Assembly: GCA_934444735.1 (NCBI GenBank)
Contig: CAKSDE010000003.1
Span: forward strand, 105,910 to 169,909
Length of the DNA stretch: 64,000 nucleotides
Reading direction: 5' to 3'
Origin: an uncultured Clostridia bacterium
GTDB taxonomy: Bacteria; Bacillota; Clostridia; UBA1381
Translations under genes and position numbers: made by a program
Notes under the pieces: generated by a model
The model's input: only the letters and a program-made list of their open reading frames with translations
Told to the model about the DNA's origin: nothing
The model's database searches: none
Shown here: piece by piece, positions 1 to 64,000 of the stretch
How the letters are laid out: each line of letters starts with the position of its first letter
Numbering within the stretch: the first letter of the stretch is position 1

Positions 1-780
1 CGGTATAAGACTGAATGTTCCGCTCGGATTTCCGTAAATCTGCTCCATCAAAATATCGTCCGTCGGGCGGTCCGCCTCTCTGTACCAATAATTGCTGACC
101 GAGGTCTTTATCGTCATATAATCCTCATCAATATTCGGGTATCTTGCAATCGTCTGCACATCATTATCAACGAAAATCTCAAATGCGTTTAACGTACCCT
201 TCATTCCGAGAGTATTTCTCAATCTTCTTGCCGCCTCTTCATTAATCGTAACGCCTGCCATTCCCCACAATCCGTAAACCTCCGATATAAACGTCGGCGG
301 AATCTCTTTTAATCCGAGAAATTCCAGATTAACCTCATAGATGTTACTTTTCGCCTTTTCATCAATAACCCTGTCCAAAAGCGCCGTATCAGTCGTCTTT
401 TTTAAGCTCGCTGTCGGGATTGTGATACCGCCGATAAGCTTTGCCTCCTCACCGGGATAGCCTCTGTAGACAATCGGCGCATTTTCTTCTCCGGAATCCT
501 CCGCGCCGAACATATTCTGCTCCAGAATCTGATACGTTCCGCCGCGAAAATACACAACCGCGCCTTTTTTGCCCAATTCTCCTTTTTGTTTTAATTCTCT
601 TATTTCATCACGGGCTTTTTTTATCGTAGCAAAAGGCCTTTCCTTGCTTCCGTCATTACTGTCGTTTCCGTCTGTTGCGATATAAAGAACCGTTCTGTCG
701 TCTTTAACAACCTGTGCACTCACTGCCGCAGTATTAAATAGCATTACCGCACTCAATATCGCCGCCAATCTTTTTATCAT
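1..780 (-). CDS. Secreted right-handed beta-helix protein, N-terminal part only; the gene runs past the window start. Paralog of 33979-36573.
   Basis: Reverse-strand translation from the ATG at 780 gives MIKRLAAILSAVMLFNTAAVSA (signal peptide), then ATDGNDSNDGSKERPFATIKKA...VYFRGGTYQI...EDSGEENAPIVYRGY...ARYPN. The same N-terminal motifs occur in four other proteins in the window. AAGGAGG RBS upstream. No stop codon before position 1. Confidence 0.6.
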   Translation of the reverse strand, partial: MIKRLAAILSAVMLFNTAAVSAQVVKDDRTVLYIATDGNDSNDGSKERPFATIKKARDEIRELKQKGELGKKGAVVYFRGGTYQILEQNMFGAEDSGEENAPIVYRGYPGEEAKLIGGITIPTASLKKTTDTALLDRVIDEKAKSNIYEVNLEFLGLKEIPPTFISEVYGLWGMAGVTINEEAARRLRNTLGMKGTLNAFEIFVDNDVQTIARYPNIDEDYMTIKTSVSNYWYREADRPTDDILMEQIYGNPSGTFSLIP

Positions 781-838
781 GCTTTTTCCTCCTTTATTTT
801 TCAGGCATTGCTGCCATAAAAAAATCTCATGATTTTTA

Positions 839-869
839 TATATTGCGGCGGCAAAACCGCCGCAATATA
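839..869. terminator. Stem-loop terminator downstream of gene 880-4803
   Basis: Perfect 13 bp inverted repeat TATATTGCGGCGG-caaaa-CCGCCGCAATATA with AT-rich flanks. Lies between the stop at 880 and the next start at 780. Confidence 0.5.
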
Positions 870-879
870 TTTATCTGAT

Positions 880-3800
880 TTATTCTACCGTAATCGCATT
901 ACATATCGCTTTCTGAGTCTTTATCCCGTCCCAGAGCATAATCTTTGCCGTCTGCGTATCTGTTTTTGATACAGTACCGATTGTAACAGTCTTGCTGTTG
1001 CCCTTCGATACGCTTATCGAATCTACAACCTTTGCGCTTACAAGCTTTTGGAAATCTCCCGATTGCTCATATACCGCAATTACCGCAGCCGCATTTTCAA
1101 TATTCTTATCGGCGGTAATCAAAAGCTTGCCGTTTGCGAGATACTCCATAAAGGTACCGCCCGCAAGAACGCTTTCGGTAAATCTTTCGTTTGTAGCAAA
1201 TGTGCTGCCGTCCAAAGTGTCCGTCACCTTAACGCTTGCCTTTATGAATTTACCTGCCGTTTGAGAATCGGGTGTAAAGGTCTTTGCATTTTCATTTTCA
1301 ATTACACTGTATTCCCCGTCCTCTGTATCTGCCGCGTACCACTTATATTCAACCGATGCGTCTTTTGATATACCGTAATAGTTGAAATCCGCGCTGTACG
1401 CGCCGTTATCAGTTTCTGTTATTTTAAGATTTTCCACGCTTATATATCTGTTCTGCACCGCATCGTCAAACCACGCTGTGTTGGTTTCAAACTGACCTGC
1501 CTGTGCCGTGATTATAAATCTTGCGATTCTTTCGCTGTCGGAATCCATAACTTGCCGTCCGTCCAGATACAAGGTATAATGCGTTGTTTTTGCAGCCTTG
1601 CCGCCAAATTCGCCTCTTTGGTTCTCATAGAACTCATCGCCTGACGGATTTGTCTGAACAATTGTTACCTGATGCCAGCCCGGTGTTCTTAAAATTTTGG
1701 TATTTTCGGCAGTTTCCAGGTGTGATACCTTAACCTTGTCCCATCTGCCGTCTGTATTTGCCAGCTGATAATAGTCTGATGCAGAATCGATAACGCCCAG
1801 TGCTTTTGTCATCGAATAATTCTCATACGAAGTGAAGTTCACAGCCGCAGTCGCATTTTCTTTTGCGCCGTTATCATAAAACCACATTTCGGATACGGAA
1901 TTTGAAGCACCCATAGTCCAGTTCCAGATAGAAATTGCCGATTTTCCCGCAGTTTGCTTTGAGCCGTCGTTATGATCGGTATATTCATCAATTCCTCCGG
2001 CAACAGAGAGTGCGCCCTGTCCTCTTCTTGCAATTGCGGTAAGTGCGGAATCATTATCTGCCGTTCTTATCGTTTTCGGTGTAACCGTTACCATAAGGCT
2101 TGCCGAAAGGTCTGCACAGGTTGCCGTTATTGTCGTTCTGCCGTAATCCTTTATTGTGATCTTGCCGCTTGCGTCAACATCTGCCACATCTTTGTTGCTC
2201 GAAGTAAAGCTAAATCCCGAAATATCCGAGATTCCGCGTTCTAAACCGTCTTTTCCGAAACCTGTGATTTTAAGCTGTGCTTCACTCGTTTCGCCTTTTA
2301 CGAAATACGAATCGGATTTACCTAAGCTTATCGACTGATATATGCCGTCAAACACATATACCGGCTCGGAGAATCTCTCGGCTGTTTCTGTTTCTAACGT
2401 CTCATTCTTATTTTCAATTTGGTCGCTGACTCTTACTCCTGCCTTTATGAACTTTCCTGCCGCATTACCGCTCGGCTTATATGTCTTGGAGGTTGCATTT
2501 GCAATCTTTGTATATTCGCCGTTCTCTTCGTCCGACATATACCACTGATAATACGCCGACGCGTCATCTGTACTGCTTGCCCCGTAATACTGCGCATTTG
2601 CAACAAGCGTCTCGCCGTCGTTTTCGTCTGCCGATATTGTAACGTCTGCCAATTCCGTATAATAGAAGGTGTCCACATCGTCAAAATATGCGACATGGTT
2701 TGAATCACCGCCTGCATAAACTCTGATCATGTCCATTGTAGGTTCGGCGCTGCCGTTTTTACCCTCATATATCTTGATTCCGTCAAAGTAAACCGCATAG
2801 CTGTCCGGTCTGCCGTTTTTAGCATTTGTGTTTCCCGAAAGTCTTTTCTGAATCATTGTAACCTGGTGCCAGCCTTTGGTTCTTGCTATCCCCAAGTCTG
2901 TAGCTTTATCAACGTAAACACTTCCGTTATACATATTATTCGGCAAATGCTTTACCATTTTGTAGGTTGTATCTGCCGAGTTGATTACTCCGTACGCTCC
3001 GCCATACGCCCATGACTGGTATCTTCCGAAATCAATTGCCGCCTCTGCGTCGGTGTTTTGACCGTTATCGTAAAAATATGCGGTAGAAACAACATTTTCG
3101 ATTGTTATTTCATTATTCATCCAGATAGTTGTCTCTGCCTCAGGCTTACCTGTTGTACCGTTAATCTTTCCTGCCTTAGCAAAAGCACCCTGACCTGTTC
3201 TTGCAACAGGAGTTGCGGATTCGTTGTAATCTTTGTGAAGTCTGCCCTGCCAGCCGGAATGAACATAGTTTCCGGCTGTAACCGTTACCAATGCGCTTGA
3301 TTTTAACCCTTCGCGCTCTGCCGTAATCGTTGTTGTGCCGTAATCCTTAGCTTTTAATATGCCGTCTGCGCCGATCTCTGCAATCTCGGGCTTGCTTGAT
3401 GTGAATGTTACACCCGACAAATCGGATATTGCACGCTCAACGCCCTCTGAGTCGTAGCCTACAAGCTTCAGCTGTTTTTCTTCGTTTTTATTAAGACTTA
3501 ATTCGCTCTTATTGATGCTTATACTGTCATACACGCCTGTGAAAACAAAGCTTGCGTCGCTAAACATCTCTTCGGTTGTGCCGTTATCTGTTACGCTCAC
3601 GCCGACCTTTATGTATTTCTTGTTCCCCAATGCAGCAGCGTCAGGTCTGTATGTTTTCCCGTTTGCACCGTCAATTGCCGAATACTCGCCGTCTTTTGTT
3701 TCCGAAGCATACCACTGATAGCTTGCCGCAACGTCTGCCGATGCAGTTGTACCGTAGTATGTAAGATTTGCCGTCAAAAGCTCGCCATCATTCTCATCTG

Positions 3801-4803
3801 CCGCAATGTTCACATTTTCCAGTGCCATATACTCCGCACGTGACGCATCATCAAAATATGCGTAGCTGCCCTCTGTCGCACCGGCATAACCGTTAATAAT
3901 ATATTTTGTGTTTTGGGTGCTTGTCTGCGCCTGTACTTCTTTTCCGTCCAGGTATACGGTGTAGCTTGTCGATGTTGAATCACTTCCGCTTACAACGTCA
4001 CCCGAGAGATTCTTCTGAACAATCGCTACCTGATGCCAGCCCGGTGTTCTTGCAATTCCGGTGTCTGTCGCATTGGTCATATGCTTGGGATATACTATCT
4101 GATCCCATCTGCCGTCAACGCCGGATATTTTATATGTCGTATCGGCAGCATTGATAACACCGATTGCACCTGTGTTATCGTAATTTTCATGTCTTTTAAA
4201 GCTTATTCCCGCCTCGGAATTTTCGGTTTGTCCGTTATCGTAGAACCATGCCTGCAACACATTGTTGCTCTTTTTGTCGTTTGCGCCCCAGATAAGCGAC
4301 TCTTGTTTTGCCGCCTGCACCTCGGGACCTCCCGATTGATTCCAGTCGCGAAAGGTGGTTATCTCACCGGCAACCTTTAATGATTTTGCGCCGTTTCTCT
4401 GATAGTCTGTCGAACCCGAATCGGTTTCAAAATCCGCTTTTGTATACTCATTCGGCGTAACCGTAACAAGCATACTTGTGCTTATTTCGCCGGATGCCGC
4501 GGTCACAACCGCAACGCCGTAATCGACAAAGCTCATCTGACCGTCTGCGTTTACCCTGACGACATTTTCGTTACTCGATGCATAACTAAGCGCCGTAGGA
4601 TCGTTAATCTGCATCTCCACGCCTTGCGCATCATACGCCACCGGTTCAATATATACCGGCTGTGCGCCTTTTTCAAATACCGACTGCATACTCCCCATGC
4701 TCAGGCTTTGAAATTCTTCGTCAGCCATTACATTAAATGCAAATGTCTGGCACATTCCCAGTGCCGTTAAAATGCTCAATACTCTTTTTGTGTTTTTTTT
4801 CAT
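880..4803 (-). CDS. Secreted surface protein, 1307 aa, made of three roughly 400 aa tandem repeats. Each repeat is Big_2-like Ig domain + concanavalin/LamG-like lectin domain + YQWY beta-sandwich. Ends in a roughly 70 aa C-terminal module.
   Basis: Signal peptide MKKNTKRVLSILTALGMCQTFAFNVMA. Motifs recur three times: VTVTP/VTVTAG (Big_2), WFYDNG...GWHQV.IVQ...Y.VYLDG (lectin-like), YQWY.S...GEY..I..A..KTY.P...GK.IK. C-terminal AVYEQSGDF...KIMLWDGIKTQKAI. Confidence 0.75.
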   Translation of the reverse strand: MKKNTKRVLSILTALGMCQTFAFNVMADEEFQSLSMGSMQSVFEKGAQPVYIEPVAYDAQGVEMQINDPTALSYASSNENVVRVNADGQMSFVDYGVAVVTAASGEISTSMLVTVTPNEYTKADFETDSGSTDYQRNGAKSLKVAGEITTFRDWNQSGGPEVQAAKQESLIWGANDKKSNNVLQAWFYDNGQTENSEAGISFKRHENYDNTGAIGVINAADTTYKISGVDGRWDQIVYPKHMTNATDTGIARTPGWHQVAIVQKNLSGDVVSGSDSTSTSYTVYLDGKEVQAQTSTQNTKYIINGYAGATEGSYAYFDDASRAEYMALENVNIAADENDGELLTANLTYYGTTASADVAASYQWYASETKDGEYSAIDGANGKTYRPDAAALGNKKYIKVGVSVTDNGTTEEMFSDASFVFTGVYDSISINKSELSLNKNEEKQLKLVGYDSEGVERAISDLSGVTFTSSKPEIAEIGADGILKAKDYGTTTITAEREGLKSSALVTVTAGNYVHSGWQGRLHKDYNESATPVARTGQGAFAKAGKINGTTGKPEAETTIWMNNEITIENVVSTAYFYDNGQNTDAEAAIDFGRYQSWAYGGAYGVINSADTTYKMVKHLPNNMYNGSVYVDKATDLGIARTKGWHQVTMIQKRLSGNTNAKNGRPDSYAVYFDGIKIYEGKNGSAEPTMDMIRVYAGGDSNHVAYFDDVDTFYYTELADVTISADENDGETLVANAQYYGASSTDDASAYYQWYMSDEENGEYTKIANATSKTYKPSGNAAGKFIKAGVRVSDQIENKNETLETETAERFSEPVYVFDGIYQSISLGKSDSYFVKGETSEAQLKITGFGKDGLERGISDISGFSFTSSNKDVADVDASGKITIKDYGRTTITATCADLSASLMVTVTPKTIRTADNDSALTAIARRGQGALSVAGGIDEYTDHNDGSKQTAGKSAISIWNWTMGASNSVSEMWFYDNGAKENATAAVNFTSYENYSMTKALGVIDSASDYYQLANTDGRWDKVKVSHLETAENTKILRTPGWHQVTIVQTNPSGDEFYENQRGEFGGKAAKTTHYTLYLDGRQVMDSDSERIARFIITAQAGQFETNTAWFDDAVQNRYISVENLKITETDNGAYSADFNYYGISKDASVEYKWYAADTEDGEYSVIENENAKTFTPDSQTAGKFIKASVKVTDTLDGSTFATNERFTESVLAGGTFMEYLANGKLLITADKNIENAAAVIAVYEQSGDFQKLVSAKVVDSISVSKGNSKTVTIGTVSKTDTQTAKIMLWDGIKTQKAICNAITVE
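1084..4698 (-). repeat. Intragenic tandem triplication of roughly 1.2 kb units. Approximate unit boundaries 1084-2223, 2224-3498, 3499-4698.
   Basis: Three collinear protein segments of roughly 380-425 aa with conserved motif order inside ORF 880-4803. Units are divergent at nucleotide level. Confidence 0.6.
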
Positions 4804-4906
4804 TTTCTCACATTCCTTTCTTTAAAATTACTTACCGCCAAAAAAAATATTTTTCCCCCCTTTTTCTTTTATTTTGATGTCCTGATTTTTTATAAAAGAC
4901 AGTTTT

Positions 4907-6448
4907 TTATATCACCTTAACTGCCGGACTTCCGCTAAACTCAATCTCACCGTAAACACCTTTTACGAAATTTCTCAGAGATATTTCATCTATGTAGCCG
5001 TTTACATACGTTTTTGCCGTTTCACAGAACTGCTTTAGAATAAACGGCGATGTAAAGCTTGCAATTATCGTCTTATCGCGGTCGAAAATAAGCGATGTAT
5101 GCGTTGTTACGGCAGGCGCGCCTATCGGGTTCGGCACCTGATTATCGAGCATATACGCAAATACCAGCAAATCATAATCTTTATTCACACCCGAAAAGTC
5201 CGCATGATAATTGCACCATTGGGTGTAAACCTCAACGCTTGCTCCATGCTTTTCAAATTCGTCTTTTAAAATGTTCAGCTCTTTTCTTTTATCATCGGTG
5301 CTTATGCCGACAAGCCTTATTTTCTTAATCTTTTCCGCATCAATCGGTATCATGCTGTTTTTAATTAAGCACGTGCCGTTTTTTGAGAGTGTATCTACTG
5401 TCCGTTGCGCAAATTCATGTGCATCTTCGCACTTTTCGGTCTTTTTTATCTTTTCCTTCATCTTCATAATTCTCGAAACCGCGTCCTCAACACGCGACAT
5501 CGGGATTTCGCCGTTTTCAACCTTTTCCAAAATATGCTCCACCACTCTTAACTGCGGCCACAAAAGCATATCGCACCCTGCTTTAAAGCACTCAACCTCG
5601 GCATCGTCCTGCTCGTATATCCAGCGCAAAAATCCGCCCATATCCAGAGCGTCGGAAACAACCACTCCCGAAAATCCCATTTCCTCTTTTAAAACCTTCG
5701 TCATCAGATCGTATGAAAGCGTCGCCGGCGGATAAATTCCGTCCACCGCATCATTTTGCAGCGACGGACAGGATATATGCCCGACCATTATGGAATCAAC
5801 TCCCGCATCAATCGCGGTTTTAAACATTCTTCCCGATTTTTCAAGCCATTCTTTTTTTGAGAGCGAATTTTCGGATTTTGCAATATGCTGATTTCTGTAA
5901 TCCACTCCGTCGCCCGGGAAATGCTTTGCGGTACACAAAAGCCCGTTTTCCTGGTAGCCGCGTATCAAATCGGGCAAAAGTGCGGACGCCTTTTCAACAT
6001 CATCTCCGAGCGTTCTTTGCGATACAGCCAGGTTCAGCGGATTGATAATCAGATCACACACCGGCGCAAATGTCCAGTTTATCCCTATTCCTGCCGTCTC
6101 TTTTGCAATTGCCGCCGCATAGTCATATGCTAATGTTTTGCTGTGCGCCGCACCCACAGCCATAACCCCCGGCATCTGCGTTGCGCCGTCAATACTTATA
6201 TTTACTCCGTTTTCTCCGTCCATGCAGACCAGAAGAGGTATTTTGGAATATTTACAGTATTGTGCAATCACGTTATCTCTCGCTTTTTTGTCCTCATTGT
6301 ACGGGCATACTTCACCGCCGACAAACAAGCCGCCGATCGGGTACTGTTTCATGAAGTTTTCGATGCTCCCGAATTGCTTTATATGCGCCTCCGGTTCGGC
6401 TTTTATTATTACCGACTGGCATATTTTTTCTCTTAAAGTTAATTCCAT
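4907..6448 (-). CDS. Glycoside hydrolase family 3 enzyme, intracellular. Either beta-glucosidase or beta-N-acetylhexosaminidase type.
   Basis: 513 aa, no signal peptide. GH3 N-domain motif KHFPGDGVD and SDALDMGG. About 65-70% identical to the paralog at 39827-41362. Confidence 0.8.
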   Translation of the reverse strand: MELTLREKICQSVIIKAEPEAHIKQFGSIENFMKQYPIGGLFVGGEVCPYNEDKKARDNVIAQYCKYSKIPLLVCMDGENGVNISIDGATQMPGVMAVGAAHSKTLAYDYAAAIAKETAGIGINWTFAPVCDLIINPLNLAVSQRTLGDDVEKASALLPDLIRGYQENGLLCTAKHFPGDGVDYRNQHIAKSENSLSKKEWLEKSGRMFKTAIDAGVDSIMVGHISCPSLQNDAVDGIYPPATLSYDLMTKVLKEEMGFSGVVVSDALDMGGFLRWIYEQDDAEVECFKAGCDMLLWPQLRVVEHILEKVENGEIPMSRVEDAVSRIMKMKEKIKKTEKCEDAHEFAQRTVDTLSKNGTCLIKNSMIPIDAEKIKKIRLVGISTDDKRKELNILKDEFEKHGASVEVYTQWCNYHADFSGVNKDYDLLVFAYMLDNQVPNPIGAPAVTTHTSLIFDRDKTIIASFTSPFILKQFCETAKTYVNGYIDEISLRNFVKGVYGEIEFSGSPAVKVI

Positions 6449-6623
6449 TATGATTCCTCCATTTCATCTTTCAAGATAATCATAACATAATTTACAATTT
6501 TTGTATAGTAGGTATTTTTTCCATTTTGATAGAGTTTTTTACACTGCCTCGTTTGTGTTTTTCATATTTTTACCAAATTTCAAAACTTATTTTTGTGCAA
6601 AACACAAAAATTGAGTACAAAAA

Positions 6624-6650
6624 AATAAGAGGTTATAATGACCTCTTATT
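6624..6650. terminator. Bidirectional rho-independent terminator after AraC gene 6658-7611
   Basis: AATAAGAGGT-tataatg-ACCTCTTATT flanked by an A-run upstream and a T-run downstream. Confidence 0.7.
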
Positions 6651-6657
6651 TTTCATA

Positions 6658-7611
6658 TCAGAACTGACTTATATCTTTTTGAGCCTTTAAATCTTTCAAG
6701 CCTATAAACCATTGCTTTGCCTCGCGCATATTTAATCTGTATGCACTCGGGCTCATTCCGACATATTTTTCAAAGCACTTCACAAAATGCGCAGTATCGT
6801 TAAAGCCGACCAGCTTTGCAATCTCTTTAACTTTAAAATTTTCTTTGTTTACCAAGTTGCACGCAGCATATATGCGCTTTTGCCTTAAGTACTCGGCATA
6901 TGTCATTCCAAGCTCTTTTTTAAACATTTTTGTTATGTACGAGCCGCTGTAGTTAAACATATACGCCAGTGCTTCGATTGTAAGATTTTCCCGGTAATGC
7001 AGCTCGGTGTAATCCACAATTCTCTGCACCAGATCAACCTTTATACTGGCATTTACAAAGCAATCCAGATCTCTTGCCACTTCGGTCAAAATCGCGTATA
7101 TATTGCCTTTTATTATATCCGCGTAATTAAGCTTTCTCTCTTTATACTCCTCATCGGAATTTTCAAACAGATATTTGAGTCTTCCGCTTTTATCCTTAAG
7201 ATAATACCCTTTCGGTATATCCACCTTAACATTTTCAAAGCTTCCGACAACGTGTTTTAACGTTTCGTTAAAATCCTTTTCCTTTTTGTCGCATCTTCCG
7301 AAAAGCTCGGGTTTAAAATCAACCGCAATTCGTCTTGCCATGCGTGTTCCGTATTTTTTAAACGCGATAACCTCGTATTTATCCGCAATAACAAGCGAAT
7401 TTTCCGGTACTTTAAACTCGTACCCGTCAATAATCGCTATTGCGCCTCCGTTTTCAATATAACAGAGCGAATAAAAATTCGACAGAGTTTCTTTTATATT
7501 GTGTATTTCTCTTTCGGTAAAAGAAATCTCACTGTCCTTAACCTTTTCCCTGCTTATCCTTATCTTATCATGATTATACAAAAATTCGCCGCTCACACCG
7601 CCGCTGATCAT
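6658..7611 (-). CDS. AraC/XylS family transcriptional regulator
   Basis: 317 aa. C-terminal AraC HTH signature (ALAYMFNYSGSYITKMFKKELGMTYAEYLRQKRIYAACNLV...VGFNDTAHFVKCFEKYVGMSPSAYR). Confidence 0.8.
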   Translation of the reverse strand: MISGGVSGEFLYNHDKIRISREKVKDSEISFTEREIHNIKETLSNFYSLCYIENGGAIAIIDGYEFKVPENSLVIADKYEVIAFKKYGTRMARRIAVDFKPELFGRCDKKEKDFNETLKHVVGSFENVKVDIPKGYYLKDKSGRLKYLFENSDEEYKERKLNYADIIKGNIYAILTEVARDLDCFVNASIKVDLVQRIVDYTELHYRENLTIEALAYMFNYSGSYITKMFKKELGMTYAEYLRQKRIYAACNLVNKENFKVKEIAKLVGFNDTAHFVKCFEKYVGMSPSAYRLNMREAKQWFIGLKDLKAQKDISQF

Positions 7612-7674
7612 GAAATCACCTCGCCTTATACATTGCTGATTTCATTCTATCATACGCTCACTCAAAATGCAAGC

Positions 7675-7932
7675 TTATTTATGAAAATGCGAGAAAAGTC
7701 CGCTTTTTTCGTATGGCTCGCTTGTAATCTCACCCAATGTATACCCGGTGGATTTTATCGCCTCTCTTATTTTATCCTCCGAAAGCGGCTCTTCGCTTAT
7801 AATAACCGTCTCACCCTTTTTGTGCGACGATTCCACCTTTTTGACAGAAAAAGTGTTTCTTATAGTGTCATTCACATGAGCCTCGCAATGTCCGCACATC
7901 ATACCGTCAATTTTTAATGTTGTTTTTGTCAT
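7675..7932 (-). CDS. copZ: Copper chaperone CopZ (heavy-metal-associated domain)
   Basis: MTKTTLKIDGMMCGHCEAHV has the MxCxxC metal-binding motif. AAGGAGAG RBS 7 nt upstream of this ATG. The longer ORF-track start at 7959 would swallow the RBS. Confidence 0.85.
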   Translation of the reverse strand: MTKTTLKIDGMMCGHCEAHVNDTIRNTFSVKKVESSHKKGETVIISEEPLSEDKIREAIKSTGYTLGEITSEPYEKSGLFSHFHK

Positions 7933-7945
7933 TTTTCTCTCTCCT

Positions 7946-10441
7946 TTATTTTTTCTCACCTATAACTTTATATCCCTCTGCCTCAACGACAGCTTTTAAC
8001 TTATCATAATCCGCAGGCTTTTTTAATGTCACGGCAGCCGTGCCGTCTTTGTGGCTCACCTCTGCCGACTCCACCTCGGGAAGTGATAACAGCGCGTTTT
8101 TCACCCTCATCTCGCAATGCCCGCACATCATGCCTTTTATTTTGAGCACCGTTACATTCTCCGCGCTCTTCACCTCGGCTTTTCGCCTTTTATCACGGCG
8201 TGTATCATAGATTTTGCACCAATTCAGCCTAAGCGCATTCGTTACAACGCAAAAGCTCGAAAGGCTCATTGCCGCCGCACCGAACATCGGGTTCAATGTA
8301 AGTCCGAGTCCCACAAAACACCCTGCCGCAAGCGGAATACCTATAACGTTATAAATAAATGCCCAAAACAGGTTCTCGTGAATATTCCTTAGTGTTGCAC
8401 GGCTCAGCCGAATTGCCGCCGGGACATCGGAAAGTCTGCTCTTCATAAGCACAATATCCGCCGCGTCAATCGCAACATCGGCTCCCGCACCGATCGCGAT
8501 TCCCACATCGGCACTCGTTAATGCCGGTGCATCGTTTATACCGTCGCCGACCATCGCAGTCTTACCGCTGCTTTTAAGCTTTCGTATAACTCCCTCTTTT
8601 CCGTCCGGCATTACTCCGGCAATCACTTCGTCCACGCCCGCAAGCTTTCCGACCGCATTTGCCGTACGCTCATTATCGCCTGTAAGCATTATAACCTTAA
8701 TCCCCATATTTTGCAGCTCGCGCACCGCTTTCGGGCTGTCCTCTTTTATCGTGTCCGCAACGGCGATTATTCCGGCAAGCCGTCCGTCCTGCATAAACAG
8801 AAGCGGCGTTTTACCCTCGCCCGAAAGCTCCTCCGCTCTCTTTTTCAGGTTATCGGGAATTTCAGTCTTTTCGCCGATAAATTTCATACTGCCGCCGATA
8901 AGCTCTTTTCCCGATAATTTAGCCGAAAGTCCATTCCCGGGAAGTGCCGAAAAATCCGATACCTCGCTCGGTTTCTTATCCGTTTCTTCGCCCTTTTCCA
9001 TAATCGCCCGAGCCAGCGGATGCTCGCTTTTCGCCTCAAGCGATACCGCCAGTGATAAAAGTGCGTCCTCATCAAAGCCCTCCGCACCGATTATGTCTGT
9101 CACCTTCGGCTTACCTTCGGTTATCGTGCCTGTTTTATCAAGCGCGACCGCTTTTATCTTGCCTGCATTTTCAAGCGTTTCTGCGGTTTTAAAAAGTATA
9201 CCGCTTTTTGCGCCCACGCCGTTTCCGACCATAATCGCAACAGGCGTTGCCAGTCCGAGTGCGCACGGACAGCTTATAACCAGAACCGATATTGCACGCG
9301 CTAAGGCATAGCTCACTTCGCGCCCCAATAAAAGCCACACCGCAAGCGTTACAAGCGATATCGAGATAACAACGGGGACGAAAACACCCGAAACCTTATC
9401 GGCAATTTTGGCAATCGGCGCTTTTGTTGCCGCCGCATCGCTCACCATTTTTATAATCTGCGAAAGTGTGGTGTCGGTTCCCACTCTTTGAGCCTCGCAC
9501 TTTATAAATCCCGACTGATTTATCGTAGCAGCCGACACACTGTCGCCCGGGGCTTTATCCACCGGTATACTCTCACCGGTCAGCGCCGCCTCATTTACTG
9601 CGCTGTTACCGTCTAAAATCACACCGTCAACAGGGATATTCTCTCCGGGGCGCACCACAAATATATCGCCCTTTTTCACCTGTTCGACCGATACGCGTAC
9701 CTCTTTTCCGCCGCGCAGAAGTGTTGCATTTTGCGGCGCAAGCTCAATCAGGCTTTTTAACGCATCTGTCGTTCGTCCTTTCGATTTTGCCTCAAGAGTT
9801 TTTCCGAGTGTTATCAACGTCAGAATCATTGCCGCGGACTCAAAATAGAACTCGTCCATATACTTCATGACACCTGCCATATCGCCAATTGTCTGCGCCT
9901 TTGTCATCGCAAAAAGCGCATACACGCTCCATACAAACGATGCAGACGCACCGAGCGCCACAAGTGTATCCATATTTGGTGATTTTTTTATCAAGCTCTT
10001 AAATCCGCTAATAAAAAACTTCTGATTTATTACCATGATAATCACCGTCAAAAGCAGCTGGCAAAGTCCCATTGCGACATGATTTCCGTCAAACCACGGC
10101 GGCAGCGGCCATGAGAACATCATATGCCCCATTGAAAAATACATAAGTATCAGCAGAAATATAAGCGAGGCTATGAGTCTTTTTTTCAGTTTCGGTGTTT
10201 CGGTATCCGAAAGTGCGTCCTCTTTATCCTTTTTTTCCTCGCTCCCCTTTACCGCCGCACCGTATCCCGCCTCTTTTACGGCTTTTATAATACTCTCGGG
10301 AGCAGCCGTTCCCTCAACTCCCATGGAATTTGTCAGTAAGCTCACCGCACAGGAGGTTACACCCGGTACTTTTAAAACCGCTTTTTCCACCCTTGCCGAG
10401 CAAGCGGCGCAGCTCATTCCCGTAACAGTATATTGTTCCAT
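7946..10441 (-). CDS. copA: Copper-translocating P1B-type ATPase CopA
   Basis: N-terminal and C-terminal HMA domains (GMSCAACSARV; GMMCGHCEMRV). CPC motif in TM6 (SCPCALGLATP), DKTGT phosphorylation site, GDGINDAPAL hinge. Start placed at the second ATG (MEQYTV) because GGAGG sits 6 nt upstream. Confidence 0.9.
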   Translation of the reverse strand: MEQYTVTGMSCAACSARVEKAVLKVPGVTSCAVSLLTNSMGVEGTAAPESIIKAVKEAGYGAAVKGSEEKKDKEDALSDTETPKLKKRLIASLIFLLILMYFSMGHMMFSWPLPPWFDGNHVAMGLCQLLLTVIIMVINQKFFISGFKSLIKKSPNMDTLVALGASASFVWSVYALFAMTKAQTIGDMAGVMKYMDEFYFESAAMILTLITLGKTLEAKSKGRTTDALKSLIELAPQNATLLRGGKEVRVSVEQVKKGDIFVVRPGENIPVDGVILDGNSAVNEAALTGESIPVDKAPGDSVSAATINQSGFIKCEAQRVGTDTTLSQIIKMVSDAAATKAPIAKIADKVSGVFVPVVISISLVTLAVWLLLGREVSYALARAISVLVISCPCALGLATPVAIMVGNGVGAKSGILFKTAETLENAGKIKAVALDKTGTITEGKPKVTDIIGAEGFDEDALLSLAVSLEAKSEHPLARAIMEKGEETDKKPSEVSDFSALPGNGLSAKLSGKELIGGSMKFIGEKTEIPDNLKKRAEELSGEGKTPLLFMQDGRLAGIIAVADTIKEDSPKAVRELQNMGIKVIMLTGDNERTANAVGKLAGVDEVIAGVMPDGKEGVIRKLKSSGKTAMVGDGINDAPALTSADVGIAIGAGADVAIDAADIVLMKSRLSDVPAAIRLSRATLRNIHENLFWAFIYNVIGIPLAAGCFVGLGLTLNPMFGAAAMSLSSFCVVTNALRLNWCKIYDTRRDKRRKAEVKSAENVTVLKIKGMMCGHCEMRVKNALLSLPEVESAEVSHKDGTAAVTLKKPADYDKLKAVVEAEGYKVIGEKK

Positions 10442-10500
10442 AAAAACCTCCATTCCGAGACTTTAGGAAAAATAGCGCCGTATTTTTTCTAAGTTCCCTC

Positions 10501-10803
10501 TCACTTCATCAATTTTTGAATTGTAGACATAAGCTCGTCAATTACCTCGTCCTTTCCCTCGCGTATATCCCGTGCAACGCAGGTATGAATGTGACTTGCC
10601 AAAACCTCTTTATTAAATGCATTTATTGCGGCAGACACCGCTGCCGACTGTATTAAAACATCATTGCAGTATGCATCTTTTTCTATCATTGCCTGTATTC
10701 CGCGCACCTGTCCTTCTATCCTTTTCAATCGGTTCATAAGCGCCTTTTTTTGTTCATCGGTACGCATGGTATGTTTTTCGCCGCAGCAACAGCATTTTTC
10801 CAT
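10501..10803 (-). CDS. csoR: CsoR/RcnR family copper-sensing transcriptional repressor
   Basis: 100 aa. Conserved RLKRIEGQVRGIQAMIE...YCNDVLIQSAAVSAAI core. Sits directly upstream of copA-copZ. Confidence 0.85.
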   Translation of the reverse strand: MEKCCCCGEKHTMRTDEQKKALMNRLKRIEGQVRGIQAMIEKDAYCNDVLIQSAAVSAAINAFNKEVLASHIHTCVARDIREGKDEVIDELMSTIQKLMK

Positions 10804-10828
10804 TTTTTTTAAACACCTCTTTTCTCCA

Positions 10829-10870
10829 ATACCCCCTACCGGTATATATTATATACCCCCGCAGGGTATA
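10829..10870. promoter_or_regulatory. Two GC-core palindromes, candidate CsoR operators. ATACCCCCTACCGGTAT at 10829-10845 and TATACCCCCGCAGGGTATA at 10852-10870.
   Basis: Inverted repeats with TACCC...GGGTA arms overlapping the promoter spacer and the +1 region. The architecture resembles described CsoR operators (TACCC-N-GGGTA type). Confidence 0.55.
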
Positions 10871-10876
10871 TGTCAA
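10848..10876 (-). promoter_or_regulatory. Sigma-A type promoter of the csoR-copA-copZ operon. -35 TTGACA at 10871-10876, -10 TATAAT at 10848-10853, on the minus strand.
   Basis: The reverse strand reads TTGACA-tataccctgcgggggta-TATAAT, both hexamers perfect with a 17 nt spacer, about 45 nt upstream of the csoR start. Confidence 0.65.
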
Positions 10877-10886
10877 GTATTTTTTA

Positions 10887-11723
10887 TTATTTTTCCTCTT
10901 TCATTCTCTTTTTATACTCCAAAGGGCTTAATCCCATCTCGCTTTTAAAAATTTTAGAAAAATAATTATAGTCGTCAAATCCCATAAATGCCGCCGCCTC
11001 GCTCACCCTCGAATTATTCTCACGCAAATACTTTGCCGCCTCTTCAATTCTTCTTTTTCTTATATATTTTGCAACACTCACTCCGTAATATTGCTTAAAT
11101 GTTTCATAAAGAACGGTTCTCCCGATTTTGAACTCTTCGCACAGAAATTCCACCGAAATATCCTCCGATAAGTTCTTATTAATATAGTCATACACCTGAT
11201 ATATTTTTGCCCCCTTATCGATACCTATCAGATTTTTTATCCACAGATAGCAGGTACACATCTCCATAATATTTGCGACCGATTTTATCTCTTTGCGGCT
11301 CATTATGCGCAAGCCCTCAAATGCTTTTTCCAAATCCCCCGACTCTCCCAGACTCTCACAAGCATTTTTCCAGATAACGCTCTTATTTTCACCTTTTTCC
11401 AGAATCTGCCCGAACATAATATATCCTATCGTTATGTCGTCCATTTTTATGGGTGCAACCGCCTCAACCAACCCCATATGGCATTTATATATGTAGATTT
11501 TATCACTGTCACGGCAAAGAAAACACGCCTCTTTATCGTTTTGTTTGCATATCGCTTTTGTTTTCCCGCAAGATTTCACCATCTCGCAGAACATACAGCT
11601 TTTTTCGGGATACGACGCAATTTTTTCAAATTCATCATTGTAGATCACCGTCCGCACCTTTGCGATGTTATAGATATTTACAAGTATTTCATCCAACTTT
11701 TCTTTTTCAAAATTAAGTATCAT
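10887..11723 (-). CDS. AraC family transcriptional regulator
   Basis: C-terminal AraC HTH (EAAAFMGFDDYNYFSKIFKSEMGLSPLEYKK). Start chosen at MILNFEK because GAGAGG sits 6 nt upstream. The ORF-track start at 11786 is an alternative. Confidence 0.75.
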   Translation of the reverse strand: MILNFEKEKLDEILVNIYNIAKVRTVIYNDEFEKIASYPEKSCMFCEMVKSCGKTKAICKQNDKEACFLCRDSDKIYIYKCHMGLVEAVAPIKMDDITIGYIMFGQILEKGENKSVIWKNACESLGESGDLEKAFEGLRIMSRKEIKSVANIMEMCTCYLWIKNLIGIDKGAKIYQVYDYINKNLSEDISVEFLCEEFKIGRTVLYETFKQYYGVSVAKYIRKRRIEEAAKYLRENNSRVSEAAAFMGFDDYNYFSKIFKSEMGLSPLEYKKRMKEEK

Positions 11724-11876
11724 ATTATTTCCTCTCGCGTACAAATTTACAGATTTTTGAACGTTTATATATTGATTATACACCACTTTCCTGTTATAAT
11801 CAAGATAAAGAAAAAATAAGCAATCGGAAAATGTCAGTTTTACTTTTTACACGGATAAAATCAAAGGAGGAATTAA

Positions 11877-14180
11877 ATGAGAAAATTATACATGATAGGA
11901 AATACACATTTCGATCCCGTCTGGCTGTGGAAATGGGACGAGGCTATGGCATCGATAAGAGCGACCTTTCGCTCGGCGCTCGACCGCATGAAAGAAGATG
12001 AAAATTTTACTTATTCATTCGCCACACCGCCTGTTTTTGAGTGGATAAAAAATACAGATCCCGAAATGTTCGACGAGATAAAAATGCGCATAAAAGAAGG
12101 CCGCTGGGATATTGCCGAGGGCTGGTGGGTTCAGCCCGACTGCTACAGTGCATCGGGAGAAAGCTATGTCCGTCAGGGATTATACGCTCAAAAGTACTTA
12201 TCAGAAAATTTCGGCAAAACTACCGATTGCGTCTTTAATATAGACAGCTTCGGTCACAGTCCGAATTTTCCGCAGATACTCAAAAAAAGCCGAATCTCAT
12301 GCTATTGCTTTGTCCGTCCCGAAAAGCATCATATCGCATTAGAACATCCGCTCTTTAACTGGGAGGGGACAGACGGCAGCAAGATTTTAGCATACCGTGC
12401 AGAGGAGGCATACTCAAAAAATCTTGCGGAATGTATCGAAAATCAGACTGAAAAGGAGCAGGATATCTTGATTGTCTACGGTGTAACCGACCACGGCGGT
12501 GCGCCGACAAAAAAGATGATTGCCGAGATAAATGCAATGGATAATGCGGAGTTTTCATCGGTATCACGCTTTTTTAAGGAACACTCAGATTGTACATACA
12601 CGGTAAAAGATGAGCTTTTAACCGGCGATTTCGGTCCGTACTCGAATTATCCGACAATCAAAAAATATAACAGACTTGCCGAATATGCGGCATTAAACGC
12701 CGAGAAAAGCTCGGTATTTGCCGAAAATTACAGTTCCGAAAAAATCGAATCCTGCTGGCACGACATTCTGTTTAATCAGTTCCACGATATTTTAGGCGGC
12801 GCGTGCATAAAAGAAGCATATTTCGATGCCGAAAATTCATTCGGGCGCGCAATACAGACAGCGAATGAAATTACACATTTTAATCTCCAAAAAATAACCG
12901 CCAAAATGAAAACCGTCGGCAAAAATCCCGATGATATATGGAATCTTGTCATATGGAATTTAAACGGTGCAGAGTTCGACGGCTATCTTGAGGCGGAGGT
13001 TCAGTGGGCGCATGAATTTGACTGGTACGATAAAGGGATTGCTCTTGCCGATGCCGACGGTAATATTTACCCCTGCCAGATCATCGATTCAAAATCGGTA
13101 ATTCCGCAGTTCAGGTCAAGATTTACTTTTAAATCAAAAATCCCCTCCTGTGGATACAAAATGTTCAAGGTCGTAAAAACAGGCGAGGACGAAACAATGC
13201 GCGAAACCGATCCCTATAGCTTTTCCACCGCAAGACTTTCGGTAAATTTTACAAAAGACGGAAGCTTATGTATTACAAAAAAGAACAGCGGCAAAATTCT
13301 CTATAATAATCCGTTAAAACCCGTTGCCTACTTCGATGACGGCGATACATGGGCATTTAACATATCCGGTTACGCCGAAAAAGGCGAGCCGTTTGTACTC
13401 TCCGATCTGCGTGTACTCGAATCGGGCAAAATCAGAACCGTTATAAAGGCAACATACAAATTCAAAAGCTCCATTCTCCATATGTACTACACCTTTTATG
13501 AGAATGAAGAATACTTTGATGTAAAATATGTTGTAAACTGGAATGAAAAACACTATGTGTTAAAGTTCGACACAAAAGTCACCTCTGAAAAGCACACCGC
13601 AGGCGCACCTTATTCAAAAGTTGTGCGCGGCGCTGCCACTGCCGATGTACCGATGTCATTGTGGGTATCAACCGACTCGGCATCATTTATTGCGGACGGT
13701 ATTTTCTCATATAATATGGTAAATAACACGCTTGGGCTTACGGTATTGAGAAGCCCTATATACGGCGATCTGCGGCTCGGAGAAATCGATTACGACCATG
13801 AATACGACATTATATCACAGGGTATAACCGAAGGAAATATCCGCGTAATGCCGCACGCACCCGAGCTTTCCGATGCCGACAATTTTGTAAATAAGCCGAT
13901 TATAATAGATGAATGTAATCATGACGGATACCTGCCCTTTGAAAATTCTTATCTTGCGGCAGAGGGAATATATTTGGGAACTTTAAAAAAATGCGAATTT
14001 GACGATTCCGTTATAATCAGAGTTTTTGAGAGCCGCGGCGAAAATAAAACCGCCGAAATCAGATTCGGCAAGACGAATTTTAATGTTACTCTAACGCCGT
14101 TTGAGATAAAAACATTTAAAATAAAAGACGGGGCGGCAACCGAAATATATATGACAGAGGACGGTGAATTCAAATGTTAA
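11877..14180 (+). CDS. GH38 alpha-mannosidase, intracellular
   Basis: 767 aa. N-terminal IGNTHFDPVWLW...WWVQPDC...SFGH pattern typical of family 38 alpha-mannosidases. AAAGGAGG RBS. No signal peptide. Confidence 0.75.
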   Translation: MRKLYMIGNTHFDPVWLWKWDEAMASIRATFRSALDRMKEDENFTYSFATPPVFEWIKNTDPEMFDEIKMRIKEGRWDIAEGWWVQPDCYSASGESYVRQGLYAQKYLSENFGKTTDCVFNIDSFGHSPNFPQILKKSRISCYCFVRPEKHHIALEHPLFNWEGTDGSKILAYRAEEAYSKNLAECIENQTEKEQDILIVYGVTDHGGAPTKKMIAEINAMDNAEFSSVSRFFKEHSDCTYTVKDELLTGDFGPYSNYPTIKKYNRLAEYAALNAEKSSVFAENYSSEKIESCWHDILFNQFHDILGGACIKEAYFDAENSFGRAIQTANEITHFNLQKITAKMKTVGKNPDDIWNLVIWNLNGAEFDGYLEAEVQWAHEFDWYDKGIALADADGNIYPCQIIDSKSVIPQFRSRFTFKSKIPSCGYKMFKVVKTGEDETMRETDPYSFSTARLSVNFTKDGSLCITKKNSGKILYNNPLKPVAYFDDGDTWAFNISGYAEKGEPFVLSDLRVLESGKIRTVIKATYKFKSSILHMYYTFYENEEYFDVKYVVNWNEKHYVLKFDTKVTSEKHTAGAPYSKVVRGAATADVPMSLWVSTDSASFIADGIFSYNMVNNTLGLTVLRSPIYGDLRLGEIDYDHEYDIISQGITEGNIRVMPHAPELSDADNFVNKPIIIDECNHDGYLPFENSYLAAEGIYLGTLKKCEFDDSVIIRVFESRGENKTAEIRFGKTNFNVTLTPFEIKTFKIKDGAATEIYMTEDGEFKC

Positions 14181-15646
14181 TAGGCGGTCTGGACGTAGGC
14201 ACAACCGGCTGTAAGCTGACTGTGTACGATACCGATGGGAATTTTATTGCAAACGAATACAAAGAATACCGTGTATCGCGCAAAAACGGCGAGCATGAAA
14301 TTGACGCAAATATCATTTTCCACTCGGTTTGCGAGGTTATTCGAATAATTTCAAAAAGCTACAGTCTTGAGGCAATCGGCATTACCACCTTTGGCGAAAC
14401 CTTTGCTGTACTTGACGAAATGGATAATGTACTTCTCCCCTCCATGCTCTATACCGATCCGCGCGGTCAAAAAGAAGTTGAAAATTTAAAAGACAAGCTT
14501 TCCGAAGAGCGCCTTATTAAAATTTCAGGTGCAAAACCGAATCAGATGTACAGTCTGCCGAAGATAATGTGGATTAAAAATAATCTGCCAAAGGTATATT
14601 CACAGATAAAACACATTCTTTTAATGGAAGATTTTTTAGTATATATGCTCACAGGCACGGCGGCGATCGACTATTCTCTTGCCGCAAGGACTATGGCTTT
14701 CGACATAAAAAATAAATGCTGGAGCAAGGAAATTTTCGATGCCGCAGATGTCGATATGTCTTTAATGGCAACACCGGTTCCTCCCGGAAATATCGCGGGA
14801 TATATGAAAAAAGAGCTCCTTGAAGATTTGGGAATAAAGCACAAAATAAAAATCGTAAACGGAGCGCATGACCAGGTTGCCGCAGCATTTGGCGCAGGAG
14901 TATTTAAAGCAGGTGATGCTGTTGACGGCACAGGTACCGTTGAGTGCGTAACTCCGATGTTTGATAAAATTCCGCAGGATAAACAGCTTTACGATGAGGG
15001 ATATTCGGTTGTGCCGTATATTTTCCCCGATACATATGTATGTTATGCGCTTTCTTTTACCGGCGGCGCGGTATTAAAATGGTATCGGGATAATTTTGCA
15101 AAATACGAAACCGAGCTTGCGGCAAAGGGCGGTGAAAATGTATATGCAAATCTGGATAATGCGATTCCCTCTTCCCCCACCGATATACTTATCCTGCCGC
15201 ATTTTGCCGGTGCCGCAACTCCTTATATGGACAGCTCATCAAAGGCGGTAATCGCAGGGCTTACGCTCGAACATACCGGATATGACATCTATAAAGCGCT
15301 CATGGAGGGGGTTACATATGAAATACTCACCAATATAGAGCATCTCGAAAAGTTCGGAATAAAATTAAATAAACTCTACGCAACAGGCGGCGGTGCATCA
15401 TCTTCCGCTTGGCTGCAAATCAAGGCAGATATTCTAAAGCGCGATATGCTCACTCTTGCCGCCAAAGAAGCCGGCGCCTGCGGCACATGTATGCTGGTTG
15501 CATCGGCAATCGGCGAATGTAAGGATCTGCACAACTTTGTGAAGGTCAAAAATACATATCATCCAAATGCCGAAAATGCAGAAAAATATGCGAAGAACTA
15601 TGAAAGATATAAAAAATTATATTCGGCAATAAGACCGATTATATAA
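14174..15646 (+). CDS. FGGY-family carbohydrate kinase (xylulokinase/fuculokinase-like). Substrate unknown.
   Basis: 490 aa. N-terminal LIGGLDVGTTGCKLTVYD (FGGY N-terminal ATPase motif) and C-terminal GGGASSSAWLQIKADIL. Start overlaps the GH38 stop (ATGTTAA), which implies translational coupling. Confidence 0.8.
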   Translation: MLIGGLDVGTTGCKLTVYDTDGNFIANEYKEYRVSRKNGEHEIDANIIFHSVCEVIRIISKSYSLEAIGITTFGETFAVLDEMDNVLLPSMLYTDPRGQKEVENLKDKLSEERLIKISGAKPNQMYSLPKIMWIKNNLPKVYSQIKHILLMEDFLVYMLTGTAAIDYSLAARTMAFDIKNKCWSKEIFDAADVDMSLMATPVPPGNIAGYMKKELLEDLGIKHKIKIVNGAHDQVAAAFGAGVFKAGDAVDGTGTVECVTPMFDKIPQDKQLYDEGYSVVPYIFPDTYVCYALSFTGGAVLKWYRDNFAKYETELAAKGGENVYANLDNAIPSSPTDILILPHFAGAATPYMDSSSKAVIAGLTLEHTGYDIYKALMEGVTYEILTNIEHLEKFGIKLNKLYATGGGASSSAWLQIKADILKRDMLTLAAKEAGACGTCMLVASAIGECKDLHNFVKVKNTYHPNAENAEKYAKNYERYKKLYSAIRPII

Positions 15647-15660
15647 AAGGAGAGAAAAAA

Positions 15661-16491
15661 ATGTTAGTAAACTTAAAAGACATCTTAAAAATTGCAGAGG
15701 CACGAAAATGTGCTGTCGGTTCATTCAACACACCGAACCTTGCCAGCCTTAAAGCAGTTATAAACGCTGCCGAAGAGCTTAATGAGCCGGTAATTTTAAT
15801 GCACGCCGAAGTACACGAGGAAATGGGGCTCTGCAAAATGGACGAAATCGCACCGATCATGCTTTTTATGGCAGACAGAGCAAAGGTTCCCGTTTGCGTT
15901 CATCTGGATCATGCAACAGACCTCGAATATTTAAAGCGCGGTTTGGATTTAGGCTTTACCTCGGTAATGTATGACGGCTCGGTATTGGATAACGAGCTGA
16001 ACTTCGCCAACACCTCGGTTGCGGTATCCCTTGCGGCACGCTGCGGCGCATCGGTTGAGGCTGAAATAGGATCAATGGGCGCACGTGAATCAGGCGCAGG
16101 CGATGCAGATGAAAGCATCTACACCGATCCCGAAACCGCAGTTAAATTCTCCGAGGAAACAGGGATAGACGCACTTGCCTGCGCCTTCGGTACAGCACAC
16201 GGTATATACTTAAAGCAGCCTAAGCTTGACTTTGAACGTCTCAAAAAGATACATTCGATGGTAAAAATTCCGCTTGTTATGCACGGCGGCTCTGGCGTCA
16301 GCCATGAGGACTACAAAAAGGTTATATCATTAGGCATACGAAAAATCAACTACTACACTTATATGGCAAAAGCAGGCGGTGCAGCGGTTGAAAAGCTGAC
16401 GGACAAAACATTTTTCCACGATATAGAGGTCGCGGCAATATCCGCAATGCAAAAAGATGTGAGCGAGGCTATAAAGGTTTTCCGAAATTAG
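15661..16491 (+). CDS. Class II ketose-bisphosphate aldolase (FbaA/GatY/KbaY family)
   Basis: 276 aa. Conserved VHLDHA, MYDGS and GSGV...MHGGSG regions characteristic of class II FBP/tagatose-bisphosphate aldolases. Confidence 0.8.
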   Translation: MLVNLKDILKIAEARKCAVGSFNTPNLASLKAVINAAEELNEPVILMHAEVHEEMGLCKMDEIAPIMLFMADRAKVPVCVHLDHATDLEYLKRGLDLGFTSVMYDGSVLDNELNFANTSVAVSLAARCGASVEAEIGSMGARESGAGDADESIYTDPETAVKFSEETGIDALACAFGTAHGIYLKQPKLDFERLKKIHSMVKIPLVMHGGSGVSHEDYKKVISLGIRKINYYTYMAKAGGAAVEKLTDKTFFHDIEVAAISAMQKDVSEAIKVFRN

Positions 16492-16550
16492 CTTGTGATA
16501 TAAAAATTTTGTTTTTACAATTACAAAAATATATAAAGGAGATTAAAACA

Positions 16551-17225
16551 ATGAAAAGATCAGAACTCAACAAAATCATGAAAGATGCGGTTGCTTTCAT
16601 CAACGAAATGAACTTCAAATTACCGCCGTTTGCATTTTGGAGTCCCGATGACTGGGCGACAAAGGGCAAGGATTACAATGAAATACGCGACAATATGCTC
16701 GGCTGGGATATAACCGATTTCGGCAGCGGCGATTATCTCAAAGAGGGACTTTTGATGTTCACCCTGAGAAACGGCAACTTCAACGACAAAAGCTACGTAA
16801 AACCGTATGCCGAAAAGCTGTTGATTGTTGAAGAAAATCAGATTACACCGTATCACTTCCATTGGAGCAAGATGGAGGATATAATAAACCGCGGCGGCGG
16901 AGATTTGGTTGTTCAGGTTTATAACTCTACAAAAGACGAAAAATTTGCCGATACCGATGTGGACATCTATAAAGACGGCTGCCACTATACCGTAAAAGCC
17001 GGTGATACCGTGCGAATCAAGCCCGGTGAAAGCATTTCTATTCAGAGCGGTATGTATCATCAATTTTGGGCAGAGGGCGGCAAGACGCTTTTGGGCGAAG
17101 TTTCAAAGGTAAATGACGATCGCGTTGATAACCGTTTCTACAAAGAGGTCGGTCGTTTCCCCGCAATTGAAGAAGACGAAAAGCCTCTCTACCTTTTAGG
17201 CAACGAATATCCCGAGGCAAAATAA
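16551..17225 (+). CDS. Cupin-fold sugar isomerase, D-lyxose/D-mannose ketol-isomerase-like
   Basis: About 225 aa. Its N-terminal pattern (KIMKDAVAFINEMNFKLPPFAFWSPDDW...) and metal-binding cupin core (HFHWSKMEDIINRGGG...H) match D-lyxose isomerase-like proteins as I recall them. Start moved to MKRSELNK at 16551 because AAAGGAG sits upstream. Confidence 0.55.
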   Translation: MKRSELNKIMKDAVAFINEMNFKLPPFAFWSPDDWATKGKDYNEIRDNMLGWDITDFGSGDYLKEGLLMFTLRNGNFNDKSYVKPYAEKLLIVEENQITPYHFHWSKMEDIINRGGGDLVVQVYNSTKDEKFADTDVDIYKDGCHYTVKAGDTVRIKPGESISIQSGMYHQFWAEGGKTLLGEVSKVNDDRVDNRFYKEVGRFPAIEEDEKPLYLLGNEYPEAK

Positions 17226-17239
17226 GAGGATAAAGCAAA

Positions 17240-17275
17240 GGCTGTTTAAAAAGTCAATTGACTTTTTAAACAGCC
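17240..17275. terminator. Bidirectional intrinsic terminator between convergent genes (cupin isomerase on +, icd on -)
   Basis: Perfect 36 bp palindrome GGCTGTTTAAAAAGTCAATTGACTTTTTAAACAGCC, followed by CTCTTTTT on + and preceded by TTTGCTTTA on -. Confidence 0.75.
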
Positions 17276-17311
17276 CTCTTTTTAGATTGCAGAAAAATCT
17301 CACTTTTTATC

Positions 17312-18523
17312 TTAGAGCATTCTCTTCAGACGCTTGTCCACTTCATGTAAAAATTCTTCCGTATTTACCTTTTTCTTGTTTTCCAGTTTTGAAAGCAATG
17401 CCAAATCGCCTGTCATTACACCGTCCTCAATCGTTTCGATTGTGGCTTTTTCAAGCTTATCCGCAAATGCGCAAAGCTCGGGAGTACCGTCCAGTTCGCC
17501 TCTTTTTCTCATTGCCCCAGTCCATGCAAATAAAGTTGCAACACTGTTGGTTGAGGTTTCTTCGCCTTTTAAGTGCTTATAATAATGACGCTGAACAGTT
17601 CCGTGTGCCGCCTCATATTCATAGACACCGTCGGGAGATACCAAAACAGAGGTCATCATAGCCAAGCTTCCGTATGCGGTTGCGACCATATCACTCATAA
17701 CGTCGCCGTCATAGTTCTTGCACGCCCAGATATATCCGCCCTCAGAACGTATAACACGCGCAACCGCGTCATCTATCAATGTGTAGAAATACTCGATGCC
17801 TGCCGCCGCAAACTTCTCTTTATATTCCGACTCAAATATTTCATTGAAAATATCTTTAAATCTATGGTCATACTTTTTGGAAATTGTGTCCTTGGTCGCA
17901 AACCATATATCCTGCTTTGTATCCAGCGCAAAGTTAAAACAGCTCCTTGCAAAGCTTGCAATAGATTTATCAATGTTGTGCAGTCCCTGGATAATACCCG
18001 ATGAGCCTTTAAACTCATGAATCAGCTGTCTTGTTTCGTTGCCGTCTTTATCCGTGCATACAAGCTCGCATTTTGAGCCTTCAGGCACCTGCATTTCTGT
18101 GTTTTTGTAAACATCACCATACGCATGACGCGCAATCGTGATAGGCTTTGTCCATGTCGGAATAAAAGGTGTGATGCCTTTTACGATAATCGGTGTACGG
18201 AAAACCGTTCCGTCCAGGATTGCTCTTATCGTTCCGTTCGGTGATTTCCACATTTCCTTTAAGTTATATTCTGTCATTCTGTCGGCATTCGGAGTGATTG
18301 TCGCGCATTTTACGGCAACACCGTATTTTTTCGTAGCCTCAGCCGAGTCAAACGTAACCTGATCGTTTGTTTCGTTTCTATGCTCCAGTCCCAGATCATA
18401 ATACTCGCTTTTCAAGTCCACATACGGCAGAATAAGTATATCCTTTATCATCTTCCATATGATTCTCGTCATTTCATCTCCGTCCATCTCGACAAGAGGT
18501 GTTTTCATTTGAATTTTTGCCAT
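17312..18523 (-). CDS. icd: NADP-dependent isocitrate dehydrogenase (homodimeric, roughly 400 aa type)
   Basis: [23 protein letters not shown]... matches the eukaryote-like or bacterial subfamily II IDH. Conserved GTVQRHY and other core blocks. Start set at MAKIQ. Confidence 0.85.
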
Positions 18524-18553
18524 ACTTCTGTTCATTCCCTTCAATTATTTTTA

Positions 18554-20485
18554 TCAGCCTTTGTTCTTCGTGTAATTCAAAAGTCCACCGGCATAAAGCA
18601 TTTGTTTTTGTCTCTCCGAAACCGAAAGATTTGTCTTAAACTCAATGCCTTTTGTTATGTTCTTCACGCAGATTTCATTTCCCGATTTAATCTGTCCGAT
18701 AACATCTGCAATCTCCAGTTCGTCACCCTGCTCGATTTTGTCATAATCCGCCTCATTTGCAAAGGTGAGCGGTAAAATCCCGGCATTTACAAGATTTGCC
18801 ATGTGTATTCTTGCAAACGATTTTGTGATAACCGCCTTAACTCCCAAATATAAAGGTGCCAGAGCCGCGTGCTCACGTGACGAGCCTTGCCCGTAGTTTG
18901 ATCCGCCGACAATAACGGATTTGCCCATATCAAGCGCTCTTTTGTAGAAATTCTCGTCGCATACGGCAAAGCAGTGCTTTGAGATTTCCGGTATATTCGA
19001 TCTCAGCGGCAAAATCTTTGCACCGGCAGGCATGATGTGGTCGGTTGTGATATTATCTCCCACCTTCAGACTGCACCCGGCTTTAATACTCTCCGCCATA
19101 GGTTCTGCTACCGGGAACGGCTTGATGTTCGGTCCGCGCAGAACTTCGACGCTGTCCATATCCTTTTCATCAACAGGTGCTACAACCATATTATCGTTTA
19201 CGTCAAAATATTCCGGCAGTTTAAATTCCGGCATATCCCCAAGATTTCTCGGATCTGTCAAGACACCCGCAATCGCGGAAGTTGCCGCCACCTCGGGTGA
19301 TACCAGATAAATCTGCCCGTCCTTTGTACCCGAGCGCCCTTCAAAGTTTCTGTTAAAGGTTCTTAATGAAATACCCTTTGAATTTGGCGACTGTCCCATA
19401 CCGATACAAGGTCCGCACGCACTCTCGAGTATTCTTGCGCCTGCCTCTATCATAACTGAAAGCGCACCGTTTTTAGCAAGCATATTCAAAACCTGCTTTG
19501 ATCCCGGCGCGATTGCCAGCGATACATCGGGGTGTACCGTCTTTCCCTTTAAAATATGCGCAACCTTTAACATATCCAAAAGCGACGAGTTTGTACACGA
19601 GCCGATACATACCTGATCTATCTTCATATTGCCGATTTCTTCAACCGATTTTACGTTATCGGGTGAGTGCGGACAAGCTGCCAAAGGAACAAGCTCGGAA
19701 AGATTTATTTCTATAACCTCATCATACTCTGCGTCATCATCTGCTGCAAGAGGCTTATATACGTCCTCTCTTCCCTGCGCCCTCAAAAATTCTCTTGTTA
19801 TTTCATCTGACGGGAATATCGATGTTGTAGCGCCGAGTTCCGCGCCCATATTGGTAATTGTGGCACGTTCGGGAACGGAAAGCGTCTTAACGCCCTCGCC
19901 CGTATATTCAATAACCTTTCCCACTCCGCCTTTTACCGACATTCTTCTTAAAACCTCCAGGATAACGTCTTTTGCCGCTACCCACGGGCTTAATTTACCG
20001 CTCAAAATTACATTTACAATCTTAGGGCAGGTTATATAATACGCGCCGCCGCCCATTGCAACCGCAACGTCCATACCGCCGGCACCGATTGCTATCATTC
20101 CGATACCGCCGCCTGTAGGTGTATGGCTGTCCGAGCCGATAAGTGTCTTTCCCGGGACGCCGAACCGCTCCAAATGTACCTGATGACAGATACCGTTACC
20201 GGGGCGTGAAAAATATATTCCGTGTTTTTTGCAGACACTTCCGATAAATCTGTGATCGTCCGCATTTTCAAATCCGTTTTGCAGTGTATTGTGATCGATA
20301 TATGCCACAGAGCGCTCCGTCTTAACTCTCGGTACGCCCATAGCCTCAAATTCAAGATATGCCATAGTTCCCGTTGCATCTTGGGTAAGTGTCTGATCTA
20401 TCTTTATTCCGATTTCTTCACCCTTTACCATTTCACCGTCAACCAAATGTGCCGATAAAATCTTTTCGGTCAGAGTCATTCCCAT
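18554..20485 (-). CDS. Aconitate hydratase (aconitase)
   Basis: About 640 aa. Aconitase family blocks (GICHQVHLE, Cys cluster CPHSPDN...GSCTNS, C-terminal swivel domain SRE...). Start set at MGMTLTEK, with GAGAGG 9 nt upstream. Thirty-nucleotide gap to icd, which implies one operon. Confidence 0.85.
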   Translation of the reverse strand: MGMTLTEKILSAHLVDGEMVKGEEIGIKIDQTLTQDATGTMAYLEFEAMGVPRVKTERSVAYIDHNTLQNGFENADDHRFIGSVCKKHGIYFSRPGNGICHQVHLERFGVPGKTLIGSDSHTPTGGGIGMIAIGAGGMDVAVAMGGGAYYITCPKIVNVILSGKLSPWVAAKDVILEVLRRMSVKGGVGKVIEYTGEGVKTLSVPERATITNMGAELGATTSIFPSDEITREFLRAQGREDVYKPLAADDDAEYDEVIEINLSELVPLAACPHSPDNVKSVEEIGNMKIDQVCIGSCTNSSLLDMLKVAHILKGKTVHPDVSLAIAPGSKQVLNMLAKNGALSVMIEAGARILESACGPCIGMGQSPNSKGISLRTFNRNFEGRSGTKDGQIYLVSPEVAATSAIAGVLTDPRNLGDMPEFKLPEYFDVNDNMVVAPVDEKDMDSVEVLRGPNIKPFPVAEPMAESIKAGCSLKVGDNITTDHIMPAGAKILPLRSNIPEISKHCFAVCDENFYKRALDMGKSVIVGGSNYGQGSSREHAALAPLYLGVKAVITKSFARIHMANLVNAGILPLTFANEADYDKIEQGDELEIADVIGQIKSGNEICVKNITKGIEFKTNLSVSERQKQMLYAGGLLNYTKNKG

Positions 20486-20576
20486 ATTATTCATCCTCTC
20501 GTTTTTATATTTTCGGATAAAATCCCCGGCGTTCCCATTAAAAAACACAAGGTTAGTTTTTACCTATATACTATAT

Positions 20577-20605
20577 ATTGTACCTAAAAACCGCCTTTTT
20601 GTCAA
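20577..20605 (-). promoter_or_regulatory. Candidate sigma-A promoter for the aconitase-icd operon. -35 TTGACA at 20600-20605, -10 TACAAT at 20577-20582.
   Basis: The reverse strand reads TTGACA-17 nt-TACAAT, about 90 nt upstream of the acn start. Confidence 0.45.
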
Positions 20606-20782
20606 TATATTGCAAAAAACTATAACACTAAAATTATTCCGCTCATGCAGTGCGCCAATAGTGATAATGCACAAATTTTCGCTTTGGGCCATATTATATA
20701 GAGTATTCAAGGCTTTTTATACATAGCTTTGCTTTTTAGATAATTGTAAAAAATTTGACTTTTCGAAAGGAGGTTTTTAAGT

Positions 20783-21070
20783 ATGACTTTTTCATGGATG
20801 ATTTTCATTGTTTCGGTTTTGGTTGTCATAAGTATCATCATGCTCACAAAAGCACTCATACGTGTAAGCATACGCGCGAAAAAAGCTCCTCCGTCCATAG
20901 TTCTGTTTGTCTCGGAGGCTGATGAGCCTATAGAATACTTCATAAAAAAACTTATCAAAAAATACCCCCATGCAAAAATCACCGTCCACTGCTCCGACGC
21001 AAGCGATGAAGCTTTAAAAATCCTCGGTATATTGCAAAGAGAGTATCCGTACATCACTCTGCAAGCATAA
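20783..21070 (+). CDS. Small membrane-anchored protein of unknown function
   Basis: 95 aa. Strong RBS (AAGGAGG, 9 nt spacer). One N-terminal TM helix (IFIVSVLVVISIIMLT). Followed by the weak stem-loop at 21075-21094. Confidence 0.5.
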   Translation: MTFSWMIFIVSVLVVISIIMLTKALIRVSIRAKKAPPSIVLFVSEADEPIEYFIKKLIKKYPHAKITVHCSDASDEALKILGILQREYPYITLQA

Positions 21071-21074
21071 AACA

Positions 21075-21094
21075 AAAAACCGGCTTTCGGGTTT
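21075..21094. terminator. Weak stem-loop, possible bidirectional terminator
   Basis: AAAACCGG-ctttc-GGGTTTT imperfect stem with T/A runs on both sides, between convergent genes. Confidence 0.35.
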
Positions 21095-21123
21095 TCACCT
21101 TAAAGTCGGTCTTTTATTCTTAA

Positions 21124-22452
21124 TTATAATTTATTTATAACCGTTCCCGTAACCGGTTTCGGGAAAATATACATTGATTTTTCCGGCATAGTTTCCCCCG
21201 ATTCAACAACTTCGCATATATGCTCCGCCTTTACGGTATTCAAAACGAAAAGACACGCCGCCTCCCCGTCATTAATCATTTTCACGCCCTCTGTCGTGCG
21301 CTTGGTATAGTCGATATATTCATCATAATTATCTTTATTTATGTTTAAAAGCTCGCCCAACAGTAAACTGTTTAAAACCGTAATATCAAGCGTGCGGTAT
21401 TCCTCCGAATGTTCCGGCATAAGCTTCTTTACATAGTCCTCATCGGTAAGCGTGAGGCGATAGAAATAGTTACCGCCGCAGTAAACACCTATAATATTCT
21501 TCTTTCTCCCCGTCTCAATCTGGTGTTTCATAGTTTCCACCAAATCGTCATTGCTTGTATCTACAATGATCTTTTCCACCTTAAAATGATCCTGCGCACA
21601 CGCAATGAAATAATCCTCGGAGAATTTTTTATTATTTTTAAGTATTCTGTGAATCGGGAGCTGAACCAGATTATCACCGTAGGCATTATTCAAAAAAGCC
21701 ATTATGTAGTTATACGGCTCATCTCCGGTAAAGGCGGAATCATTTTCCCTGCACTCTTTCATATAACGCAAAGCCGCCTGATATCTGTTTCTTCCGTCCG
21801 TTATAAATATTCTTATATTTTTTAAGCTATCTTTTATAAAGGCTATCTTTTCCGCATCATCAATCACCCATAAATGATTTATAGTAATCTCTCCCGTGAT
21901 GCTTTCCGCCGAGCGGAATTCCATATCCGGCATCTTTTCCGATATTTCGTTCATCATATGATTCAAAGCACGCTCACTGTCAATATACATACAGTTTATC
22001 ATATCAATATTAGCACCGGTATTGGACAGCAGATTATATCGATTTTCCATAAAATCGGGTTTTGTTTCCTCGCACACTTTTATGCTCGAATCATCGCTCA
22101 ATTCTTCAAGCTTTAAAAGTGCCACAATGCCGTGATTTACAAAAACGGTATTTTTATATATACTTCTTTGTTCGTAAAGATACATAACCGGCTTTTCTTC
22201 CTTTTGCAGTATCCCTTGTGCAATCCATTGGTTCAGATACTCAGCAGCTCTTGTATAGCGGTTATTTTCCGGAGAATCCCCCTCCTCCGTTTTGCCGTCC
22301 GAAACACGCACGATATTGTATTGGCTTTTTTCGTAAAACATTTTCCGTTCATCTTCCGGCATAACATTATAAGGCGCCGCCATCACCGCATTTACATCTC
22401 TGCATTTTTCCGTATTATACCTGTATCCCGCAAATTCTTTAATTTCTGCCAT
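21124..22452 (-). CDS. DUF1015-family protein, function unknown
   Basis: N-terminus MAEIKEFAGYRYNTEKCRDVNAVMAAPYNVM fits the DUF1015 signature (I.PF.G.RYN......PYDVI). GGAGG sits 9 nt upstream of this ATG. Confidence 0.55.
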   Translation of the reverse strand: MAEIKEFAGYRYNTEKCRDVNAVMAAPYNVMPEDERKMFYEKSQYNIVRVSDGKTEEGDSPENNRYTRAAEYLNQWIAQGILQKEEKPVMYLYEQRSIYKNTVFVNHGIVALLKLEELSDDSSIKVCEETKPDFMENRYNLLSNTGANIDMINCMYIDSERALNHMMNEISEKMPDMEFRSAESITGEITINHLWVIDDAEKIAFIKDSLKNIRIFITDGRNRYQAALRYMKECRENDSAFTGDEPYNYIMAFLNNAYGDNLVQLPIHRILKNNKKFSEDYFIACAQDHFKVEKIIVDTSNDDLVETMKHQIETGRKKNIIGVYCGGNYFYRLTLTDEDYVKKLMPEHSEEYRTLDITVLNSLLLGELLNINKDNYDEYIDYTKRTTEGVKMINDGEAACLFVLNTVKAEHICEVVESGETMPEKSMYIFPKPVTGTVINKL

Positions 22453-22678
22453 ATATTTTCCTCCATGCCCCAAAATTCTCTTCATCTTCTATTCTATACT
22501 ATTCCGATAAAAAGGTCAATACTTTTATGAGTTTTTTTGTTTTTTTGTAATAAAACTTTTTTCGACTGCAAACAATAAAAACACAAAAAAATATTTACAC
22601 CCTGTTTAAATGGTTTAAAAATCAAAGCATTAGTTTTATTTTTACCCGAATATCATATTTTATAAGGAGGCAATTTTT

Positions 22679-22846
22679 ATGAATTTCGTAAAAGGCATGG
22701 TAACAGGACTTTTGGTAGGCTCTGCCGTAACAATGTTCGCTGATCCGATCTCCGACCGTCAGCGCCATAAAATGCAAAAGAAAACCGAAGGTCTGTTCAA
22801 AAACGTCGGCTGTGCGCTCGATAATGCAATCAGTATGTTTAAGTAA
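22679..22846 (+). CDS. Small (55 aa) protein with one TM helix. Below the size cut-off of the ORF track.
   Basis: ATG at 22679 preceded by AAGGAGG. Translation MNFVKGMVTGLLVGSAVTMFADPISDRQRHKMQKKTEGLFKNVGCALDNAISMFK, stop at 22844-22846. The strong terminator 22847-22890 follows immediately. Confidence 0.45.
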   Translation: MNFVKGMVTGLLVGSAVTMFADPISDRQRHKMQKKTEGLFKNVGCALDNAISMFK

Positions 22847-22890
22847 CAAAAAATCATAACCACCGACAAAACGGTGGTTATGATTTTTTG
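22847..22890. terminator. Bidirectional intrinsic terminator with a 19 bp perfect stem
   Basis: CAAAAAATCATAACCACCG-acaaaa-CGGTGGTTATGATTTTTTG. Directly abuts the stop codons of the convergent genes 22679-22846 (+) and 22891-28056 (-). Confidence 0.8.
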
Positions 22891-25800
22891 TTACTTAACT
22901 CTCTTTTCTATAATTGCACCCACGCTGAAAACATAGTTTGTGTCGGTAGGTTGATCAATCACGACCCTTACGGTATGCTTCTTACCGTCTTTCGGGAGTT
23001 CAATCCAATTATGAGGGAACTGAAAATCCTCACTTGAATTAAAATACGTTTTCCATTTGCCGCTTTCCTTTCCGTCAACATAAACAGTTGCCTCCAAGCC
23101 GGCTTTCGATGTCAGATATACAAGACGAACCGCATCGGCATCAGATTTAAATTCAAATTCCGCATTTTGGGCATTTATCGCCTGCATAATCCCGTCTTTG
23201 CAAAATTCAAACTGACGTTCACTCACCGCAAAATTTGAATCTCCGGCAACAAATGCTTTATCGCGCTTTATCCAGTTTCCGGAATATTTCATTCCGGCCT
23301 CCGTTGCACTCCTTGATATATATTCGGTATATTGTTTATTTTCCTCGCACAATGGCTGCTTGTTTTTTGGAGTCTTTATAAAACTTTCAGTATCATTGTC
23401 TATAGCCTCAACAATTGCCTCTGCATACTTTTCATATCCGCCGTGTACGTCCCAGACATTTTCGCCTGTTTTTCTGTACATGGTATCATAATACTTTGCC
23501 AAGGTTAATGATGAATTGGATTCCTTTTGCTTTTCATAGTCACGCATCATATAGTCATGTATATTTACGGTCTTTATACCGTAATAATCCGCAAGTTCTT
23601 GTTTTGACGTGACTTCGGTTTCCCACGATTGCAAAGTTCCCGCAACGGTTTCCGTCGGCAGCGGTGCAAACAGGAATACAACCGCAGGTTTCTTTTCAAG
23701 CCTTTCGCACTGCATAACCATCTGTTCCATATACAGTTTTGCAGAAAGAGCATCAAATTTACTGTCATTTACAGCAAATTCAATAAATACAATATCCGGA
23801 TTGCACGACATAACGTCACGAGAAAATCTCGATGTACCAAACTCCGAATTTGTACCGCTAAGACCTGCATTTACGATTTTTATGTTTTTCACACCGAGCT
23901 TCTTTTTCAATTCCTCAACAGTTGCGGTTTCCCATAATTTTCCGCCCTGCGTTAAGGATCCGCCGATAAATGCTACCGTAAGCTCATCAACATTTGTATT
24001 TATCAGCGTTTGCTTATCGGAATCAACCGGCTGCTGCGGCTCTTGGGTATCTCCCCCCGAAACATAGCTCTTTTCCAATATCATTGTGATTATTTTTGCT
24101 ATCTGTCCGTTTGTTATATTTGTTCTCGGTGAGAACAGCGTCTGTGATACTCCCGTCATCAGCTTTGAATTAACTACCGCTCCGACATATCCTCTTGCCC
24201 ATTCTCCTATCAATTCTTTATCCTGATAAACGTTTATATCTGCCTCTTTGGATAATCCCAATATAATGCAAAGCACCTTTGCCAGCTCCTGACGGCTGAT
24301 ATTATCGTTCGGGCGGAAATTCACGTCCTTGCTGATTATTCCTTTATCAACCATAGTCTGGAGCATTTTTGCATACGGCTCATTTGTATTTACATCCGCA
24401 AATTCGTTGCGATATGCTGTTTCGCTGTAGCCCTGAACCTTGAATATATAAGTTATCAATTCCGATCTCGTTACATATTTGTCCGGATTAAACTTATTTT
24501 CACCGTCAAGGCTCATAATACCGTTTTTGAGCGCATTTTTCGCATATTCCTCCGCCCAGTGTCCGCCTAAATCAACCGGTTCACTGTTATTGGGCTTTTC
24601 TTCGGTTTTTACGGTAGGAACAGGATTTGTCCACGGGATACCTCCGCCGCTGCCGCCGCTTGATCCTCCCGAATGACCGCTCTTTCCGCTTACGCTCTGA
24701 CTCACGCTTACAGCCTCTCCGACAGACGGTTCTCTGTCCGCAACGGGAACCACCTCAAATTTTACCGTCTTTGTTCCGCTGAAATCTATGGTATAATCGG
24801 TACCTGTCGCCACTTTGCTGTCATTGACATACCATGTACAGATTGATTCTGCCTCCGATGCACCGTCTTTTTGTGAAAATTCATATGTTCCCGTCAATCT
24901 CGACCCGTTCTTTGTAATTTTAAGATTTTTGGCTTCGGGTGGTTTTGGCCCGGAAAAAGCCTGTTTGCTCATTGTCGGAGTCCCGTAATACGGTTCATTG
25001 TCCGATGCCGGAGTGACTTCAACCTGTATAAATTTATTCACATCATCTTTTGTCAGTATATAATTCTTTCCGACAGCCCCGTCAATCTTTACATATCCGT
25101 CTTTTTCATTGTCAGAACGATACCACTGATACTTATTTTCCGCCATATTGTCATCTTTATTTACATCGCTCCATGAAAAATCAGCGCTAAGCACTTCACC
25201 GATAAAAGCTTTTCCGTTTATCATCACATTCTCCGCAACAGGTGCCGTTGCCGGTGCAGCAATATTACTTTCTTCCGTTTTACCGGTCTCGGCTGCTGTT
25301 TTCGGTGTAACCCTTACCTTTATAAAGCAATCCTTATATTCCGGCGAAACAGTATATGTATCCTCTGTTGCACCCTCGATAATGTTGTAATTACCGTCCC
25401 GTATATCCGACCAAAGCCACACAACATCGCAATCACCCGCATCACCGTCTACTTGGTAAAAATCATAAGAAGCTGTAAGTTTACTGCCCTCTGCAACCGT
25501 TCCGAAAAGTTTTAAATTCAAGACTCTCGGCGTTTTATTGCTGTTTGAAACAAGCTCTATCGGATAAAGCTTTGTAAATGTGTTTTGTGTCCGCCCCTTA
25601 AATTGCGGTTTGCAAACTGCCTCAAGATATATTGTTCCGCTTACTGCCTCATCGGTTACGTGCAAGACATCATCTTTAATATACACACCTTTAACAGAGC
25701 TGTCGATATTCCAGAAAGTTTTTTCTTTTTCAAGTCCTGCTGTTGTACCAAGCTGATTTCTTGCATCTCCCAAAATCAGGCTTTGTGTTATTTCTCCTTT

Positions 25801-28056
25801 TTCGGGTATTTCAATTCTATCGGGCACAGATGCCGGAATGTCCGCAACTACCAAAGGTCCGATGTAAACGTCATCTATCAGATAATCATATCCTTTTGAG
25901 CCGCTCGGCCAGCAAGTTGCCACTCCGCGTGCCGTAGTATCCTTTGTCGAATAAACCAATCTCCAGATTCTCGTCCATTCTTCTTTACCTGCGGAAATTG
26001 TATCTGATGTCAGACTCTCATCGCCGCTCATTGTATATGAAAGTGAAAAATTGATATATTCTGTGCTTGCATCGGGGTGAACCTTAGCCATGCTTGAAAA
26101 CAAATATGTCACGCCTTGCGATACATTGACGGGATTTGATACAAGACCTGTTGTATTTTGTGTTCTGTTTGTGATTGCAGCACAGTATTTGCCGTCCGAT
26201 GCGTCTATATCTGTAACGGCAAATTTAGGATCGGGGTCACTGTCGTAATGCGTCAGTTTCCACCCTGTTTCACCCTCCTCAAAGCTGTGATTTTTCATCA
26301 GATTTGTAGCGGTATACACATCTTTTTCGATTTTTCCGCTCAATACCGACATAACCGGCGCACCGTACGGCGGCACAACCGCATAAGGTGTCACCTGAAC
26401 TTTTATATATTTCCCCAGCATATCTTCCGAAATCACATATCGCTTTTCGGTCTGTCCGGGAATTTCCGTAAATTTACTTCCGTCATCAGAAAAATACCAC
26501 TGATATTTCGTATCTCCCTCTTCATCTCCGTTTGGATCTTCAAAATCATACCTTGCCTCCATTGTCATACCGACTGCCGCAAATCCCTCAATCGCAACAT
26601 TTTTTGCAACCGGTGCAAGCGGCGGCAAAAGAATATTACTAAACTGCTCTTTTCCCGGCAGACCGTCATTACGTATCGGCAAAGCTTTGAATCTTATATA
26701 TTTATCCGCATATTGTGCATCTACTGCATATTCATCTCCCGATGCACCCGGAATTTCAAAAAAGTTCTTGCCATCATCCGAATACAGCCACGAAACCTCA
26801 ACCATACCGTCTATACCGTCTGTTTGCAAATAGGTATACTCGGCTTGAAGTTTTTCTCCTTCCGAAACGGTTCCCTTCGCCTTTAAATCTTTAACTTCGG
26901 GTATATTTCCCGAATATACCTTTATATCCTCAATCGTTTGGGTTGAAAGCACGCCGATTTGAGTGTTTTTTTCATCCAGTCCCATCACTTTTGAATTATC
27001 AAGCTCAACCCGATAAATTCCGCTCTCAAGGTTTTTACCAAATTTTAACGTATATTTTAAATCGCTTGCAATGCCTGTATATTCAACAGGCTCGCTGCTT
27101 CCTTCACAATAAATTTTGATATTATCCTCATTTAACGTACTCTTGTCCATCTTTCCGCTAAAGCCTATACTAATGCTGTCTGTGTTAAAATATGCGCTCG
27201 TTCCTGACGGATATAACGCTTTTGCCTCTCTGGTGCTGAGATTTTCCGAATATATCACGAAATCGTCTATATCCAGGGTCACGCCCGAAACAGATGCTTT
27301 CTCAAGTTTCATGTTCAGTCCGAGCGTATCTATAACGTTCAGATTATATAGCGGAAAATCATCGCATCCGCCCTGAAGCGCTCTGTTGGATAACGTCCAA
27401 AGTATAGTCCCTGTTTCTTCGTCCGTCCACGCCACATCATATTTTACAATATTTCCCGCAGCGCTTGCATAAAGCGATAAATCCACTTTATACCAATTAT
27501 CCTTTGCAGGATTATTCATATAAAAGTTTGAACCGGGGTATGAGCCAATCGAGCCGTTTTGCCACCGATCAAACATTGTAAGTCCCATGATCTCACAGCC
27601 GCGGCTGCCGCTCCACTGAGATGCTCCCATATTCCATACCGCATTTGATTGCAGTTCCCGGTAGGAGCTTATATCGGTATAGTTGAAAACCAAATCCTTT
27701 GAAAGTGCCGAAATGTCATTGCTTCTTACTTTCATGGATATTTTTGTCTTGCTCTTCGGTGCGATTTTATAGTCGGGAGATATGTATATATCCGGCATTT
27801 CATCAAGATTTGTGGATTTGCCGCGGTCACTGTTTATTGTGATTCTTGCAAATCTGTTGCCGTTTTCCTCCTCATTTGTGAGTACAACATCTCCTGCATA
27901 TGCACCCATTGTCAGTACATCGGTTGTTCCGTCCTCAAAATCGCAGTTGACCGCAAAATCCGATTCGGCATACGCTTTTTGAAACCTTCCCGGGAACACA
28001 GACAACGTCAATGCCGCACTGAGCATATAAGTAATATATTTTTTATTTATTTTCAC
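22891..28056 (-). CDS. Giant (1721 aa) multimodular cell-surface protein. Signal peptide, CBM-like N-domain, five YQWY Ig-like repeats with an embedded CBM4_9-like domain, Gly/Ser linker, three SLH domains, SGNH (GDSL-type) esterase, C-terminal beta-sandwich.
   Basis: Uses a GTG start (AGGAGG 8 nt upstream). Signal MKINKKYITYMLSAALTLSVFPGRFQKAYA. SLH consensus at about 24030-24575 (GHWAEEYAKNAL...FNPDKYVTRSELITY). SGNH blocks I and V at about 23330-23990 (AFIGGSLTQGG...FAVNDS...WDVHGG). N-domain 70% similar to that of 28128-31346. Confidence 0.8.
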   Translation of the reverse strand: MKINKKYITYMLSAALTLSVFPGRFQKAYAESDFAVNCDFEDGTTDVLTMGAYAGDVVLTNEEENGNRFARITINSDRGKSTNLDEMPDIYISPDYKIAPKSKTKISMKVRSNDISALSKDLVFNYTDISSYRELQSNAVWNMGASQWSGSRGCEIMGLTMFDRWQNGSIGSYPGSNFYMNNPAKDNWYKVDLSLYASAAGNIVKYDVAWTDEETGTILWTLSNRALQGGCDDFPLYNLNVIDTLGLNMKLEKASVSGVTLDIDDFVIYSENLSTREAKALYPSGTSAYFNTDSISIGFSGKMDKSTLNEDNIKIYCEGSSEPVEYTGIASDLKYTLKFGKNLESGIYRVELDNSKVMGLDEKNTQIGVLSTQTIEDIKVYSGNIPEVKDLKAKGTVSEGEKLQAEYTYLQTDGIDGMVEVSWLYSDDGKNFFEIPGASGDEYAVDAQYADKYIRFKALPIRNDGLPGKEQFSNILLPPLAPVAKNVAIEGFAAVGMTMEARYDFEDPNGDEEGDTKYQWYFSDDGSKFTEIPGQTEKRYVISEDMLGKYIKVQVTPYAVVPPYGAPVMSVLSGKIEKDVYTATNLMKNHSFEEGETGWKLTHYDSDPDPKFAVTDIDASDGKYCAAITNRTQNTTGLVSNPVNVSQGVTYLFSSMAKVHPDASTEYINFSLSYTMSGDESLTSDTISAGKEEWTRIWRLVYSTKDTTARGVATCWPSGSKGYDYLIDDVYIGPLVVADIPASVPDRIEIPEKGEITQSLILGDARNQLGTTAGLEKEKTFWNIDSSVKGVYIKDDVLHVTDEAVSGTIYLEAVCKPQFKGRTQNTFTKLYPIELVSNSNKTPRVLNLKLFGTVAEGSKLTASYDFYQVDGDAGDCDVVWLWSDIRDGNYNIIEGATEDTYTVSPEYKDCFIKVRVTPKTAAETGKTEESNIAAPATAPVAENVMINGKAFIGEVLSADFSWSDVNKDDNMAENKYQWYRSDNEKDGYVKIDGAVGKNYILTKDDVNKFIQVEVTPASDNEPYYGTPTMSKQAFSGPKPPEAKNLKITKNGSRLTGTYEFSQKDGASEAESICTWYVNDSKVATGTDYTIDFSGTKTVKFEVVPVADREPSVGEAVSVSQSVSGKSGHSGGSSGGSGGGIPWTNPVPTVKTEEKPNNSEPVDLGGHWAEEYAKNALKNGIMSLDGENKFNPDKYVTRSELITYIFKVQGYSETAYRNEFADVNTNEPYAKMLQTMVDKGIISKDVNFRPNDNISRQELAKVLCIILGLSKEADINVYQDKELIGEWARGYVGAVVNSKLMTGVSQTLFSPRTNITNGQIAKIITMILEKSYVSGGDTQEPQQPVDSDKQTLINTNVDELTVAFIGGSLTQGGKLWETATVEELKKKLGVKNIKIVNAGLSGTNSEFGTSRFSRDVMSCNPDIVFIEFAVNDSKFDALSAKLYMEQMVMQCERLEKKPAVVFLFAPLPTETVAGTLQSWETEVTSKQELADYYGIKTVNIHDYMMRDYEKQKESNSSLTLAKYYDTMYRKTGENVWDVHGGYEKYAEAIVEAIDNDTESFIKTPKNKQPLCEENKQYTEYISRSATEAGMKYSGNWIKRDKAFVAGDSNFAVSERQFEFCKDGIMQAINAQNAEFEFKSDADAVRLVYLTSKAGLEATVYVDGKESGKWKTYFNSSEDFQFPHNWIELPKDGKKHTVRVVIDQPTDTNYVFSVGAIIEKRVK
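24030..24575 (-). other. Three tandem SLH (S-layer homology) domains located internally in protein 22891-28056
   Basis: Three roughly 55-60 aa segments with the SLH consensus (W..EY...L...GI..G......F.P...ITR.E.A). Confidence 0.65.
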
Positions 28057-28127
28057 TTGCTGTTCCTCCTGTTTTTTTCAGAGAAACGGCGGCAGACCGC
28101 AGCCGCCGTTTCTTCGTATCGCATGAG

Positions 28128-31100
28128 TTATTTTATCTCGTCTGCAGCGCAAACCGGAATATAGTCGTTTTCCCACAAAAATGCCTTTGCCGTCATATTT
28201 GCTCTGTCCGCCGTTACATATTCTGCGGACATACCGCTCCACTCTGCACCTTGAGTTACGTTCATCAGGCTCTTGCCCGTCTTAACCGAAACCAAATTCA
28301 GCGAATCACCGTCTTTTTCGTAAAGTGCAATCGCATACATCGGCTTTGCAGCCTTTACGCCTGTGTTGGTATAGTTATATTTAACTTTATAATTATGTCC
28401 CTTTTCGATTACCGTAACCGCATTTCCGTTTTCATCTGTAATCTCTACGCTGTTTGCTACATTTCTTATGCATATATCATCAACATCAAATGTAATATTA
28501 TTAAGGAGTGCCGAAATTGTGTCATCACTTCTTAAAAGTCCCGTGAACGAGAACCCAATGTCCAGTATCTTGTCATCTTCTTTCAGACTCCAGTTATCTA
28601 CGGTTTTATCTGCAAGCGACGCCTCCAGCATACCGTCGGCATTGTACAAATAATAGCTTGCCTTCTCTATCTTACCTTCCGCGTCTGTACTGAATATGGT
28701 TTTTACGGTATACCATGCATTGTCCTCCATTATGCTTGAATCAGCCAAGGATTCGCCCTTTGCCTGCTTTTTATCGGGCATCCACCAGCAGGTTGCCGTC
28801 TTTTCCTGATACGGCATAACACGAAGATCTTTGTCCGAGAGATTATATCCCCAAATCTGATATATATTTCCGCCGAAGCTGTAAAGATCATTGTACTCGC
28901 TGTTCATCATCATACGCGCACGCAAATCCTTTATTGCATTTTCTCCGACATTGATTCTGAATTTTGACGAAACCTCAATACTGCTGTTCGCTTTCATCTT
29001 GTATCCTGTTTTTACATACATATCCGGCTGTGTACTTGTATATCCCGATGCCTGATTATTATTTGCATATGCTGTGCCTTTGGGTACTGTCATTCTGAGA
29101 TATGTATTGCCGTCCTCGGTTACCGTTTCTAATGTCGGTGTTCCGTTTGCCGCGCCCAACCGCCAGCCGTCTGTTGTTCCGTTTTCAAAATCATATTTTA
29201 TATTATCATTTTCCGATACTACCGTAAAACTGTATTGAGTATTTGCAAATACAGAACCCTCAGCTGTCATTTTATCGCCGAACACAACGGTATATGCTCC
29301 CGATTCCGGAGTCTGTGCAAAATCAATCGTGATTTCTTTGCTTCCTGCATTATAGCTTATATTTGCCGAAACTTCCACACCGTTTTCATCAAGCACTTTT
29401 ATATCCTCATATCCGTTTGCAAAATCCAAAGCCGAGCTGAGTGCAATTACTGCGCTTTCTCCCTGCTCAATAATATCATTTTTTAAGCTTGCGGTCGCAC
29501 GCTCACCCAATTCTTTCACCGTGAAGTTATCAATATCAAATGTTATAGGTGCATCGGCTGTTATTTCCTTTGCAAAATCGGTAAAGTCAAAATTAAGCGT
29601 ATCGATTACGTTCAATCTGCTGATTTTCGCAACAGGATCATTGGCAATATTCTGCTTTACATTCCATATAACATTTCCGTCCTCATCTGTTATATACATC
29701 CAAATCTGTCCGCATTCCGAATCACTGTTATAAAGCTTAACATTAACGTTATACCACTTATCTGCCGCAATCGGGCCCTTACCTAAAGATGTTGACGCAT
29801 AAAGCACCGTCTTATTCGCATCAAGCTTATTAAAGATATTGAGTCTGTCATATCTGCCCGTCCAGTTTGTGTCTTTGGTAAATCCCCAAAGCTTTCTTGA
29901 ATTTTCGATCTCATTTTTTGTATTTTCGTTTTGGTTTACAAGCATTGAGAAACAGGTATTTGTCAAATCCGAGAATCTCACCTTCATGAAAATATCTGTC
30001 CAGCGCTTATCGGTCAGAGCATATCCGCTGCCGTTTGCAAGCGATATTGAAAGATTCGGTCTTTTACCAAAATCATTTTCTTCTCTCCAGTCACCGACCA
30101 TGCTCACTCTTGCATACTTATTTCCGTTTTCTTCGGTTTGAACGCTCATATTGACTGTACCTTGCGAAGCATTAAGAGTCCAGTTGGAGGGTATTTCACC
30201 ATCTTCAAAATCATACTTTTCTTTCGTTCCTATCTTTTGTTCGGTTACGATGAATGTAAATTCATATTCATCAAGTGCATATCCGAGCACCGTCATACTT
30301 TCCGGCAATGTTACGGTATATCTTCCGGGAACAAGTGTTTCATTGGGTGTAATGATAATTCTGCTGTTTTCATTATCATATGTTGCTGTTGAGGAAATAA
30401 GCTCCGCACCCTTTTTAAGCACTACATTTCCTAACATACTTTCCAAACTGTCCGGCTTTGTGCTGAGCTGCACCTGTATATCGGAGGCACTCTCTCTTTC
30501 GCCCTCCGAAACAAGCGATACCTTTGTATTTACCGCATCCGGGTTATAAACTCTTAAATCATCTATGTCCAAGGTTACCCCGGAAACAGTTGCAGGCACA
30601 ACTCTTAAATTCAATCCCAAAGTATTGATTGTTTCCAGATTATAGAGCGGCAGACTTGCCTGATCACCCTGAAGCGCTCTGTTGGAAAGCATCCAAAGCA
30701 CTGTGTTATTTTCTTCGTCCGTCCATGTAACATCATACTTCACAATCTTTCCGCTTGTATTTGAGTAAAGCGTCATATCCACCTTATACCAATTATCCGC
30801 CGCCGGATTATTCATATAAAAGTTTGAACCCGGGTATGATGCAATCGCTCCGTTTTTCCACTGATCGAACATCGTAAGCCCCATAATATTGCAACCGCGG
30901 TTTGCATTCCACTGTGAACGCCCCATTTCCCATATAGTGCTTTCTCCTATTTCCTGATAAGTCTTACCGATATAGTTAAATACAAGCTTTCTCTCAAATG
31001 CAGCGATATTATTTGTCCTCATCTTCATGGAAATCTTAGTTTTGCTGCCCGGTGCTATCGCATAATCGGGAGATATGTATACATCGGGCATAACTGCAGG

Positions 31101-31346
31101 ATCTGTAGAATTAGCATAATCTCCGCTTATGGTAACTCTTGCAAACTTATTTCCGTTTTCCTCCGCATTGCTCACATCTACCGTTCCTGCATGCTCACCG
31201 ACCGTCAAGCCGCCGACTGTTCCGTCTTCAAAATCCAGGTTTATAAATGCAGAAGCGTTTTCCGCAAAAACCTGCGGCAGAGTTACTCCCTGCAAAAGCA
31301 TTGTCCCCGTCACCAGAGCACCAATAATTTTTCTTGTTTTTTTCAT
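28128..31346 (-). CDS. Secreted 1072 aa protein with three copies of a roughly 250 aa CBM-like (FEDG...ENGNxF/YARV) domain separated by Ig-like spacers. Ends in the roughly 70 aa C-terminal module.
   Basis: Signal MKKTRKIIGALVTGTMLLQGVTLPQVFA. First domain roughly 70% identical to the N-domain of the adjacent 1721 aa protein. Two further divergent copies (KYDFEDGEIPSNW...; IKYDFENGTTDGW...). C-terminus AIALYEKDGDSL...KAFLWENDYIPV. Confidence 0.7.
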   Translation of the reverse strand: MKKTRKIIGALVTGTMLLQGVTLPQVFAENASAFINLDFEDGTVGGLTVGEHAGTVDVSNAEENGNKFARVTISGDYANSTDPAVMPDVYISPDYAIAPGSKTKISMKMRTNNIAAFERKLVFNYIGKTYQEIGESTIWEMGRSQWNANRGCNIMGLTMFDQWKNGAIASYPGSNFYMNNPAADNWYKVDMTLYSNTSGKIVKYDVTWTDEENNTVLWMLSNRALQGDQASLPLYNLETINTLGLNLRVVPATVSGVTLDIDDLRVYNPDAVNTKVSLVSEGERESASDIQVQLSTKPDSLESMLGNVVLKKGAELISSTATYDNENSRIIITPNETLVPGRYTVTLPESMTVLGYALDEYEFTFIVTEQKIGTKEKYDFEDGEIPSNWTLNASQGTVNMSVQTEENGNKYARVSMVGDWREENDFGKRPNLSISLANGSGYALTDKRWTDIFMKVRFSDLTNTCFSMLVNQNENTKNEIENSRKLWGFTKDTNWTGRYDRLNIFNKLDANKTVLYASTSLGKGPIAADKWYNVNVKLYNSDSECGQIWMYITDEDGNVIWNVKQNIANDPVAKISRLNVIDTLNFDFTDFAKEITADAPITFDIDNFTVKELGERATASLKNDIIEQGESAVIALSSALDFANGYEDIKVLDENGVEVSANISYNAGSKEITIDFAQTPESGAYTVVFGDKMTAEGSVFANTQYSFTVVSENDNIKYDFENGTTDGWRLGAANGTPTLETVTEDGNTYLRMTVPKGTAYANNNQASGYTSTQPDMYVKTGYKMKANSSIEVSSKFRINVGENAIKDLRARMMMNSEYNDLYSFGGNIYQIWGYNLSDKDLRVMPYQEKTATCWWMPDKKQAKGESLADSSIMEDNAWYTVKTIFSTDAEGKIEKASYYLYNADGMLEASLADKTVDNWSLKEDDKILDIGFSFTGLLRSDDTISALLNNITFDVDDICIRNVANSVEITDENGNAVTVIEKGHNYKVKYNYTNTGVKAAKPMYAIALYEKDGDSLNLVSVKTGKSLMNVTQGAEWSGMSAEYVTADRANMTAKAFLWENDYIPVCAADEIK

Positions 31347-31388
31347 TTTTTTCTTCCTCCTTATTTTTTCGCATAAAGCGATTATTTT

Positions 31389-33959
31389 TTATCTGAATAC
31401 CACGCACATTCTTGCACCGTTTGCGGCATAGTGAACATACATCTTATCGCCCACTCTGACCTCCGCAAGATTTGAAATATACACATCATCATTTTGTGTA
31501 TCTATCATAATTATGTTTCCTTCAGCCTGCAGTACATATTCTTCGTTTAACGTAAGCACTTTCATATATCCGTACGTTCCGAGAGTCGGATCAACTGCCG
31601 TAACATACCCGCACATACTGTTGTAATAGTTAAATACCGAATCGTAAAATTCATCACAGTTGTTGTCCGTAAATATAACCGACGCAGCTTTTAAAGCATT
31701 AAACTGATCAAAGCTTACTCTCAAAAGAGTCCCCGGTTTTAACCAGTTCTTGCTCGATAAGTCTATTAACTCTTTTAGTGTTTGAGAACAAGTCAGCTGA
31801 TATTTCTCGTTGTTCTGCGATTTTTTCTTTGATTCTTGATTTACAAGTATGCCCTTTAATACATAAACCGGTTCATCTTCATCATCAAGCCCTTCTCCGA
31901 CACTCTTTACATACATCCAATATTCGTTTTCGTTTGCAATTTGTGAAGGCGGCGTCCCCGCTGTTCCCACTCTGCACATCAGAAAATCGTTTGGCGTATA
32001 CATTTCAACATAAGCAAGTGTATTTCCGCCGCCCATAGCCGAACCGGTTGTTACCGAATACTGCTCAGTCTTGGCGGTATCGCTCGGGATTCTGAACACG
32101 ATCGCATCATTCATAAGAGAATACTGGGTTTCTTTAAACCATTTTGCATTGCTCCCGAGTGTAACAGTTCCCGTATATCCCGATAGGAGCCTGTACTCAT
32201 CATCCTTTTCTTCAAAATTATCGATAAAGGTATCAATAAAGCTGATCTCTCCCAGGGTTGTTACCGAGAACCCTGCATCCATCACGGTTTCGCCCTCTTT
32301 TGCCTTATAACGTATAACCTTATCGGTCATTTTATTGTTTCTTATAGTATCTACCGCATTCTCGGCACTGACTCCCGTTTTCCCGTCAAGCGTAATTTTA
32401 TCTTTTAAAGTATACGTTTTCCATTCGCCGTTTTCCGTAAATATTTCAGCAGTCACCTTATCCGTTTCATCATCTTTCCAGATTTTTCTCAGATATGCAT
32501 ATGAATATTGGCTGCTCGGCTTAAATCCTGCGATATATCTGTCGTCCGAAACATAGAATGTACCGGTCGAATTAAGCTCAATCTTTCTTGATTCGCTTGA
32601 ATTTCTGTATGACGATGCGATATAGTAATCACGCTTATCTATCGTCACCTTATTTTTCTCTGTGTCAAAGTCGCTCACGCGCCCGGTCAGCTTTGTGCTG
32701 CTCACGCTGATTTCTTTAAAGCTGCCGTCACTGTTTTGCATAAACTTTATCGTGTCATTTGTAACAATCTGCGTCCAGTCAAAATCCGCCCCGTTCTTTT
32801 TGCATATCAGAACATCATCTTCACTCATATTGATTTCACTCGAGCCGTTTAATTTAATGCCGTTTCCGAGAGTTATCTTTTTGCTGTGCGCATTTGCTGA
32901 TGCCACCGTACAATACATATATTCCTTTATTATAAGGCAGTCATACTTTTCGTTCTTCTTGCTCTTTGATACGGTAAGCGTTCCGTCCATATTCTTATAA
33001 TTATCGAGAATACTTATATCCGTTGTAACGTCCCAATTGCGCACTATATATTTTATATCCTTTAACGGTATGCGCTTTTCTTCTCCGCTTTTCGTTGTAT
33101 AATAAATATAGCTGTCCAATTGATCGATATTTTTAAAATCAACCGTTACACTGTCCTCGCTGTTTTCTCTTTCGGCATAAAGAACGGTATATTCGTCACC
33201 GTCTTGTTTTACATATGCCAAAACTCTCATTCCGAGGTATTGCTCTATTCCCGAATTACCTTTATAATAAGATGCTCGATCTATAAACACCTCATCTTTT
33301 CTCAGCTGTGTCTTTGAAAAAAGATTCTTTTTATAGATTGCGTCTACAAATCCTTTGACTTTGACAATCGAGAATTTGTCCTCCAAAAGCGAGTTATTAG
33401 AAATTTCAAATTCCTGTGCCGTACCCGAAAGCTTTACCTTAACATACTGCGAGTTAAGCGTATTCCATACAAGCACCGCAAATTCGCCTGCGGTTATCTC
33501 TTTTTTCGCGTCATATGAAAGACCTTTTAGTAATCCCAGCCCTTGCGCTGTCTCCTCAACCGATTGTTCGGGATAGATTTTTTTGTATCCCAAAATATCA
33601 TTCATATAATCTACGGCTTCTTCCATCAAAACCGTTCTCTCGTCTGTTCCCTGCTCTTTTACATCTCTTCCGCGAAGTGTCTCGGCGCTCCATGTAAATT
33701 CATCATACCGCAGCGCGCCCGCTTTTGCGGAATACGAAATAAAGCCCATCTTATTAAGCATATCCATATATTTTATATGTGCCGCATCCGCGTCCTGCTC
33801 ACCATTTTCCAAATACGCTCCCGTATCATACCTGTACACATCGTCCATGTACTCATATTCATAAACGTTTTTATAATCGGTTTTCGCCATAGCTGCACTC
33901 TCTAAAAGGCACACCGAGGCAAGCAAAAGCCCTGTCGTCCTTAACAATACTTTTCTCAT
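31389..33959 (-). CDS. Secreted 856 aa protein of unknown function with an SLH-like N-terminal region. Paralog of 50534-53491.
   Basis: Signal MRKVLLRTTGLLLASVCLLESAAMA. Collinear weak similarity to 50534-53491 through the middle and C-terminal regions. No recognizable catalytic motif. Confidence 0.55.
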   Translation of the reverse strand: MRKVLLRTTGLLLASVCLLESAAMAKTDYKNVYEYEYMDDVYRYDTGAYLENGEQDADAAHIKYMDMLNKMGFISYSAKAGALRYDEFTWSAETLRGRDVKEQGTDERTVLMEEAVDYMNDILGYKKIYPEQSVEETAQGLGLLKGLSYDAKKEITAGEFAVLVWNTLNSQYVKVKLSGTAQEFEISNNSLLEDKFSIVKVKGFVDAIYKKNLFSKTQLRKDEVFIDRASYYKGNSGIEQYLGMRVLAYVKQDGDEYTVLYAERENSEDSVTVDFKNIDQLDSYIYYTTKSGEEKRIPLKDIKYIVRNWDVTTDISILDNYKNMDGTLTVSKSKKNEKYDCLIIKEYMYCTVASANAHSKKITLGNGIKLNGSSEINMSEDDVLICKKNGADFDWTQIVTNDTIKFMQNSDGSFKEISVSSTKLTGRVSDFDTEKNKVTIDKRDYYIASSYRNSSESRKIELNSTGTFYVSDDRYIAGFKPSSQYSYAYLRKIWKDDETDKVTAEIFTENGEWKTYTLKDKITLDGKTGVSAENAVDTIRNNKMTDKVIRYKAKEGETVMDAGFSVTTLGEISFIDTFIDNFEEKDDEYRLLSGYTGTVTLGSNAKWFKETQYSLMNDAIVFRIPSDTAKTEQYSVTTGSAMGGGNTLAYVEMYTPNDFLMCRVGTAGTPPSQIANENEYWMYVKSVGEGLDDEDEPVYVLKGILVNQESKKKSQNNEKYQLTCSQTLKELIDLSSKNWLKPGTLLRVSFDQFNALKAASVIFTDNNCDEFYDSVFNYYNSMCGYVTAVDPTLGTYGYMKVLTLNEEYVLQAEGNIIMIDTQNDDVYISNLAEVRVGDKMYVHYAANGARMCVVFR

Positions 33960-33978
33960 CTGACCATATCCCTCCTTT

Positions 33979-36573
33979 TTAATATAATGTCAATTCTCCG
34001 TGAAGATAATCGATCAGCTCACGGTCGCTTTCGGAATTAAACAAATCCGCAGTATCGCTTACCGTAACAAATCCTATATCGTCCCAGAATATTTCTTTGC
34101 CGAGTATCTCCGAAAGCGTTCTTACCGGAATCAAGGTTCTTGCATCCTTGAACTTTACCTCGCCCTGTGCCTCAACCGCCTCACCGTTTTTGAAGAATTG
34201 AGAGGTCTTAGCATCGATCGTTGCCGTGTTTTCTTCCGTCCGTATCGTGATTATTTTATCCGCATCATTATACTCTACGCTTGCTCCCAATGCCTCTGCC
34301 ACAAATCTTACCGGCAAATACGTCAGATTATCCATTATGGTCGGCATAACGTCAAGGCTTTGGTCTATTGTTTTTTTCTCGCCCTTTACAAATGCATAAG
34401 GGCTTCCTATACAAAGCGCTGTCGCCTCACTTATTCTCTCCTCCGCCCTTTGGCTGTATCTTCCCATTCTCGTAAACGGAACAGGCTTAAATCCGGGGAG
34501 TTCGTCAAATATCGGCGCGTCCTTTTTCAAAAGATAATTGCCTTCTTCGGCATCATAGAATCCCGGATCCTCCGAGGTTTCATAATTATCTTTTTCCAGT
34601 CCAGTCCGCTTTAAAGATTCCACAATCTGATTTGCACCCGATTTATATAAAAGATTAGTATCAAATACATTTCCTGCAGGTGTCATTTTATCCTCCGGCT
34701 TCATCTCATAAAGCTCAGGATATGCCTCTTTCCATATATCACTCTTTATGATCTTCTGATTTTCGGGATCTTCTATATCGGTCAATGATTCAAGATTTGA
34801 ATAATGCGAACCTCGTATCGGTGTTGTACAGTTTATAAATATATTGTTGTACACTATAAAATCTCTTCCGCTTCCGATAAATATGCCCGCACCTGCGATA
34901 TTTTCCAGAACATTTCCGATAACGTCATATGACGAAAAACCGTCGTCAAAATATATCGCACGCACACCCATAGTTCCGCTTATCGAGGAGCCTATATCAT
35001 GGAAATAATTGTATTTCATCACATTTCCGCGAGTCATACCTTCTCGTCCCACATAAAACGCACCTGCATCGTCCGTTTCCTTGCAGACATCATAAACTTC
35101 GTTATACTCAACGACCATATTATTGCCGTTTGCCGATATTGCCGCATGCGGTGCGCCGTGAACTTCGTTATAAGACATTCTGTTTCCCACGCCGCCGTGA
35201 AGTCCTATCGCATAATTATATGTTTTGGTGAGTCTGGAGTAATTTTCAAATTCACAGTTTTCGACATACGTTCCTCCCGGCGTAAGCGTTACTTTGTCCC
35301 CCGAACCGTACACTCTAACACCGCCGTTTGTATCATGTATATAGCAATTTTTCACTCCGTTGTTTTTACCGCCGTTCATATATACAGCCTGTGCCGCCGT
35401 ATACGATATTTCGCTGGAGTCAATCACGATATTTTCGGCATTATCCAGATAGAAAATTCTCCCCCGAAATACCGTAAAGTCAAGATTTTTAAAATTCACA
35501 TAGCTGCATTGATTTAAAGACACTGCACTGTCCGTCATAAGTGAAAGATTGATCTCCATATCGGAAATATCTCCGTCGGGGTAGAAATACAAAATCCCGC
35601 TGTCTTTGTCAAGATAATATTCGCCCGGTGAGTCCAGCTCTTCAATCAGATTGTAAATATAAAACGGTGCTCCCTCTCTGCCGCCGTAGTGCGAAAGATA
35701 CTTGGTTATTATAACACCCTTATCAGTAACCTCTTTTACGGGTATTGTCGCATCAGCCCAGTCCTGTCCGAAAAGTCCCCAAACGAGTGCGTCTTTTGCA
35801 TTTGTCCAGTTTTTGCTTCTCTCATCTGTCGGCAGTACCTCAAAGGTCTGTCTTTTATCTTCGGGAATGTTCTTTATTGCCTCGATTTCCTCATCGCTTT
35901 TCCCTGTAGTTACCAATCCCGTCCATTCCTTAATCTTCATATTTTCCTCGCCGTTTGGGTAACGCGCCGGAGTCATAGCTACACCATCGACAAAAAGTTC
36001 ATAATCACTACCTCTTGTAAGCAAGTTTGCAAATTCAGGGTATATTCTTCTCAATTGAGCAGTATCGGAAGATGAACCCAAAAGCGCACGCTCCGGCATC
36101 TTGTCAACACCCAGATCATGAAGATTTACAGAGTATATCTTGTCCCTTGCCGAAGTATCCACGATACGTTTTACCCTCTCGTCATTCGCCTTTTTAAAAG
36201 CAGAACCCGGAATATGCATACCTCCGGTAAATTTAACCTCTTCATCCATATAATTACGGTATGTAATCGGAGTTTCGGCAGTTCCCGAATCCGCCTCGGT
36301 AAATTTCAGACTGTTCTCCAGCTTATATTCACCGCCTCTTATCATTACCATAATCCCCTTTTTTCCTGCGCCGACAGTATTTTTTATGCTGCGCACCTCC
36401 TGTTTTGCCCTCTCCAGTGTTGCAAAAGGTGCGTCTATTGTGCCATTATTGGAATCATTTCCGTCGGTCGCAACGAATATGCAGGCATAATCGTCACTCA
36501 GCGCTTTTGCACCGATTAGTGGGCAGCCGAGAATTGTTGCCGCCAGCACAAGGCTTATCACTCTTTTTTTCAT
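33979..36573 (-). CDS. Secreted right-handed beta-helix enzyme (pectate-lyase fold, family unassigned) with two C-terminal copper-amine-oxidase N-terminal-like wall-binding domains
   Basis: Signal peptide. VFVATDGNDSNNGTIDAPFATLERA, ARYPNGEE, ELDSPGEYYLDKDSG, PbH1-like repeats and TDDAGAFYVGRE. C-terminal LPVRFVAEALGASVEYN...RTLIPVRTLSEILGKEIFWD (PF07833-like CuAO-N domains). Confidence 0.7.
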   Translation of the reverse strand: MKKRVISLVLAATILGCPLIGAKALSDDYACIFVATDGNDSNNGTIDAPFATLERAKQEVRSIKNTVGAGKKGIMVMIRGGEYKLENSLKFTEADSGTAETPITYRNYMDEEVKFTGGMHIPGSAFKKANDERVKRIVDTSARDKIYSVNLHDLGVDKMPERALLGSSSDTAQLRRIYPEFANLLTRGSDYELFVDGVAMTPARYPNGEENMKIKEWTGLVTTGKSDEEIEAIKNIPEDKRQTFEVLPTDERSKNWTNAKDALVWGLFGQDWADATIPVKEVTDKGVIITKYLSHYGGREGAPFYIYNLIEELDSPGEYYLDKDSGILYFYPDGDISDMEINLSLMTDSAVSLNQCSYVNFKNLDFTVFRGRIFYLDNAENIVIDSSEISYTAAQAVYMNGGKNNGVKNCYIHDTNGGVRVYGSGDKVTLTPGGTYVENCEFENYSRLTKTYNYAIGLHGGVGNRMSYNEVHGAPHAAISANGNNMVVEYNEVYDVCKETDDAGAFYVGREGMTRGNVMKYNYFHDIGSSISGTMGVRAIYFDDGFSSYDVIGNVLENIAGAGIFIGSGRDFIVYNNIFINCTTPIRGSHYSNLESLTDIEDPENQKIIKSDIWKEAYPELYEMKPEDKMTPAGNVFDTNLLYKSGANQIVESLKRTGLEKDNYETSEDPGFYDAEEGNYLLKKDAPIFDELPGFKPVPFTRMGRYSQRAEERISEATALCIGSPYAFVKGEKKTIDQSLDVMPTIMDNLTYLPVRFVAEALGASVEYNDADKIITIRTEENTATIDAKTSQFFKNGEAVEAQGEVKFKDARTLIPVRTLSEILGKEIFWDDIGFVTVSDTADLFNSESDRELIDYLHGELTLY

Positions 36574-39500
36574 CTTGTTTCTCCTTTCTCTCCTGTTAAT
36601 CCGATTTCTCCGAACGGAATCACTCCAAATCCCGGTATTTCTTTATATATATCGCTTTTTGCCAAAATCGAGAAATCTTTATTGTCATAATCCGCAAATA
36701 TATCGGTACTGTCAAAAATCACGTTTCCCGTAGGATCCAAAAGATAGCTGTATTTTTCAGGGATCTGCGGCAATGCCGAATTATAGAGTGCATTGTCATT
36801 AACTCTGTTATATTTCGGATCCTTCGGCTCATCATTTGCCGTTTCTCCGATCCACGGGAATTCCTTTTGCCATAAGGCGTTATTTTCATATATCTTCAAC
36901 CCATCCAAAAGGCTCTCGTTAAACGTCCAGTATCTTGAAATATAAACCGATTGCGGACAGTTAATCATCACATTTCTCTCTATCGTATTGTATCTTCCCG
37001 AGCCGATAAAGCACGCCCGATCAATATTTTCAAACACATTCGAGTACACATATTCTCCCGAAAGCCTCTCATCAAAGTAAATCCCCACAACCGTAGTTGC
37101 CGTTCCTGTCATTTCTTTTACTTTATTTTCAATATCATGTATATAGTTAAACCGCATTATATTTCCGGGTGCCGTAAAGGTAAGTCCTGCATAAATCGCG
37201 CCCGAGTCGAGTGTGTCATTGCAAACATTATATATTTCATTATATTCGATAATACACTTTTGACCATAAAATCCGATCGCCATATGCGCACTGTCTGAAA
37301 TTTCATTATATGAGGCTTTATTTCCCACACCATATAATGCAATTGCCGGCTCATATGTCGTTTTTTCCTGCGCAAACCGTTCAATTTTATTGTTCGTTAT
37401 TATATTTTTCCCGGGTGTAAGTGTAGCAGCACTGCCGCCGTCCGCTACAAATACACCGCGGCTCAAATCATGCGCCCAATTGCTCTCAATTCTGCAATTT
37501 TCACTCTTATTTATCCCTGCCGCCCTGCAAACTATGTTGGTAAATTCGCAATTTTTAATAACCACCCCATCGCAGTAATCATTCATCTTTATACAATAAT
37601 CATTCGCTGAAATCCCGTCAAAAACAATACCGTCAATAACCAGATTTTCAGCACCTTTTATGTTGATAAAGGAATCGAGCGATGTGTTTCGCGCATTATA
37701 TTTAATTTTGCTGTTCTCATTAAAATCCGCAAACGGATAAATGTAAATGTAATTATTTTCCTTATCAAAATACCATTCACCCTCCGAATTGAGTTCTTCC
37801 AAAATATTGGCGCAGTAAAATCTGTCATCTTTTCTGACAGCATACCCCGAATTTGCATTTGCGGTCATCAGCTTTTTATCTTCGGTGAAATCGCATTTAT
37901 AAAATACGTCGCTCCAATCCGCTCCCAGATAACCGAAAATATAAAATCCGTCCGAATCGCCCCACTCGCTCATTTTTCCTGCCAGTTCATCCGATGAAAA
38001 GGCGATAGGTCTGCGCTCGCTGATATTACCGGATTTATCCGTTGTGACACCGCTGTCAATGACCGATGTCACATGAATATAACCGCTGTCCGGATATCTT
38101 GCCAAAGTCATTCGCTTTGAGTCGGAAAAAAGTATTGGATTTATTGCCTTGTTTGAATAGCTTCTGTCCTCTATTTCGGGAATACTTCCAAAACCGTTTG
38201 CATCAAGCTTTATTCTCAAAACTTTTTCCTTTGCGTTTTCATTTTTAATCCTGTTTTTTATATCCTGCGGCACTTCTTCAAACATACTCCCCTTCATTGA
38301 TTTGACCGTTGTGAACACCGCTTTTTCTCCATTGTAAGCTTTATATGTTATGCCGCTGTCCGAAGATGTGAAATTGCACTTTGATGGAAAGTAATATTCA
38401 CCCTTACGAAAATACACCGTTGTCCCTTCTCCCGCAAGCCTTGCAGCACTTTGCGCTTTTTTTAGCGTTGCAAACGGACTGGTTATAGTGCCCGGATTTG
38501 CATCATTACCACTCGGGGACACATAAAATTCTTTTTTAGCGGCAGTAAGCGCTCTAACCGTTCCGAGCGACACCCCGGCAAGCGGAACAAGCCTTTTAAA
38601 AGAGTCCCACACAAATATTTTTATCGTATCATTCGCTGTCATTTTTGCCGAGCTGTATTGCATTGTTATATTTTTGCTGTCATATTCACCGGAGGTCATC
38701 TCTTTTAAGATACCGTCTTTGCCATATACCGCTGCAATAATGCGTACAATCGGCACTTCATTGTTCAGATTATTATTAACCGCCGCCACCGTCAATTTAT
38801 ATGTCCCGTTATTTTGTGAAACACCGACAGAATGGAGTTTTACATTATACTCAAAATCTATTCTGTACACTCCGTTTTCATCAGGAATAACCCCCTCGGT
38901 TATATATTCCTCTCCATTCACGCTGTATGCTCTTTCGTCCTCGGGATAAACCTTAATTTTCTTTTCCTCTTTTTTTACTGTCCCGTTTTTACCCAATATA
39001 AATATTTTCCCGATGGACTCATTCAGCTTTTTGCTGAAATCACACCCTTCAAAAACCAACATTGAAGAATCGCTTGTATAAATCTTTGATTTGATACTAA
39101 CCTCGGGCAGGATATATACCGCTGAATTATTCACGGTTATATTATTATAATTCCCACTCTCAATTCGTATATTTCCGCCGCACTCAATATCCGCATCATT
39201 TTTAAATACCGCATTTTTCCCGATTTTTGCGCTGCCAGAAATAATTATCTTCTCCTGCGGTGCGTTTTTAAGTGTAATATCACTAAGTTCAATATCACCG
39301 CTCAAGCTAAAGCTTTCGTTTTGGGATATATCCAGTATTCCTCCCGAAATCACAACTTTTTTGCCACAATCGACGCTATCGGCTGCAACCTCACCCAAAA
39401 GCTTAACCGTATCCCCCGTGTCCGCAGCAGCCAGTGCGGCAGAAACGGTTAAAAGCGGTGAATATAACGTTCCGTCATTGCTGTCGTTGCCTTTCGGGGA

Positions 39501-39800
39501 CACATATATAATATTGCTCTTTTTTCCGAGAATATCGCCGTAAACCGTATCGGTTATACTGTCTCCCATATTTATTTTTATCTCGCTCTGATTTTTAATA
39601 TTTGTCTTAAAAATACCCGAGCCTTGATTTATATATAAAATTTCGTTTAAACGGTTCGTTACAATAACCCCGGTTTCATTTTCTCCTGCATCTATCGCGA
39701 GCTTTCCGTCATCGTCCCACATTGCCGAAAAATCGGCATATGCATTTAAACTTACCAATCCGCAGAATAAGCATATCAAAATAAAAGCAACTTTTTTCAT
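36570..39800 (-). CDS. Secreted 1076 aa beta-helix enzyme paralog with an extra N-terminal small beta-helix domain and an internal copy of the roughly 70 aa module
   Basis: Signal MKKVAFILICLFCGLVSLNAYA. Two YVSP.GND.N.GT motifs (aa about 97 and about 425). Module at about 38580-38813 (IAAVYGKDGILKEM...IKIFVWDSFKRLVPL). Core ARYPDSGY, ELNSEGEWYFDKENN, TLDSGAIYAG. ATGA overlap with the upstream gene. Confidence 0.7.
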   Translation of the reverse strand: MKKVAFILICLFCGLVSLNAYADFSAMWDDDGKLAIDAGENETGVIVTNRLNEILYINQGSGIFKTNIKNQSEIKINMGDSITDTVYGDILGKKSNIIYVSPKGNDSNDGTLYSPLLTVSAALAAADTGDTVKLLGEVAADSVDCGKKVVISGGILDISQNESFSLSGDIELSDITLKNAPQEKIIISGSAKIGKNAVFKNDADIECGGNIRIESGNYNNITVNNSAVYILPEVSIKSKIYTSDSSMLVFEGCDFSKKLNESIGKIFILGKNGTVKKEEKKIKVYPEDERAYSVNGEEYITEGVIPDENGVYRIDFEYNVKLHSVGVSQNNGTYKLTVAAVNNNLNNEVPIVRIIAAVYGKDGILKEMTSGEYDSKNITMQYSSAKMTANDTIKIFVWDSFKRLVPLAGVSLGTVRALTAAKKEFYVSPSGNDANPGTITSPFATLKKAQSAARLAGEGTTVYFRKGEYYFPSKCNFTSSDSGITYKAYNGEKAVFTTVKSMKGSMFEEVPQDIKNRIKNENAKEKVLRIKLDANGFGSIPEIEDRSYSNKAINPILFSDSKRMTLARYPDSGYIHVTSVIDSGVTTDKSGNISERRPIAFSSDELAGKMSEWGDSDGFYIFGYLGADWSDVFYKCDFTEDKKLMTANANSGYAVRKDDRFYCANILEELNSEGEWYFDKENNYIYIYPFADFNENSKIKYNARNTSLDSFINIKGAENLVIDGIVFDGISANDYCIKMNDYCDGVVIKNCEFTNIVCRAAGINKSENCRIESNWAHDLSRGVFVADGGSAATLTPGKNIITNNKIERFAQEKTTYEPAIALYGVGNKASYNEISDSAHMAIGFYGQKCIIEYNEIYNVCNDTLDSGAIYAGLTFTAPGNIMRFNYIHDIENKVKEMTGTATTVVGIYFDERLSGEYVYSNVFENIDRACFIGSGRYNTIERNVMINCPQSVYISRYWTFNESLLDGLKIYENNALWQKEFPWIGETANDEPKDPKYNRVNDNALYNSALPQIPEKYSYLLDPTGNVIFDSTDIFADYDNKDFSILAKSDIYKEIPGFGVIPFGEIGLTGEKGETR

Positions 39801-39826
39801 TTTTCATTCCTCCGTTTTTGATATTT

Positions 39827-41362
39827 TTATATTTTCACGCTTGCCTTTCCCGAAAATTCACACTCTCCGTATACCCCCGCAACAAATGCTCTCAAAGACG
39901 CTTCATTGTCGTAACTGTTTACATACGTCTTAGCATTCTCGCAATATTGCTTAAATATATACGGTGATCCAAAACTTGCAATTATCGTTTTATCAGCATC
40001 GTAAACAAGCGAGTTATGTATCGTAACCGCCGCCTCTCCCGTCGGATTCGGCGTGTCGGCGCTGAGCATATATGCATATATCAGCAAATCATAATCCTTA
40101 TTAAGCTCTTTAAAATCAACATGATATACTCCGTTGTTTATCATCACTTCAACTGCGGCACCGCGTTTTTCAAATTCTTCTTTTAATATATCAAGCTTTT
40201 TGAATTTTCTATCATCTGTAGCAATCCCGACAATTCTAATTTTTCTGTATTTATTTTTATCTATCGGTATCAGCTTATTTTTCAGCATATATGCAGCCTT
40301 AGTTGCAAGCTCTTTTGCTACCCTCTCTGAAAAGCCTCTCTCATGCGTTTTTTCGGTTTTGCATATTTTGTCTTTCATGCGCATAACTCTTTCATATGCG
40401 TCATCCACTCTTGACATCGGTATCTTACCGTTCTCTACTGCCTTTACTATATTTTCCACAGTATAAAGCTGCGGCCATAAAAGCATATCGATCCCGATTT
40501 CATAGCACCTAACTTCTGCCTCTTCCTGTTCATACTCCCAGCGCAGGAATCCGCCCATATCCAAGGCGTCCGAAACAACAACTCCCGAAAATCCCATTTC
40601 TTTTTTTAAAAGCTTTGTTATCAAATCATATGAAAGAGTTGCCGGCGGATAGCAGCCGTCTATATCATCATTTTGCAAAGCCGGTGCCGAAATATGCCCT
40701 GCCATAATTGCTGCAACACCTGAATCTATCGCACGTCTAAACATCTTCCCCGACTTCTCAAACCATTCTTCTCTGCTAAGGGAATTTTCTGATTTTACAA
40801 TATGCTGATTTCGGTAATCTATCCCGTCTCCCGGGAAGTGCTTTGCCGTTGCCAGAAGTCCGTTTTCCTGATATCCTCGTATAAGCGCCTCTAAAAGCTC
40901 CGAAGCAGCTTTTTCATTGTCTCCCAACGATCTTGTATTCACTATCAGATTGAGTGGGTTTATATTCAAATCGCTCACCGGCGCAAAAGTCCAGTTTATA
41001 CCTAAAGACACCGCATCATATGCTATTGCTTTTGCATAATCATACGCAAGAGTCTTATCATTTGCCGAACCGACTGCCATAAGCGGCGGCAGCTCCACTG
41101 CACCCTTTACAATTCTCGACAATCCCGCTTCGCCATCCATGCATACCAAAAGCGGAATTTTTGAATATTTTTCATATTCTTCCGCCACGTTTTCGGCATT
41201 TGTCTTTTCATTGTATGCAATCACCTCGGGACCGACAAAAATTCCTCCCACGGGATACTTCTTCATGAAATTTTCTATACTTCCGAATTTTTTTATATGC
41301 TCCTCCGGTCTTGCTTTAACAATAACCGACTGACAAATCTTTTCTCTCAAATTTAAATCCAT
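39827..41362 (-). CDS. GH3 glycoside hydrolase, intracellular. Paralog of 4907-6448.
   Basis: 511 aa. KHFPGDGIDYRNQH, SDALDMGGFLRW. No signal peptide. AAAGGAG RBS. Confidence 0.8.
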   Translation of the reverse strand: MDLNLREKICQSVIVKARPEEHIKKFGSIENFMKKYPVGGIFVGPEVIAYNEKTNAENVAEEYEKYSKIPLLVCMDGEAGLSRIVKGAVELPPLMAVGSANDKTLAYDYAKAIAYDAVSLGINWTFAPVSDLNINPLNLIVNTRSLGDNEKAASELLEALIRGYQENGLLATAKHFPGDGIDYRNQHIVKSENSLSREEWFEKSGKMFRRAIDSGVAAIMAGHISAPALQNDDIDGCYPPATLSYDLITKLLKKEMGFSGVVVSDALDMGGFLRWEYEQEEAEVRCYEIGIDMLLWPQLYTVENIVKAVENGKIPMSRVDDAYERVMRMKDKICKTEKTHERGFSERVAKELATKAAYMLKNKLIPIDKNKYRKIRIVGIATDDRKFKKLDILKEEFEKRGAAVEVMINNGVYHVDFKELNKDYDLLIYAYMLSADTPNPTGEAAVTIHNSLVYDADKTIIASFGSPYIFKQYCENAKTYVNSYDNEASLRAFVAGVYGECEFSGKASVKI

Positions 41363-41504
41363 ATATTCTCCTTTGAACGATAAAATCTTTTTTATATATA
41401 AACAGAAAATTGAAGTTCTGTTCCTTCCATTCTACGGATATTTTTATAATCAATTCATTACTTTAAACTGTTGCTCCTGATTTTGATTCGGCAATATAGT
41501 ACTC

Positions 41505-42758
41505 TTAGCTTTCCCTTACCGTAAAAGCAACATTATTAAAGGTAACACCCTCCGTATGTTCCATATATACGGAATTTCTCACCAATTCATTTTCATTCGG
41601 ATGTCCTATTCTGACATCTTTGCTTCTTTTATCATCCACCGGGTTTATCTTCGACTTTTCAAAGCTGCAATCGGAAAAAACTACATTTTTAATCGGGCAA
41701 TCAACTCTTCCTTTCAAATACGGCAGTGTAAGACCTCTTGTATGTACGTTTGAGAAATACAGGTTCTGAATACCCTTGCAGAAAGTCACCGGATTATCCT
41801 CTATTTTTATATCAAGCGGACACACATAAATTCTATCCATCATAATATTGTTAAATAAGATATTTTCTATAAATGTATACTCACGTCCCTCGTCCGCAAG
41901 TCTTTCCTTGCCGCGTCCCGGCAGCGTTATGCTGATTCCGATTGATGTATCGGTAACAACAAGATTTGAAAAGCTGCAATTTCTTATTATACCGTCCTTT
42001 ATCCAGCCCACGCGGATCCCCGAACAATTACTCGAGAGAGTGCAGTTTGTAACAGTCACCTTTTCGCACACCTTATTTTCCGCCAAAGACGAGTTATTGG
42101 CGCGAATTATAAGACAGTCGTCACCGCTGTTTATAATACAGTTTGAAACGGTAACATTTCGGCTGCTGTTTATGTGGATTCCGTCGTTATTCGGATAGTC
42201 TATGCACGCGTTGATCTTCACTCTGTCAAAACTCACCCAATCGCAGTCGTGCACCCAGAACGTCCAGCCACCCGGCTGATTTATCATATTTATATCGGTG
42301 ACGTTAACATTTTCGCAGCCTGTAAAAAATACCACTCTTGACGGTGTATCCTCGCCGATTCTCTCATACGGCATCCATGAATTTTCCGCCTTTTTCAAAA
42401 ACATTTCACCGTTACAGTCAATCGAGCCTCTTCCGGTTATCGATATATTTTTGCTCTCCTCCGCAAAAATCATGCACGAATTCTTATGTCTTGCCAAAAG
42501 ATCGGACACTACGTGCCGCACATTATCACGCTCCGCAAAGTCTTTGGGATCGGGAGACATTAAAAGCTTTCCCGTTTCATCTATATGCAGGTCCACATTG
42601 TCCTTTAATATTATTGTTCCCGTCATATAAACTCCGCCGGACACCTCCACTTTTCCGCCGCCCGTTTCCGAACACTCATCAATCGCTTTTTGTATTGCCT
42701 TTGTGTTCAATGTTTTTGCATCACCTTTTGCACCGTAATCTCTTATATCAAATCTCAT
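41505..42758 (-). CDS. GH28 family glycoside hydrolase (polygalacturonase/rhamnogalacturonase-like), apparently intracellular
   Basis: 417 aa. N-terminal FDIRDYGAKGDAKTLNTKAIQKAID...GGKVEVSGGVYMTGTIILKDNVDLHI typical of GH28. Later NDGIHI and G.DDC.I blocks. No signal peptide. Confidence 0.75.
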   Translation of the reverse strand: MRFDIRDYGAKGDAKTLNTKAIQKAIDECSETGGGKVEVSGGVYMTGTIILKDNVDLHIDETGKLLMSPDPKDFAERDNVRHVVSDLLARHKNSCMIFAEESKNISITGRGSIDCNGEMFLKKAENSWMPYERIGEDTPSRVVFFTGCENVNVTDINMINQPGGWTFWVHDCDWVSFDRVKINACIDYPNNDGIHINSSRNVTVSNCIINSGDDCLIIRANNSSLAENKVCEKVTVTNCTLSSNCSGIRVGWIKDGIIRNCSFSNLVVTDTSIGISITLPGRGKERLADEGREYTFIENILFNNIMMDRIYVCPLDIKIEDNPVTFCKGIQNLYFSNVHTRGLTLPYLKGRVDCPIKNVVFSDCSFEKSKINPVDDKRSKDVRIGHPNENELVRNSVYMEHTEGVTFNNVAFTVRES

Positions 42759-42933
42759 TTTTTACTCCTTTTCACAAGTAATTATATTTTTCTATAAATT
42801 AATTATAACATTTTCACAACTCAATACAATGGAATATCGATTTTATTTTTGTACTATATTGAACAAATACACCATTCTCTCTTGCACCGTTTTAAAACTT
42901 ATGTTATACTGTATTTAATATAAAAGAAAGGCT

Positions 42934-43797
42934 GTGGATTTTATGTATTTCAATATGGATAAACCTGTAAATGCCGTCATGTTCGGTAAGATGACTCAAT
43001 CCCGCGGTCACTGGCACAACGGCCGCTGTATAAACAATCATATGCTTTTGTACATCATTTCAGGCAAGCTCAATATGCAAGTCGGAAACAAAGTTTACTG
43101 CATTCTTCCGGGAGAACTGCTGCTTATCCCCGAAAATACATTTTATAAACCGCTCGACACAAGCGGCTGCACATATTATTTTTTCCATTTCAATGCCTGC
43201 TCCGATCTTCCCGACACGATTCTGCCGGTTACGATAAGAAATGAAACTCTTCCCGAGAATTGCTATGCTTATCTTTACAGTGTTAATAAAAAACCGGTCA
43301 TAAGAATCGATATACATACCCATATAACCAATCACAGCGCCGTAGACAATATATTTCTGCGCATTTCGGGCATGAATGTTTCAAAAAATTCCTCGGGGAA
43401 AATATTGCTCGACAATCTCCTGCGAGAGCTGCTCATTCAGATAGATCTTGACTCTCTGCAAACCACAAAATCCAACAACACTCTCGAAAAAATCCTTGTC
43501 TACATTCATGCCAACTTCAGCCGCGATATAACCCTTGACTCGATAAGCCGTGAATTTCTCATATCGAAATCCTATATATCACGTCTATTCCGCGGCTTTC
43601 TGAACACGACCGTATCGCACTACATAAACCGCATACGCTTGGGAAATGCCTGCGAGCTGCTCTTAAACAGCAGTATGCCGATAAGCGAAGTTGCCGAAAA
43701 ATCAGGGTATTCCGACCAATATTACTTTTCAAAGGTTTTTAAGAAATTTTTCTCGGTCTCGCCCAGTGCTTTCAGAAAAAACAACACAGTCATTTAA
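42934..43797 (+). CDS. AraC family transcriptional regulator (cupin N-domain + AraC HTH)
   Basis: 287 aa. C-terminal AraC HTH (TLDSISREFLISKSYISRLFRGF...YSDQYYFSKVFKKFFSVSPSAFR). Confidence 0.8.
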   Translation: MDFMYFNMDKPVNAVMFGKMTQSRGHWHNGRCINNHMLLYIISGKLNMQVGNKVYCILPGELLLIPENTFYKPLDTSGCTYYFFHFNACSDLPDTILPVTIRNETLPENCYAYLYSVNKKPVIRIDIHTHITNHSAVDNIFLRISGMNVSKNSSGKILLDNLLRELLIQIDLDSLQTTKSNNTLEKILVYIHANFSRDITLDSISREFLISKSYISRLFRGFLNTTVSHYINRIRLGNACELLLNSSMPISEVAEKSGYSDQYYFSKVFKKFFSVSPSAFRKNNTVI

Positions 43798-45894
43798 CAC
43801 TTTTTGTGCAAAAATACCGCTCCGGCTTTTGATTCGGGCAATGTAATGCTCTTACTGTCTGTTTTTTGCAAAACATTTTCTGTGCAGTCTGCCGTAATAA
43901 CCAAATCAACGTCAAAATCAAAGTCCATAGATACCTTTTTTTCACGTTCATCTTCATATGCATATAAAATCACATATTTATCTTGGTTTTTATATACGCG
44001 TACCATCGCGCTGTCACACTCTGCCATCTCATCGGTATTTTGGAACGTATATTCTCCGAGCGCCGGATAAATCTTTTGCGAAAGCCGCACGATTTTTTCA
44101 AGATATTCCCACTGCTTCGGGTCATTTTTAAAGGTATTGTCTTCCTCTAAATCGTATATCCAGAAATAGCAGCCGTTTACAAAAGTCCTGTTTATGTACT
44201 CGGTCGAATATTTTCCGATATGAGTCGGGCGCATCACATTTTTTATCCTCGGATAAACCATATCCACCAGTATCTGATGCGGATACATATAGCGGTAAAG
44301 CTCGGGGAAAGAGGAATCATGATCATATAAAAATGACGATATCAGCTGTCCGTCTACCATAGAGCCATATACATCAGAGCATCCCTCGGTCATAATATTT
44401 ATCTTATTGCCCTGCTGAGTCACAATTTTTTCCACACGCTCCAAAAGCTTACAATATCCCTTTTCCCAATCATACAAGCCGTGATTATGCTCTTTTGCAT
44501 GACACACAAACGGCGTTGAGAACGCAAGCTGATCAAGATATACTCCGTCCGCTCCCAAATCCGCAAGATATTTTACCGAATTGTACAGATGATCCTGCCA
44601 AACTTCGCTTGCGGCACACATAGCGTTAAAGATAATGCTTGTATCTCCGTATTGTTCTTCTTTCGGAGTGCCGTCGGCACGTATCACCCGTCCTTTTTTT
44701 CAAAAGCTCCGAATCCTTCATAACTTCAATATTATAAAGGCGCGCATTTACGTAAAATGAAACGTATATTCCCATCTCATGCGCTTTTTTAATACTGCTG
44801 CGCAAACTTTCTTCGCCGCCCAATTCCTCATCTGCTATATATTCGGGGAATCCGTTATCGAATCCGCCCCTGTGCCAGCCGGCAATAAGCAAATGATTTA
44901 TGCTTTTCTCTTTCGCCTCGTCCAAAAGCTTTTCAAAATCTGAAAATTTATGGACAATACCTCTCGTCTGGTATTTAAAATCATAGTGTGCAAACATTGC
45001 CGCACTGTTTTGAAACCATTCGTTTGTTTTCTCTTTTTTCTCATTCTTGCAATATATTTTCGCACCCTCGCGCCAGTCGCCCTCATGGAGTGCCAGAACA
45101 ATTCCGTCCATAGAAAAATCATCTGACGTTTCAACCTTTTTCATGAAATAGAAATTCATTCCGGGCAGTGTGTCGCCAAAGGTTGAAACCGAAAGCGGAC
45201 ATATTCCGTTGTCTTTTCTCATTCCGAAATACATTCCGCCGTTATCGGAATAATAATCTGTCCACTTCATCGAAAATTCGGGACAGCAATAGTTATAGAG
45301 CCTGTACTGTCCGTCCTCACCCTTATTATTGCCAAGTCCGTCCATTGAGTATGTAGATGAATATTTCTGCCATTGCCAGTGAATCTTTTTAGGCTCCTTT
45401 GAAACGTGCGATATTGGGTTTTTAATTTTAAGTCCCGCAACATATGGATAAACAAGCACATCATTTTCGTAATTTTCACCATGGTATATCCCATTTATGC
45501 AAGGGTAGTGGCAATCATCTATCACAAGTCCGCTGTTATTTTTAACGTCTATTTTAAATTCGGCTGTTTGTTTTCCTTTAAAATCAATCTCAGCCGTAAC
45601 CTCTATATCTAAAATCTCATCATTGCAGTAAACGCACGGATAATGAATTATCAATGACGTATCCGTCTCGCCGATTTCCGGCTTAAGGCATGGATTTTTG
45701 TACATCTGCTCATTTGTCGGTGCCGTTATAATACCTTTTGATGTCAACATCGTAAACGGATTCGGGATACGCAAAAGACTTTTCATCAAATCGTCTCCCG
45801 TTTTTTCATTAAATACAGATAATATCCGACCGTTAGCAGCATTTACTGCAATCGTCAGATCCCCGACAGTCTTAGAAATTCTGCTCTTATACAT
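43794..45894 (-). pseudogene. Putative TIM-barrel glycoside-hydrolase-like protein of about 706 aa, split into two ORFs (45894-44626 and 44687-43794) by a +1 frameshift at an A7 tract at 44694-44700
   Basis: The two ORFs overlap by 62 nt in different frames. Removing one A from the AAAAAAA run joins them (…ELLKK|GRVIRADGTPKEE…). Upstream part start MYKSRISK (GGGAGGAG RBS) overlaps the stop of 45887-47008. GH-like motifs AGWHRGGFDNGFPEY and DGVYLDQ. Confidence 0.5.
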
Positions 45895-47008
45895 TTTCTC
45901 CTCCCGATATTTCACTCCATTTTTCTCTTGCCAATCTTATTGCTCCACTCACAGGCGGAGCACTCAAAATCTCTATATCATATTTCCTCGGATTTTTAAG
46001 CTTATTTTTTATCAAATCCGGCAAATCATCTCTTGAAGAAAGTCTGCCTGCAATCACAACTTTCACCCTATCACCCGAAAATCCGTTTGATGCGGTTTCC
46101 AGTATATGTGCCGCAACGGCAATATTTCTGTCGATAATTCTTTTTGACACCTCATCTCCCCTTCGAGCCGCATCAAAAACCATAGTCGAAAATGATGCTA
46201 TATATTTCTTCCTTTTTTTGTAGATTTCCTCTAAAAGCAAATTCAGATCCATACCCGATTTTTCTGTAATCATTTCGGACAAAAGCGTCTTTTCGCCCGT
46301 GCCGTCATATGCCGAATATACCGCCGAGAGCGCATCTCTGCCGATATTGTATGCACTTGCTCCCTCGTCTATCAGATACCCCCAGCCCGAAATTCTCGTA
46401 AGTTTACCGTCCAAAACCTTGTACGCACATACACCGGTTCCCAAAATCAGTGTCACTCCGTCTTTTTCGCCCAGGCCCGCCGATACTATATTTTCATTAT
46501 CACTTCCGTTAAATGCCGCTTTAAAGTGAAATTCATCAAAGAACTGTTTGAATATCTGTCTTGAACTTCCCGAGCTGCCTCCTGCGATTCCTGCAAACAT
46601 TACAACATTTGATAGTGAAATTCCGCGGCATACTTTGTAAATTGCTTCCTTTAAAACAGACTTCGACGCTTCTATACCAATATCAAACGGATTACACGGT
46701 CCGGTATGTACAAAGTTGATTCGTTCTCCATCGCTGTTTTCCAAAACCAAATCCGTCTTTGTTCCTCCGCCGTCAATTCCGAGATAATATATGCGGTTAT
46801 GCTCCGAAAAGAGCTGCTCAACGCTTGTATTAAATATTTCCGATAATTTAAACAATACATCAATCGCCGGAATACACGCTCCGACCTCCCATTTTGAAAC
46901 CGTTTTTTCCGAATATCCTATAAGCTCACCCAGATCATGCTGCGTCATACCCATAGAGTTTCTGAAGTTTTTTAGATTCCGTGAAAAATTTTCTCCGTAT
47001 CTGTCCAT
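45887..47008 (-). CDS. Fusion of an N-terminal XRE-type HTH domain to a BadF/BadG/BcrA/BcrD (GlcNAc/MurNAc kinase-like) ATPase domain. Candidate sugar kinase or sugar-sensing regulator.
   Basis: HTH_XRE (GMTQHDLGELIGYSEKTVSKWEVG) followed by YLGIDGGGTKTDLVL...GTGV..Y of the BadF-type or N-acetylglucosamine kinase family. Two-nucleotide gap to murQ. Confidence 0.65.
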   Translation of the reverse strand: MDRYGENFSRNLKNFRNSMGMTQHDLGELIGYSEKTVSKWEVGACIPAIDVLFKLSEIFNTSVEQLFSEHNRIYYLGIDGGGTKTDLVLENSDGERINFVHTGPCNPFDIGIEASKSVLKEAIYKVCRGISLSNVVMFAGIAGGSSGSSRQIFKQFFDEFHFKAAFNGSDNENIVSAGLGEKDGVTLILGTGVCAYKVLDGKLTRISGWGYLIDEGASAYNIGRDALSAVYSAYDGTGEKTLLSEMITEKSGMDLNLLLEEIYKKRKKYIASFSTMVFDAARRGDEVSKRIIDRNIAVAAHILETASNGFSGDRVKVVIAGRLSSRDDLPDLIKNKLKNPRKYDIEILSAPPVSGAIRLAREKWSEISGGENV

Positions 47009-47010
47009 AG

Positions 47011-47829
47011 TTACCTCCTCACCGTATGATATTTTTCCAATATACTTCTTAAATTCCAGTCATTTTCATCTAAAAGCGTCTTTGCTTTGTCATCATCACA
47101 ACCGAGCACTTCTTTTACAATCCCAATCATTCGCTTTGTCAGCTTTTTATTGGCAGGTTTTAAGTTAATCATAAGATTTTCATAAACCTTCCCGGTTTTT
47201 ATCATAGCCGTCGTGGAAAGCATATTCAATACAAGCTTTTGCGCCGTACCTGCCTTCATTCGCGTCGACCCTGTTACCACCTCGGCGCCCGTATCGGTCA
47301 CAATCGATATGTCCGCCGTTTTATCAAGCTTACTTCCCTCATTGCAGGTTATTCCGATTGTTTTGGCGCCTTTTTCTTTTGCCATATCAAGCGCTCCCAA
47401 GATATATGCGGCATTTCCGGCAGCAGATATTCCGACAACGGTGTCGTTATCTTTAATATCATACTTGCCCAAATCCTCCGCGCCTGCCTCATAGTTATCT
47501 TCCGCTCCCTCCGATGCCGTAAACATCGACTCATGTCCGCCCGCAATAATACCGACAACCAAATCCTTAGATACGCCGAATGTCGGCGGGCACTCTGCTG
47601 CATCGACAATCCCGAGCCGTCCCGAAGTTCCGGCGCCTATGTAAAAAAGCCGTCCTCCTTTTTCCATGCCCGAAATTATTGCATCGCACGCTTTTTCAAT
47701 TCTGTCAAGCGCCTTTTCTACTGCCATAACCGAGTTCATATTTTCACGGTTTATTATGCGTAATATTTCCCCCGTACTCATTCTGTCAATATTCATTGTA
47801 TCAGGGTTTCTCATCTCTGTTTTCTGCAT
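47011..47829 (-). CDS. murQ: N-acetylmuramic acid 6-phosphate etherase MurQ (SIS domain)
   Basis: 272 aa. GGRLFYIGAGTSGRLGIVDAAECPPTFGV is the MurQ signature. SIS fold. Confidence 0.8.
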   Translation of the reverse strand: MQKTEMRNPDTMNIDRMSTGEILRIINRENMNSVMAVEKALDRIEKACDAIISGMEKGGRLFYIGAGTSGRLGIVDAAECPPTFGVSKDLVVGIIAGGHESMFTASEGAEDNYEAGAEDLGKYDIKDNDTVVGISAAGNAAYILGALDMAKEKGAKTIGITCNEGSKLDKTADISIVTDTGAEVVTGSTRMKAGTAQKLVLNMLSTTAMIKTGKVYENLMINLKPANKKLTKRMIGIVKEVLGCDDDKAKTLLDENDWNLRSILEKYHTVRR

Positions 47830-47964
47830 TTTCTTTTCTCCTTTTTATGGGTAAATTTTTAGGTAATTGTAAAACTAACGTTTTCCAATTAAAATTCTTA
47901 GGTAGAAATAAAAAGTTCCGGCTGATTTTAATTTTACGGCAGGTTGAAACTTTTTATTTCAGCC

Positions 47965-47991
47965 AAAAATGACGCACATGTCGTCATTTTT
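47965..47991. terminator. Bidirectional intrinsic terminator 175 nt downstream of gene 48167-50308
   Basis: AAAAATGACG-cacatgt-CGTCATTTTT, a 10 bp stem with A/T tracts on both sides. Confidence 0.6.
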
Positions 47992-48166
47992 GATTATAAA
48001 TCAGGGGTTGACACCCCCGATACCCCCATAAGAATGATGGCTAAAAAGTAAAAATTACATTTTACTTTTTACCTAATGGGTAAATTTTTACTCTATCTAA
48101 TACAATTTTACACCGACGTTTTTCTATTGTCAACCGAATATACAGAGTGAGGTTTGCTGCAATTCT

Positions 48167-50308
48167 CTAAATAAGAGAATTGTCTTTATCGGTGTTTTCT
48201 TTTAAAAATACTGCATAATTACTGTTTATATTAATTGAATCCGTATCCTTATAATGCACATTATTTACCACATCAAAAAAGTCCGCTTTTTTCTTTAATT
48301 GTACTATTTTGCCGTCAGCCGAGAAAACCCCCATAACCGTATCGTTTGCATAGACTGTGCTGTTTAGCGGTGCATACATATGACAGCCCGCATTTTCGCA
48401 GATTTTTCTTATCATTTTGCGTCCAACCGGCGGAACGCACGATAAAATACTCACACCGCCGTCCTTTCGTATTCTGCTTACCACCGCGATTGCACTGTCA
48501 GACGGCATATCGGAAAGCTCCGGAATATGTTCATATTCCGCCATAGCTTTTCTTTCTTCGTACGTCATCTCACATCTGATGCCGTCTTTTGCCATGACTT
48601 CAATATAGGGAAATTCACCCATCTTATGTTCCTTTACCTCAAACCCTGTGATTTTCTCCACATTCTTAATATCAAACTTATCCCCTATAATTCCTGCGGC
48701 ATAGTTCCATATAACAGTTGCTTTAGGGTTTATCCTGCTCTTAATTTTCTGCCATTTTGACTCTTGCAATTTAAATGTATTCATGAAGATAATTACTTTG
48801 TATCGCCTGAGATCTATTTCATCCATGTCATTTAATCTGTACATATCATGCGGTGCGCCGACTAATGCCGCCTCACACTGCATATCCTGCATACTTCTTA
48901 AATGAAACGCATAATTTTGAGTAGTGTATATCAGATTTTCCTCGTCTGCCACAAGCAATATTTCGGCAATGCTTTTACCCTTTTTCAATCTCTTTTTGAG
49001 AGAATACATATCACTAATTGCACCCAAAACTTTTTTATCGCTGTACCAGCCGCTGCCGAGATCCATCCACCAAAGTATTGAATTGCTCTGAGCATTTCTC
49101 AAAAATTCGCGCCACAAAATTGCAATAAAGTCATCGACACTTTTCTGCACCTTCGGATTGTTTCTTATATCTATTTCGTCTATCCAGATTTTTTTGCGGT
49201 TTACCGACATAGGAACACAGTATGATCCTCCCGGCTCGCCAAGTTCATTTCTGTAATAAGACTTCGGTGCGCAGATATAATCAATATAAGGCGAATGAAG
49301 AATCTCTTCCAAATCCGTATGTCCGTGATAATCCGCACCGCTGTGCATGATATATCCGTGAAAGCATACCACAAGCTTGCCTGTTTTCTCCTTGATAATC
49401 TTCCCGAAGTATTCCGCCGTATTTAGCGCCAAATCTTTTCTGTACAGATTATAATCGATATAATTTTTACTTTTTTCCTCCATATGGAAAAACTCTTCAA
49501 GAGTTCCGGTGTTTTCATATCTCTGTTTGTTTGTCGGCAAAGGAACATTTTCCCATGTAAGCTTATCCACACCCCAGCGTTTCTTTAAACTATCGCAGCT
49601 GCCGTATTTATCCAGTGCCCAATCAAAAAATGCTTTTCTGTTATCAATTCCGAAATCGGCACTGTCGCCCCACATATGCGTTTCTCCGCACTTTCCCGTG
49701 CCGAAATGATAACCTATGATTCTATCGGCATATTTGCTGTTTTCCAAAGCTTCAATCAACTTTTCGGTATACTCCTTTGCAGCTTTTAACCACTTTTTTG
49801 AAGAAAAGCTCACCTGGGCAATCTTATATTCACGGTTTCGTACCTGCTCTTCCGTTTCGGTTATTCTCCTAAGCTCATCCGGAGTCCACGGCATATATTC
49901 CTGCCATTCACTCCCTACCAGATCTTGTATTTCATCTCTTGTCCTCGGTCCGTTTTCATATACATATACCGCTTCGGGGTTCTTTTTAAGCCACTCTACA
50001 GGCGGATTCAAGCGAAATCGCGGTATGTAATATATCTCTGGATTTGCCGACATAACCGCCTCCAATACCGCAAGCGGCGTCTTAAAATCATATACTCCGT
50101 CCCCTACCCAGCCATTGCTGATTGTGCAGGAATGAATCTTCACGCCCACCTCCGCCATTTCTTTATGATGCTGTTTATTTTTATCTATAGATTCATACAA
50201 TATATGGTTTCCCTCTTTATCAAAGACAGGCGGATCGGTTCCGAATCCCAGCTTTGACCAGAATATAAATTCATCTTCCATGAGTTTTAAACTTGCAGTA
50301 ATATCCAT
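48167..50308 (-). CDS. Cytoplasmic 713 aa protein of unknown function. Possibly a glycoside-hydrolase-like TIM-barrel protein.
   Basis: No signal peptide. No motif I can assign confidently. Sits upstream of the murQ operon and is followed by a 175 nt structured 3-prime region. Confidence 0.35.
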   Translation of the reverse strand: MDITASLKLMEDEFIFWSKLGFGTDPPVFDKEGNHILYESIDKNKQHHKEMAEVGVKIHSCTISNGWVGDGVYDFKTPLAVLEAVMSANPEIYYIPRFRLNPPVEWLKKNPEAVYVYENGPRTRDEIQDLVGSEWQEYMPWTPDELRRITETEEQVRNREYKIAQVSFSSKKWLKAAKEYTEKLIEALENSKYADRIIGYHFGTGKCGETHMWGDSADFGIDNRKAFFDWALDKYGSCDSLKKRWGVDKLTWENVPLPTNKQRYENTGTLEEFFHMEEKSKNYIDYNLYRKDLALNTAEYFGKIIKEKTGKLVVCFHGYIMHSGADYHGHTDLEEILHSPYIDYICAPKSYYRNELGEPGGSYCVPMSVNRKKIWIDEIDIRNNPKVQKSVDDFIAILWREFLRNAQSNSILWWMDLGSGWYSDKKVLGAISDMYSLKKRLKKGKSIAEILLVADEENLIYTTQNYAFHLRSMQDMQCEAALVGAPHDMYRLNDMDEIDLRRYKVIIFMNTFKLQESKWQKIKSRINPKATVIWNYAAGIIGDKFDIKNVEKITGFEVKEHKMGEFPYIEVMAKDGIRCEMTYEERKAMAEYEHIPELSDMPSDSAIAVVSRIRKDGGVSILSCVPPVGRKMIRKICENAGCHMYAPLNSTVYANDTVMGVFSADGKIVQLKKKADFFDVVNNVHYKDTDSININSNYAVFLKENTDKDNSLI

Positions 50309-50469
50309 CTTAAATCCCTATCCTTTTCGTTATAATCAGCCAGATTATCTGCTAATTCTATATTATATTTCCCGTCATTTTTTGTCAACCCCCAAATAAT
50401 GGCAAAAAAATTGCCATTTCTCTCAAAGCAAGAGAAGAATGGCACGAATACTTTTTCTGTAAGCTAAAA

Positions 50470-50503
50470 GGACCGAATCCCTCTTAATTATGGGATTCAG
50501 TCC
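50470..50503 (-). terminator. Intrinsic terminator after gene 50534-53491
   Basis: Minus-strand transcript forms GGACUGAAUCCC-auaauuaaga-GGGAUUCGGUCC (one mismatch) followed by UUUUAGCUU. Confidence 0.55.
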
Positions 50504-50533
50504 TCGCCATCTGATTATTTTTTTGTTGATCTA

Positions 50534-53491
50534 TTACTTTCCGAACTCGCCGTTTATCACAAATACCGTTGTAAAATATCCGTTCTCTGTTATGGTGAGC
50601 ATCTTTGAACATTCGTTAAAATACTCACTGTACGGCTTCACATCGTCAAGCGTTCCAACTTTTGCGGTAACATTCTTTTTATCAAAATTAACCAAGACTT
50701 TCGTCGAAGAACCTCTCATCGGCACAAACGTCTTAAAATACTTACCGCCGCCGAGATTTTCGTCATACGGTTCAGCCGTCAGATCCTGTGTTGTAACAGT
50801 CGAAATATTATTATCAACCGAATATACAAATCCGTACATAACGCGGTATGACGAATACGCATCGGTCACACTTCCCGAAATCGTTCCGTTTGAATCGTTA
50901 AACACAAACGGGTTGTATCTGCCGCTGTCGGTAAGAGTGCTGTCTATAACTCCGACAGAACCTGCAATACCGCCCTTTGCTCCGCCCTTTGCTCCAAAAT
51001 ACGGATTTTCCATATCGGCACGCCACAAAAGCTCTATTGCATTCGGATATATCTCTTCGCTGTCATAGGTATAGCGTATTATATCCCCTGCCTTTATTTT
51101 ATAATATACCGGCTTTGGATTTTTCTCCACATTCATACTGAGAGTATCGGTCGCCATAAGCGCCGGATTTACTTTATTGCCTTCTCTGTCCTCGCCGGCA
51201 TCATCTTTAGCATACAGAGTCATTTCGCTGACATTTGCCCCAACCTTGTATCCGTTGGTTTTATATCCAGAAAGCTTTATTGCCGGCTCATCGTCGGGAT
51301 CAAGTTCATAACTCACATCGGAAACAATAAAGAAACTGTGATATGACGCACCGAAATTCATGGTTTTTACAACATCTTTTTTCATAACAAGATATTCTGC
51401 AAGATTTCCGTTTTTGTTTGTGCCGTAGCTCTTAAAATCATAGTCTGCCTGCGACTGCAAAATATCTCTGTTTGTGCAGCTGTATTTACTCTCATCTGTT
51501 GTTTCTTCTATGGGGGTTGTAAATACCTTCGTATCATTTCCCGTCCATGTGTAATCCTTAAAATAACCGAATCCGTCCGGTTTATATTTGACCTTTTCTC
51601 CGTTTGAATCATATACCAGCTGGAGTCTGTTTTCTCCGCCGCGGTGTAAAAGGGGCAGCTCAACCAACTCAACCATACCGTCATCATTGAGCCGATACCC
51701 TATGATTCCGCTCTCATAGCTCCGCATTTTCTTATAAAAATCATTGCTCTTAAGCCTTACATATTTTGCGGAATCTTCTGTGTCGGAATCTCCGAATTTC
51801 ACCTTTTCCGCCGCCTGATAGCGCGCTGTTCCGCCCTCTGTATTCAGAATTTTCAGCCAAACGGTTTCATCTCCCAGTTCATCGTCGCTCGTTACTCTTA
51901 AAAGATAGCCAACCTTTAATTTATAGCTGCTTTCTTTATCTGCCCAGGCAACCTTTCCAAAGCTGTTTAAATACAGATTGACAGTTATATTTATAACAAG
52001 TGCCGTTTTATCGGCAGCACTTTGATATGCACCGTCAATATAGTATGTATTTTCTCCGTCCGAAACATATTCGCCCAATCTGTCGTCCTCGCCGGTTTCT
52101 TTCACCGCAAAATTTGCAATCTTTTCCTCTCCCGCAATAATTTTTACAACATCGCCCGACTGAGCCACGTCCAAAATCATGCCGACTTTCAGATCGGAAA
52201 ACTCAAGCTTTTTGCCGTCTCGGTCAAAAATTCCCAGCGTTTCCTCTTCATATGCCTTTTCAAGATTTATACTTCTCGGCACCGTCCCGTCTTTGCTGTA
52301 CGCTTTATTGTAAATAATCTTATCTCCCGAATCCACAAAGCTTGCGTACATCGATACATACTTATCGATAATTACCGTTTCATAATCATTTCCGCTCGGT
52401 GCAATCACTCTGACAGTACCGTCATCGAAAAGAAAATCACTCTCGGAAAAGCTCTTTTTAGCCATACCGTTATAAATCATCTTGACGTTTTTGGCAAGCG
52501 TCACATTTTTATCGCTGCGCCCCTGCGCATAATTCAGACGTCCGTCTTTAAAATAATTCACATCGGACGCGTCGATTTCTATAACGTTATTCTTATTTGT
52601 CGGCATAACGTAAATTACATCATTTTCATTTGCGTCCGCAACAGAATAGAAAGCTTTTACGTTATAGCCTATATATTCTCTTGCTAAAACCGCATTATCG
52701 CCGCGATTTCCGAGAGTTTTTGTACCGCATACAATAAAGTTCTTCCCTACGTCCGACTTACCGTACAAAGATGTCACGCCGTTATCCGTTATTACACCCT
52801 TTACATAATCGATTTCAACAATTCCCGTCAGAAAGGTTTCTTTTTCACTCGTGCTTATTCCTGCGCCGTCTGTACCAAAGCTCGGTTTCATCAGCTTTAC
52901 ATCAAACGCATTATATATAAGCCTTGCCGCCTCACCGACGGTCATTTCCTTTTCCCGTATGCTCTCCTCCATATTGATTATCCCGTTATCCTGTGCAACC
53001 TTTGCATATCCCGCCGGATATCCGCCGTTTATGTCACACATAGTCTTATAGCCCATCATATCAAGAAGAGTCTTTATTATTTCTGTATTTTTAACTGTTC
53101 TGTCCGGTGCAAAAATTCCGTCTCCCACACCGTTCATTATTCCGGCATTTGCCAGATTTAAAACCGCATCGGCATACTCGTTATGCGGATCAATATCATC
53201 AAATCTGTAGGTTACATTTTCTTTCTCGATAAGATTTACGTCTAAAGCCATATCACCGAAAAAATTATCCTCCCATGAAGTGTCTGCCTCTTTTTTATCG
53301 GAGAAGGTTTTCATGCTGTATATAATCTGAGCAAACTCTGCTCTTGAAAGAAGCTCATTCGCATCTTTTTTCACAAAGCCCATATTACTCAGGACATCAT
53401 ATCCTTCTCCGGTCGTATTTTCCGCGGCAAGTGCACTTACTGAAAATGCCATACAAACCGAAATCAGCAAGCTTGTTAATCTTTTAATCAT
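50534..53491 (-). CDS. Secreted 985 aa protein with an N-terminal SLH-like region, function unknown. Paralog of 31389-33959.
   Basis: Signal MIKRLTSLLISVCMAFSVSALA. SLH-like segments (LSRAEFAQIIY...; ADAVLNLANAGIMNGVGDGIFAPDRTVKNTEI). Collinear similarity to 31389-33959. Confidence 0.55.
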   Translation of the reverse strand: MIKRLTSLLISVCMAFSVSALAAENTTGEGYDVLSNMGFVKKDANELLSRAEFAQIIYSMKTFSDKKEADTSWEDNFFGDMALDVNLIEKENVTYRFDDIDPHNEYADAVLNLANAGIMNGVGDGIFAPDRTVKNTEIIKTLLDMMGYKTMCDINGGYPAGYAKVAQDNGIINMEESIREKEMTVGEAARLIYNAFDVKLMKPSFGTDGAGISTSEKETFLTGIVEIDYVKGVITDNGVTSLYGKSDVGKNFIVCGTKTLGNRGDNAVLAREYIGYNVKAFYSVADANENDVIYVMPTNKNNVIEIDASDVNYFKDGRLNYAQGRSDKNVTLAKNVKMIYNGMAKKSFSESDFLFDDGTVRVIAPSGNDYETVIIDKYVSMYASFVDSGDKIIYNKAYSKDGTVPRSINLEKAYEEETLGIFDRDGKKLEFSDLKVGMILDVAQSGDVVKIIAGEEKIANFAVKETGEDDRLGEYVSDGENTYYIDGAYQSAADKTALVINITVNLYLNSFGKVAWADKESSYKLKVGYLLRVTSDDELGDETVWLKILNTEGGTARYQAAEKVKFGDSDTEDSAKYVRLKSNDFYKKMRSYESGIIGYRLNDDGMVELVELPLLHRGGENRLQLVYDSNGEKVKYKPDGFGYFKDYTWTGNDTKVFTTPIEETTDESKYSCTNRDILQSQADYDFKSYGTNKNGNLAEYLVMKKDVVKTMNFGASYHSFFIVSDVSYELDPDDEPAIKLSGYKTNGYKVGANVSEMTLYAKDDAGEDREGNKVNPALMATDTLSMNVEKNPKPVYYKIKAGDIIRYTYDSEEIYPNAIELLWRADMENPYFGAKGGAKGGIAGSVGVIDSTLTDSGRYNPFVFNDSNGTISGSVTDAYSSYRVMYGFVYSVDNNISTVTTQDLTAEPYDENLGGGKYFKTFVPMRGSSTKVLVNFDKKNVTAKVGTLDDVKPYSEYFNECSKMLTITENGYFTTVFVINGEFGK

Positions 53492-53492
53492 A

Positions 53493-55214
53493 TTATCTTA
53501 CCCCCTTAATCAGTTCATATATGATTTTCGCCGCCTGTGCACGTGTGCAGTTGTTTTTGGGGCGGAATGTATTATTTGAAAATCCGTTTATAAATCCGCT
53601 CTCGCTCAAAGCCTTTACCGCACTCTTTGCATATTCCGAAATTTCATCGAAATCATCAAAGCTTACATCTTTTTTGGATTCTAAACTTACTTTGGCAAAA
53701 TCCGCCGCATTTTTAATCATAACAGCCATGTCCTGACGTGAAATATTTCTCCCCACTCCGAACATATCGCTTGAGATACCGTTTACCAATCCCAGCCTTT
53801 TTGCGGTATTTACATACTTTTCATACCAGCTGCCCGGCAAAACATCGACAAAGCCCTCGGAACTGTCGCTTATTTCAATTTCAAAAGCCTTCATAATCAT
53901 AACGGCAAACTGTTCTCTTGTAACATACGATTCGGGGGCAAAACGTTTTTCGCCCACACCGTTTATAATCTTCTTGTCGTACAAATACATTATTGCCTCT
54001 TTTGCCCACTCGGAGTTATTAAGATCGGTGAATATCTCATCTTTTTGTGTACTGCCGCCTATAATTACCGTCTGTGAATCACTTTTAGATGAGCTATAAC
54101 TACCACCGCCCGTGCCTTTATTCCCTGTATTTCCGGTATTAGTTTTGGCATTTTGTGCCGCATTTTCGATAACAGTCTCCAACTGTGCGATAGTATCAAA
54201 GGATTTCGACATAATTTCATCTGCTGCCCTTGAGCGTTCGCTGTCCGAAGTAAGCGCAAGATATTTCGGAATATTCAGTCCGCACGCCTTTGCGTTTTCC
54301 TTAGTCAAAAGCGCTTCAACATGACCGTTTCCGCTATCCTTATGATTCTTTATGCCGTACAAAACCACATTTTGATGAAAACCCTTTGCAAGCTCATCGG
54401 CATTTTTGAAATTCTTCTTCATAAGTGCCGCAATAACTTTATTCTTACCGTCCTCATTTAATATATTTTCGTATCCGTTTTTGTATAAATCCACACCGTC
54501 TTTATCATATTCCGAAAAATTTAGAATGCCAGTATTGATAAACACAGTACCGTTTGATATAAACTGTGAAAGTCCCTCGTTATATGCCTCGGTAAGCATC
54601 AGGCTTTTTAAAAGCTTTGTACTCTTTGCCGTATCCTCCCCATCAAGTGCTTGTCTGTTTTGGTATATCAGATTTGCAAACGCTTTTTTATCTATAGCGT
54701 CATATACCTCGCCCTCTACGGAAAGATTCTTTTGAATATCCGAAAGCTTTTCATAGACTGCGTCCGCACTCTCCGATTCTTTTATCATTTTCACGCAGGC
54801 TTTTCTGTCGTCAATACTTGCAAAATATACAGGCTCCGTCGTCTGAGCTGATGAAAATGCCTCTCCGCCGACATAGCAGGTATACTCTCCCGAATCGTTC
54901 ACGCCGTCCAAATAAATCGGCACTTCTATCCTGAAATACCCATTCTCTCCCGACACTACCGAATCCTGATACTGGAGATATTCGTTCCCCAATACCTTTT
55001 GGCTGTTATTCATATCATAACCGGGATTCAGGATCATAATATTGACATTTTCTCCCTTTTTCCCCGATGGAACATACCCTTCCACACAAAAGGCATATTC
55101 GCCGTTTAAAATGCTCTCGTAAAATTTAACACTCTCGTCTGCCTCGGCTGCAAACCCAAATGCCAAAGCTCCGATAGCACAGCACAATGCTGTCCTTTTA
55201 AATTTAACTGTCAT
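53493..55214 (-). CDS. Secreted 573 aa protein with three C-terminal SLH domains, N-terminal domain unknown
   Basis: Signal peptide. Gly/Thr/Asn-rich linker. Three clear SLH repeats at the C-terminus (…WAKEAIMYLYDKKIINGVGEKRFAPESYVTREQFAVMIMKAF… x3). Confidence 0.75.
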   Translation of the reverse strand: MTVKFKRTALCCAIGALAFGFAAEADESVKFYESILNGEYAFCVEGYVPSGKKGENVNIMILNPGYDMNNSQKVLGNEYLQYQDSVVSGENGYFRIEVPIYLDGVNDSGEYTCYVGGEAFSSAQTTEPVYFASIDDRKACVKMIKESESADAVYEKLSDIQKNLSVEGEVYDAIDKKAFANLIYQNRQALDGEDTAKSTKLLKSLMLTEAYNEGLSQFISNGTVFINTGILNFSEYDKDGVDLYKNGYENILNEDGKNKVIAALMKKNFKNADELAKGFHQNVVLYGIKNHKDSGNGHVEALLTKENAKACGLNIPKYLALTSDSERSRAADEIMSKSFDTIAQLETVIENAAQNAKTNTGNTGNKGTGGGSYSSSKSDSQTVIIGGSTQKDEIFTDLNNSEWAKEAIMYLYDKKIINGVGEKRFAPESYVTREQFAVMIMKAFEIEISDSSEGFVDVLPGSWYEKYVNTAKRLGLVNGISSDMFGVGRNISRQDMAVMIKNAADFAKVSLESKKDVSFDDFDEISEYAKSAVKALSESGFINGFSNNTFRPKNNCTRAQAAKIIYELIKGVR

Positions 55215-56155
55215 AATCCCAATCCTTTCTCTGTGATGTCAGTATAATCGGAAAATTCCTTCTCCGAAATCACGACCACGCCGCGTGCGTCCCAATACAC
55301 CTTTTTCCCCAGTGCTTCGGCAAGCGCTCTTGCCGGAATCATCGTCCTCGAATCCTCAATATACGGTGCGCTGTCAAATTCTTTCTTTTCTCCGTTTTGC
55401 AGATATTCGCATCTGCCGATATAAAATGAAATCTCGTTTTCGCCGTATTTTATATCAACTCTCTTTTCCTCTTCATTCCAGCTCACGTCCGCACCCATCT
55501 TCTCCGAAACAAATCTTACCGGAATCATTGTTCTTGAATCCTTTATTACCGCTTTGCCCATGTCCATCGGTACTCTGTTTCCGTTTACAAGCGCATTTTC
55601 GGCATTGATCTTAAGAACAATTCCTTCCTCGCCGCCAAGATAATTCAAAAACGCTTCTTTTGTAGTCCTTACGAGCCTGAATGCACACGCGCTCGCATTC
55701 CCCTCACCGCTTGCCGTAATCTCCAGATCGAACACCAAGTCGGACGTGTTGCACACTCCGAGATACTGCCAGCCCGACTCGCCCTCCGAGCAGTCCATAA
55801 TACTTGTACCGCTCGACGAGCCTGTTGCAAACCATGCAACGCTTACATTCTTATCTCCGTTTTCAACCACATTTTTCCAAACGTATACTTCATAATATCC
55901 GTTATCTCCCGGGCGCACACCGCTCCATTTTGCACTTGCTCCCGCATCTTGTGCGGTTCTTTTTTCATGATCCGAAAAGCCGCAGCCGTCAGCGGTCCAT
56001 GCTCCCGTTTCACTATACTCCGAATTGCCGACATACCAAATCAAGCCGTCCTCCGAAATAACGGTCGTATTGCTCTCGTCGGGAATATCCCAAGCAAAAG
56101 CTTGTGGAAAAGACAGGCAAAAAATTATAATCACGCTTAATATTGTTTTCTTCAT
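55211..56155 (-). CDS. Secreted 314 aa protein. Unknown N-terminal domain plus two copper-amine-oxidase N-terminal-like (wall-binding or stalk) domains.
   Basis: Signal MKKTILSVIIIFCLSFPQAFA. C-terminal TMIPVRFVSEKMGADVSWNEEEKRV... and TMIPARALAEALGKKVYWDARGVVVI (PF07833-like). Four-nucleotide overlap with the downstream gene. Confidence 0.6.
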   Translation of the reverse strand: MKKTILSVIIIFCLSFPQAFAWDIPDESNTTVISEDGLIWYVGNSEYSETGAWTADGCGFSDHEKRTAQDAGASAKWSGVRPGDNGYYEVYVWKNVVENGDKNVSVAWFATGSSSGTSIMDCSEGESGWQYLGVCNTSDLVFDLEITASGEGNASACAFRLVRTTKEAFLNYLGGEEGIVLKINAENALVNGNRVPMDMGKAVIKDSRTMIPVRFVSEKMGADVSWNEEEKRVDIKYGENEISFYIGRCEYLQNGEKKEFDSAPYIEDSRTMIPARALAEALGKKVYWDARGVVVISEKEFSDYTDITEKGLGL

Positions 56156-56176
56156 TTTCTTTCCTCTCCTTTTCCG

Positions 56177-59100
56177 TTATTTTTGAAATTCCATTCCCGA
56201 TTTATTCAAATCATAGAAGTTTACGCGTGTCGATTTGAATTTTGAATACGGATCGGTATAATCGATAATCTTATTGCCGTCCGCATAGAGCATTACTCTC
56301 ATGCCCCTCATTGTCGGATATGCTCCGATTACAAGATTTGCAAATTCACCGTCTTTAATATACGTGTTCGTGACCTTTGCAAGTATTGACGAAGAGCCTT
56401 CGGAAACTCTCTTTAAGATAATCTTATCCGCACTCACATAAAATCTGTATCCTTCTTTATCATCTTCATCGGCACGGAGTGCAAAGCCTTGTCCCTCTCC
56501 CGAAAGATTAAACTTAACCTTAAGGTTCAGCACCTCATTCCCCGCAAATCCTCCTGCGGAAATGAGTGAGCTTTCAGCGCTCGTCTCCGTTTTATATGAT
56601 GCCGCGGTATCATTTTTCTCCAATACCGCCGAAACCGTCTTTATATCGTCCGATTTAAACAGCTTATCAAATCCGTCCGCTTTTTGCGGTTCAACAGCTG
56701 TAAGCTTTCCTGTGACAACGCTTGCATCAAAGCTCATATCGGTATCGTCGCTTTTGGCAACCTCTATATAATCTGTAACATGCTCCGCTGCATACATACG
56801 GTTATAAATCTGGAAATGTCCGGGTTCTGTTATAACTCCGTCACTGTCAAGCTCATTTAAAACGGTCTTGCCGTCCACTCTTAAAATAACTCTTATTCCG
56901 TCCTCGGTATCGAGCGCACCGACCTCATATTCATGCCACTGCTCATTTTTCACGAAATCATTCTTGATTTCTTTTAACATACCGCCGCCGCTGTTATATC
57001 TCTGGAACTCTATCACATCTTCTTTTATGATAATCATATACCCGACACCGCCGACGCCGTACGCCATGCCCGGTGTCTGCTGTCTTAATCCGAAGCCCGT
57101 CCATTCGCCTCCAAATTTCGCCTTCATCTTAAATTTCAGCAATTGATACCCGGGGAGCTCCGCCGCCTCGTAATATCCGAACTCCGTTCCCTCGATATGC
57201 ATAATACCGTCTTTGTATGTCGGAGTGCCGGCATACCAGCCGTCCTGATTTTCAAGCCAGCTCTCTATTGAAAGATAGCCGATATTTCTCGATGCCGTTG
57301 CTTTCTTTCTTGCGGCAATCAGCTTTTCCGTCATATCGTCAACAGCGTCTTGCTTGATAAATCTTGAATCGTTAACCGTCTGCGCCTCGTCAATCGCACT
57401 TTTAAATTCATCAATCGCGCTTTGAGTACATTGCCCCATTGCCTCTCCTACCGAAAGCTCCGACAATACCTCATTCGCCTTTTTGATTTCCTCCGCAATT
57501 ACAATTTTCTCGCTTTCTTCATATTTTGCGGTTCTTAGTCTGTACGGACTTCCCGTCGATTGCTTATCCGGAAGATTTTCCTTTGAAATATCAATCCCCG
57601 TAACCGTCCAATAGTACGTTTTCAAGCCCTCCTCAAGCTTATCGGTAGAATAATAGTTATATCCGACAATCTCGTCCGCAACAACATTTTTCATGTCCTT
57701 ATCGGTTGCGATAACGATTCTGTATTTATCGTATATATCACTTTTTGTCCATTTAAATTCCGTCTTTGCGGAATTTATATTATCCGCGCCGTTTTGCGGA
57801 TAAAGCTTTACAATATCTCTGTCCAAAAGCTTTTTCGCCTTTTCGAGCATATCTTCCGAAACACCCATTTCATCAAGCTTTATATTACTCAAGCCCGGGT
57901 GTGTCTTTAAAATTTCGCTGTTCTCTTTTATTTCAAAGTTCCCGTGCGCCTCATCGACAAAATCATCGAATTTATCTGTCGAATAATTGTTTCTGTCCTC
58001 ATTTGCCAAAACCTTATCTCCCGTATATTCGGGGATTTCGTAAATCGATCTTACAAACAAATTATCCACAACATGGTTATCGTGCGCCATATGCTCGGAT
58101 TCCCTCAAATTTGCAATTTTCGGGAACCGCTCAAGATAAATCGGGTACTTTTTAACCCACTCGTCACACGAATCAAAAAGTTCTGCCCACTGACCTTTTG
58201 CGCCGGATATTCTAACTCCGACATCATTATCAATAAAGATGTTATCATGAATTTCGGCGTCATTTCCCGTATTCATGAATACACCTCTTGACATTCCGCA
58301 AAAGATGTTATTATGTATATACCACTCACTCAGACGGTCGTCCATATAAACACCGCAGGCAATCTCACCGATGCTCTTATCCAGCGATTTTACATGGTGA
58401 ATGTAATTGTTTGAAATGTCCACTCCGCGCTGATAGAGGTTTCTTCCTGCATAGATTGCTCCCGAGTCATGCACCTCTTTACATGAATCAAAAAGCTCGT
58501 TATTATATATCTTATGCAGACTTCCTCCGCCTGTTATAAGGTGCGAACCTGCATTGTGCATCGTACAGTTCTTTACAGTTATTCCGACTCCCAAAAATCT
58601 CACTGCCGGAACATAGCCCACAATCTCTGTACCCACACCCGAAAAATAGCAGTTTTCGATTATATTGCCCGATTCGGTCAAGGTCGGCTCATCTCCGCCC
58701 TGCAAGTCGATTGTGGTAAATCCGATATTATTGAATATCGAATTTTTTATAACTATATTATATGAATTTGGAGTTTTCTGGTACTGTCTGTACAGATCCA
58801 CATAATCTCTTATCCCCATGCCCTCAATATCTCTGAATGTGCAGTTATCAAAGGTTATATCTGTACATGACGGCAGCTGAACCGCGTCATATCTCGACTG
58901 CGCAAATTCCAGTCCCTCAAAGTTCACATAATGCACATCACTTAATTTCAGCATAACCGAAGAAAGCGTTGATATTTCAAGCACCTCATCGGAAATGCGG
59001 TTCTGCGGATAATAATATAAAAGCATAGAATCCGGGTCTATGTACCACTCGCCCGGCATATCTATTTCCTCCAAAAGATTATACACAAAATATCTTCTGT

Positions 59101-59902
59101 TTGCACCACTTATCGAACCATCGAGATTCATCGTAAGCGTTCTGTCTTTCGTGTTTATCTTCGTCACTATCTGTCTTTCAAAATTGTAATCATTTTTAAA
59201 ATATCCGCCGACACGCGCATCTTTTGCCTCGCCCCATCGGGTAACGTTATATTCCGCTGTCTGGAAGGTCTTTGATGCCGCATTGGTAATCTTTTTTATC
59301 GTCGTATATCCCGAATTCGGGAATCGCGCCAGGGTTTGTGCACGGTCGTCAAGATAAAGCTGATGATAACCCGTCACGGCTTTTGCGCCGCTTCTGTAAT
59401 ACGGCACCTCGCCTACCATTTTTATCCCCTGCGTCTTTAAGTCCATCACACCGACATGATCCCGTGAATTTTCGGGGAGTCTTTTTAAGATTGCGGGGTC
59501 TGTCACTTTCTTAAAAGCCTTCGTATCCAGAACCTTTGAGCCTTTGAATATAACCCGTTCATTTTCCGCCGCTTTATATGTTATCGGCGCGTCCTCCGTT
59601 CCGCTGTCCTTTGAATCAAAATTTACGGTATCGGAAAGTCTGTATGTACCCTCATGAAAAATTATATTTATCGGCTTTTTCTGATCTGCACGAATCGCTC
59701 TTGCAAGCTTTCTTGCCTTGTCAAACGTAGCAACAGGCGCATTCTCATCTCCGCTTTTTGCATCATTTCCGTTGGGGGAAACGTGAATCTCTATCACATC
59801 ACCCGATGTCTTGTTCTCAGTTTCCTGCGCAGCTGCGCAAACGGCATATGCCGTTTGCGCAAATATAATCGCAGATAAAATAATTGCTGTAAATTTTTTC
59901 AT
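56177..59902 (-). CDS. Secreted 1241 aa beta-helix enzyme paralog with two C-terminal jelly-roll (DUF1080/LamG-like, CBM-like) domains
   Basis: Signal MKKFTAIILSAIIFAQTAYA. IHVSPNGNDAKSGDENAPVATFDKA, ARFPNSGY, EIDMPGEWYIDPDS, EVHDSGAIYAGRN. C-terminal two repeats with GW...W..GFGLR motifs. Confidence 0.7.
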   Translation of the reverse strand: MKKFTAIILSAIIFAQTAYAVCAAAQETENKTSGDVIEIHVSPNGNDAKSGDENAPVATFDKARKLARAIRADQKKPINIIFHEGTYRLSDTVNFDSKDSGTEDAPITYKAAENERVIFKGSKVLDTKAFKKVTDPAILKRLPENSRDHVGVMDLKTQGIKMVGEVPYYRSGAKAVTGYHQLYLDDRAQTLARFPNSGYTTIKKITNAASKTFQTAEYNVTRWGEAKDARVGGYFKNDYNFERQIVTKINTKDRTLTMNLDGSISGANRRYFVYNLLEEIDMPGEWYIDPDSMLLYYYPQNRISDEVLEISTLSSVMLKLSDVHYVNFEGLEFAQSRYDAVQLPSCTDITFDNCTFRDIEGMGIRDYVDLYRQYQKTPNSYNIVIKNSIFNNIGFTTIDLQGGDEPTLTESGNIIENCYFSGVGTEIVGYVPAVRFLGVGITVKNCTMHNAGSHLITGGGSLHKIYNNELFDSCKEVHDSGAIYAGRNLYQRGVDISNNYIHHVKSLDKSIGEIACGVYMDDRLSEWYIHNNIFCGMSRGVFMNTGNDAEIHDNIFIDNDVGVRISGAKGQWAELFDSCDEWVKKYPIYLERFPKIANLRESEHMAHDNHVVDNLFVRSIYEIPEYTGDKVLANEDRNNYSTDKFDDFVDEAHGNFEIKENSEILKTHPGLSNIKLDEMGVSEDMLEKAKKLLDRDIVKLYPQNGADNINSAKTEFKWTKSDIYDKYRIVIATDKDMKNVVADEIVGYNYYSTDKLEEGLKTYYWTVTGIDISKENLPDKQSTGSPYRLRTAKYEESEKIVIAEEIKKANEVLSELSVGEAMGQCTQSAIDEFKSAIDEAQTVNDSRFIKQDAVDDMTEKLIAARKKATASRNIGYLSIESWLENQDGWYAGTPTYKDGIMHIEGTEFGYYEAAELPGYQLLKFKMKAKFGGEWTGFGLRQQTPGMAYGVGGVGYMIIIKEDVIEFQRYNSGGGMLKEIKNDFVKNEQWHEYEVGALDTEDGIRVILRVDGKTVLNELDSDGVITEPGHFQIYNRMYAAEHVTDYIEVAKSDDTDMSFDASVVTGKLTAVEPQKADGFDKLFKSDDIKTVSAVLEKNDTAASYKTETSAESSLISAGGFAGNEVLNLKVKFNLSGEGQGFALRADEDDKEGYRFYVSADKIILKRVSEGSSSILAKVTNTYIKDGEFANLVIGAYPTMRGMRVMLYADGNKIIDYTDPYSKFKSTRVNFYDLNKSGMEFQK

Positions 59903-59921
59903 CTTTTCAATTCCTATATTA

Positions 59922-62900
59922 TTATTTTGTTACAGGTGTCATTCCCGAAAGGCTGTTCCATACATACACCTGTATGCTTGCAGCACCCTCCGGCACATCA
60001 AACGCAACTCCGTTTTCTGCTGTTGTTACCTGCAAAAGCTTACCGTCTGCATCCTTTACCGCTGCCAAAACTCTATCATTTGTATATGTAGAAACAAAAT
60101 ATACTGTTGCCTTTCCATTTGCAAGAGCTGCATATGCTTGTGTAGAATCCAACTCATCTTTTATTCTGCCGATTCTGTTCATATCGATATCTGCCTTAAC
60201 TGTTCCTTCTTTAGCGTCCGCAAGCGTCTCTGTTCCCGAAACTTCCGCATTTGCATTATTGACAATGTCTGTATCGCAATTTACAAATTTATTTCCGATA
60301 GCAGTAACACCTGCCGGCACGAAGTTTTCTACGGCAACCGTAAGAGGTGCAAGATAATCTGCGCCGAACTTTTCTTCATATGCACTGTTTGCCGCAAAGA
60401 AATCAGCCGCATATTTTGTCATCGACTTACCGTCAATTTCAAAGCCTGTAATCGGATTGTTTCCGAGTACTACTCCGTACTGATAGCAGTTCACCAAAAC
60501 ATTGTTGTCTATTGTGTTAAGCGCACCGCCGTTCGAGAACACTCCTCTTCCGGCATTTTCGATAACGTTGTGGTGTATATTTGTGCCGCTAAGCCCGTCA
60601 TCAAGATATATACCGGCAATCAGAGCGCCGTCTGCCCTGTCTGCATTTACTATGTGGTTATAGCTGATCTCATTTCCGAGATATATAAGATTTCTGCCGC
60701 CGTAGATAGCGCCCAAATCTGCCGCCTCACGTCCCGCACGTATTATTTCGTTATTTGTAATCTTATTGAGCGCACCGCTGAATCCTATCAATATAGACTT
60801 AGAATCCGCAACATAGTTATTTCTTACAACATTGCCGACACCGTTTATATTTATACCCTGCGCATAGCATCTTACGATACTTCCCGGCTTTTCAACAGAG
60901 TTGTTCTCGATTACGTTACCCGATTCGGTAAGCGTCTTAAGATCTCCGCCCTCTGCATATATTCCCATGTATCCGAGATTTGCAAGCTTGGAATTTTTGA
61001 TATTCACATTGCTTGAATTTTTAGCAATTACCGCACTTCTGCCGATCTCCTTAAAGGTACAGCCGTCAATTACGGCAGATGCCGCACCGTCTATATTAAG
61101 AGCGTTTCCGCAGGTGTCTTTAAATGTAACTCCGCTTATTTCAAGATTTGCAGCATTGGAGTTTATCATATCTCCCACAAGGTTCGATACTTCGATTTCT
61201 GTCTCGCCCGTCTTGGGGATATAATAGAGAACCTTTTGCGCCTTATCCAGATACCATTCGCCCGAAACGTCCATAAGTCCCAGACTGTTAAAGAGTCTCC
61301 AGTTTCTCTTTATTCCGTAGATTTTCTTTGCCTTTATCGAATTGAGTGTAAGAGTTGAACCTTCAATCGTAAAGTCGGTTGTTTTATATGTTCTGTACGG
61401 CTCTGCGAAATATCCTTCGATTGCAAGATTTTCATCATCACCGTAATAGAGAAATTCATCGTTTTCTATCGAAATGTCATCTCCGGCTGTCGTATTTATG
61501 CTTGCTTCCTCAATCAAGCCGTCATTATTCGGATATTCCGCAATCGGATTTATCGAATCCTTTGAGAATACACCGAAAGTATATGTTGCCGTAAGACTGT
61601 TATTCTTGTTCAAAATCGAATCTGCCGTATAATCCATACCGATATCCGAAAGCGCAATCTTTTTAGCTCCGGCAATATCTGCATAATCGCTCATATCCGA
61701 TATTTTTACCGTCTTTGAGCCTTTTACAACAGGGTTTGCTCCCTCTGCCGCTTTTATTGTAACCTTTCCGCGGATATTCGAGATATTTATTGTATTATCC
61801 ACTTCATACTCGCCGTCTGCAAGAGTTATTATAACCTCTCTTACATATGTTGAATTTATGTCCTTCTCCTGTGCCGCACTTACCGCCTGTGCAAGAGTCT
61901 TAACCGGATTTTCTGCTGTTCCGTCATCGGAATCCTTACCATTCGGTGCAGCGTAAATTTCAATAGGTTCTTTTGAATCGTCCGCCTGACTTCCGCTTTG
62001 GAGTCTGCGGTTTGTAAGAAGAGTCATTCCGAGATATGTTGCGCCGTGCTTTTGCGTTTCAACGGCAACCGCCTCTGAATTAACCACATCACCGTTTGAG
62101 GCAATCAAATCAAAGCTCTCAAGAACATACGCACTGTCGCACGGAACCGTTATCTGATTGATATATACGGTTCCCGACTTTACAGCCACGCCGTTTTCCG
62201 GTGTTGCCCCATCAACCGCAACAGCATTGCCGCCGTCTTTTCCGACAGATGTATTATCATACTGAATCCAGCCGCTTGTTCTGCCGCCTTTATAGTTAAA
62301 TCTTATATATCCGATTTCATCATCTTTATATCCCTTGCCGCCGCCGATAAAGCTTACGGCTGTGTAATATCCGTCAGAAACGTCAATTCTTGAATAATAG
62401 TCATCGCTTGTTGTACTTGTGTAGCTTGAATTTTTACCCCATACGGTATCTACTCTTACAGTATAATCAATGTCGTTTACCGTAAACACACCGTCGCTGT
62501 AATTTGCCGCAGTCATATCCGGTACCGTTTTCCAGTTATTGAGTGCAAGGAAGGAATCCTTAAAAATACCCTTTCCGTATCCCGAATAAACATTGTAATA
62601 AGTTCTTTCGTTATTTGCAAAAGCGTCAGGTCTTACCTGAACACATACGGTCTTTGCGTCCTTTATAAGTATTCCGTTTGTCTTTAAACCGATACCGAAC
62701 CAACGTACATTATATGTTGAACCGCTCAACTCATCTGTAAGCTCACCGTTTCCGATAACCGCATCTCTTGACGGGAAATCTATGGATGTAAGCACTTTAT
62801 TTGAATCTACCGCTACATTATACTGATGCATATAGCGTATATTTTCTGTATAATTTCCCTTTCCGGTACTTCCCGAAAATCCTGTCAGAGTCAGATATTC

Positions 62901-64000
62901 TCCGTCAACGCCCTTATCATTGTATTTTTTAACATCGTTTCCTTGAGAATCCTTTAAAATTACAAATCCGCTGTTTGTTCCGTCCGCATAGTTCAAACGT
63001 ACAGCCGCAGCACTCGCATTATATTCCAATCCGCCCAAAAAGCTTATTCCGTTGTAATATCCGTCTGCGATATCTATTGTATAATAATTCTTGCCTTCAT
63101 TTGCGCTTGCCGCTCCCGGCTGGAATGTTACTAATGTTGATGAGTCACTGCTGTCTACAACCGCAATATCATACTCATATCCGTTAAATACCAAAGTATT
63201 GTGCTTTTCTTCGCCCCATACATTCTTCCATGAATAGCCTGAGTCCGCAGCAGGTGCCTTGAATTTATCAGCAACAATACCTGTTTGCGAGAATGTATTT
63301 GCAACTCCCTTTTCATCCAGTGCATTATAATACGCTCTGAATGAATTTACAAATGATGTATACGGCACGCTTACAAATACATCTTGAATATCGTCCTGAT
63401 ATTGCAGATAATCCATAGCTCTGTAGTATATCGCCTGTCCCGCTTCGCTCTTTACTGTATCGGGATCAATATCCGAGTATATCTCCATAAGCTGCCTGAG
63501 CAAAGCGATATTTTCATCTGTTGCCACAAATTTATCGGCAGTCGGGAGCTGTTCCAATATATCCGCAAGCAGATCAAGCTTTGTATTTGTAGCGCACTCT
63601 TCATCCGTAAGAAGTGTTACACCCACAAAAAGCGCGGTATATGCATAATTATTAACCGTTCCTGCCGCATCGGTATACTGTACCGGATCATCGCTCGTTC
63701 CGACAGTTACTTTACCGTTTCTTGCCAAAATATCAAAGCTGTCGAGCATTTTTGTACTGTCAACGCTTGTTTCGTTTATCTGATAAAGGTAAACTTTCAG
63801 GTCTGTTCCGTCTGCATCTTTATCTGTGGGGATCGAATTTTCATTGTCCCAGCCGATTCCCGGAACTGCAAGACATACTTCTCCCTCATCCGGTGCTTCC
63901 GTCACTTTTTTATTTATTCCCGGCTGAACCCACTCGGACTTTGTTCCGTCTGTATAGTTATATCTTATGTACGGCATATCGCCCCATAGGTCTTTGCCGC
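59922..64000 (-). CDS. Secreted beta-helix enzyme paralog, more than 1351 aa, 5-prime end outside the window. Carries the roughly 70 aa module at its extreme C-terminus.
   Basis: Open reading frame continues to the window edge without a signal peptide in view. Core IYAAPNGKDSDDGTAENPVKTLAQA, EYPNNDG, DVSGEWYLDKAQ, AADLGAIYGGRN. C-terminal LAAVKDADGKLLQV...IQVYVWNSLSGMTPVTK. Confidence 0.65.
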   Translation of the reverse strand, partial: GKDLWGDMPYIRYNYTDGTKSEWVQPGINKKVTEAPDEGEVCLAVPGIGWDNENSIPTDKDADGTDLKVYLYQINETSVDSTKMLDSFDILARNGKVTVGTSDDPVQYTDAAGTVNNYAYTALFVGVTLLTDEECATNTKLDLLADILEQLPTADKFVATDENIALLRQLMEIYSDIDPDTVKSEAGQAIYYRAMDYLQYQDDIQDVFVSVPYTSFVNSFRAYYNALDEKGVANTFSQTGIVADKFKAPAADSGYSWKNVWGEEKHNTLVFNGYEYDIAVVDSSDSSTLVTFQPGAASANEGKNYYTIDIADGYYNGISFLGGLEYNASAAAVRLNYADGTNSGFVILKDSQGNDVKKYNDKGVDGEYLTLTGFSGSTGKGNYTENIRYMHQYNVAVDSNKVLTSIDFPSRDAVIGNGELTDELSGSTYNVRWFGIGLKTNGILIKDAKTVCVQVRPDAFANNERTYYNVYSGYGKGIFKDSFLALNNWKTVPDMTAANYSDGVFTVNDIDYTVRVDTVWGKNSSYTSTTSDDYYSRIDVSDGYYTAVSFIGGGKGYKDDEIGYIRFNYKGGRTSGWIQYDNTSVGKDGGNAVAVDGATPENGVAVKSGTVYINQITVPCDSAYVLESFDLIASNGDVVNSEAVAVETQKHGATYLGMTLLTNRRLQSGSQADDSKEPIEIYAAPNGKDSDDGTAENPVKTLAQAVSAAQEKDINSTYVREVIITLADGEYEVDNTINISNIRGKVTIKAAEGANPVVKGSKTVKISDMSDYADIAGAKKIALSDIGMDYTADSILNKNNSLTATYTFGVFSKDSINPIAEYPNNDGLIEEASINTTAGDDISIENDEFLYYGDDENLAIEGYFAEPYRTYKTTDFTIEGSTLTLNSIKAKKIYGIKRNWRLFNSLGLMDVSGEWYLDKAQKVLYYIPKTGETEIEVSNLVGDMINSNAANLEISGVTFKDTCGNALNIDGAASAVIDGCTFKEIGRSAVIAKNSSNVNIKNSKLANLGYMGIYAEGGDLKTLTESGNVIENNSVEKPGSIVRCYAQGININGVGNVVRNNYVADSKSILIGFSGALNKITNNEIIRAGREAADLGAIYGGRNLIYLGNEISYNHIVNADRADGALIAGIYLDDGLSGTNIHHNVIENAGRGVFSNGGALNTIDNNVLVNCYQYGVVLGNNPITGFEIDGKSMTKYAADFFAANSAYEEKFGADYLAPLTVAVENFVPAGVTAIGNKFVNCDTDIVNNANAEVSGTETLADAKEGTVKADIDMNRIGRIKDELDSTQAYAALANGKATVYFVSTYTNDRVLAAVKDADGKLLQVTTAENGVAFDVPEGAASIQVYVWNSLSGMTPVTK

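Follow-up and report, generated by a model that had tools for sequence, protein, structure and literature searches.

In gut and soil Bacillota, numerous large extracellular enzymes and adhesins bear no recognised anchor, among them those of Monoglobus-related pectin specialists, Lachnospiraceae, Oscillospiraceae and Paenibacillus, and the retention of such proteins at the cell surface is poorly understood. The described systems closest to the case reported here are the dockerin-cohesin pair and the SLH and CuAO-N domains, which, like the module analysed below, are terminal add-ons on diverse enzymes. Another is the C-terminal domain (CTD) of the type IX secretion system (T9SS) of Bacteroidota, which shares with the module a size of about 80-100 aa, a beta-sandwich architecture, a place at the extreme C-terminus of unrelated secreted proteins and many copies per genome. 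A further parallel comes from Nitrosopumilus maritimus: the authors speculate that the last Ig-like domain of its S-layer protein NmSLP attaches the S-layer to the envelope (PMC11153153).

Our analysis of a 64-kb stretch of clostridial DNA (hereafter the window, meaning the whole stretch of 64,000 nucleotides) and of related loci defines a family of autonomous modules, about 90 aa long and uncatalogued so far, on Sec-secreted multidomain proteins of Bacillota, of which they are mostly the last domain. This end bias resembles that of binding or anchoring modules such as SLH domains and dockerins, and a dockerin-and-scaffold arrangement may be hypothesised by analogy. Sharply conserved, mostly C-terminal and common to many anchorless proteins, the module is an obvious candidate for the element that retains or assembles them. 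It nevertheless differs from the systems above: whereas dockerins consist of two duplicated segments of ~22 residues, each an EF-hand-like Ca-binding loop (DxNxDGxxxxxD) plus a helix, and SLH domains of helical repeats of ~44 residues, mostly three in number, the module is predicted to be all-beta and has no Pfam match to either; and unlike the T9SS CTD, with which it has no sequence match, it belongs to another phylum and envelope, also occurs in N-terminal, internal and tandem positions, and lies in loci in which no dedicated machinery was found nearby.

Module copies and their host proteins in the window

All four copies lie on the minus strand, in frame with their host ORFs, and their translations were checked. 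Copy m1 (883..1179) forms the last 99 aa of a secreted 1307-aa protein (host protein 1, 880..4803, minus strand), where it follows a signal peptide and Big_2/AIR9-type Ig repeats. Copy m2 (28131..28442) forms the last 104 aa of a secreted 1072-aa protein (host protein 2, 28128..31346, minus strand), preceded by a signal peptide and three copies of a domain common to the SLH protein at 22891-28056. Copy m3 (38559..38852) is internal, at aa ~318-415 of the 1076 residues of host protein 3 (36570..39800, minus strand); a signal peptide and an N-terminal region precede it, and a Pel9A-like/GH141-like beta-helix catalytic region follows, with the Pel9A-like beta-helix running from aa 419 on. Copy m4 (59925..60161) forms the last 79 aa of host protein 4 (59922..64000, minus strand), a beta-helix/GH141-like enzyme whose 5' end lies beyond the window. 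Copies m1, m2 and m4 reach the stop codon.

A family profile made from 120 modules found in other organisms matched these copies among all window ORFs with E values of 6.1e-17 (m1), 1.1e-10 (m2), 4.3e-16 (m3) and 8.3e-15 (m4). No fifth ORF was found with this independent HMM, the next best of the window ORFs reaching E 0.79; the window therefore holds exactly four copies, far beyond chance. This confirms the original prediction of a recurring module at the C-terminus of three secreted proteins and inside a fourth. Pairwise identity among the four is just 21-28%, and profiles made from three copies returned the left-out copy as the top non-training match among window ORFs (E 1.5e-7 for m1, 2.8e-5 for m2, 7.8e-8 for m3 and only 1.3 for m4). 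The recurrence thus stands, but the predicted length of about 70 aa does not: the domain starts about 30 residues further upstream than had been proposed and spans 79-104 aa in the window, the module being about 80-105 aa overall and typically about 90.

No window protein combines the module with an SLH or CuAO-N domain, and paralogous cores bear one or the other. The SLH paralog of host protein 2 (22891..28056, minus strand) has the same N-terminal domain, with 57% identity over 270 aa, and SLH and GDSL replace the module. A further beta-helix protein (33979..36573, minus strand), paralogous to host proteins 3 and 4, carries a CuAO-N domain at its end in place of the module, the four beta-helix paralogs in the window having differing ends. 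Neighbouring window proteins match Pfam SLH at E 1e-8 to 1e-39; neither the four hosts nor their modules have such a match, and identity with the SLH domain (PF00395) was rejected on this ground. The window proteins end in ...AITVE, ...ADEIK and ...TPVTK, with no hydrophobic tail.

Three further genes of the minus strand belong to the anchor-bearing surroundings. A 985-aa protein with an N-terminal SLH domain (50534..53491) has a 450-aa region in common with the anchorless protein at 31389-33959. The next, of 573 aa (53493..55214), combines three C-terminal SLH domains (E 9.6e-40) with an N-terminal Ig domain, at aa 42-139, that weakly resembles igN (profile E 5.7e-4). The ORF of a 314-aa CuAO-N protein (55211..56155) overlaps that of the 573-aa protein by 4 nt. 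The 573-aa protein is the window counterpart of the igN-SLH genes that lie beside module genes elsewhere, and a candidate partner.

An uncatalogued module family and its predicted fold

The original prediction had proposed building an HMM from the four copies and searching more widely. An exhaustive HMMER search with this weak four-sequence profile returned 144 cluster representatives at E<=1e-3, and the family is real and large. Related loci were found with hand-made degenerate DNA motifs, one set for the module and another for igN; a word-indexed homology search with the four-copy, 65-sequence and igN alignments returned almost nothing. The strict DNA-motif scan gave more than 119 genomic loci; among the titles listed, all are Bacillota or an unnamed bacterium. 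The taxa that carry the module are Clostridia, including Lachnospiraceae, and Paenibacillus. None of the domain libraries searched (Pfam and NCBIfam) covers it, and literature searches returned no description of this module.

The family consensus, G..k..v.v.N...liiAvYD.dGkL...KvFvWDSL..MkPL, agrees with the pattern read from the four copies alone. Among 124 members, the tryptophan is retained in 123, the alanine, tyrosine and proline in 117 each, the glycine in 111 and the lysine in 105. Strong conservation falls on hydrophobic or turn residues (A, Y, G, L, F/M, W, L, M, P, L), and the conserved residues look mostly structural. The C-terminus of the protein lies within 15 aa of the module end in 121 of 149 matches and in 97 of 125 copies from independent genomes (about 80%); the other 28 of the 125 directly follow the signal peptide, are internal or stand in tandem.

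The AlphaFold model of m1 (pLDDT 88.6) is all-beta with seven beta strands, and assigns the module to the Ig-like (E-set type) beta-sandwiches, with two sheets and about seven strands. Structure prediction, another step proposed at the outset, gave a generic Ig-like fold, its nearest structures being the Ig-like domains of GH2 glycosidases (PDB 9m0e, 2vzo, 6byc). With these the identity is 9-16%, with no sequence-level kinship, and they are internal structural parts of one enzyme family, whereas the module is mobile, mostly terminal and placed on unrelated proteins.

At the gathering threshold, none of Big_x, CARDB, Wzt_C, Mannosidase_ig, FlgD_ig and fn3 matched any of 65 members, and any one Pfam family matches at most 4 of the 65. 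The best Pfam match among them was Wzt_C, at E 6.9e-4, and the one bit score recorded for this family, that of m2, was 19.1 against a cutoff of 30.4. All module scores for the Wzt C-terminal domain (PF14524; PDB 6o14, 8dky) fall under the Pfam gathering threshold, and Wzt_C is a cytoplasmic ABC-transporter domain that binds O-antigen caps, whereas the module hosts are secreted. Dockerin type I (PF00404) had no Pfam match in the window modules even at E<=10, nor in the 65 members at E<=1; together with the all-beta model, this led us to reject a dockerin identity. A sortase signal was likewise rejected, since the combination of LPXTG motif, hydrophobic segment and positively charged tail was not found: an LPXTG regex run over all stop-ended ORFs of at least 150 aa in 123 loci (among them the 130 module-bearing ORFs) gave one match, apparently spurious. 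The statement that the module has no dockerin repeats, LPXTG or hydrophobic tail accordingly held in the Pfam searches, the sequence ends and the regex scan. Also rejected was the T9SS C-terminal domain (TIGR04183/PF18962), which had no NCBIfam or Pfam match, while all named hosts are Bacillota and 28/125 copies are not C-terminal. A phage origin or an identity as an endolysin cell-wall-binding domain was discarded as well: a motif scan of IMG/VR gave two out-of-frame matches in a large, module-unlike phage protein, and tblastn of one module member against 50,697 phage records gave no match.

Sequence searches against PDB chains gave no significant match. The four-sequence profile reached a best E of 0.042, and the 65-sequence profile gave E 0.0075 for the PLAT/LH2 domain of pancreatic lipase-related protein 2 (PLRP2; PDB 1bu8, aa 339-407) and E 0.013 for the tenth and last Ig-like domain of NmSLP (PDB 8c8k, aa 1637-1728 of 1734). 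The former, a C-terminal beta-sandwich accessory domain like the module, matches marginally over its 'ALYG..G...' and 'K.FLWN' strands. The latter, a marginal full-length match that is not significant, is the only PDB sequence lead at a protein end; it resembles the module in an '...FVWES...' strand and in its position at the extreme C-terminus of a cell-surface protein, but it is archaeal, lacks the A-x-Y and K positions and is unresolved in the structures.

Hosts, anchors and neighbouring genes

A clear signal peptide is present in 47 of 63 hosts, several of the others being apparently N-terminally truncated or missed by the rule. The hosts include CHAP, M23 and NlpC/P60 wall hydrolases, an S8 protease, pectinesterases and GH28, GH3 and GH43 enzymes, as well as LRR and Flg_new surface proteins and cohesin and dockerin proteins. 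Since they are secreted yet functionally unrelated, a role common to all of them fits better than substrate targeting, and the description of the module as an autonomous unit on otherwise unrelated secreted proteins is borne out. One host, P0140, consists of a signal peptide, three cohesins and a C-terminal module; cellulosome anchoring scaffoldins bear SLH domains or a sortase signal at the place that the module takes here. In P0091 and P0103, genuine dockerins and cohesins occur in the same polypeptides as the module, which is therefore no replacement for them; genuine dockerins lie outside the module in two host proteins.

The C-terminal module thus parallels SLH and CuAO-N domains in several ways: it is exclusive with them, it ends a scaffoldin-like protein with three cohesins, and it is sometimes encoded beside SLH proteins. 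Canonical SLH or CuAO-N domains occur in 0 of 78 C-terminal-module ORFs versus 14 of 206 other large ORFs (p=0.013), whereas over all module ORFs the difference falls short of significance (p=0.31). Divergent SLH-like repeats are present in four proteins whose module is not C-terminal, so the exclusivity is not absolute. The complementarity of module and anchor that the original prediction had read from the window consequently holds there and for C-terminal-module ORFs, but not as a strict rule.

Gene order adds a second link to anchors. In three Paenibacillus loci that were fetched, the genes of three unrelated module enzymes each have an igN-X-3xSLH gene as their immediate neighbour on the same strand, and such a gene likewise directly flanks a module gene in Epulonipiscium. 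A reciprocal metagenome search with igN alone recovered module genes, which lay directly upstream in L134-136 and two genes away in L133; L083 and L111 each encode a fusion protein of igN and the module. An origin of igN as a divergent copy of the module was rejected (hhalign probability 1.4%). In raw counts, only some 11-12% of module genes directly adjoin an anchor or igN gene, such a gene is present within about 4 kb in 20 of 113 loci, and an anchor-bearing neighbour is missing for about 80% of module genes. Surface-protein genes cluster anyway, which is a caution on the adjacency of module and anchor genes. ORF clustering of the loci, including 113 with module-bearing ORFs, revealed no dedicated sorting or processing neighbour; the recurrent module-free families are only AraC-type regulators and housekeeping genes.

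Proposed surface retention and competing explanations

Based on the above data, we tentatively favour a module for non-covalent surface retention or assembly, with a probability of roughly 0.45. The support is circumstantial and comes from architecture, exclusivity and neighbourhood. After export, the module would fold outside the cell and hold its own protein at the surface non-covalently. Its ligand would be either a polymer of the cell envelope, bound directly, or a wall-anchored SLH or CuAO-N protein onto which it docks, and in one subfamily this docking partner could be the igN-SLH protein encoded next door. On this view, the module would do for its hosts what SLH, CuAO-N or sortase signals do for their paralogs. 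The family is probably marked out by a second small hydrophobic core, built from the conserved AxYD..G.L hairpin and the KxFxWDSL..MxPL strand-plus-tail, and specificity may lie on the variable face between the two. Some observations count against retention, namely the structural-looking conserved positions, the nearest structures, which are non-binding GH2 Ig-like domains, the small share of module genes that adjoin an anchor or igN gene, and the incomplete exclusivity with SLH. The low identity among four copies of one genome weighs in the same direction, dockerins of one species usually being much more alike, as does the presence of the module in taxa, for example Lachnospiraceae, that are not known to make much use of SLH.

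The serious rival, which we nonetheless consider doubtful, is a passive structural end-domain: a stable Ig-like sandwich that would cap or space protein ends and so aid folding, protease resistance or reach, while binding no particular ligand. Against it stands the motif AxYD..G.L ... KxFxWDSL..MxPL, sharply kept across Bacilli and Clostridia, since ordinary spacer Ig domains rarely retain so sharp a motif and are rarely found as a single copy at the extreme C-terminus in about 80% of cases. It also leaves unexplained the missing canonical anchors in C-terminal-module proteins and the recurrent adjacency and fusion with igN-SLH genes. Even if the module were purely structural, its definition would better annotate many 'hypothetical' surface proteins and mark domain boundaries for enzyme engineering.

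Two other proposals fit the data less well. A new CBM family, which would target host enzymes to dietary or environmental polysaccharides, is improbable: peptidoglycan hydrolases, the S8 protease, LRR/BspA and Flg_new proteins and cohesin scaffoldins have no common polysaccharide substrate, the PDB profile search matched no CBM chain, and there is no evident conserved aromatic platform exposed to solvent once Y, F and W, which are probably buried, are set aside. A tag for sorting or secretion, C-terminal like the type IX CTD, recognised by dedicated machinery and perhaps removed after export, would account for the placing of a ~90-aa beta-sandwich at the very C-terminus of many secreted proteins that are otherwise unrelated, in several copies per genome, and for conservation mainly in structural motifs, which is also the pattern of T9SS CTDs. 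Yet about 20% of copies lie elsewhere, N-terminally, internally or in tandem, no conserved processing gene was found among the neighbours (AraC-type regulators are the only recurrent non-module family), the T9SS tail has no Pfam or NCBIfam match, and the hosts have ordinary Sec signal peptides and are monoderm Bacillota by taxonomy; we regard such a tag as very improbable.

Surface retention or assembly could also take a bolder form, which we rate as unlikely. The module would then be the 'plug' of an unrecognised protein-protein surface-display system of Bacillota, parallel to cohesin-dockerin, in which enzymes, adhesins and scaffoldins that end in the module dock non-covalently on wall-anchored holders. 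For one subfamily, the holder would be the igN of the igN-X-3xSLH protein encoded immediately downstream, and module and holder gene would move as a cassette between unrelated enzymes.

The Ig-like module and its family

Four minus-strand segments of the window, all in frame inside long ORFs, were originally predicted to share a module of about 70 aa. Their pairwise identity is 21-28%, and single-sequence searches barely link them, but profiles do. Leave-one-out HMMs built from three copies returned the omitted copy as the top non-training match among all six-frame window ORFs, with E-values of 1.5e-7, 2.8e-5 and 7.8e-8; the copy at 59925 reached no better than 1.3. A profile of 120 module sequences taken solely from other organisms recovered the window copies at E 6.1e-17, 4.3e-16, 8.3e-15 and 1.1e-10, with no fifth copy in the window (next ORF, E 0.79). 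The recurrence in four proteins is therefore real, and the window holds exactly four copies. The predicted region is correct, but the domain is longer: the revised coordinates (883-1179, 28131-28442, 38559-38852 and 59925-60161, all minus strand) add an N-terminal part of two or three further strands containing 'G..k..v.v.N'.

As predicted, three copies are C-terminal and one is internal. The module forms the very end of ORF 880-4803 (minus strand, 1307 aa), which carries Big_2/AIR9-type Ig repeats; of ORF 28128-31346 (minus strand, 1072 aa), which has no significant Pfam domain; and of the beta-helix ORF running from 59922 to the window end (minus strand, >1358 aa). In the Pel9A-like beta-helix protein 36570-39800 (minus strand, 1076 aa) it lies at aa ~318-415, directly ahead of the catalytic beta-helix. 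Both beta-helix proteins give a weak, sub-threshold match to GH141_M. Typical Sec signal peptides are found at the start of the three complete hosts (880-4803, 28128-31346 and 36570-39800). A 113-kb metagenome scaffold from ENA (ERZ28614265) encodes an identical copy of the 28128-31346 protein and has the same genes next to it.

An exhaustive HMMER search with the four-copy profile yielded 144 proteins at E<=1e-3 among 1.84 billion cluster representatives. The consensus of 124 aligned module regions reproduces the predicted motif, with a first half G..k..v.v.N......a.liiAvYD.dGkLl.v, a variable stretch of 20-45 aa and a last half tiKvFvWDSL..MkPLc.a...i.; the most conserved residues are W (123 members), A, Y and P (117 each), G (111) and K (105). 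A lone Cys, which we regard as unusual for extracellular domains of anaerobes, follows MxPL in 48 of the 124 members (~39%), including the copies at 883 (..AICNA..) and 28131 (..PVCAA..).

A confident model of the copy at 883, obtained with AlphaFold2 from an alignment of 65 sequences (mean pLDDT 88.6, pTM 0.79), has seven beta strands, with a long hairpin spanning the AxYD..G.L turn. Fold comparison listed dextranase, arrestin, lamin and Fn3 domains alongside this model, and Foldseek returned nothing for it at E<=1e-3. Profile searches of PDB sequences gave two marginal matches, which serve as leads only: at E 0.0075, the PLAT domain of pancreatic lipase-related protein 2 and, at E 0.013, residues 1637-1728 of the 1734-aa Nitrosopumilus maritimus S-layer protein, its last Ig-like domain, in which a strand 'FVWES' resembles that of the module. 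The structures do not resolve this S-layer domain, to which their authors speculatively assign the anchoring of the S-layer (PMC11153153). In the family alignment, the strands bearing AxY and KxFxW have alternating faces that are hydrophobic on both sides. From this pattern, rather than from coordinates, we infer that the tail DSL..MxPL may bend back and cover Y, F and W, creating a small second core; in that case most of the conserved residues would be structural.

No Pfam model matches the module in the four window copies (E<=10), and a Pfam scan of 65 family members at E<=1 found no family matching more than four of them. No NCBIfam model covers it either, the sole weak matches in host proteins falling in other regions, and the module was not found in the phage collections searched. 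The family thus defined is new and sharply delimited, with a generic Ig-like fold, and appears from these searches to lie outside the curated libraries searched and solved structures.

Host proteins and position

A scan of GTDB species genomes with a strict degenerate DNA form of KxFxW[DN]SLxxMxPx, for which we estimate ~0.5 chance matches, hit more than 119 loci. All named titles among the 80 matches listed are Bacillota (Clostridia MAGs, Monoglobus, Ructibacterium, Lachnospiraceae, Oscillospiraceae, Eubacteriaceae, Epulonipiscium and three Paenibacillus species), and several genomes among them contribute two or three loci each. An obvious signal peptide is present in 47 of 63 representative hosts, and several of the other 16 looked truncated at the N-terminus or escaped the simple signal rule. 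In these samples the family is restricted to secreted Bacillota proteins.

The other domains of these 63 hosts are extremely varied. They include wall hydrolases (CHAP in five, M23, NlpC/P60); Big_5, BspA-type LRR, Flg_new, ricin lectin, DUF6273, DUF4430 and CBM4_9; GH3, GH43, BNR_4, pectinesterase, GH28, RGL11, a subtilase and DUF4855; and cohesin (3) and dockerin (2). One host, P0140, consists of a signal peptide, three cohesins and a C-terminal module; anchoring scaffoldins of cellulosomes carry SLH repeats or a sortase signal at this position.

The module ends within 15 residues of the C-terminus in 121 of 149 full-length matches of the representative set and in 97 of 125 copies from independently obtained genomic loci, where none ends 16-60 residues before the stop. 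The other ~20% are second-to-last copies in tandem, copies that directly follow the signal peptide (in pectinesterases, a GH28 and a DUF4855 protein), or internal copies such as the third window copy, which has a counterpart of the same length and layout in locus L004. The module therefore strongly prefers protein ends, chiefly the C-terminus, without being a signal that must sit there. It belongs to a known kind, the terminal accessory beta-sandwich modules of Gram-positive secreted proteins; its combination of motif sharpness, C-terminal bias and very broad host range is unusual.

Anchoring domains and gene neighbourhood

The predicted complementarity between the module and SLH or CuAO-N anchoring domains holds in the window, where the four module proteins carry neither and five neighbours carry one; the large neighbours 31389-33959 and 56177-59902 have neither these domains nor the module. 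Across loci, however, it is a tendency and not a rule. When the SLH and CuAO-N domains of the window itself served as profile seeds, canonical SLH/CuAO-N was found in 0 of 78 C-terminal-module ORFs, compared with 14 of the 206 remaining ORFs of >=300 aa (Fisher p=0.013), but over all module ORFs the count is 4/110 and not significant (p=0.31). The exceptions are four proteins with an N-terminal or internal module and two SLH-like segments ~50-300 aa apart (L049:3484-7998(-), L079:2-6013(-), L080:3297-6701(+) and L097:352-7053(-); domain E 1e-17 to 3e-7 with the window-seeded SLH profile). These segments may represent a divergent, split SLH variant; Pfam at E<=1e-4 detects no SLH in L080:3297-6701.

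Stronger evidence for the complementarity comes from adjacent paralogs with different ends, which point to a probable active shuffling of terminal modules within the window locus. Proteins 22891-28056 (SLH) and 28128-31346 (module) are 57% identical across their first 270 aa; the former ends in SLH+GDSL, the latter in the module. The four beta-helix enzymes (25-31% mutual identity) end in CuAO-N (33979-36573), in the module (59922-64000) or in an unrelated 560-aa extension (56177-59902); in the fourth (36570-39800) the module precedes the catalytic region.

Clustering of neighbours in 8-kb loci revealed no processing gene conserved beside the module, and AraC regulators as the only recurrent module-less neighbour family. 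In the three Paenibacillus loci examined, three unrelated module enzymes (a probable 5'-nucleotidase/nuclease-like protein, a probable beta-helix protein and a DUF4855 protein) each adjoin a same-strand gene for a 535-631-aa protein that starts with an Ig-like domain, here termed igN, and continues with a middle domain and three SLH repeats. Epulonipiscium (L029) has this gene order too, and L073, L058 and L013 show a looser form of it. The igN consensus, VTItG..ssGaGkqVtVkV.nP.G.idylDQ..S...G.y.FtY......GtY.V.VGG, has no Pfam match, and no relationship to the module is detectable (hhalign probability 1.4%). Proteins with igN include L005:4497-6143(+), L010:1627-3231(-), L052:5925-7817(-), L029:346-2019(+), L058:3-1659(-) and those of L134-L136; igN stands at the N-terminus of ~550-aa proteins with three SLH repeats, at times in two or three tandem copies. 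It shares one polypeptide with the module in L083 (two paralogs) and L111.

Conversely, when metagenomes were scanned with a DNA motif for igN, 11 genuine igN loci were obtained. The module gene lies directly upstream of the igN gene in L134, L135 and L136, from related organisms (the L134 and L135 enzymes differ in length, and that of L136 is cut by the contig end), and two genes upstream in L133; L124, L125 and L127 have no module in the available sequence. In the window, the 3x SLH protein 53493-55214 gives a weak igN-like match (E 5.7e-4, aa 42-139). Overall, in raw counts, an igN/SLH/CuAO-N gene is immediately downstream of 11/99 module genes, immediately upstream of 8/64, and within ~4 kb in 20/113 loci. 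L008, L046 and L108, from different MAGs, share another gene order, in which a module gene (product ~820 aa in L046 and L108, truncated at the edge of the locus in L008) is followed by a gene for a ~704-aa protein and next by one whose product has SLH at its N-terminus. In the window, a 985-aa protein with N-terminal SLH (50534-53491) adjoins a 713-aa GH42-like protein (48167-50308).

Possible function and the surrounding locus

We tentatively propose, with a probability of roughly 0.45, that the module serves non-covalent surface retention or assembly, the reading that may account for most of the observations. It is common to wall hydrolases, adhesins, scaffoldins and CAZymes; C-terminal-module ORFs lack canonical SLH/CuAO-N and paralogs swap ends; igN-SLH genes are coupled to it in one subfamily; and no LPXTG-type signal occurs in any module protein or neighbour in the loci examined. 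The main rival is a structural end-domain without a ligand, a less probable but serious possibility. In its favour, the fold is generic, the conserved residues are structural in character, and copies within one genome have low identity. A new CBM seems unlikely, and a sorting tag very improbable.

The dockerin-like role originally envisaged is neither refuted nor established, except that the module is certainly not a dockerin; it occurs together with real dockerins and cohesins in hosts. Surface display by docking of the module is doubtful; if it were proven, the Bacillota of gut and soil would have a new system for surface display.

The window as a whole is a region of glycan utilisation, with two GH3 genes (4907-6448 and 39827-41362), GH38, GH28, three AraC-type regulators, an FGGY kinase, D-lyxose isomerase and a class II aldolase; a SIS-domain protein (47011-47829) adjoining a BadF-type ATPase (45887-47008) is read as an amino-sugar recycling pair. 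The overlapping minus-strand ORFs 43794-44687 and 44626-45915 match separate halves of Pfam DUF6259: the upstream ORF covers profile positions 8-137, the downstream ORF positions 150-270. This points to a gene that is frameshifted or split, or else to an error of assembly, at about 44626-44687. Finally, 36570-39800 and 33979-36573, as well as 55211-56155 and 53493-55214, overlap by 4 nt, and 53493-55214 and 50534-53491 are one base apart, consistent with co-transcription and translational coupling of these large surface-protein ORFs.

Follow-up and report, generated by a model that had tools for sequence, protein, structure and literature searches.

Two paralogous SLH and beta-helix cassettes, probably for cell-surface glycan depolymerisation, in an uncultured gut Clostridia bacterium

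Described systems and the layout of the locus

In Paenibacillus sp. JDR-2, SLH-anchored hydrolases bearing CBMs (for example Xyn10A1, Bgl16A1 and Amy13A2) are combined with ABC import and intracellular hydrolases, and similar systems are found in Clostridium, Caldicellulosiruptor and Thermoanaerobacter (PMC4765114). The locus analysed here, two adjacent regulator-linked operons of an uncultured human-gut Clostridia bacterium, lies in a 64,000-nucleotide stretch of DNA (the window). It resembles the JDR-2 systems in its predicted secreted depolymerases placed beside SLH/CBM proteins at the wall, its cytoplasmic glycosidases that would complete breakdown, its AraC or two-component regulation and, in related loci, its CUT1 ABC transporters. 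Unlike in JDR-2, the catalytic and SLH domains are on separate polypeptides, CuAO-N modules and two unannotated SLH families are added, no transporter is present, and the catalytic family is a putative GH141-like beta-helix. The cellulosome anchors of C. thermocellum (SdbA, OlpB, OlpC) are also non-catalytic wall-anchored proteins encoded beside secreted enzymes, but the window proteins have no cohesin or dockerin. In contrast to S-layer proteins with N-terminal SLH domains (B. anthracis Sap, P. alvei SpaA), the genes of one of the SLH families, termed here the 856 family, are the last or middle genes of catabolic operons, and there are two copies rather than a single highly expressed S-layer gene.

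Our preferred reading, to which we give a probability of about 65%, is that the locus encodes a cell-surface apparatus that depolymerises a complex extracellular glycan. The domain content, paralogy, secretion signals, conserved synteny and gene fusions are observed; from them we infer catalysis, surface co-localisation, import and substrate. Cutting would be performed by the secreted GH141-like beta-helix enzymes of each cassette, which would be retained at the wall through a CuAO-N module, fused or split off. They would act beside two kinds of SLH-anchored non-catalytic proteins: a C-terminal-SLH protein with either Ig, CBM and SGNH-esterase domains or a conserved N-domain, and an N-terminal-SLH rod of small beta-barrels. 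A transporter encoded outside the locus would bring the oligosaccharides into the cell, and final breakdown would fall to the cytoplasmic GH28, GH3 and GH42-like enzymes.

All genes of region 22891-64000 are on the minus strand, with the sole exception of an AraC gene at 42934-43797; the preliminary description had noted this nearly uniform layout but treated the 41 kb as a single unit. Instead, we found two paralogous cassettes, each adjoining a divergently transcribed AraC gene. Between them lies a cytoplasmic block (GH42-like protein, MurQ, sugar kinase and a frameshifted DUF6259 gene), along with promoter-like sites and a hairpin. Cassette I (window 50534-64000 and, past the window end, genes totalling about 4.6 kb; minus strand) encodes proteins of 1015, 1535, 1241, 314, 573 and 985 aa. 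Cassette II (22891-42758, minus strand) encodes GH28, GH3 and proteins of 1076, 864, 856, 1072 and 1721 aa. Each contains two secreted GH141-like beta-helix proteins, one CuAO-N module, a protein with three C-terminal SLH repeats and one 856-family member. Signal peptides are present on all secreted components and absent from the cytoplasmic enzymes. In block 50534-64000 the gaps are +1, -4, +21 and +19 nt, within the range first given (-4 to +21 nt); the 4-nt gene overlaps and the gaps of 1-21 nt would fit co-translation.

The glycan locus runs about 5.9 kb beyond the window end, as seen in a contig (L001) that is 100% identical to window 47899-64000. The last gene, initially closed at 63977, has a frame that stays open to the window end and encodes 1535 aa in this contig. 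Upstream of it, outside the window, are one further gene, for a 1015-aa secreted protein paralogous to the N-terminal modules of the 1535-aa protein, and a fourth, divergent AraC gene. Three AraC and two GH3 genes do exist in the window as reported, but only one of each is within 22891-64000; between the locus and the others (AraC at 6658-7611 and 10887-11786, GH3 at 4907-6448) lie copper-ATPase, GH38/lyxose and TCA-cycle genes. No transporter was found in or adjoining the locus in the window and L001, a point against the preferred reading. Enzymes and regulators are co-localised as in Gram-positive PULs (enzyme, transporter and regulator), and relatives have the transporter, but the locus itself does not and therefore falls outside the strict definition. 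The gene content largely agrees with the preliminary description and is that of a glycan-utilisation locus.

Beta-helix and SLH surface proteins

Pfam matches were obtained for all the domains named from the sequence (SLH, CuAO-N, GDSL/SGNH, GH28, GH3 and Beta_helix), and the reported absence of cohesin and dockerin held for every protein. Only four of the five proposed paralogous secreted beta-helix enzymes were detectable, 25-31% identical to each other; the GH28 protein is a fifth beta-helix, but it lacks a signal peptide and shows no detectable paralogy to these four. The 1535-aa secreted protein (59922..64000, minus strand, for the 1359 codons of the 3' part; the full gene is called in L001) has three copies of an unannotated module of 200-300 aa followed by a GH141-like beta-helix, with Pfam matches to Beta_helix and, weakly, GH141_M. 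In the 1241-aa secreted protein (56177..59902, minus strand; Pfam Beta_helix), the GH141-like beta-helix occupies residues ~30-690, matching PDB entries 9rx2 (1.5e-13) and 5mqp (7.9e-13), and the C-terminal half is unannotated. The secreted 1076-aa protein (36570..39800, minus strand) carries a GH141-like beta-helix at residues 400-1076 and a partial copy of the beta-helix N-domain within its N-terminal 400 aa, and has a full-length homolog in L090. Its gene overlaps by 4 nt that of the 864-aa secreted protein (33979..36573, minus strand), a GH141-like beta-helix with a C-terminal CuAO-N (Pfam Beta_helix and Cu_amine_oxidN1), an architecture that recurs in at least nine Clostridia MAG loci.

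The family is related to GH141 BT_1002 and is nearer to the solved beta-helix protein 9rx2, for which no function was found in the searchable literature. Its profile matches 9rx2 over the full length (5.6e-75), much better than BT_1002 (2.2e-32) or GH120 (8.6e-10). With 9rx2 and the characterised GH141 enzymes (the alpha-L-fucosidase BT_1002, PDB 5mqp; Xyn141E; the Wf141 endo-fucanases) it shares the N-terminal domain, the insertion-domain motif GEWY.D...YYYP and the right-handed beta-helix. It is similar to BT_1002 in the N-terminal and insertion regions only. No alignment of the catalytic region to BT_1002 was obtained, and the Pfam GH141_M matches are below the gathering score; both count against the preferred reading. 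Two Asp are invariant across 39 aligned sequences and separated by 39-45 residues in the four paralogs of the window (by alignment D479/D521 in the 1241-aa, D865/D910 in the 1076-aa and D502/D543 in the 864-aa protein), resembling the pair about two coils apart in BT1002 (D523/D564). By a crude hydrophobicity test on 33 family members sampled across phyla, 30 have signal peptides. Three of the four window proteins lack an anchoring domain of their own, which also counts against the preferred reading; their retention at the surface is presumed.

One candidate for such retention is the 314-aa secreted protein (55211..56155, minus strand; Pfam Cu_amine_oxidN1 at 5e-33), composed of a signal peptide, a small Golvesin_C-like beta-sandwich and CuAO-N. 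It is the split-off C-terminus of the 1241-aa enzyme: L097 has a single 1566-aa ORF joining the two, in which 3289-7068 aligns with residues 1-1239 of the 1241-aa protein and 7069-7971 with residues 16-312 of the 314-aa protein. The 573-aa secreted protein (53493..55214, minus strand) has a conserved N-terminal region of ~390 aa followed by three SLH repeats (Pfam, 1e-39). Its gene shares 4 nt with the 314-aa gene, and 1 nt separates its end from the 985-aa gene. Full-length homologs in L098, L093 and L099 (E 3.5e-70 to 6e-40) are immediately upstream of 856-family genes or, in L093, one gene away.

The 856 family is unannotated and has at least 6324 cluster representatives. The secreted 856-aa protein (31389..33959, minus strand) combines a cryptic N-terminal SLH (about residues 85-170) with about seven OB-like beta-barrels, and no enzyme fold was found in the family. 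Its paralog, the secreted 985-aa protein (50534..53491, minus strand), has an N-terminal SLH (Pfam, residues 96-133) and a beta-rich body, with homologs of 990 aa in L098 and in the C-terminal part of a 1376-aa protein in L097. The SLH domains were confirmed by Pfam and by structure. In all six members with sampled context the gene is inside a sugar-utilisation locus, usually with an SLH-protein gene immediately before it, and these loci differ in their catalytic enzymes.

The 1721-aa secreted giant (22891..28056, minus strand; Pfam and NCBIfam matches) contains an N-terminal module, four IG_AIR9 repeats, CBM_4_9, three SLH repeats (~1112-1327) and, at the C-terminus, an SGNH/GDSL esterase with the GGS, G and ND blocks. 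The secreted 1072-aa protein (28128..31346, minus strand), with no match in Pfam or PDB, is built from the giant's N-terminal module, repeated three times (57% identity to the 1721-aa N-terminus over 270 aa, with internal repeats too). Of the two giant "multi-CBM-like" proteins proposed initially, the 1721-aa protein has one CBM_4_9 and no more were found; the module common to both has no profile similarity to CBM_4_9. The shared module of ~70 aa is real, occurs in the 1721-aa and 1307-aa proteins and is an Ig-like IG_AIR9/SCAB-Ig repeat.

Cytoplasmic enzymes and the central block

The 511-aa GH3 (39827..41362, minus strand; Pfam Glyco_hydro_3 at 3e-65) is cytoplasmic, has the N-terminal domain only and is 65% identical to the product of the gene at 4907-6448. 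The 417-aa GH28 (41505..42758, minus strand; Pfam, 80 bits) retains the NND and GDD catalytic Asp motifs; its matches to NCBIfam PglB and rhamnogalacturonidase are under their cut-offs. The operon it leads is divergent, across a 175-nt gap, from the AraC-family regulator (42934..43797, plus strand; Pfam HTH_18, HTH_AraC and AraC_binding).

Four genes of the central block were missed by the preliminary description. The DUF6259 gene (43794..45915, minus strand) is frameshifted at an A7 run into ORFs of 429/422 aa and 297 aa with a 62-nt overlap, Pfam profile positions 8-137 falling on one and 150-270 on the other. All strains carry the frameshift, the same split being present in 12 or more contigs from four or more samples, and the gene is probably a pseudogene. 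The 373-aa HTH_3 plus BadF/BadG-type sugar kinase (45887..47008, minus strand; NagK/MurK-like by Pfam and NCBIfam) is broken into 167 and 212 aa in one other strain (L086). MurQ, the N-acetylmuramic acid 6-phosphate etherase (272 aa; 47011..47829, minus strand), matches TIGR00274 of NCBIfam at 345 bits against a cut-off of 302, and a promoter-like site at 48133-48105 agrees with 11 of 12 consensus positions. The 713-aa cytoplasmic GH42-like protein (48167..50308, minus strand) has no signal peptide and matches Pfam Glyco_hydro_42 at 27.1 bits (cut-off 21). Its gene probably has its own promoter, judging from a promoter-like site at 50388-50360, and is followed by a hairpin (~47985-47960); the syntenic locus L098 also holds a GH42 gene. 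The central block is decaying or unrelated, which counts against the preferred reading.

Related loci and alternative readings

The same cassette was found in nine relatives (L005, L007, L013, L059, L090, L091, L095, L097 and L098), and in L005, L007, L013, L059, L090, L091 and L095 homologs of the 1721-aa protein adjoin 856-family genes. Several add histidine kinase/AraC regulators, ABC permeases and a binding protein. Genes that are separate here are fused in relatives: a single 2188-aa protein in L012 comprises Ig repeats, beta-helix and SLH, and GDSL, SLH and a 985-like body are joined in L097. Across 80 related loci the beta-helix family adjoins AraC regulators, CUT1 ABC permeases, DUF3502 binding proteins and GH2. 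These neighbours, the GH141 kinship and the signal peptides support the earlier proposal of a surface-anchored carbohydrate-utilisation locus.

It is improbable that the locus serves the cell's own envelope, with S-layer-like proteins, remodelling of a secondary cell-wall polymer or capsule, and peptidoglycan recycling by MurQ, the kinase and GH3. The MurQ equivalog is above threshold with the sugar kinase adjoining and GH3 nearby, the locus has no transporter, and PF07833 domains are reported to be frequent in cell-wall hydrolases (PMC4137172). None of the 80 related loci, however, contains MurQ or the kinase, for which there is a separate promoter-like site, and the GH3 motif is KHFPGDG-x4-NQH, not the D-[ST]-H form of NagZ. 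AraC regulators and CBM_4_9 in the locus, and the catabolic-type set in related loci (sugar ABC transporters, sensor kinases, GH2, GH94, GH95 and GH42), also argue against it. A locus specifically for pectin, rhamnogalacturonan or RG-II, the substrate first suggested, is somewhat less improbable but still doubtful. The catalytic motifs of GH28 point that way, as do the activity of the founding GH141 enzyme BT1002 on RG-II (PMC12786026), an SGNH esterase that could remove pectin acetyl groups, and an additional Pect-lyase-like protein and GH95 in the syntenic L098. Yet GH28 is cytoplasmic and present in only three of the 80 related loci, and the beta-helix family is nearer to 9rx2 than to BT1002. 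GH141 is moreover polyspecific, including a fucosidase (RG-II fucose), a xylanase and an endo-fucanase (fucoidan). No PL1/PL9/PL11, CE8, GH105 or GH78 was above threshold and no uronate-catabolism genes were found in the locus, and the family's neighbours elsewhere are GH2, GH94, sulfatases and oxidoreductases.

A further possibility, unlikely though ahead of these two, would refine rather than exclude the preferred reading of a glycan-depolymerising apparatus: the 573-family and 856-family SLH proteins would be a generic wall-anchored platform on which secreted enzymes dock non-covalently, scaffoldin-like without cohesin or dockerin, CuAO-N being the candidate docking unit. Neighbouring genes may be just co-regulated and encode independent binding or spacer proteins, and some enzymes in related loci (L012, L099) carry their own SLH, so that a scaffold is not strictly needed. 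On the other side, CuAO-N is either enzyme-fused or separate with its own signal peptide, and OlpC, a cell-surface protein of C. thermocellum, has a cohesin and a PF07833-like domain (PMC3413522). The assembly system without cohesin or dockerin proposed earlier has comparative support from the fusions and from the conserved pair of a C-terminal-SLH gene followed by an 856-family gene, which recurs in relatives' sugar-utilisation loci; physical assembly is putative. Of the 13 856-family genes examined, one is a fusion of SLH and 856 parts; of the remaining 12, 10 directly adjoin a C-terminal-SLH gene (five with 4-nt overlaps). The 573/856 pair, which may be a generic display scaffold, is also found beside other enzyme types, namely CBM96/BNR proteins (L099) and an FAD oxidoreductase (L093).

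Extent and gene order of the locus

The segment from 47899 to 64000 is 100% identical to a human-gut metagenome contig from a Hadza/Nepal study (ENA ERZ4567797 NODE_2772), and several further samples carry the same genes as the window locus. The last gene of the window (59922-64000, minus strand) had been described as a closed reading frame starting at 63977; its frame is open up to base 64000, and the true product is the 1535-aa protein encoded in the identical contig. Beyond this gene, the contig encodes a 1015-aa secreted protein and a divergent AraC regulator, and then the housekeeping proteins Rex and IspF. The locus therefore extends from 22891 to a point some 4.9 kb outside the window, AraC gene included. 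Downstream of 22891 lie genes for a DUF1015 protein, aconitase and isocitrate dehydrogenase, and the GC content is even (~0.39-0.44). Taken as a whole, the preliminary description of a very large glycan-degradation locus was largely real, but its counts and boundaries needed correcting.

Two gene cassettes flank a central block. Cassette I, on the minus strand, begins with the gene of the 1015-aa protein, which contains an unannotated repeated module, followed at +61 nt by that of the 1535-aa protein, where three copies of this module precede a beta-helix. Next come the 1241-aa beta-helix protein (+19 nt from the previous gene), a 314-aa CuAO-N protein (+21 nt), a 573-aa protein with three SLH repeats (-4 nt) and a 985-aa protein with an N-terminal SLH domain (+1 nt). 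Between cassette I and a cytoplasmic 713-aa GH42-like gene lie 225 nt that include a promoter-like site, and the GH42-like gene is itself followed by a 337-nt gap holding a hairpin and a promoter-like site (11/12 consensus positions). Next in order come murQ, an HTH-BadF/BadG kinase gene and a frameshift-split DUF6259 gene, and then, convergent with these and on the plus strand, an AraC gene. Cassette II starts, divergently from this plus-strand AraC, with a GH28 gene whose product has no signal peptide, and continues with a GH3 gene (+142 nt; N-terminal domain only, no signal peptide), the 1076-aa beta-helix protein (+26 nt), the 864-aa protein with a beta-helix and a CuAO-N domain (-4 nt), an 856-aa protein with no Pfam hit (+19 nt), an unannotated 1072-aa protein (+42 nt) and a 1721-aa protein (+71 nt) carrying four IG_AIR9 repeats, CBM_4_9, SLH and GDSL domains. 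Leaving GH28 and GH3 aside, 11 of the 12 cassette proteins have clear signal peptides (assigned partly by inspection, as was their absence from GH28, GH3 and the central-block proteins); the 1015-aa protein may have been called with a truncated start.

A terminator scan of 22300-42299 gave matches no more frequent than in shuffled sequence. At 28090-28108, within the 71 nt that separate the 1072-aa from the 1721-aa gene, a GC-rich hairpin with a T-rich tail was observed that may be an internal attenuator.

The central murQ/kinase/DUF6259 block is probably a separate unit, since it carries a promoter-like site of its own, none of the 80 related loci contains it, and it shows signs of decay. The DUF6259 gene (43794-45915) is broken into two overlapping ORFs by a frameshift at an A7 run (~44691-44700). 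An assembly error was considered as the source of this frameshift and rejected, because the identical split recurs in 12 or more contigs, which represent at least 4 samples; this points to a fixed pseudogene or a two-ORF arrangement. The HTH-kinase is likewise split, into 167 and 212 aa, in one strain (L086). MurQ was assigned with TIGR00274 at 345.4 bits, against an equivalog cut-off of 302. The protein (47011-47829) is short, at 272 aa, and its match ends at about position 260-265 of models of 291-300 positions; it therefore lacks the usual C-terminal segment. The spacer at 47830-48166 contains a low-GC hairpin (ATGACG...CGTCAT, then five T) and the direct repeat AAAAATTTACCCAT, and the ends of two independent assemblies (NODE_2772 at 47899 and scaffold_296 at ~47910) fall inside it, no more than 11 nt apart. 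This spacer may mark a junction that varies between strains, or it may be an operator.

The beta-helix proteins and the enzyme assignments

The four beta-helix proteins are mutual paralogs with 25-31% identity. A profile of 39 beta-helix sequences matched the solved structure 9rx2, deposited as a 'parallel beta-helix repeat protein', over its full length (5.6e-75). The same profile matched the GH141 enzyme BT_1002 (PDB 5mqp) at 2.2e-32, though with similarity confined to the N-terminal and insertion regions (chain residues 26-118, 250-327 and, weakly, 450-525), and a GH120 enzyme (3vst) at 8.6e-10. Scores with the Pfam GH141_M model were 17-23 bits, below the cut-off of 27. Three residues (N471, D482 and D523 in alignment numbering) are invariant in the 39 sequences, within a catalytic region that is not alignable to BT_1002. 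The second invariant Asp aligns, as counted by hand, with D382 of GH120, which we take to be the catalytic nucleophile of that enzyme. In full-length numbering, the Asp pair corresponds to D502/D543 (864-aa protein), D865/D910 (1076-aa protein), D479/D521 (1241-aa protein) and D1271/D1310 (1535-aa protein). Its spacing of 41 in the 864-aa protein is that of the catalytic pair of BT1002, D523/D564 (PMC12786026), the region itself having no direct alignment.

The family was found in more than 533 loci of Clostridia, Paenibacillus/Cohnella, Planctomycetota, Armatimonadota, Verrucomicrobiota and Bacteroidota, the closest relatives (35-39% identity) being in Clostridia MAGs of human and ruminant guts. 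A crude hydrophobicity check indicated signal peptides in 30 of 33 sampled members. Among 80 retrieved beta-helix loci, the neighbours included AraC regulators (25/80), two clusters of ABC permeases (23/80 and 20/80), the DUF3502 binding protein (14/80), GH2 (10/80), GFO/IDH/MocA oxidoreductases (8/80), and sulfatases and GH94 (5/80 each). These observations support a carbohydrate-active, extracellular role of the family and name no substrate. The family is thus far a widespread, secreted and biochemically uncharacterised one; a literature search on 9RX2, DUF6259 and DUF5696 found no paper.

Two enzyme assignments were confirmed. The GH28 protein scored 80.2 bits with PF00295 (cut-off 22.9) and has the catalytic Asp motifs NND192 and GDD213-214, while the SGNH/GDSL esterase domain scored 40.7 bits with PF13472 (cut-off 32.9) and has the conserved Ser, Gly and Asn blocks (FIGGSLT, NAGLSG and FAVND). 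The two GH3 genes (4907-6448 and 39827-41362) encode cytoplasmic proteins with 65% identity, and reach 76-78% identity in DNA stretches. NagZ enzymes carry the motif KH(F/I)PG(H/L)G-x4-D-[ST]-H with an Asp-His dyad. Both GH3 proteins have KHFPGDG-x4-NQH in place of the D-[ST]-H version, and the NCBIfam model PRK05337 gave 109 bits, below its cut-off of 207, so that neither is classed as NagZ.

SLH proteins, recurrent cassettes and possible enzyme display

At least two consecutive SLH repeats, our criterion for wall anchoring, are present. The 856/985 family combines SLH with about seven OB-like beta-barrels, a body for which Pfam has no model, and counts at least 6324 cluster representatives; all six sampled members come from sugar-utilisation loci, whose catalytic enzymes vary. 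PDB sequence searches with the 856-, 713-, 1072- and 1307-aa proteins returned nothing useful. AF2 performed poorly on six sequences (pLDDT 56), and a 99-sequence run took the place of this first one; Foldseek against the PDB gave only OB-fold pieces at low TM. Scanning metagenomes for the 856 family yielded one locus. Nothing significant came from a relaxed-threshold Pfam scan of the accessory modules, namely the N-terminal regions of the 314-, 573- and 1076-aa proteins, the C-terminal half of the 1241-aa protein, the repeated module of the 1015- and 1535-aa proteins and module A of the 1072-aa protein. Module A, which the 1721-aa protein shares, was also considered as a CBM and rejected, as its profile resembles CBM_4_9 only at the 'DFEDGT' start. 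The CuAO-N domain (PF07833) has been reported in surface proteins, wall hydrolases and the cell-surface cohesin protein OlpC (PMC4137172, PMC3413522), reports that are consistent with, and do not prove, a role in wall association or docking.

The locus shows a recurrent cassette of GH141-like enzymes and two unannotated SLH protein families. A beta-helix protein (with or without CuAO-N), a 1721-like SLH giant and an 856-family protein occur together in seven related loci (L005, L007, L013, L059, L090, L091 and L095), one of which, L013, additionally has a histidine kinase, two ABC permeases and a DUF3502 binding protein. Cassette I is mirrored in locus L098 by a beta-helix protein, a beta-helix-CuAO-N protein, a 577-aa protein (homologous to the 573-aa protein over its full length, E 3.5e-70), a 990-aa homolog of the 985-aa protein, a Pect-lyase-like protein, GH95, GH3 and GH42. 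Pairs of 573-like and 856-like proteins were also found together with other enzymes: in L099 with CBM96/BNR proteins, an ABC transporter and GH94, and in L093 with an FAD oxidoreductase and GH4 as well as an ABC transporter and a two-component system. We examined 13 genes of the 856 family. The product of the L097 gene is a fusion with an SLH domain of its own, and 10 of the 12 non-fused genes adjoin a gene for a protein with C-terminal SLH, five of them with a 4-nt overlap. The very large unannotated SLH family, paired with a second SLH family, appears to belong to the standard accessories of glycan-utilisation loci in Clostridia.

Several fusions were observed in relatives. A 1566-aa ORF of L097 aligns to residues 1-1239 of the 1241-aa protein and runs unbroken into residues 16-312 of the 314-aa protein; the Golvesin_C-like/CuAO-N unit was therefore split off in the window lineage, where it acquired a signal peptide. 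In the same locus, a 1376-aa protein fuses GDSL, SLH and a 985-like body. Moreover, a Hadza Clostridia MAG (L012, CAKSSZ010000005.1, 7340-13927) has one ORF of 2188 aa in which IG_AIR9 repeats and a GH141-like beta-helix are joined to three SLH repeats, whereas the window encodes these parts in different genes. These fusion and fission events link the separate window genes to a single process.

A surface-localised glycan-depolymerising system is the best-supported reading of the locus, and the interpretation put forward in the preliminary description is supported in part; its inference of a pectin substrate is weak. A phage depolymerase was rejected, phage genes being absent, and so was a Bacteroidetes-type PUL, as no SusC or SusD was found in the locus. 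Gram-positive PULs are recognised by an enzyme, a regulator and a transporter together; the locus has enzymes and AraC regulators, but 22891-64000 and the 5.9 kb past the window end yielded no transporter. Transporters do occur in related loci (L013, L093 and L099). A cellulosome, defined by cohesin and dockerin modules, does not fit either, no locus protein having a Pfam match to these at E <= 0.01. The depolymerising system proposed here resembles those of Paenibacillus sp. JDR-2 and other SLH-bearing Firmicutes (PMC4765114), but it spreads catalytic and anchoring functions over several polypeptides.

An unlikely extension of the surface-depolymerisation reading, offered tentatively, is that in SLH-bearing Clostridia the 573 family (a conserved N-domain followed by three SLH repeats) and the 856/985 family together make up a generic, wall-anchored platform for display, which would hold otherwise unanchored secreted CAZymes at the surface via a separable Golvesin_C-like/CuAO-N docking module. 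Such a platform would be an assembly system independent of cohesin and dockerin. We know of no hallmark genes of Gram-positive PULs on a par with SusC/SusD, and the ways in which uncultured gut Clostridia use glycans are poorly mapped; the pair would be a possible marker for Gram-positive polysaccharide-utilisation loci. Should it prove a marker or a scaffold, it would aid locus prediction in Bacillota and represent a new mode of cell-surface enzyme display.

Other genes of the window

The gene at 880-4803 encodes a 1307-aa secreted protein with three repeats of Big_2, a jelly-roll-like unit of about 200 aa and IG_AIR9, and without SLH or catalytic domain. Its sole links to the main locus are the Ig repeat and the adjacent GH3 paralog. 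At 10887-17225, a minus-strand PocR-AraC gene is divergent from a plus-strand operon for a GH38 alpha-mannosidase, an FGGY kinase, a class II aldolase and a D-lyxose isomerase. This is a separate sugar-catabolic module; a GH38 gene also adjoins the cassette in the related loci L095 and L013. Finally, a copper P-type ATPase with two HMA domains is encoded at 7946-10453, a stretch with a GC content of 0.51, against ~0.42 around it, that may be a horizontal acquisition.
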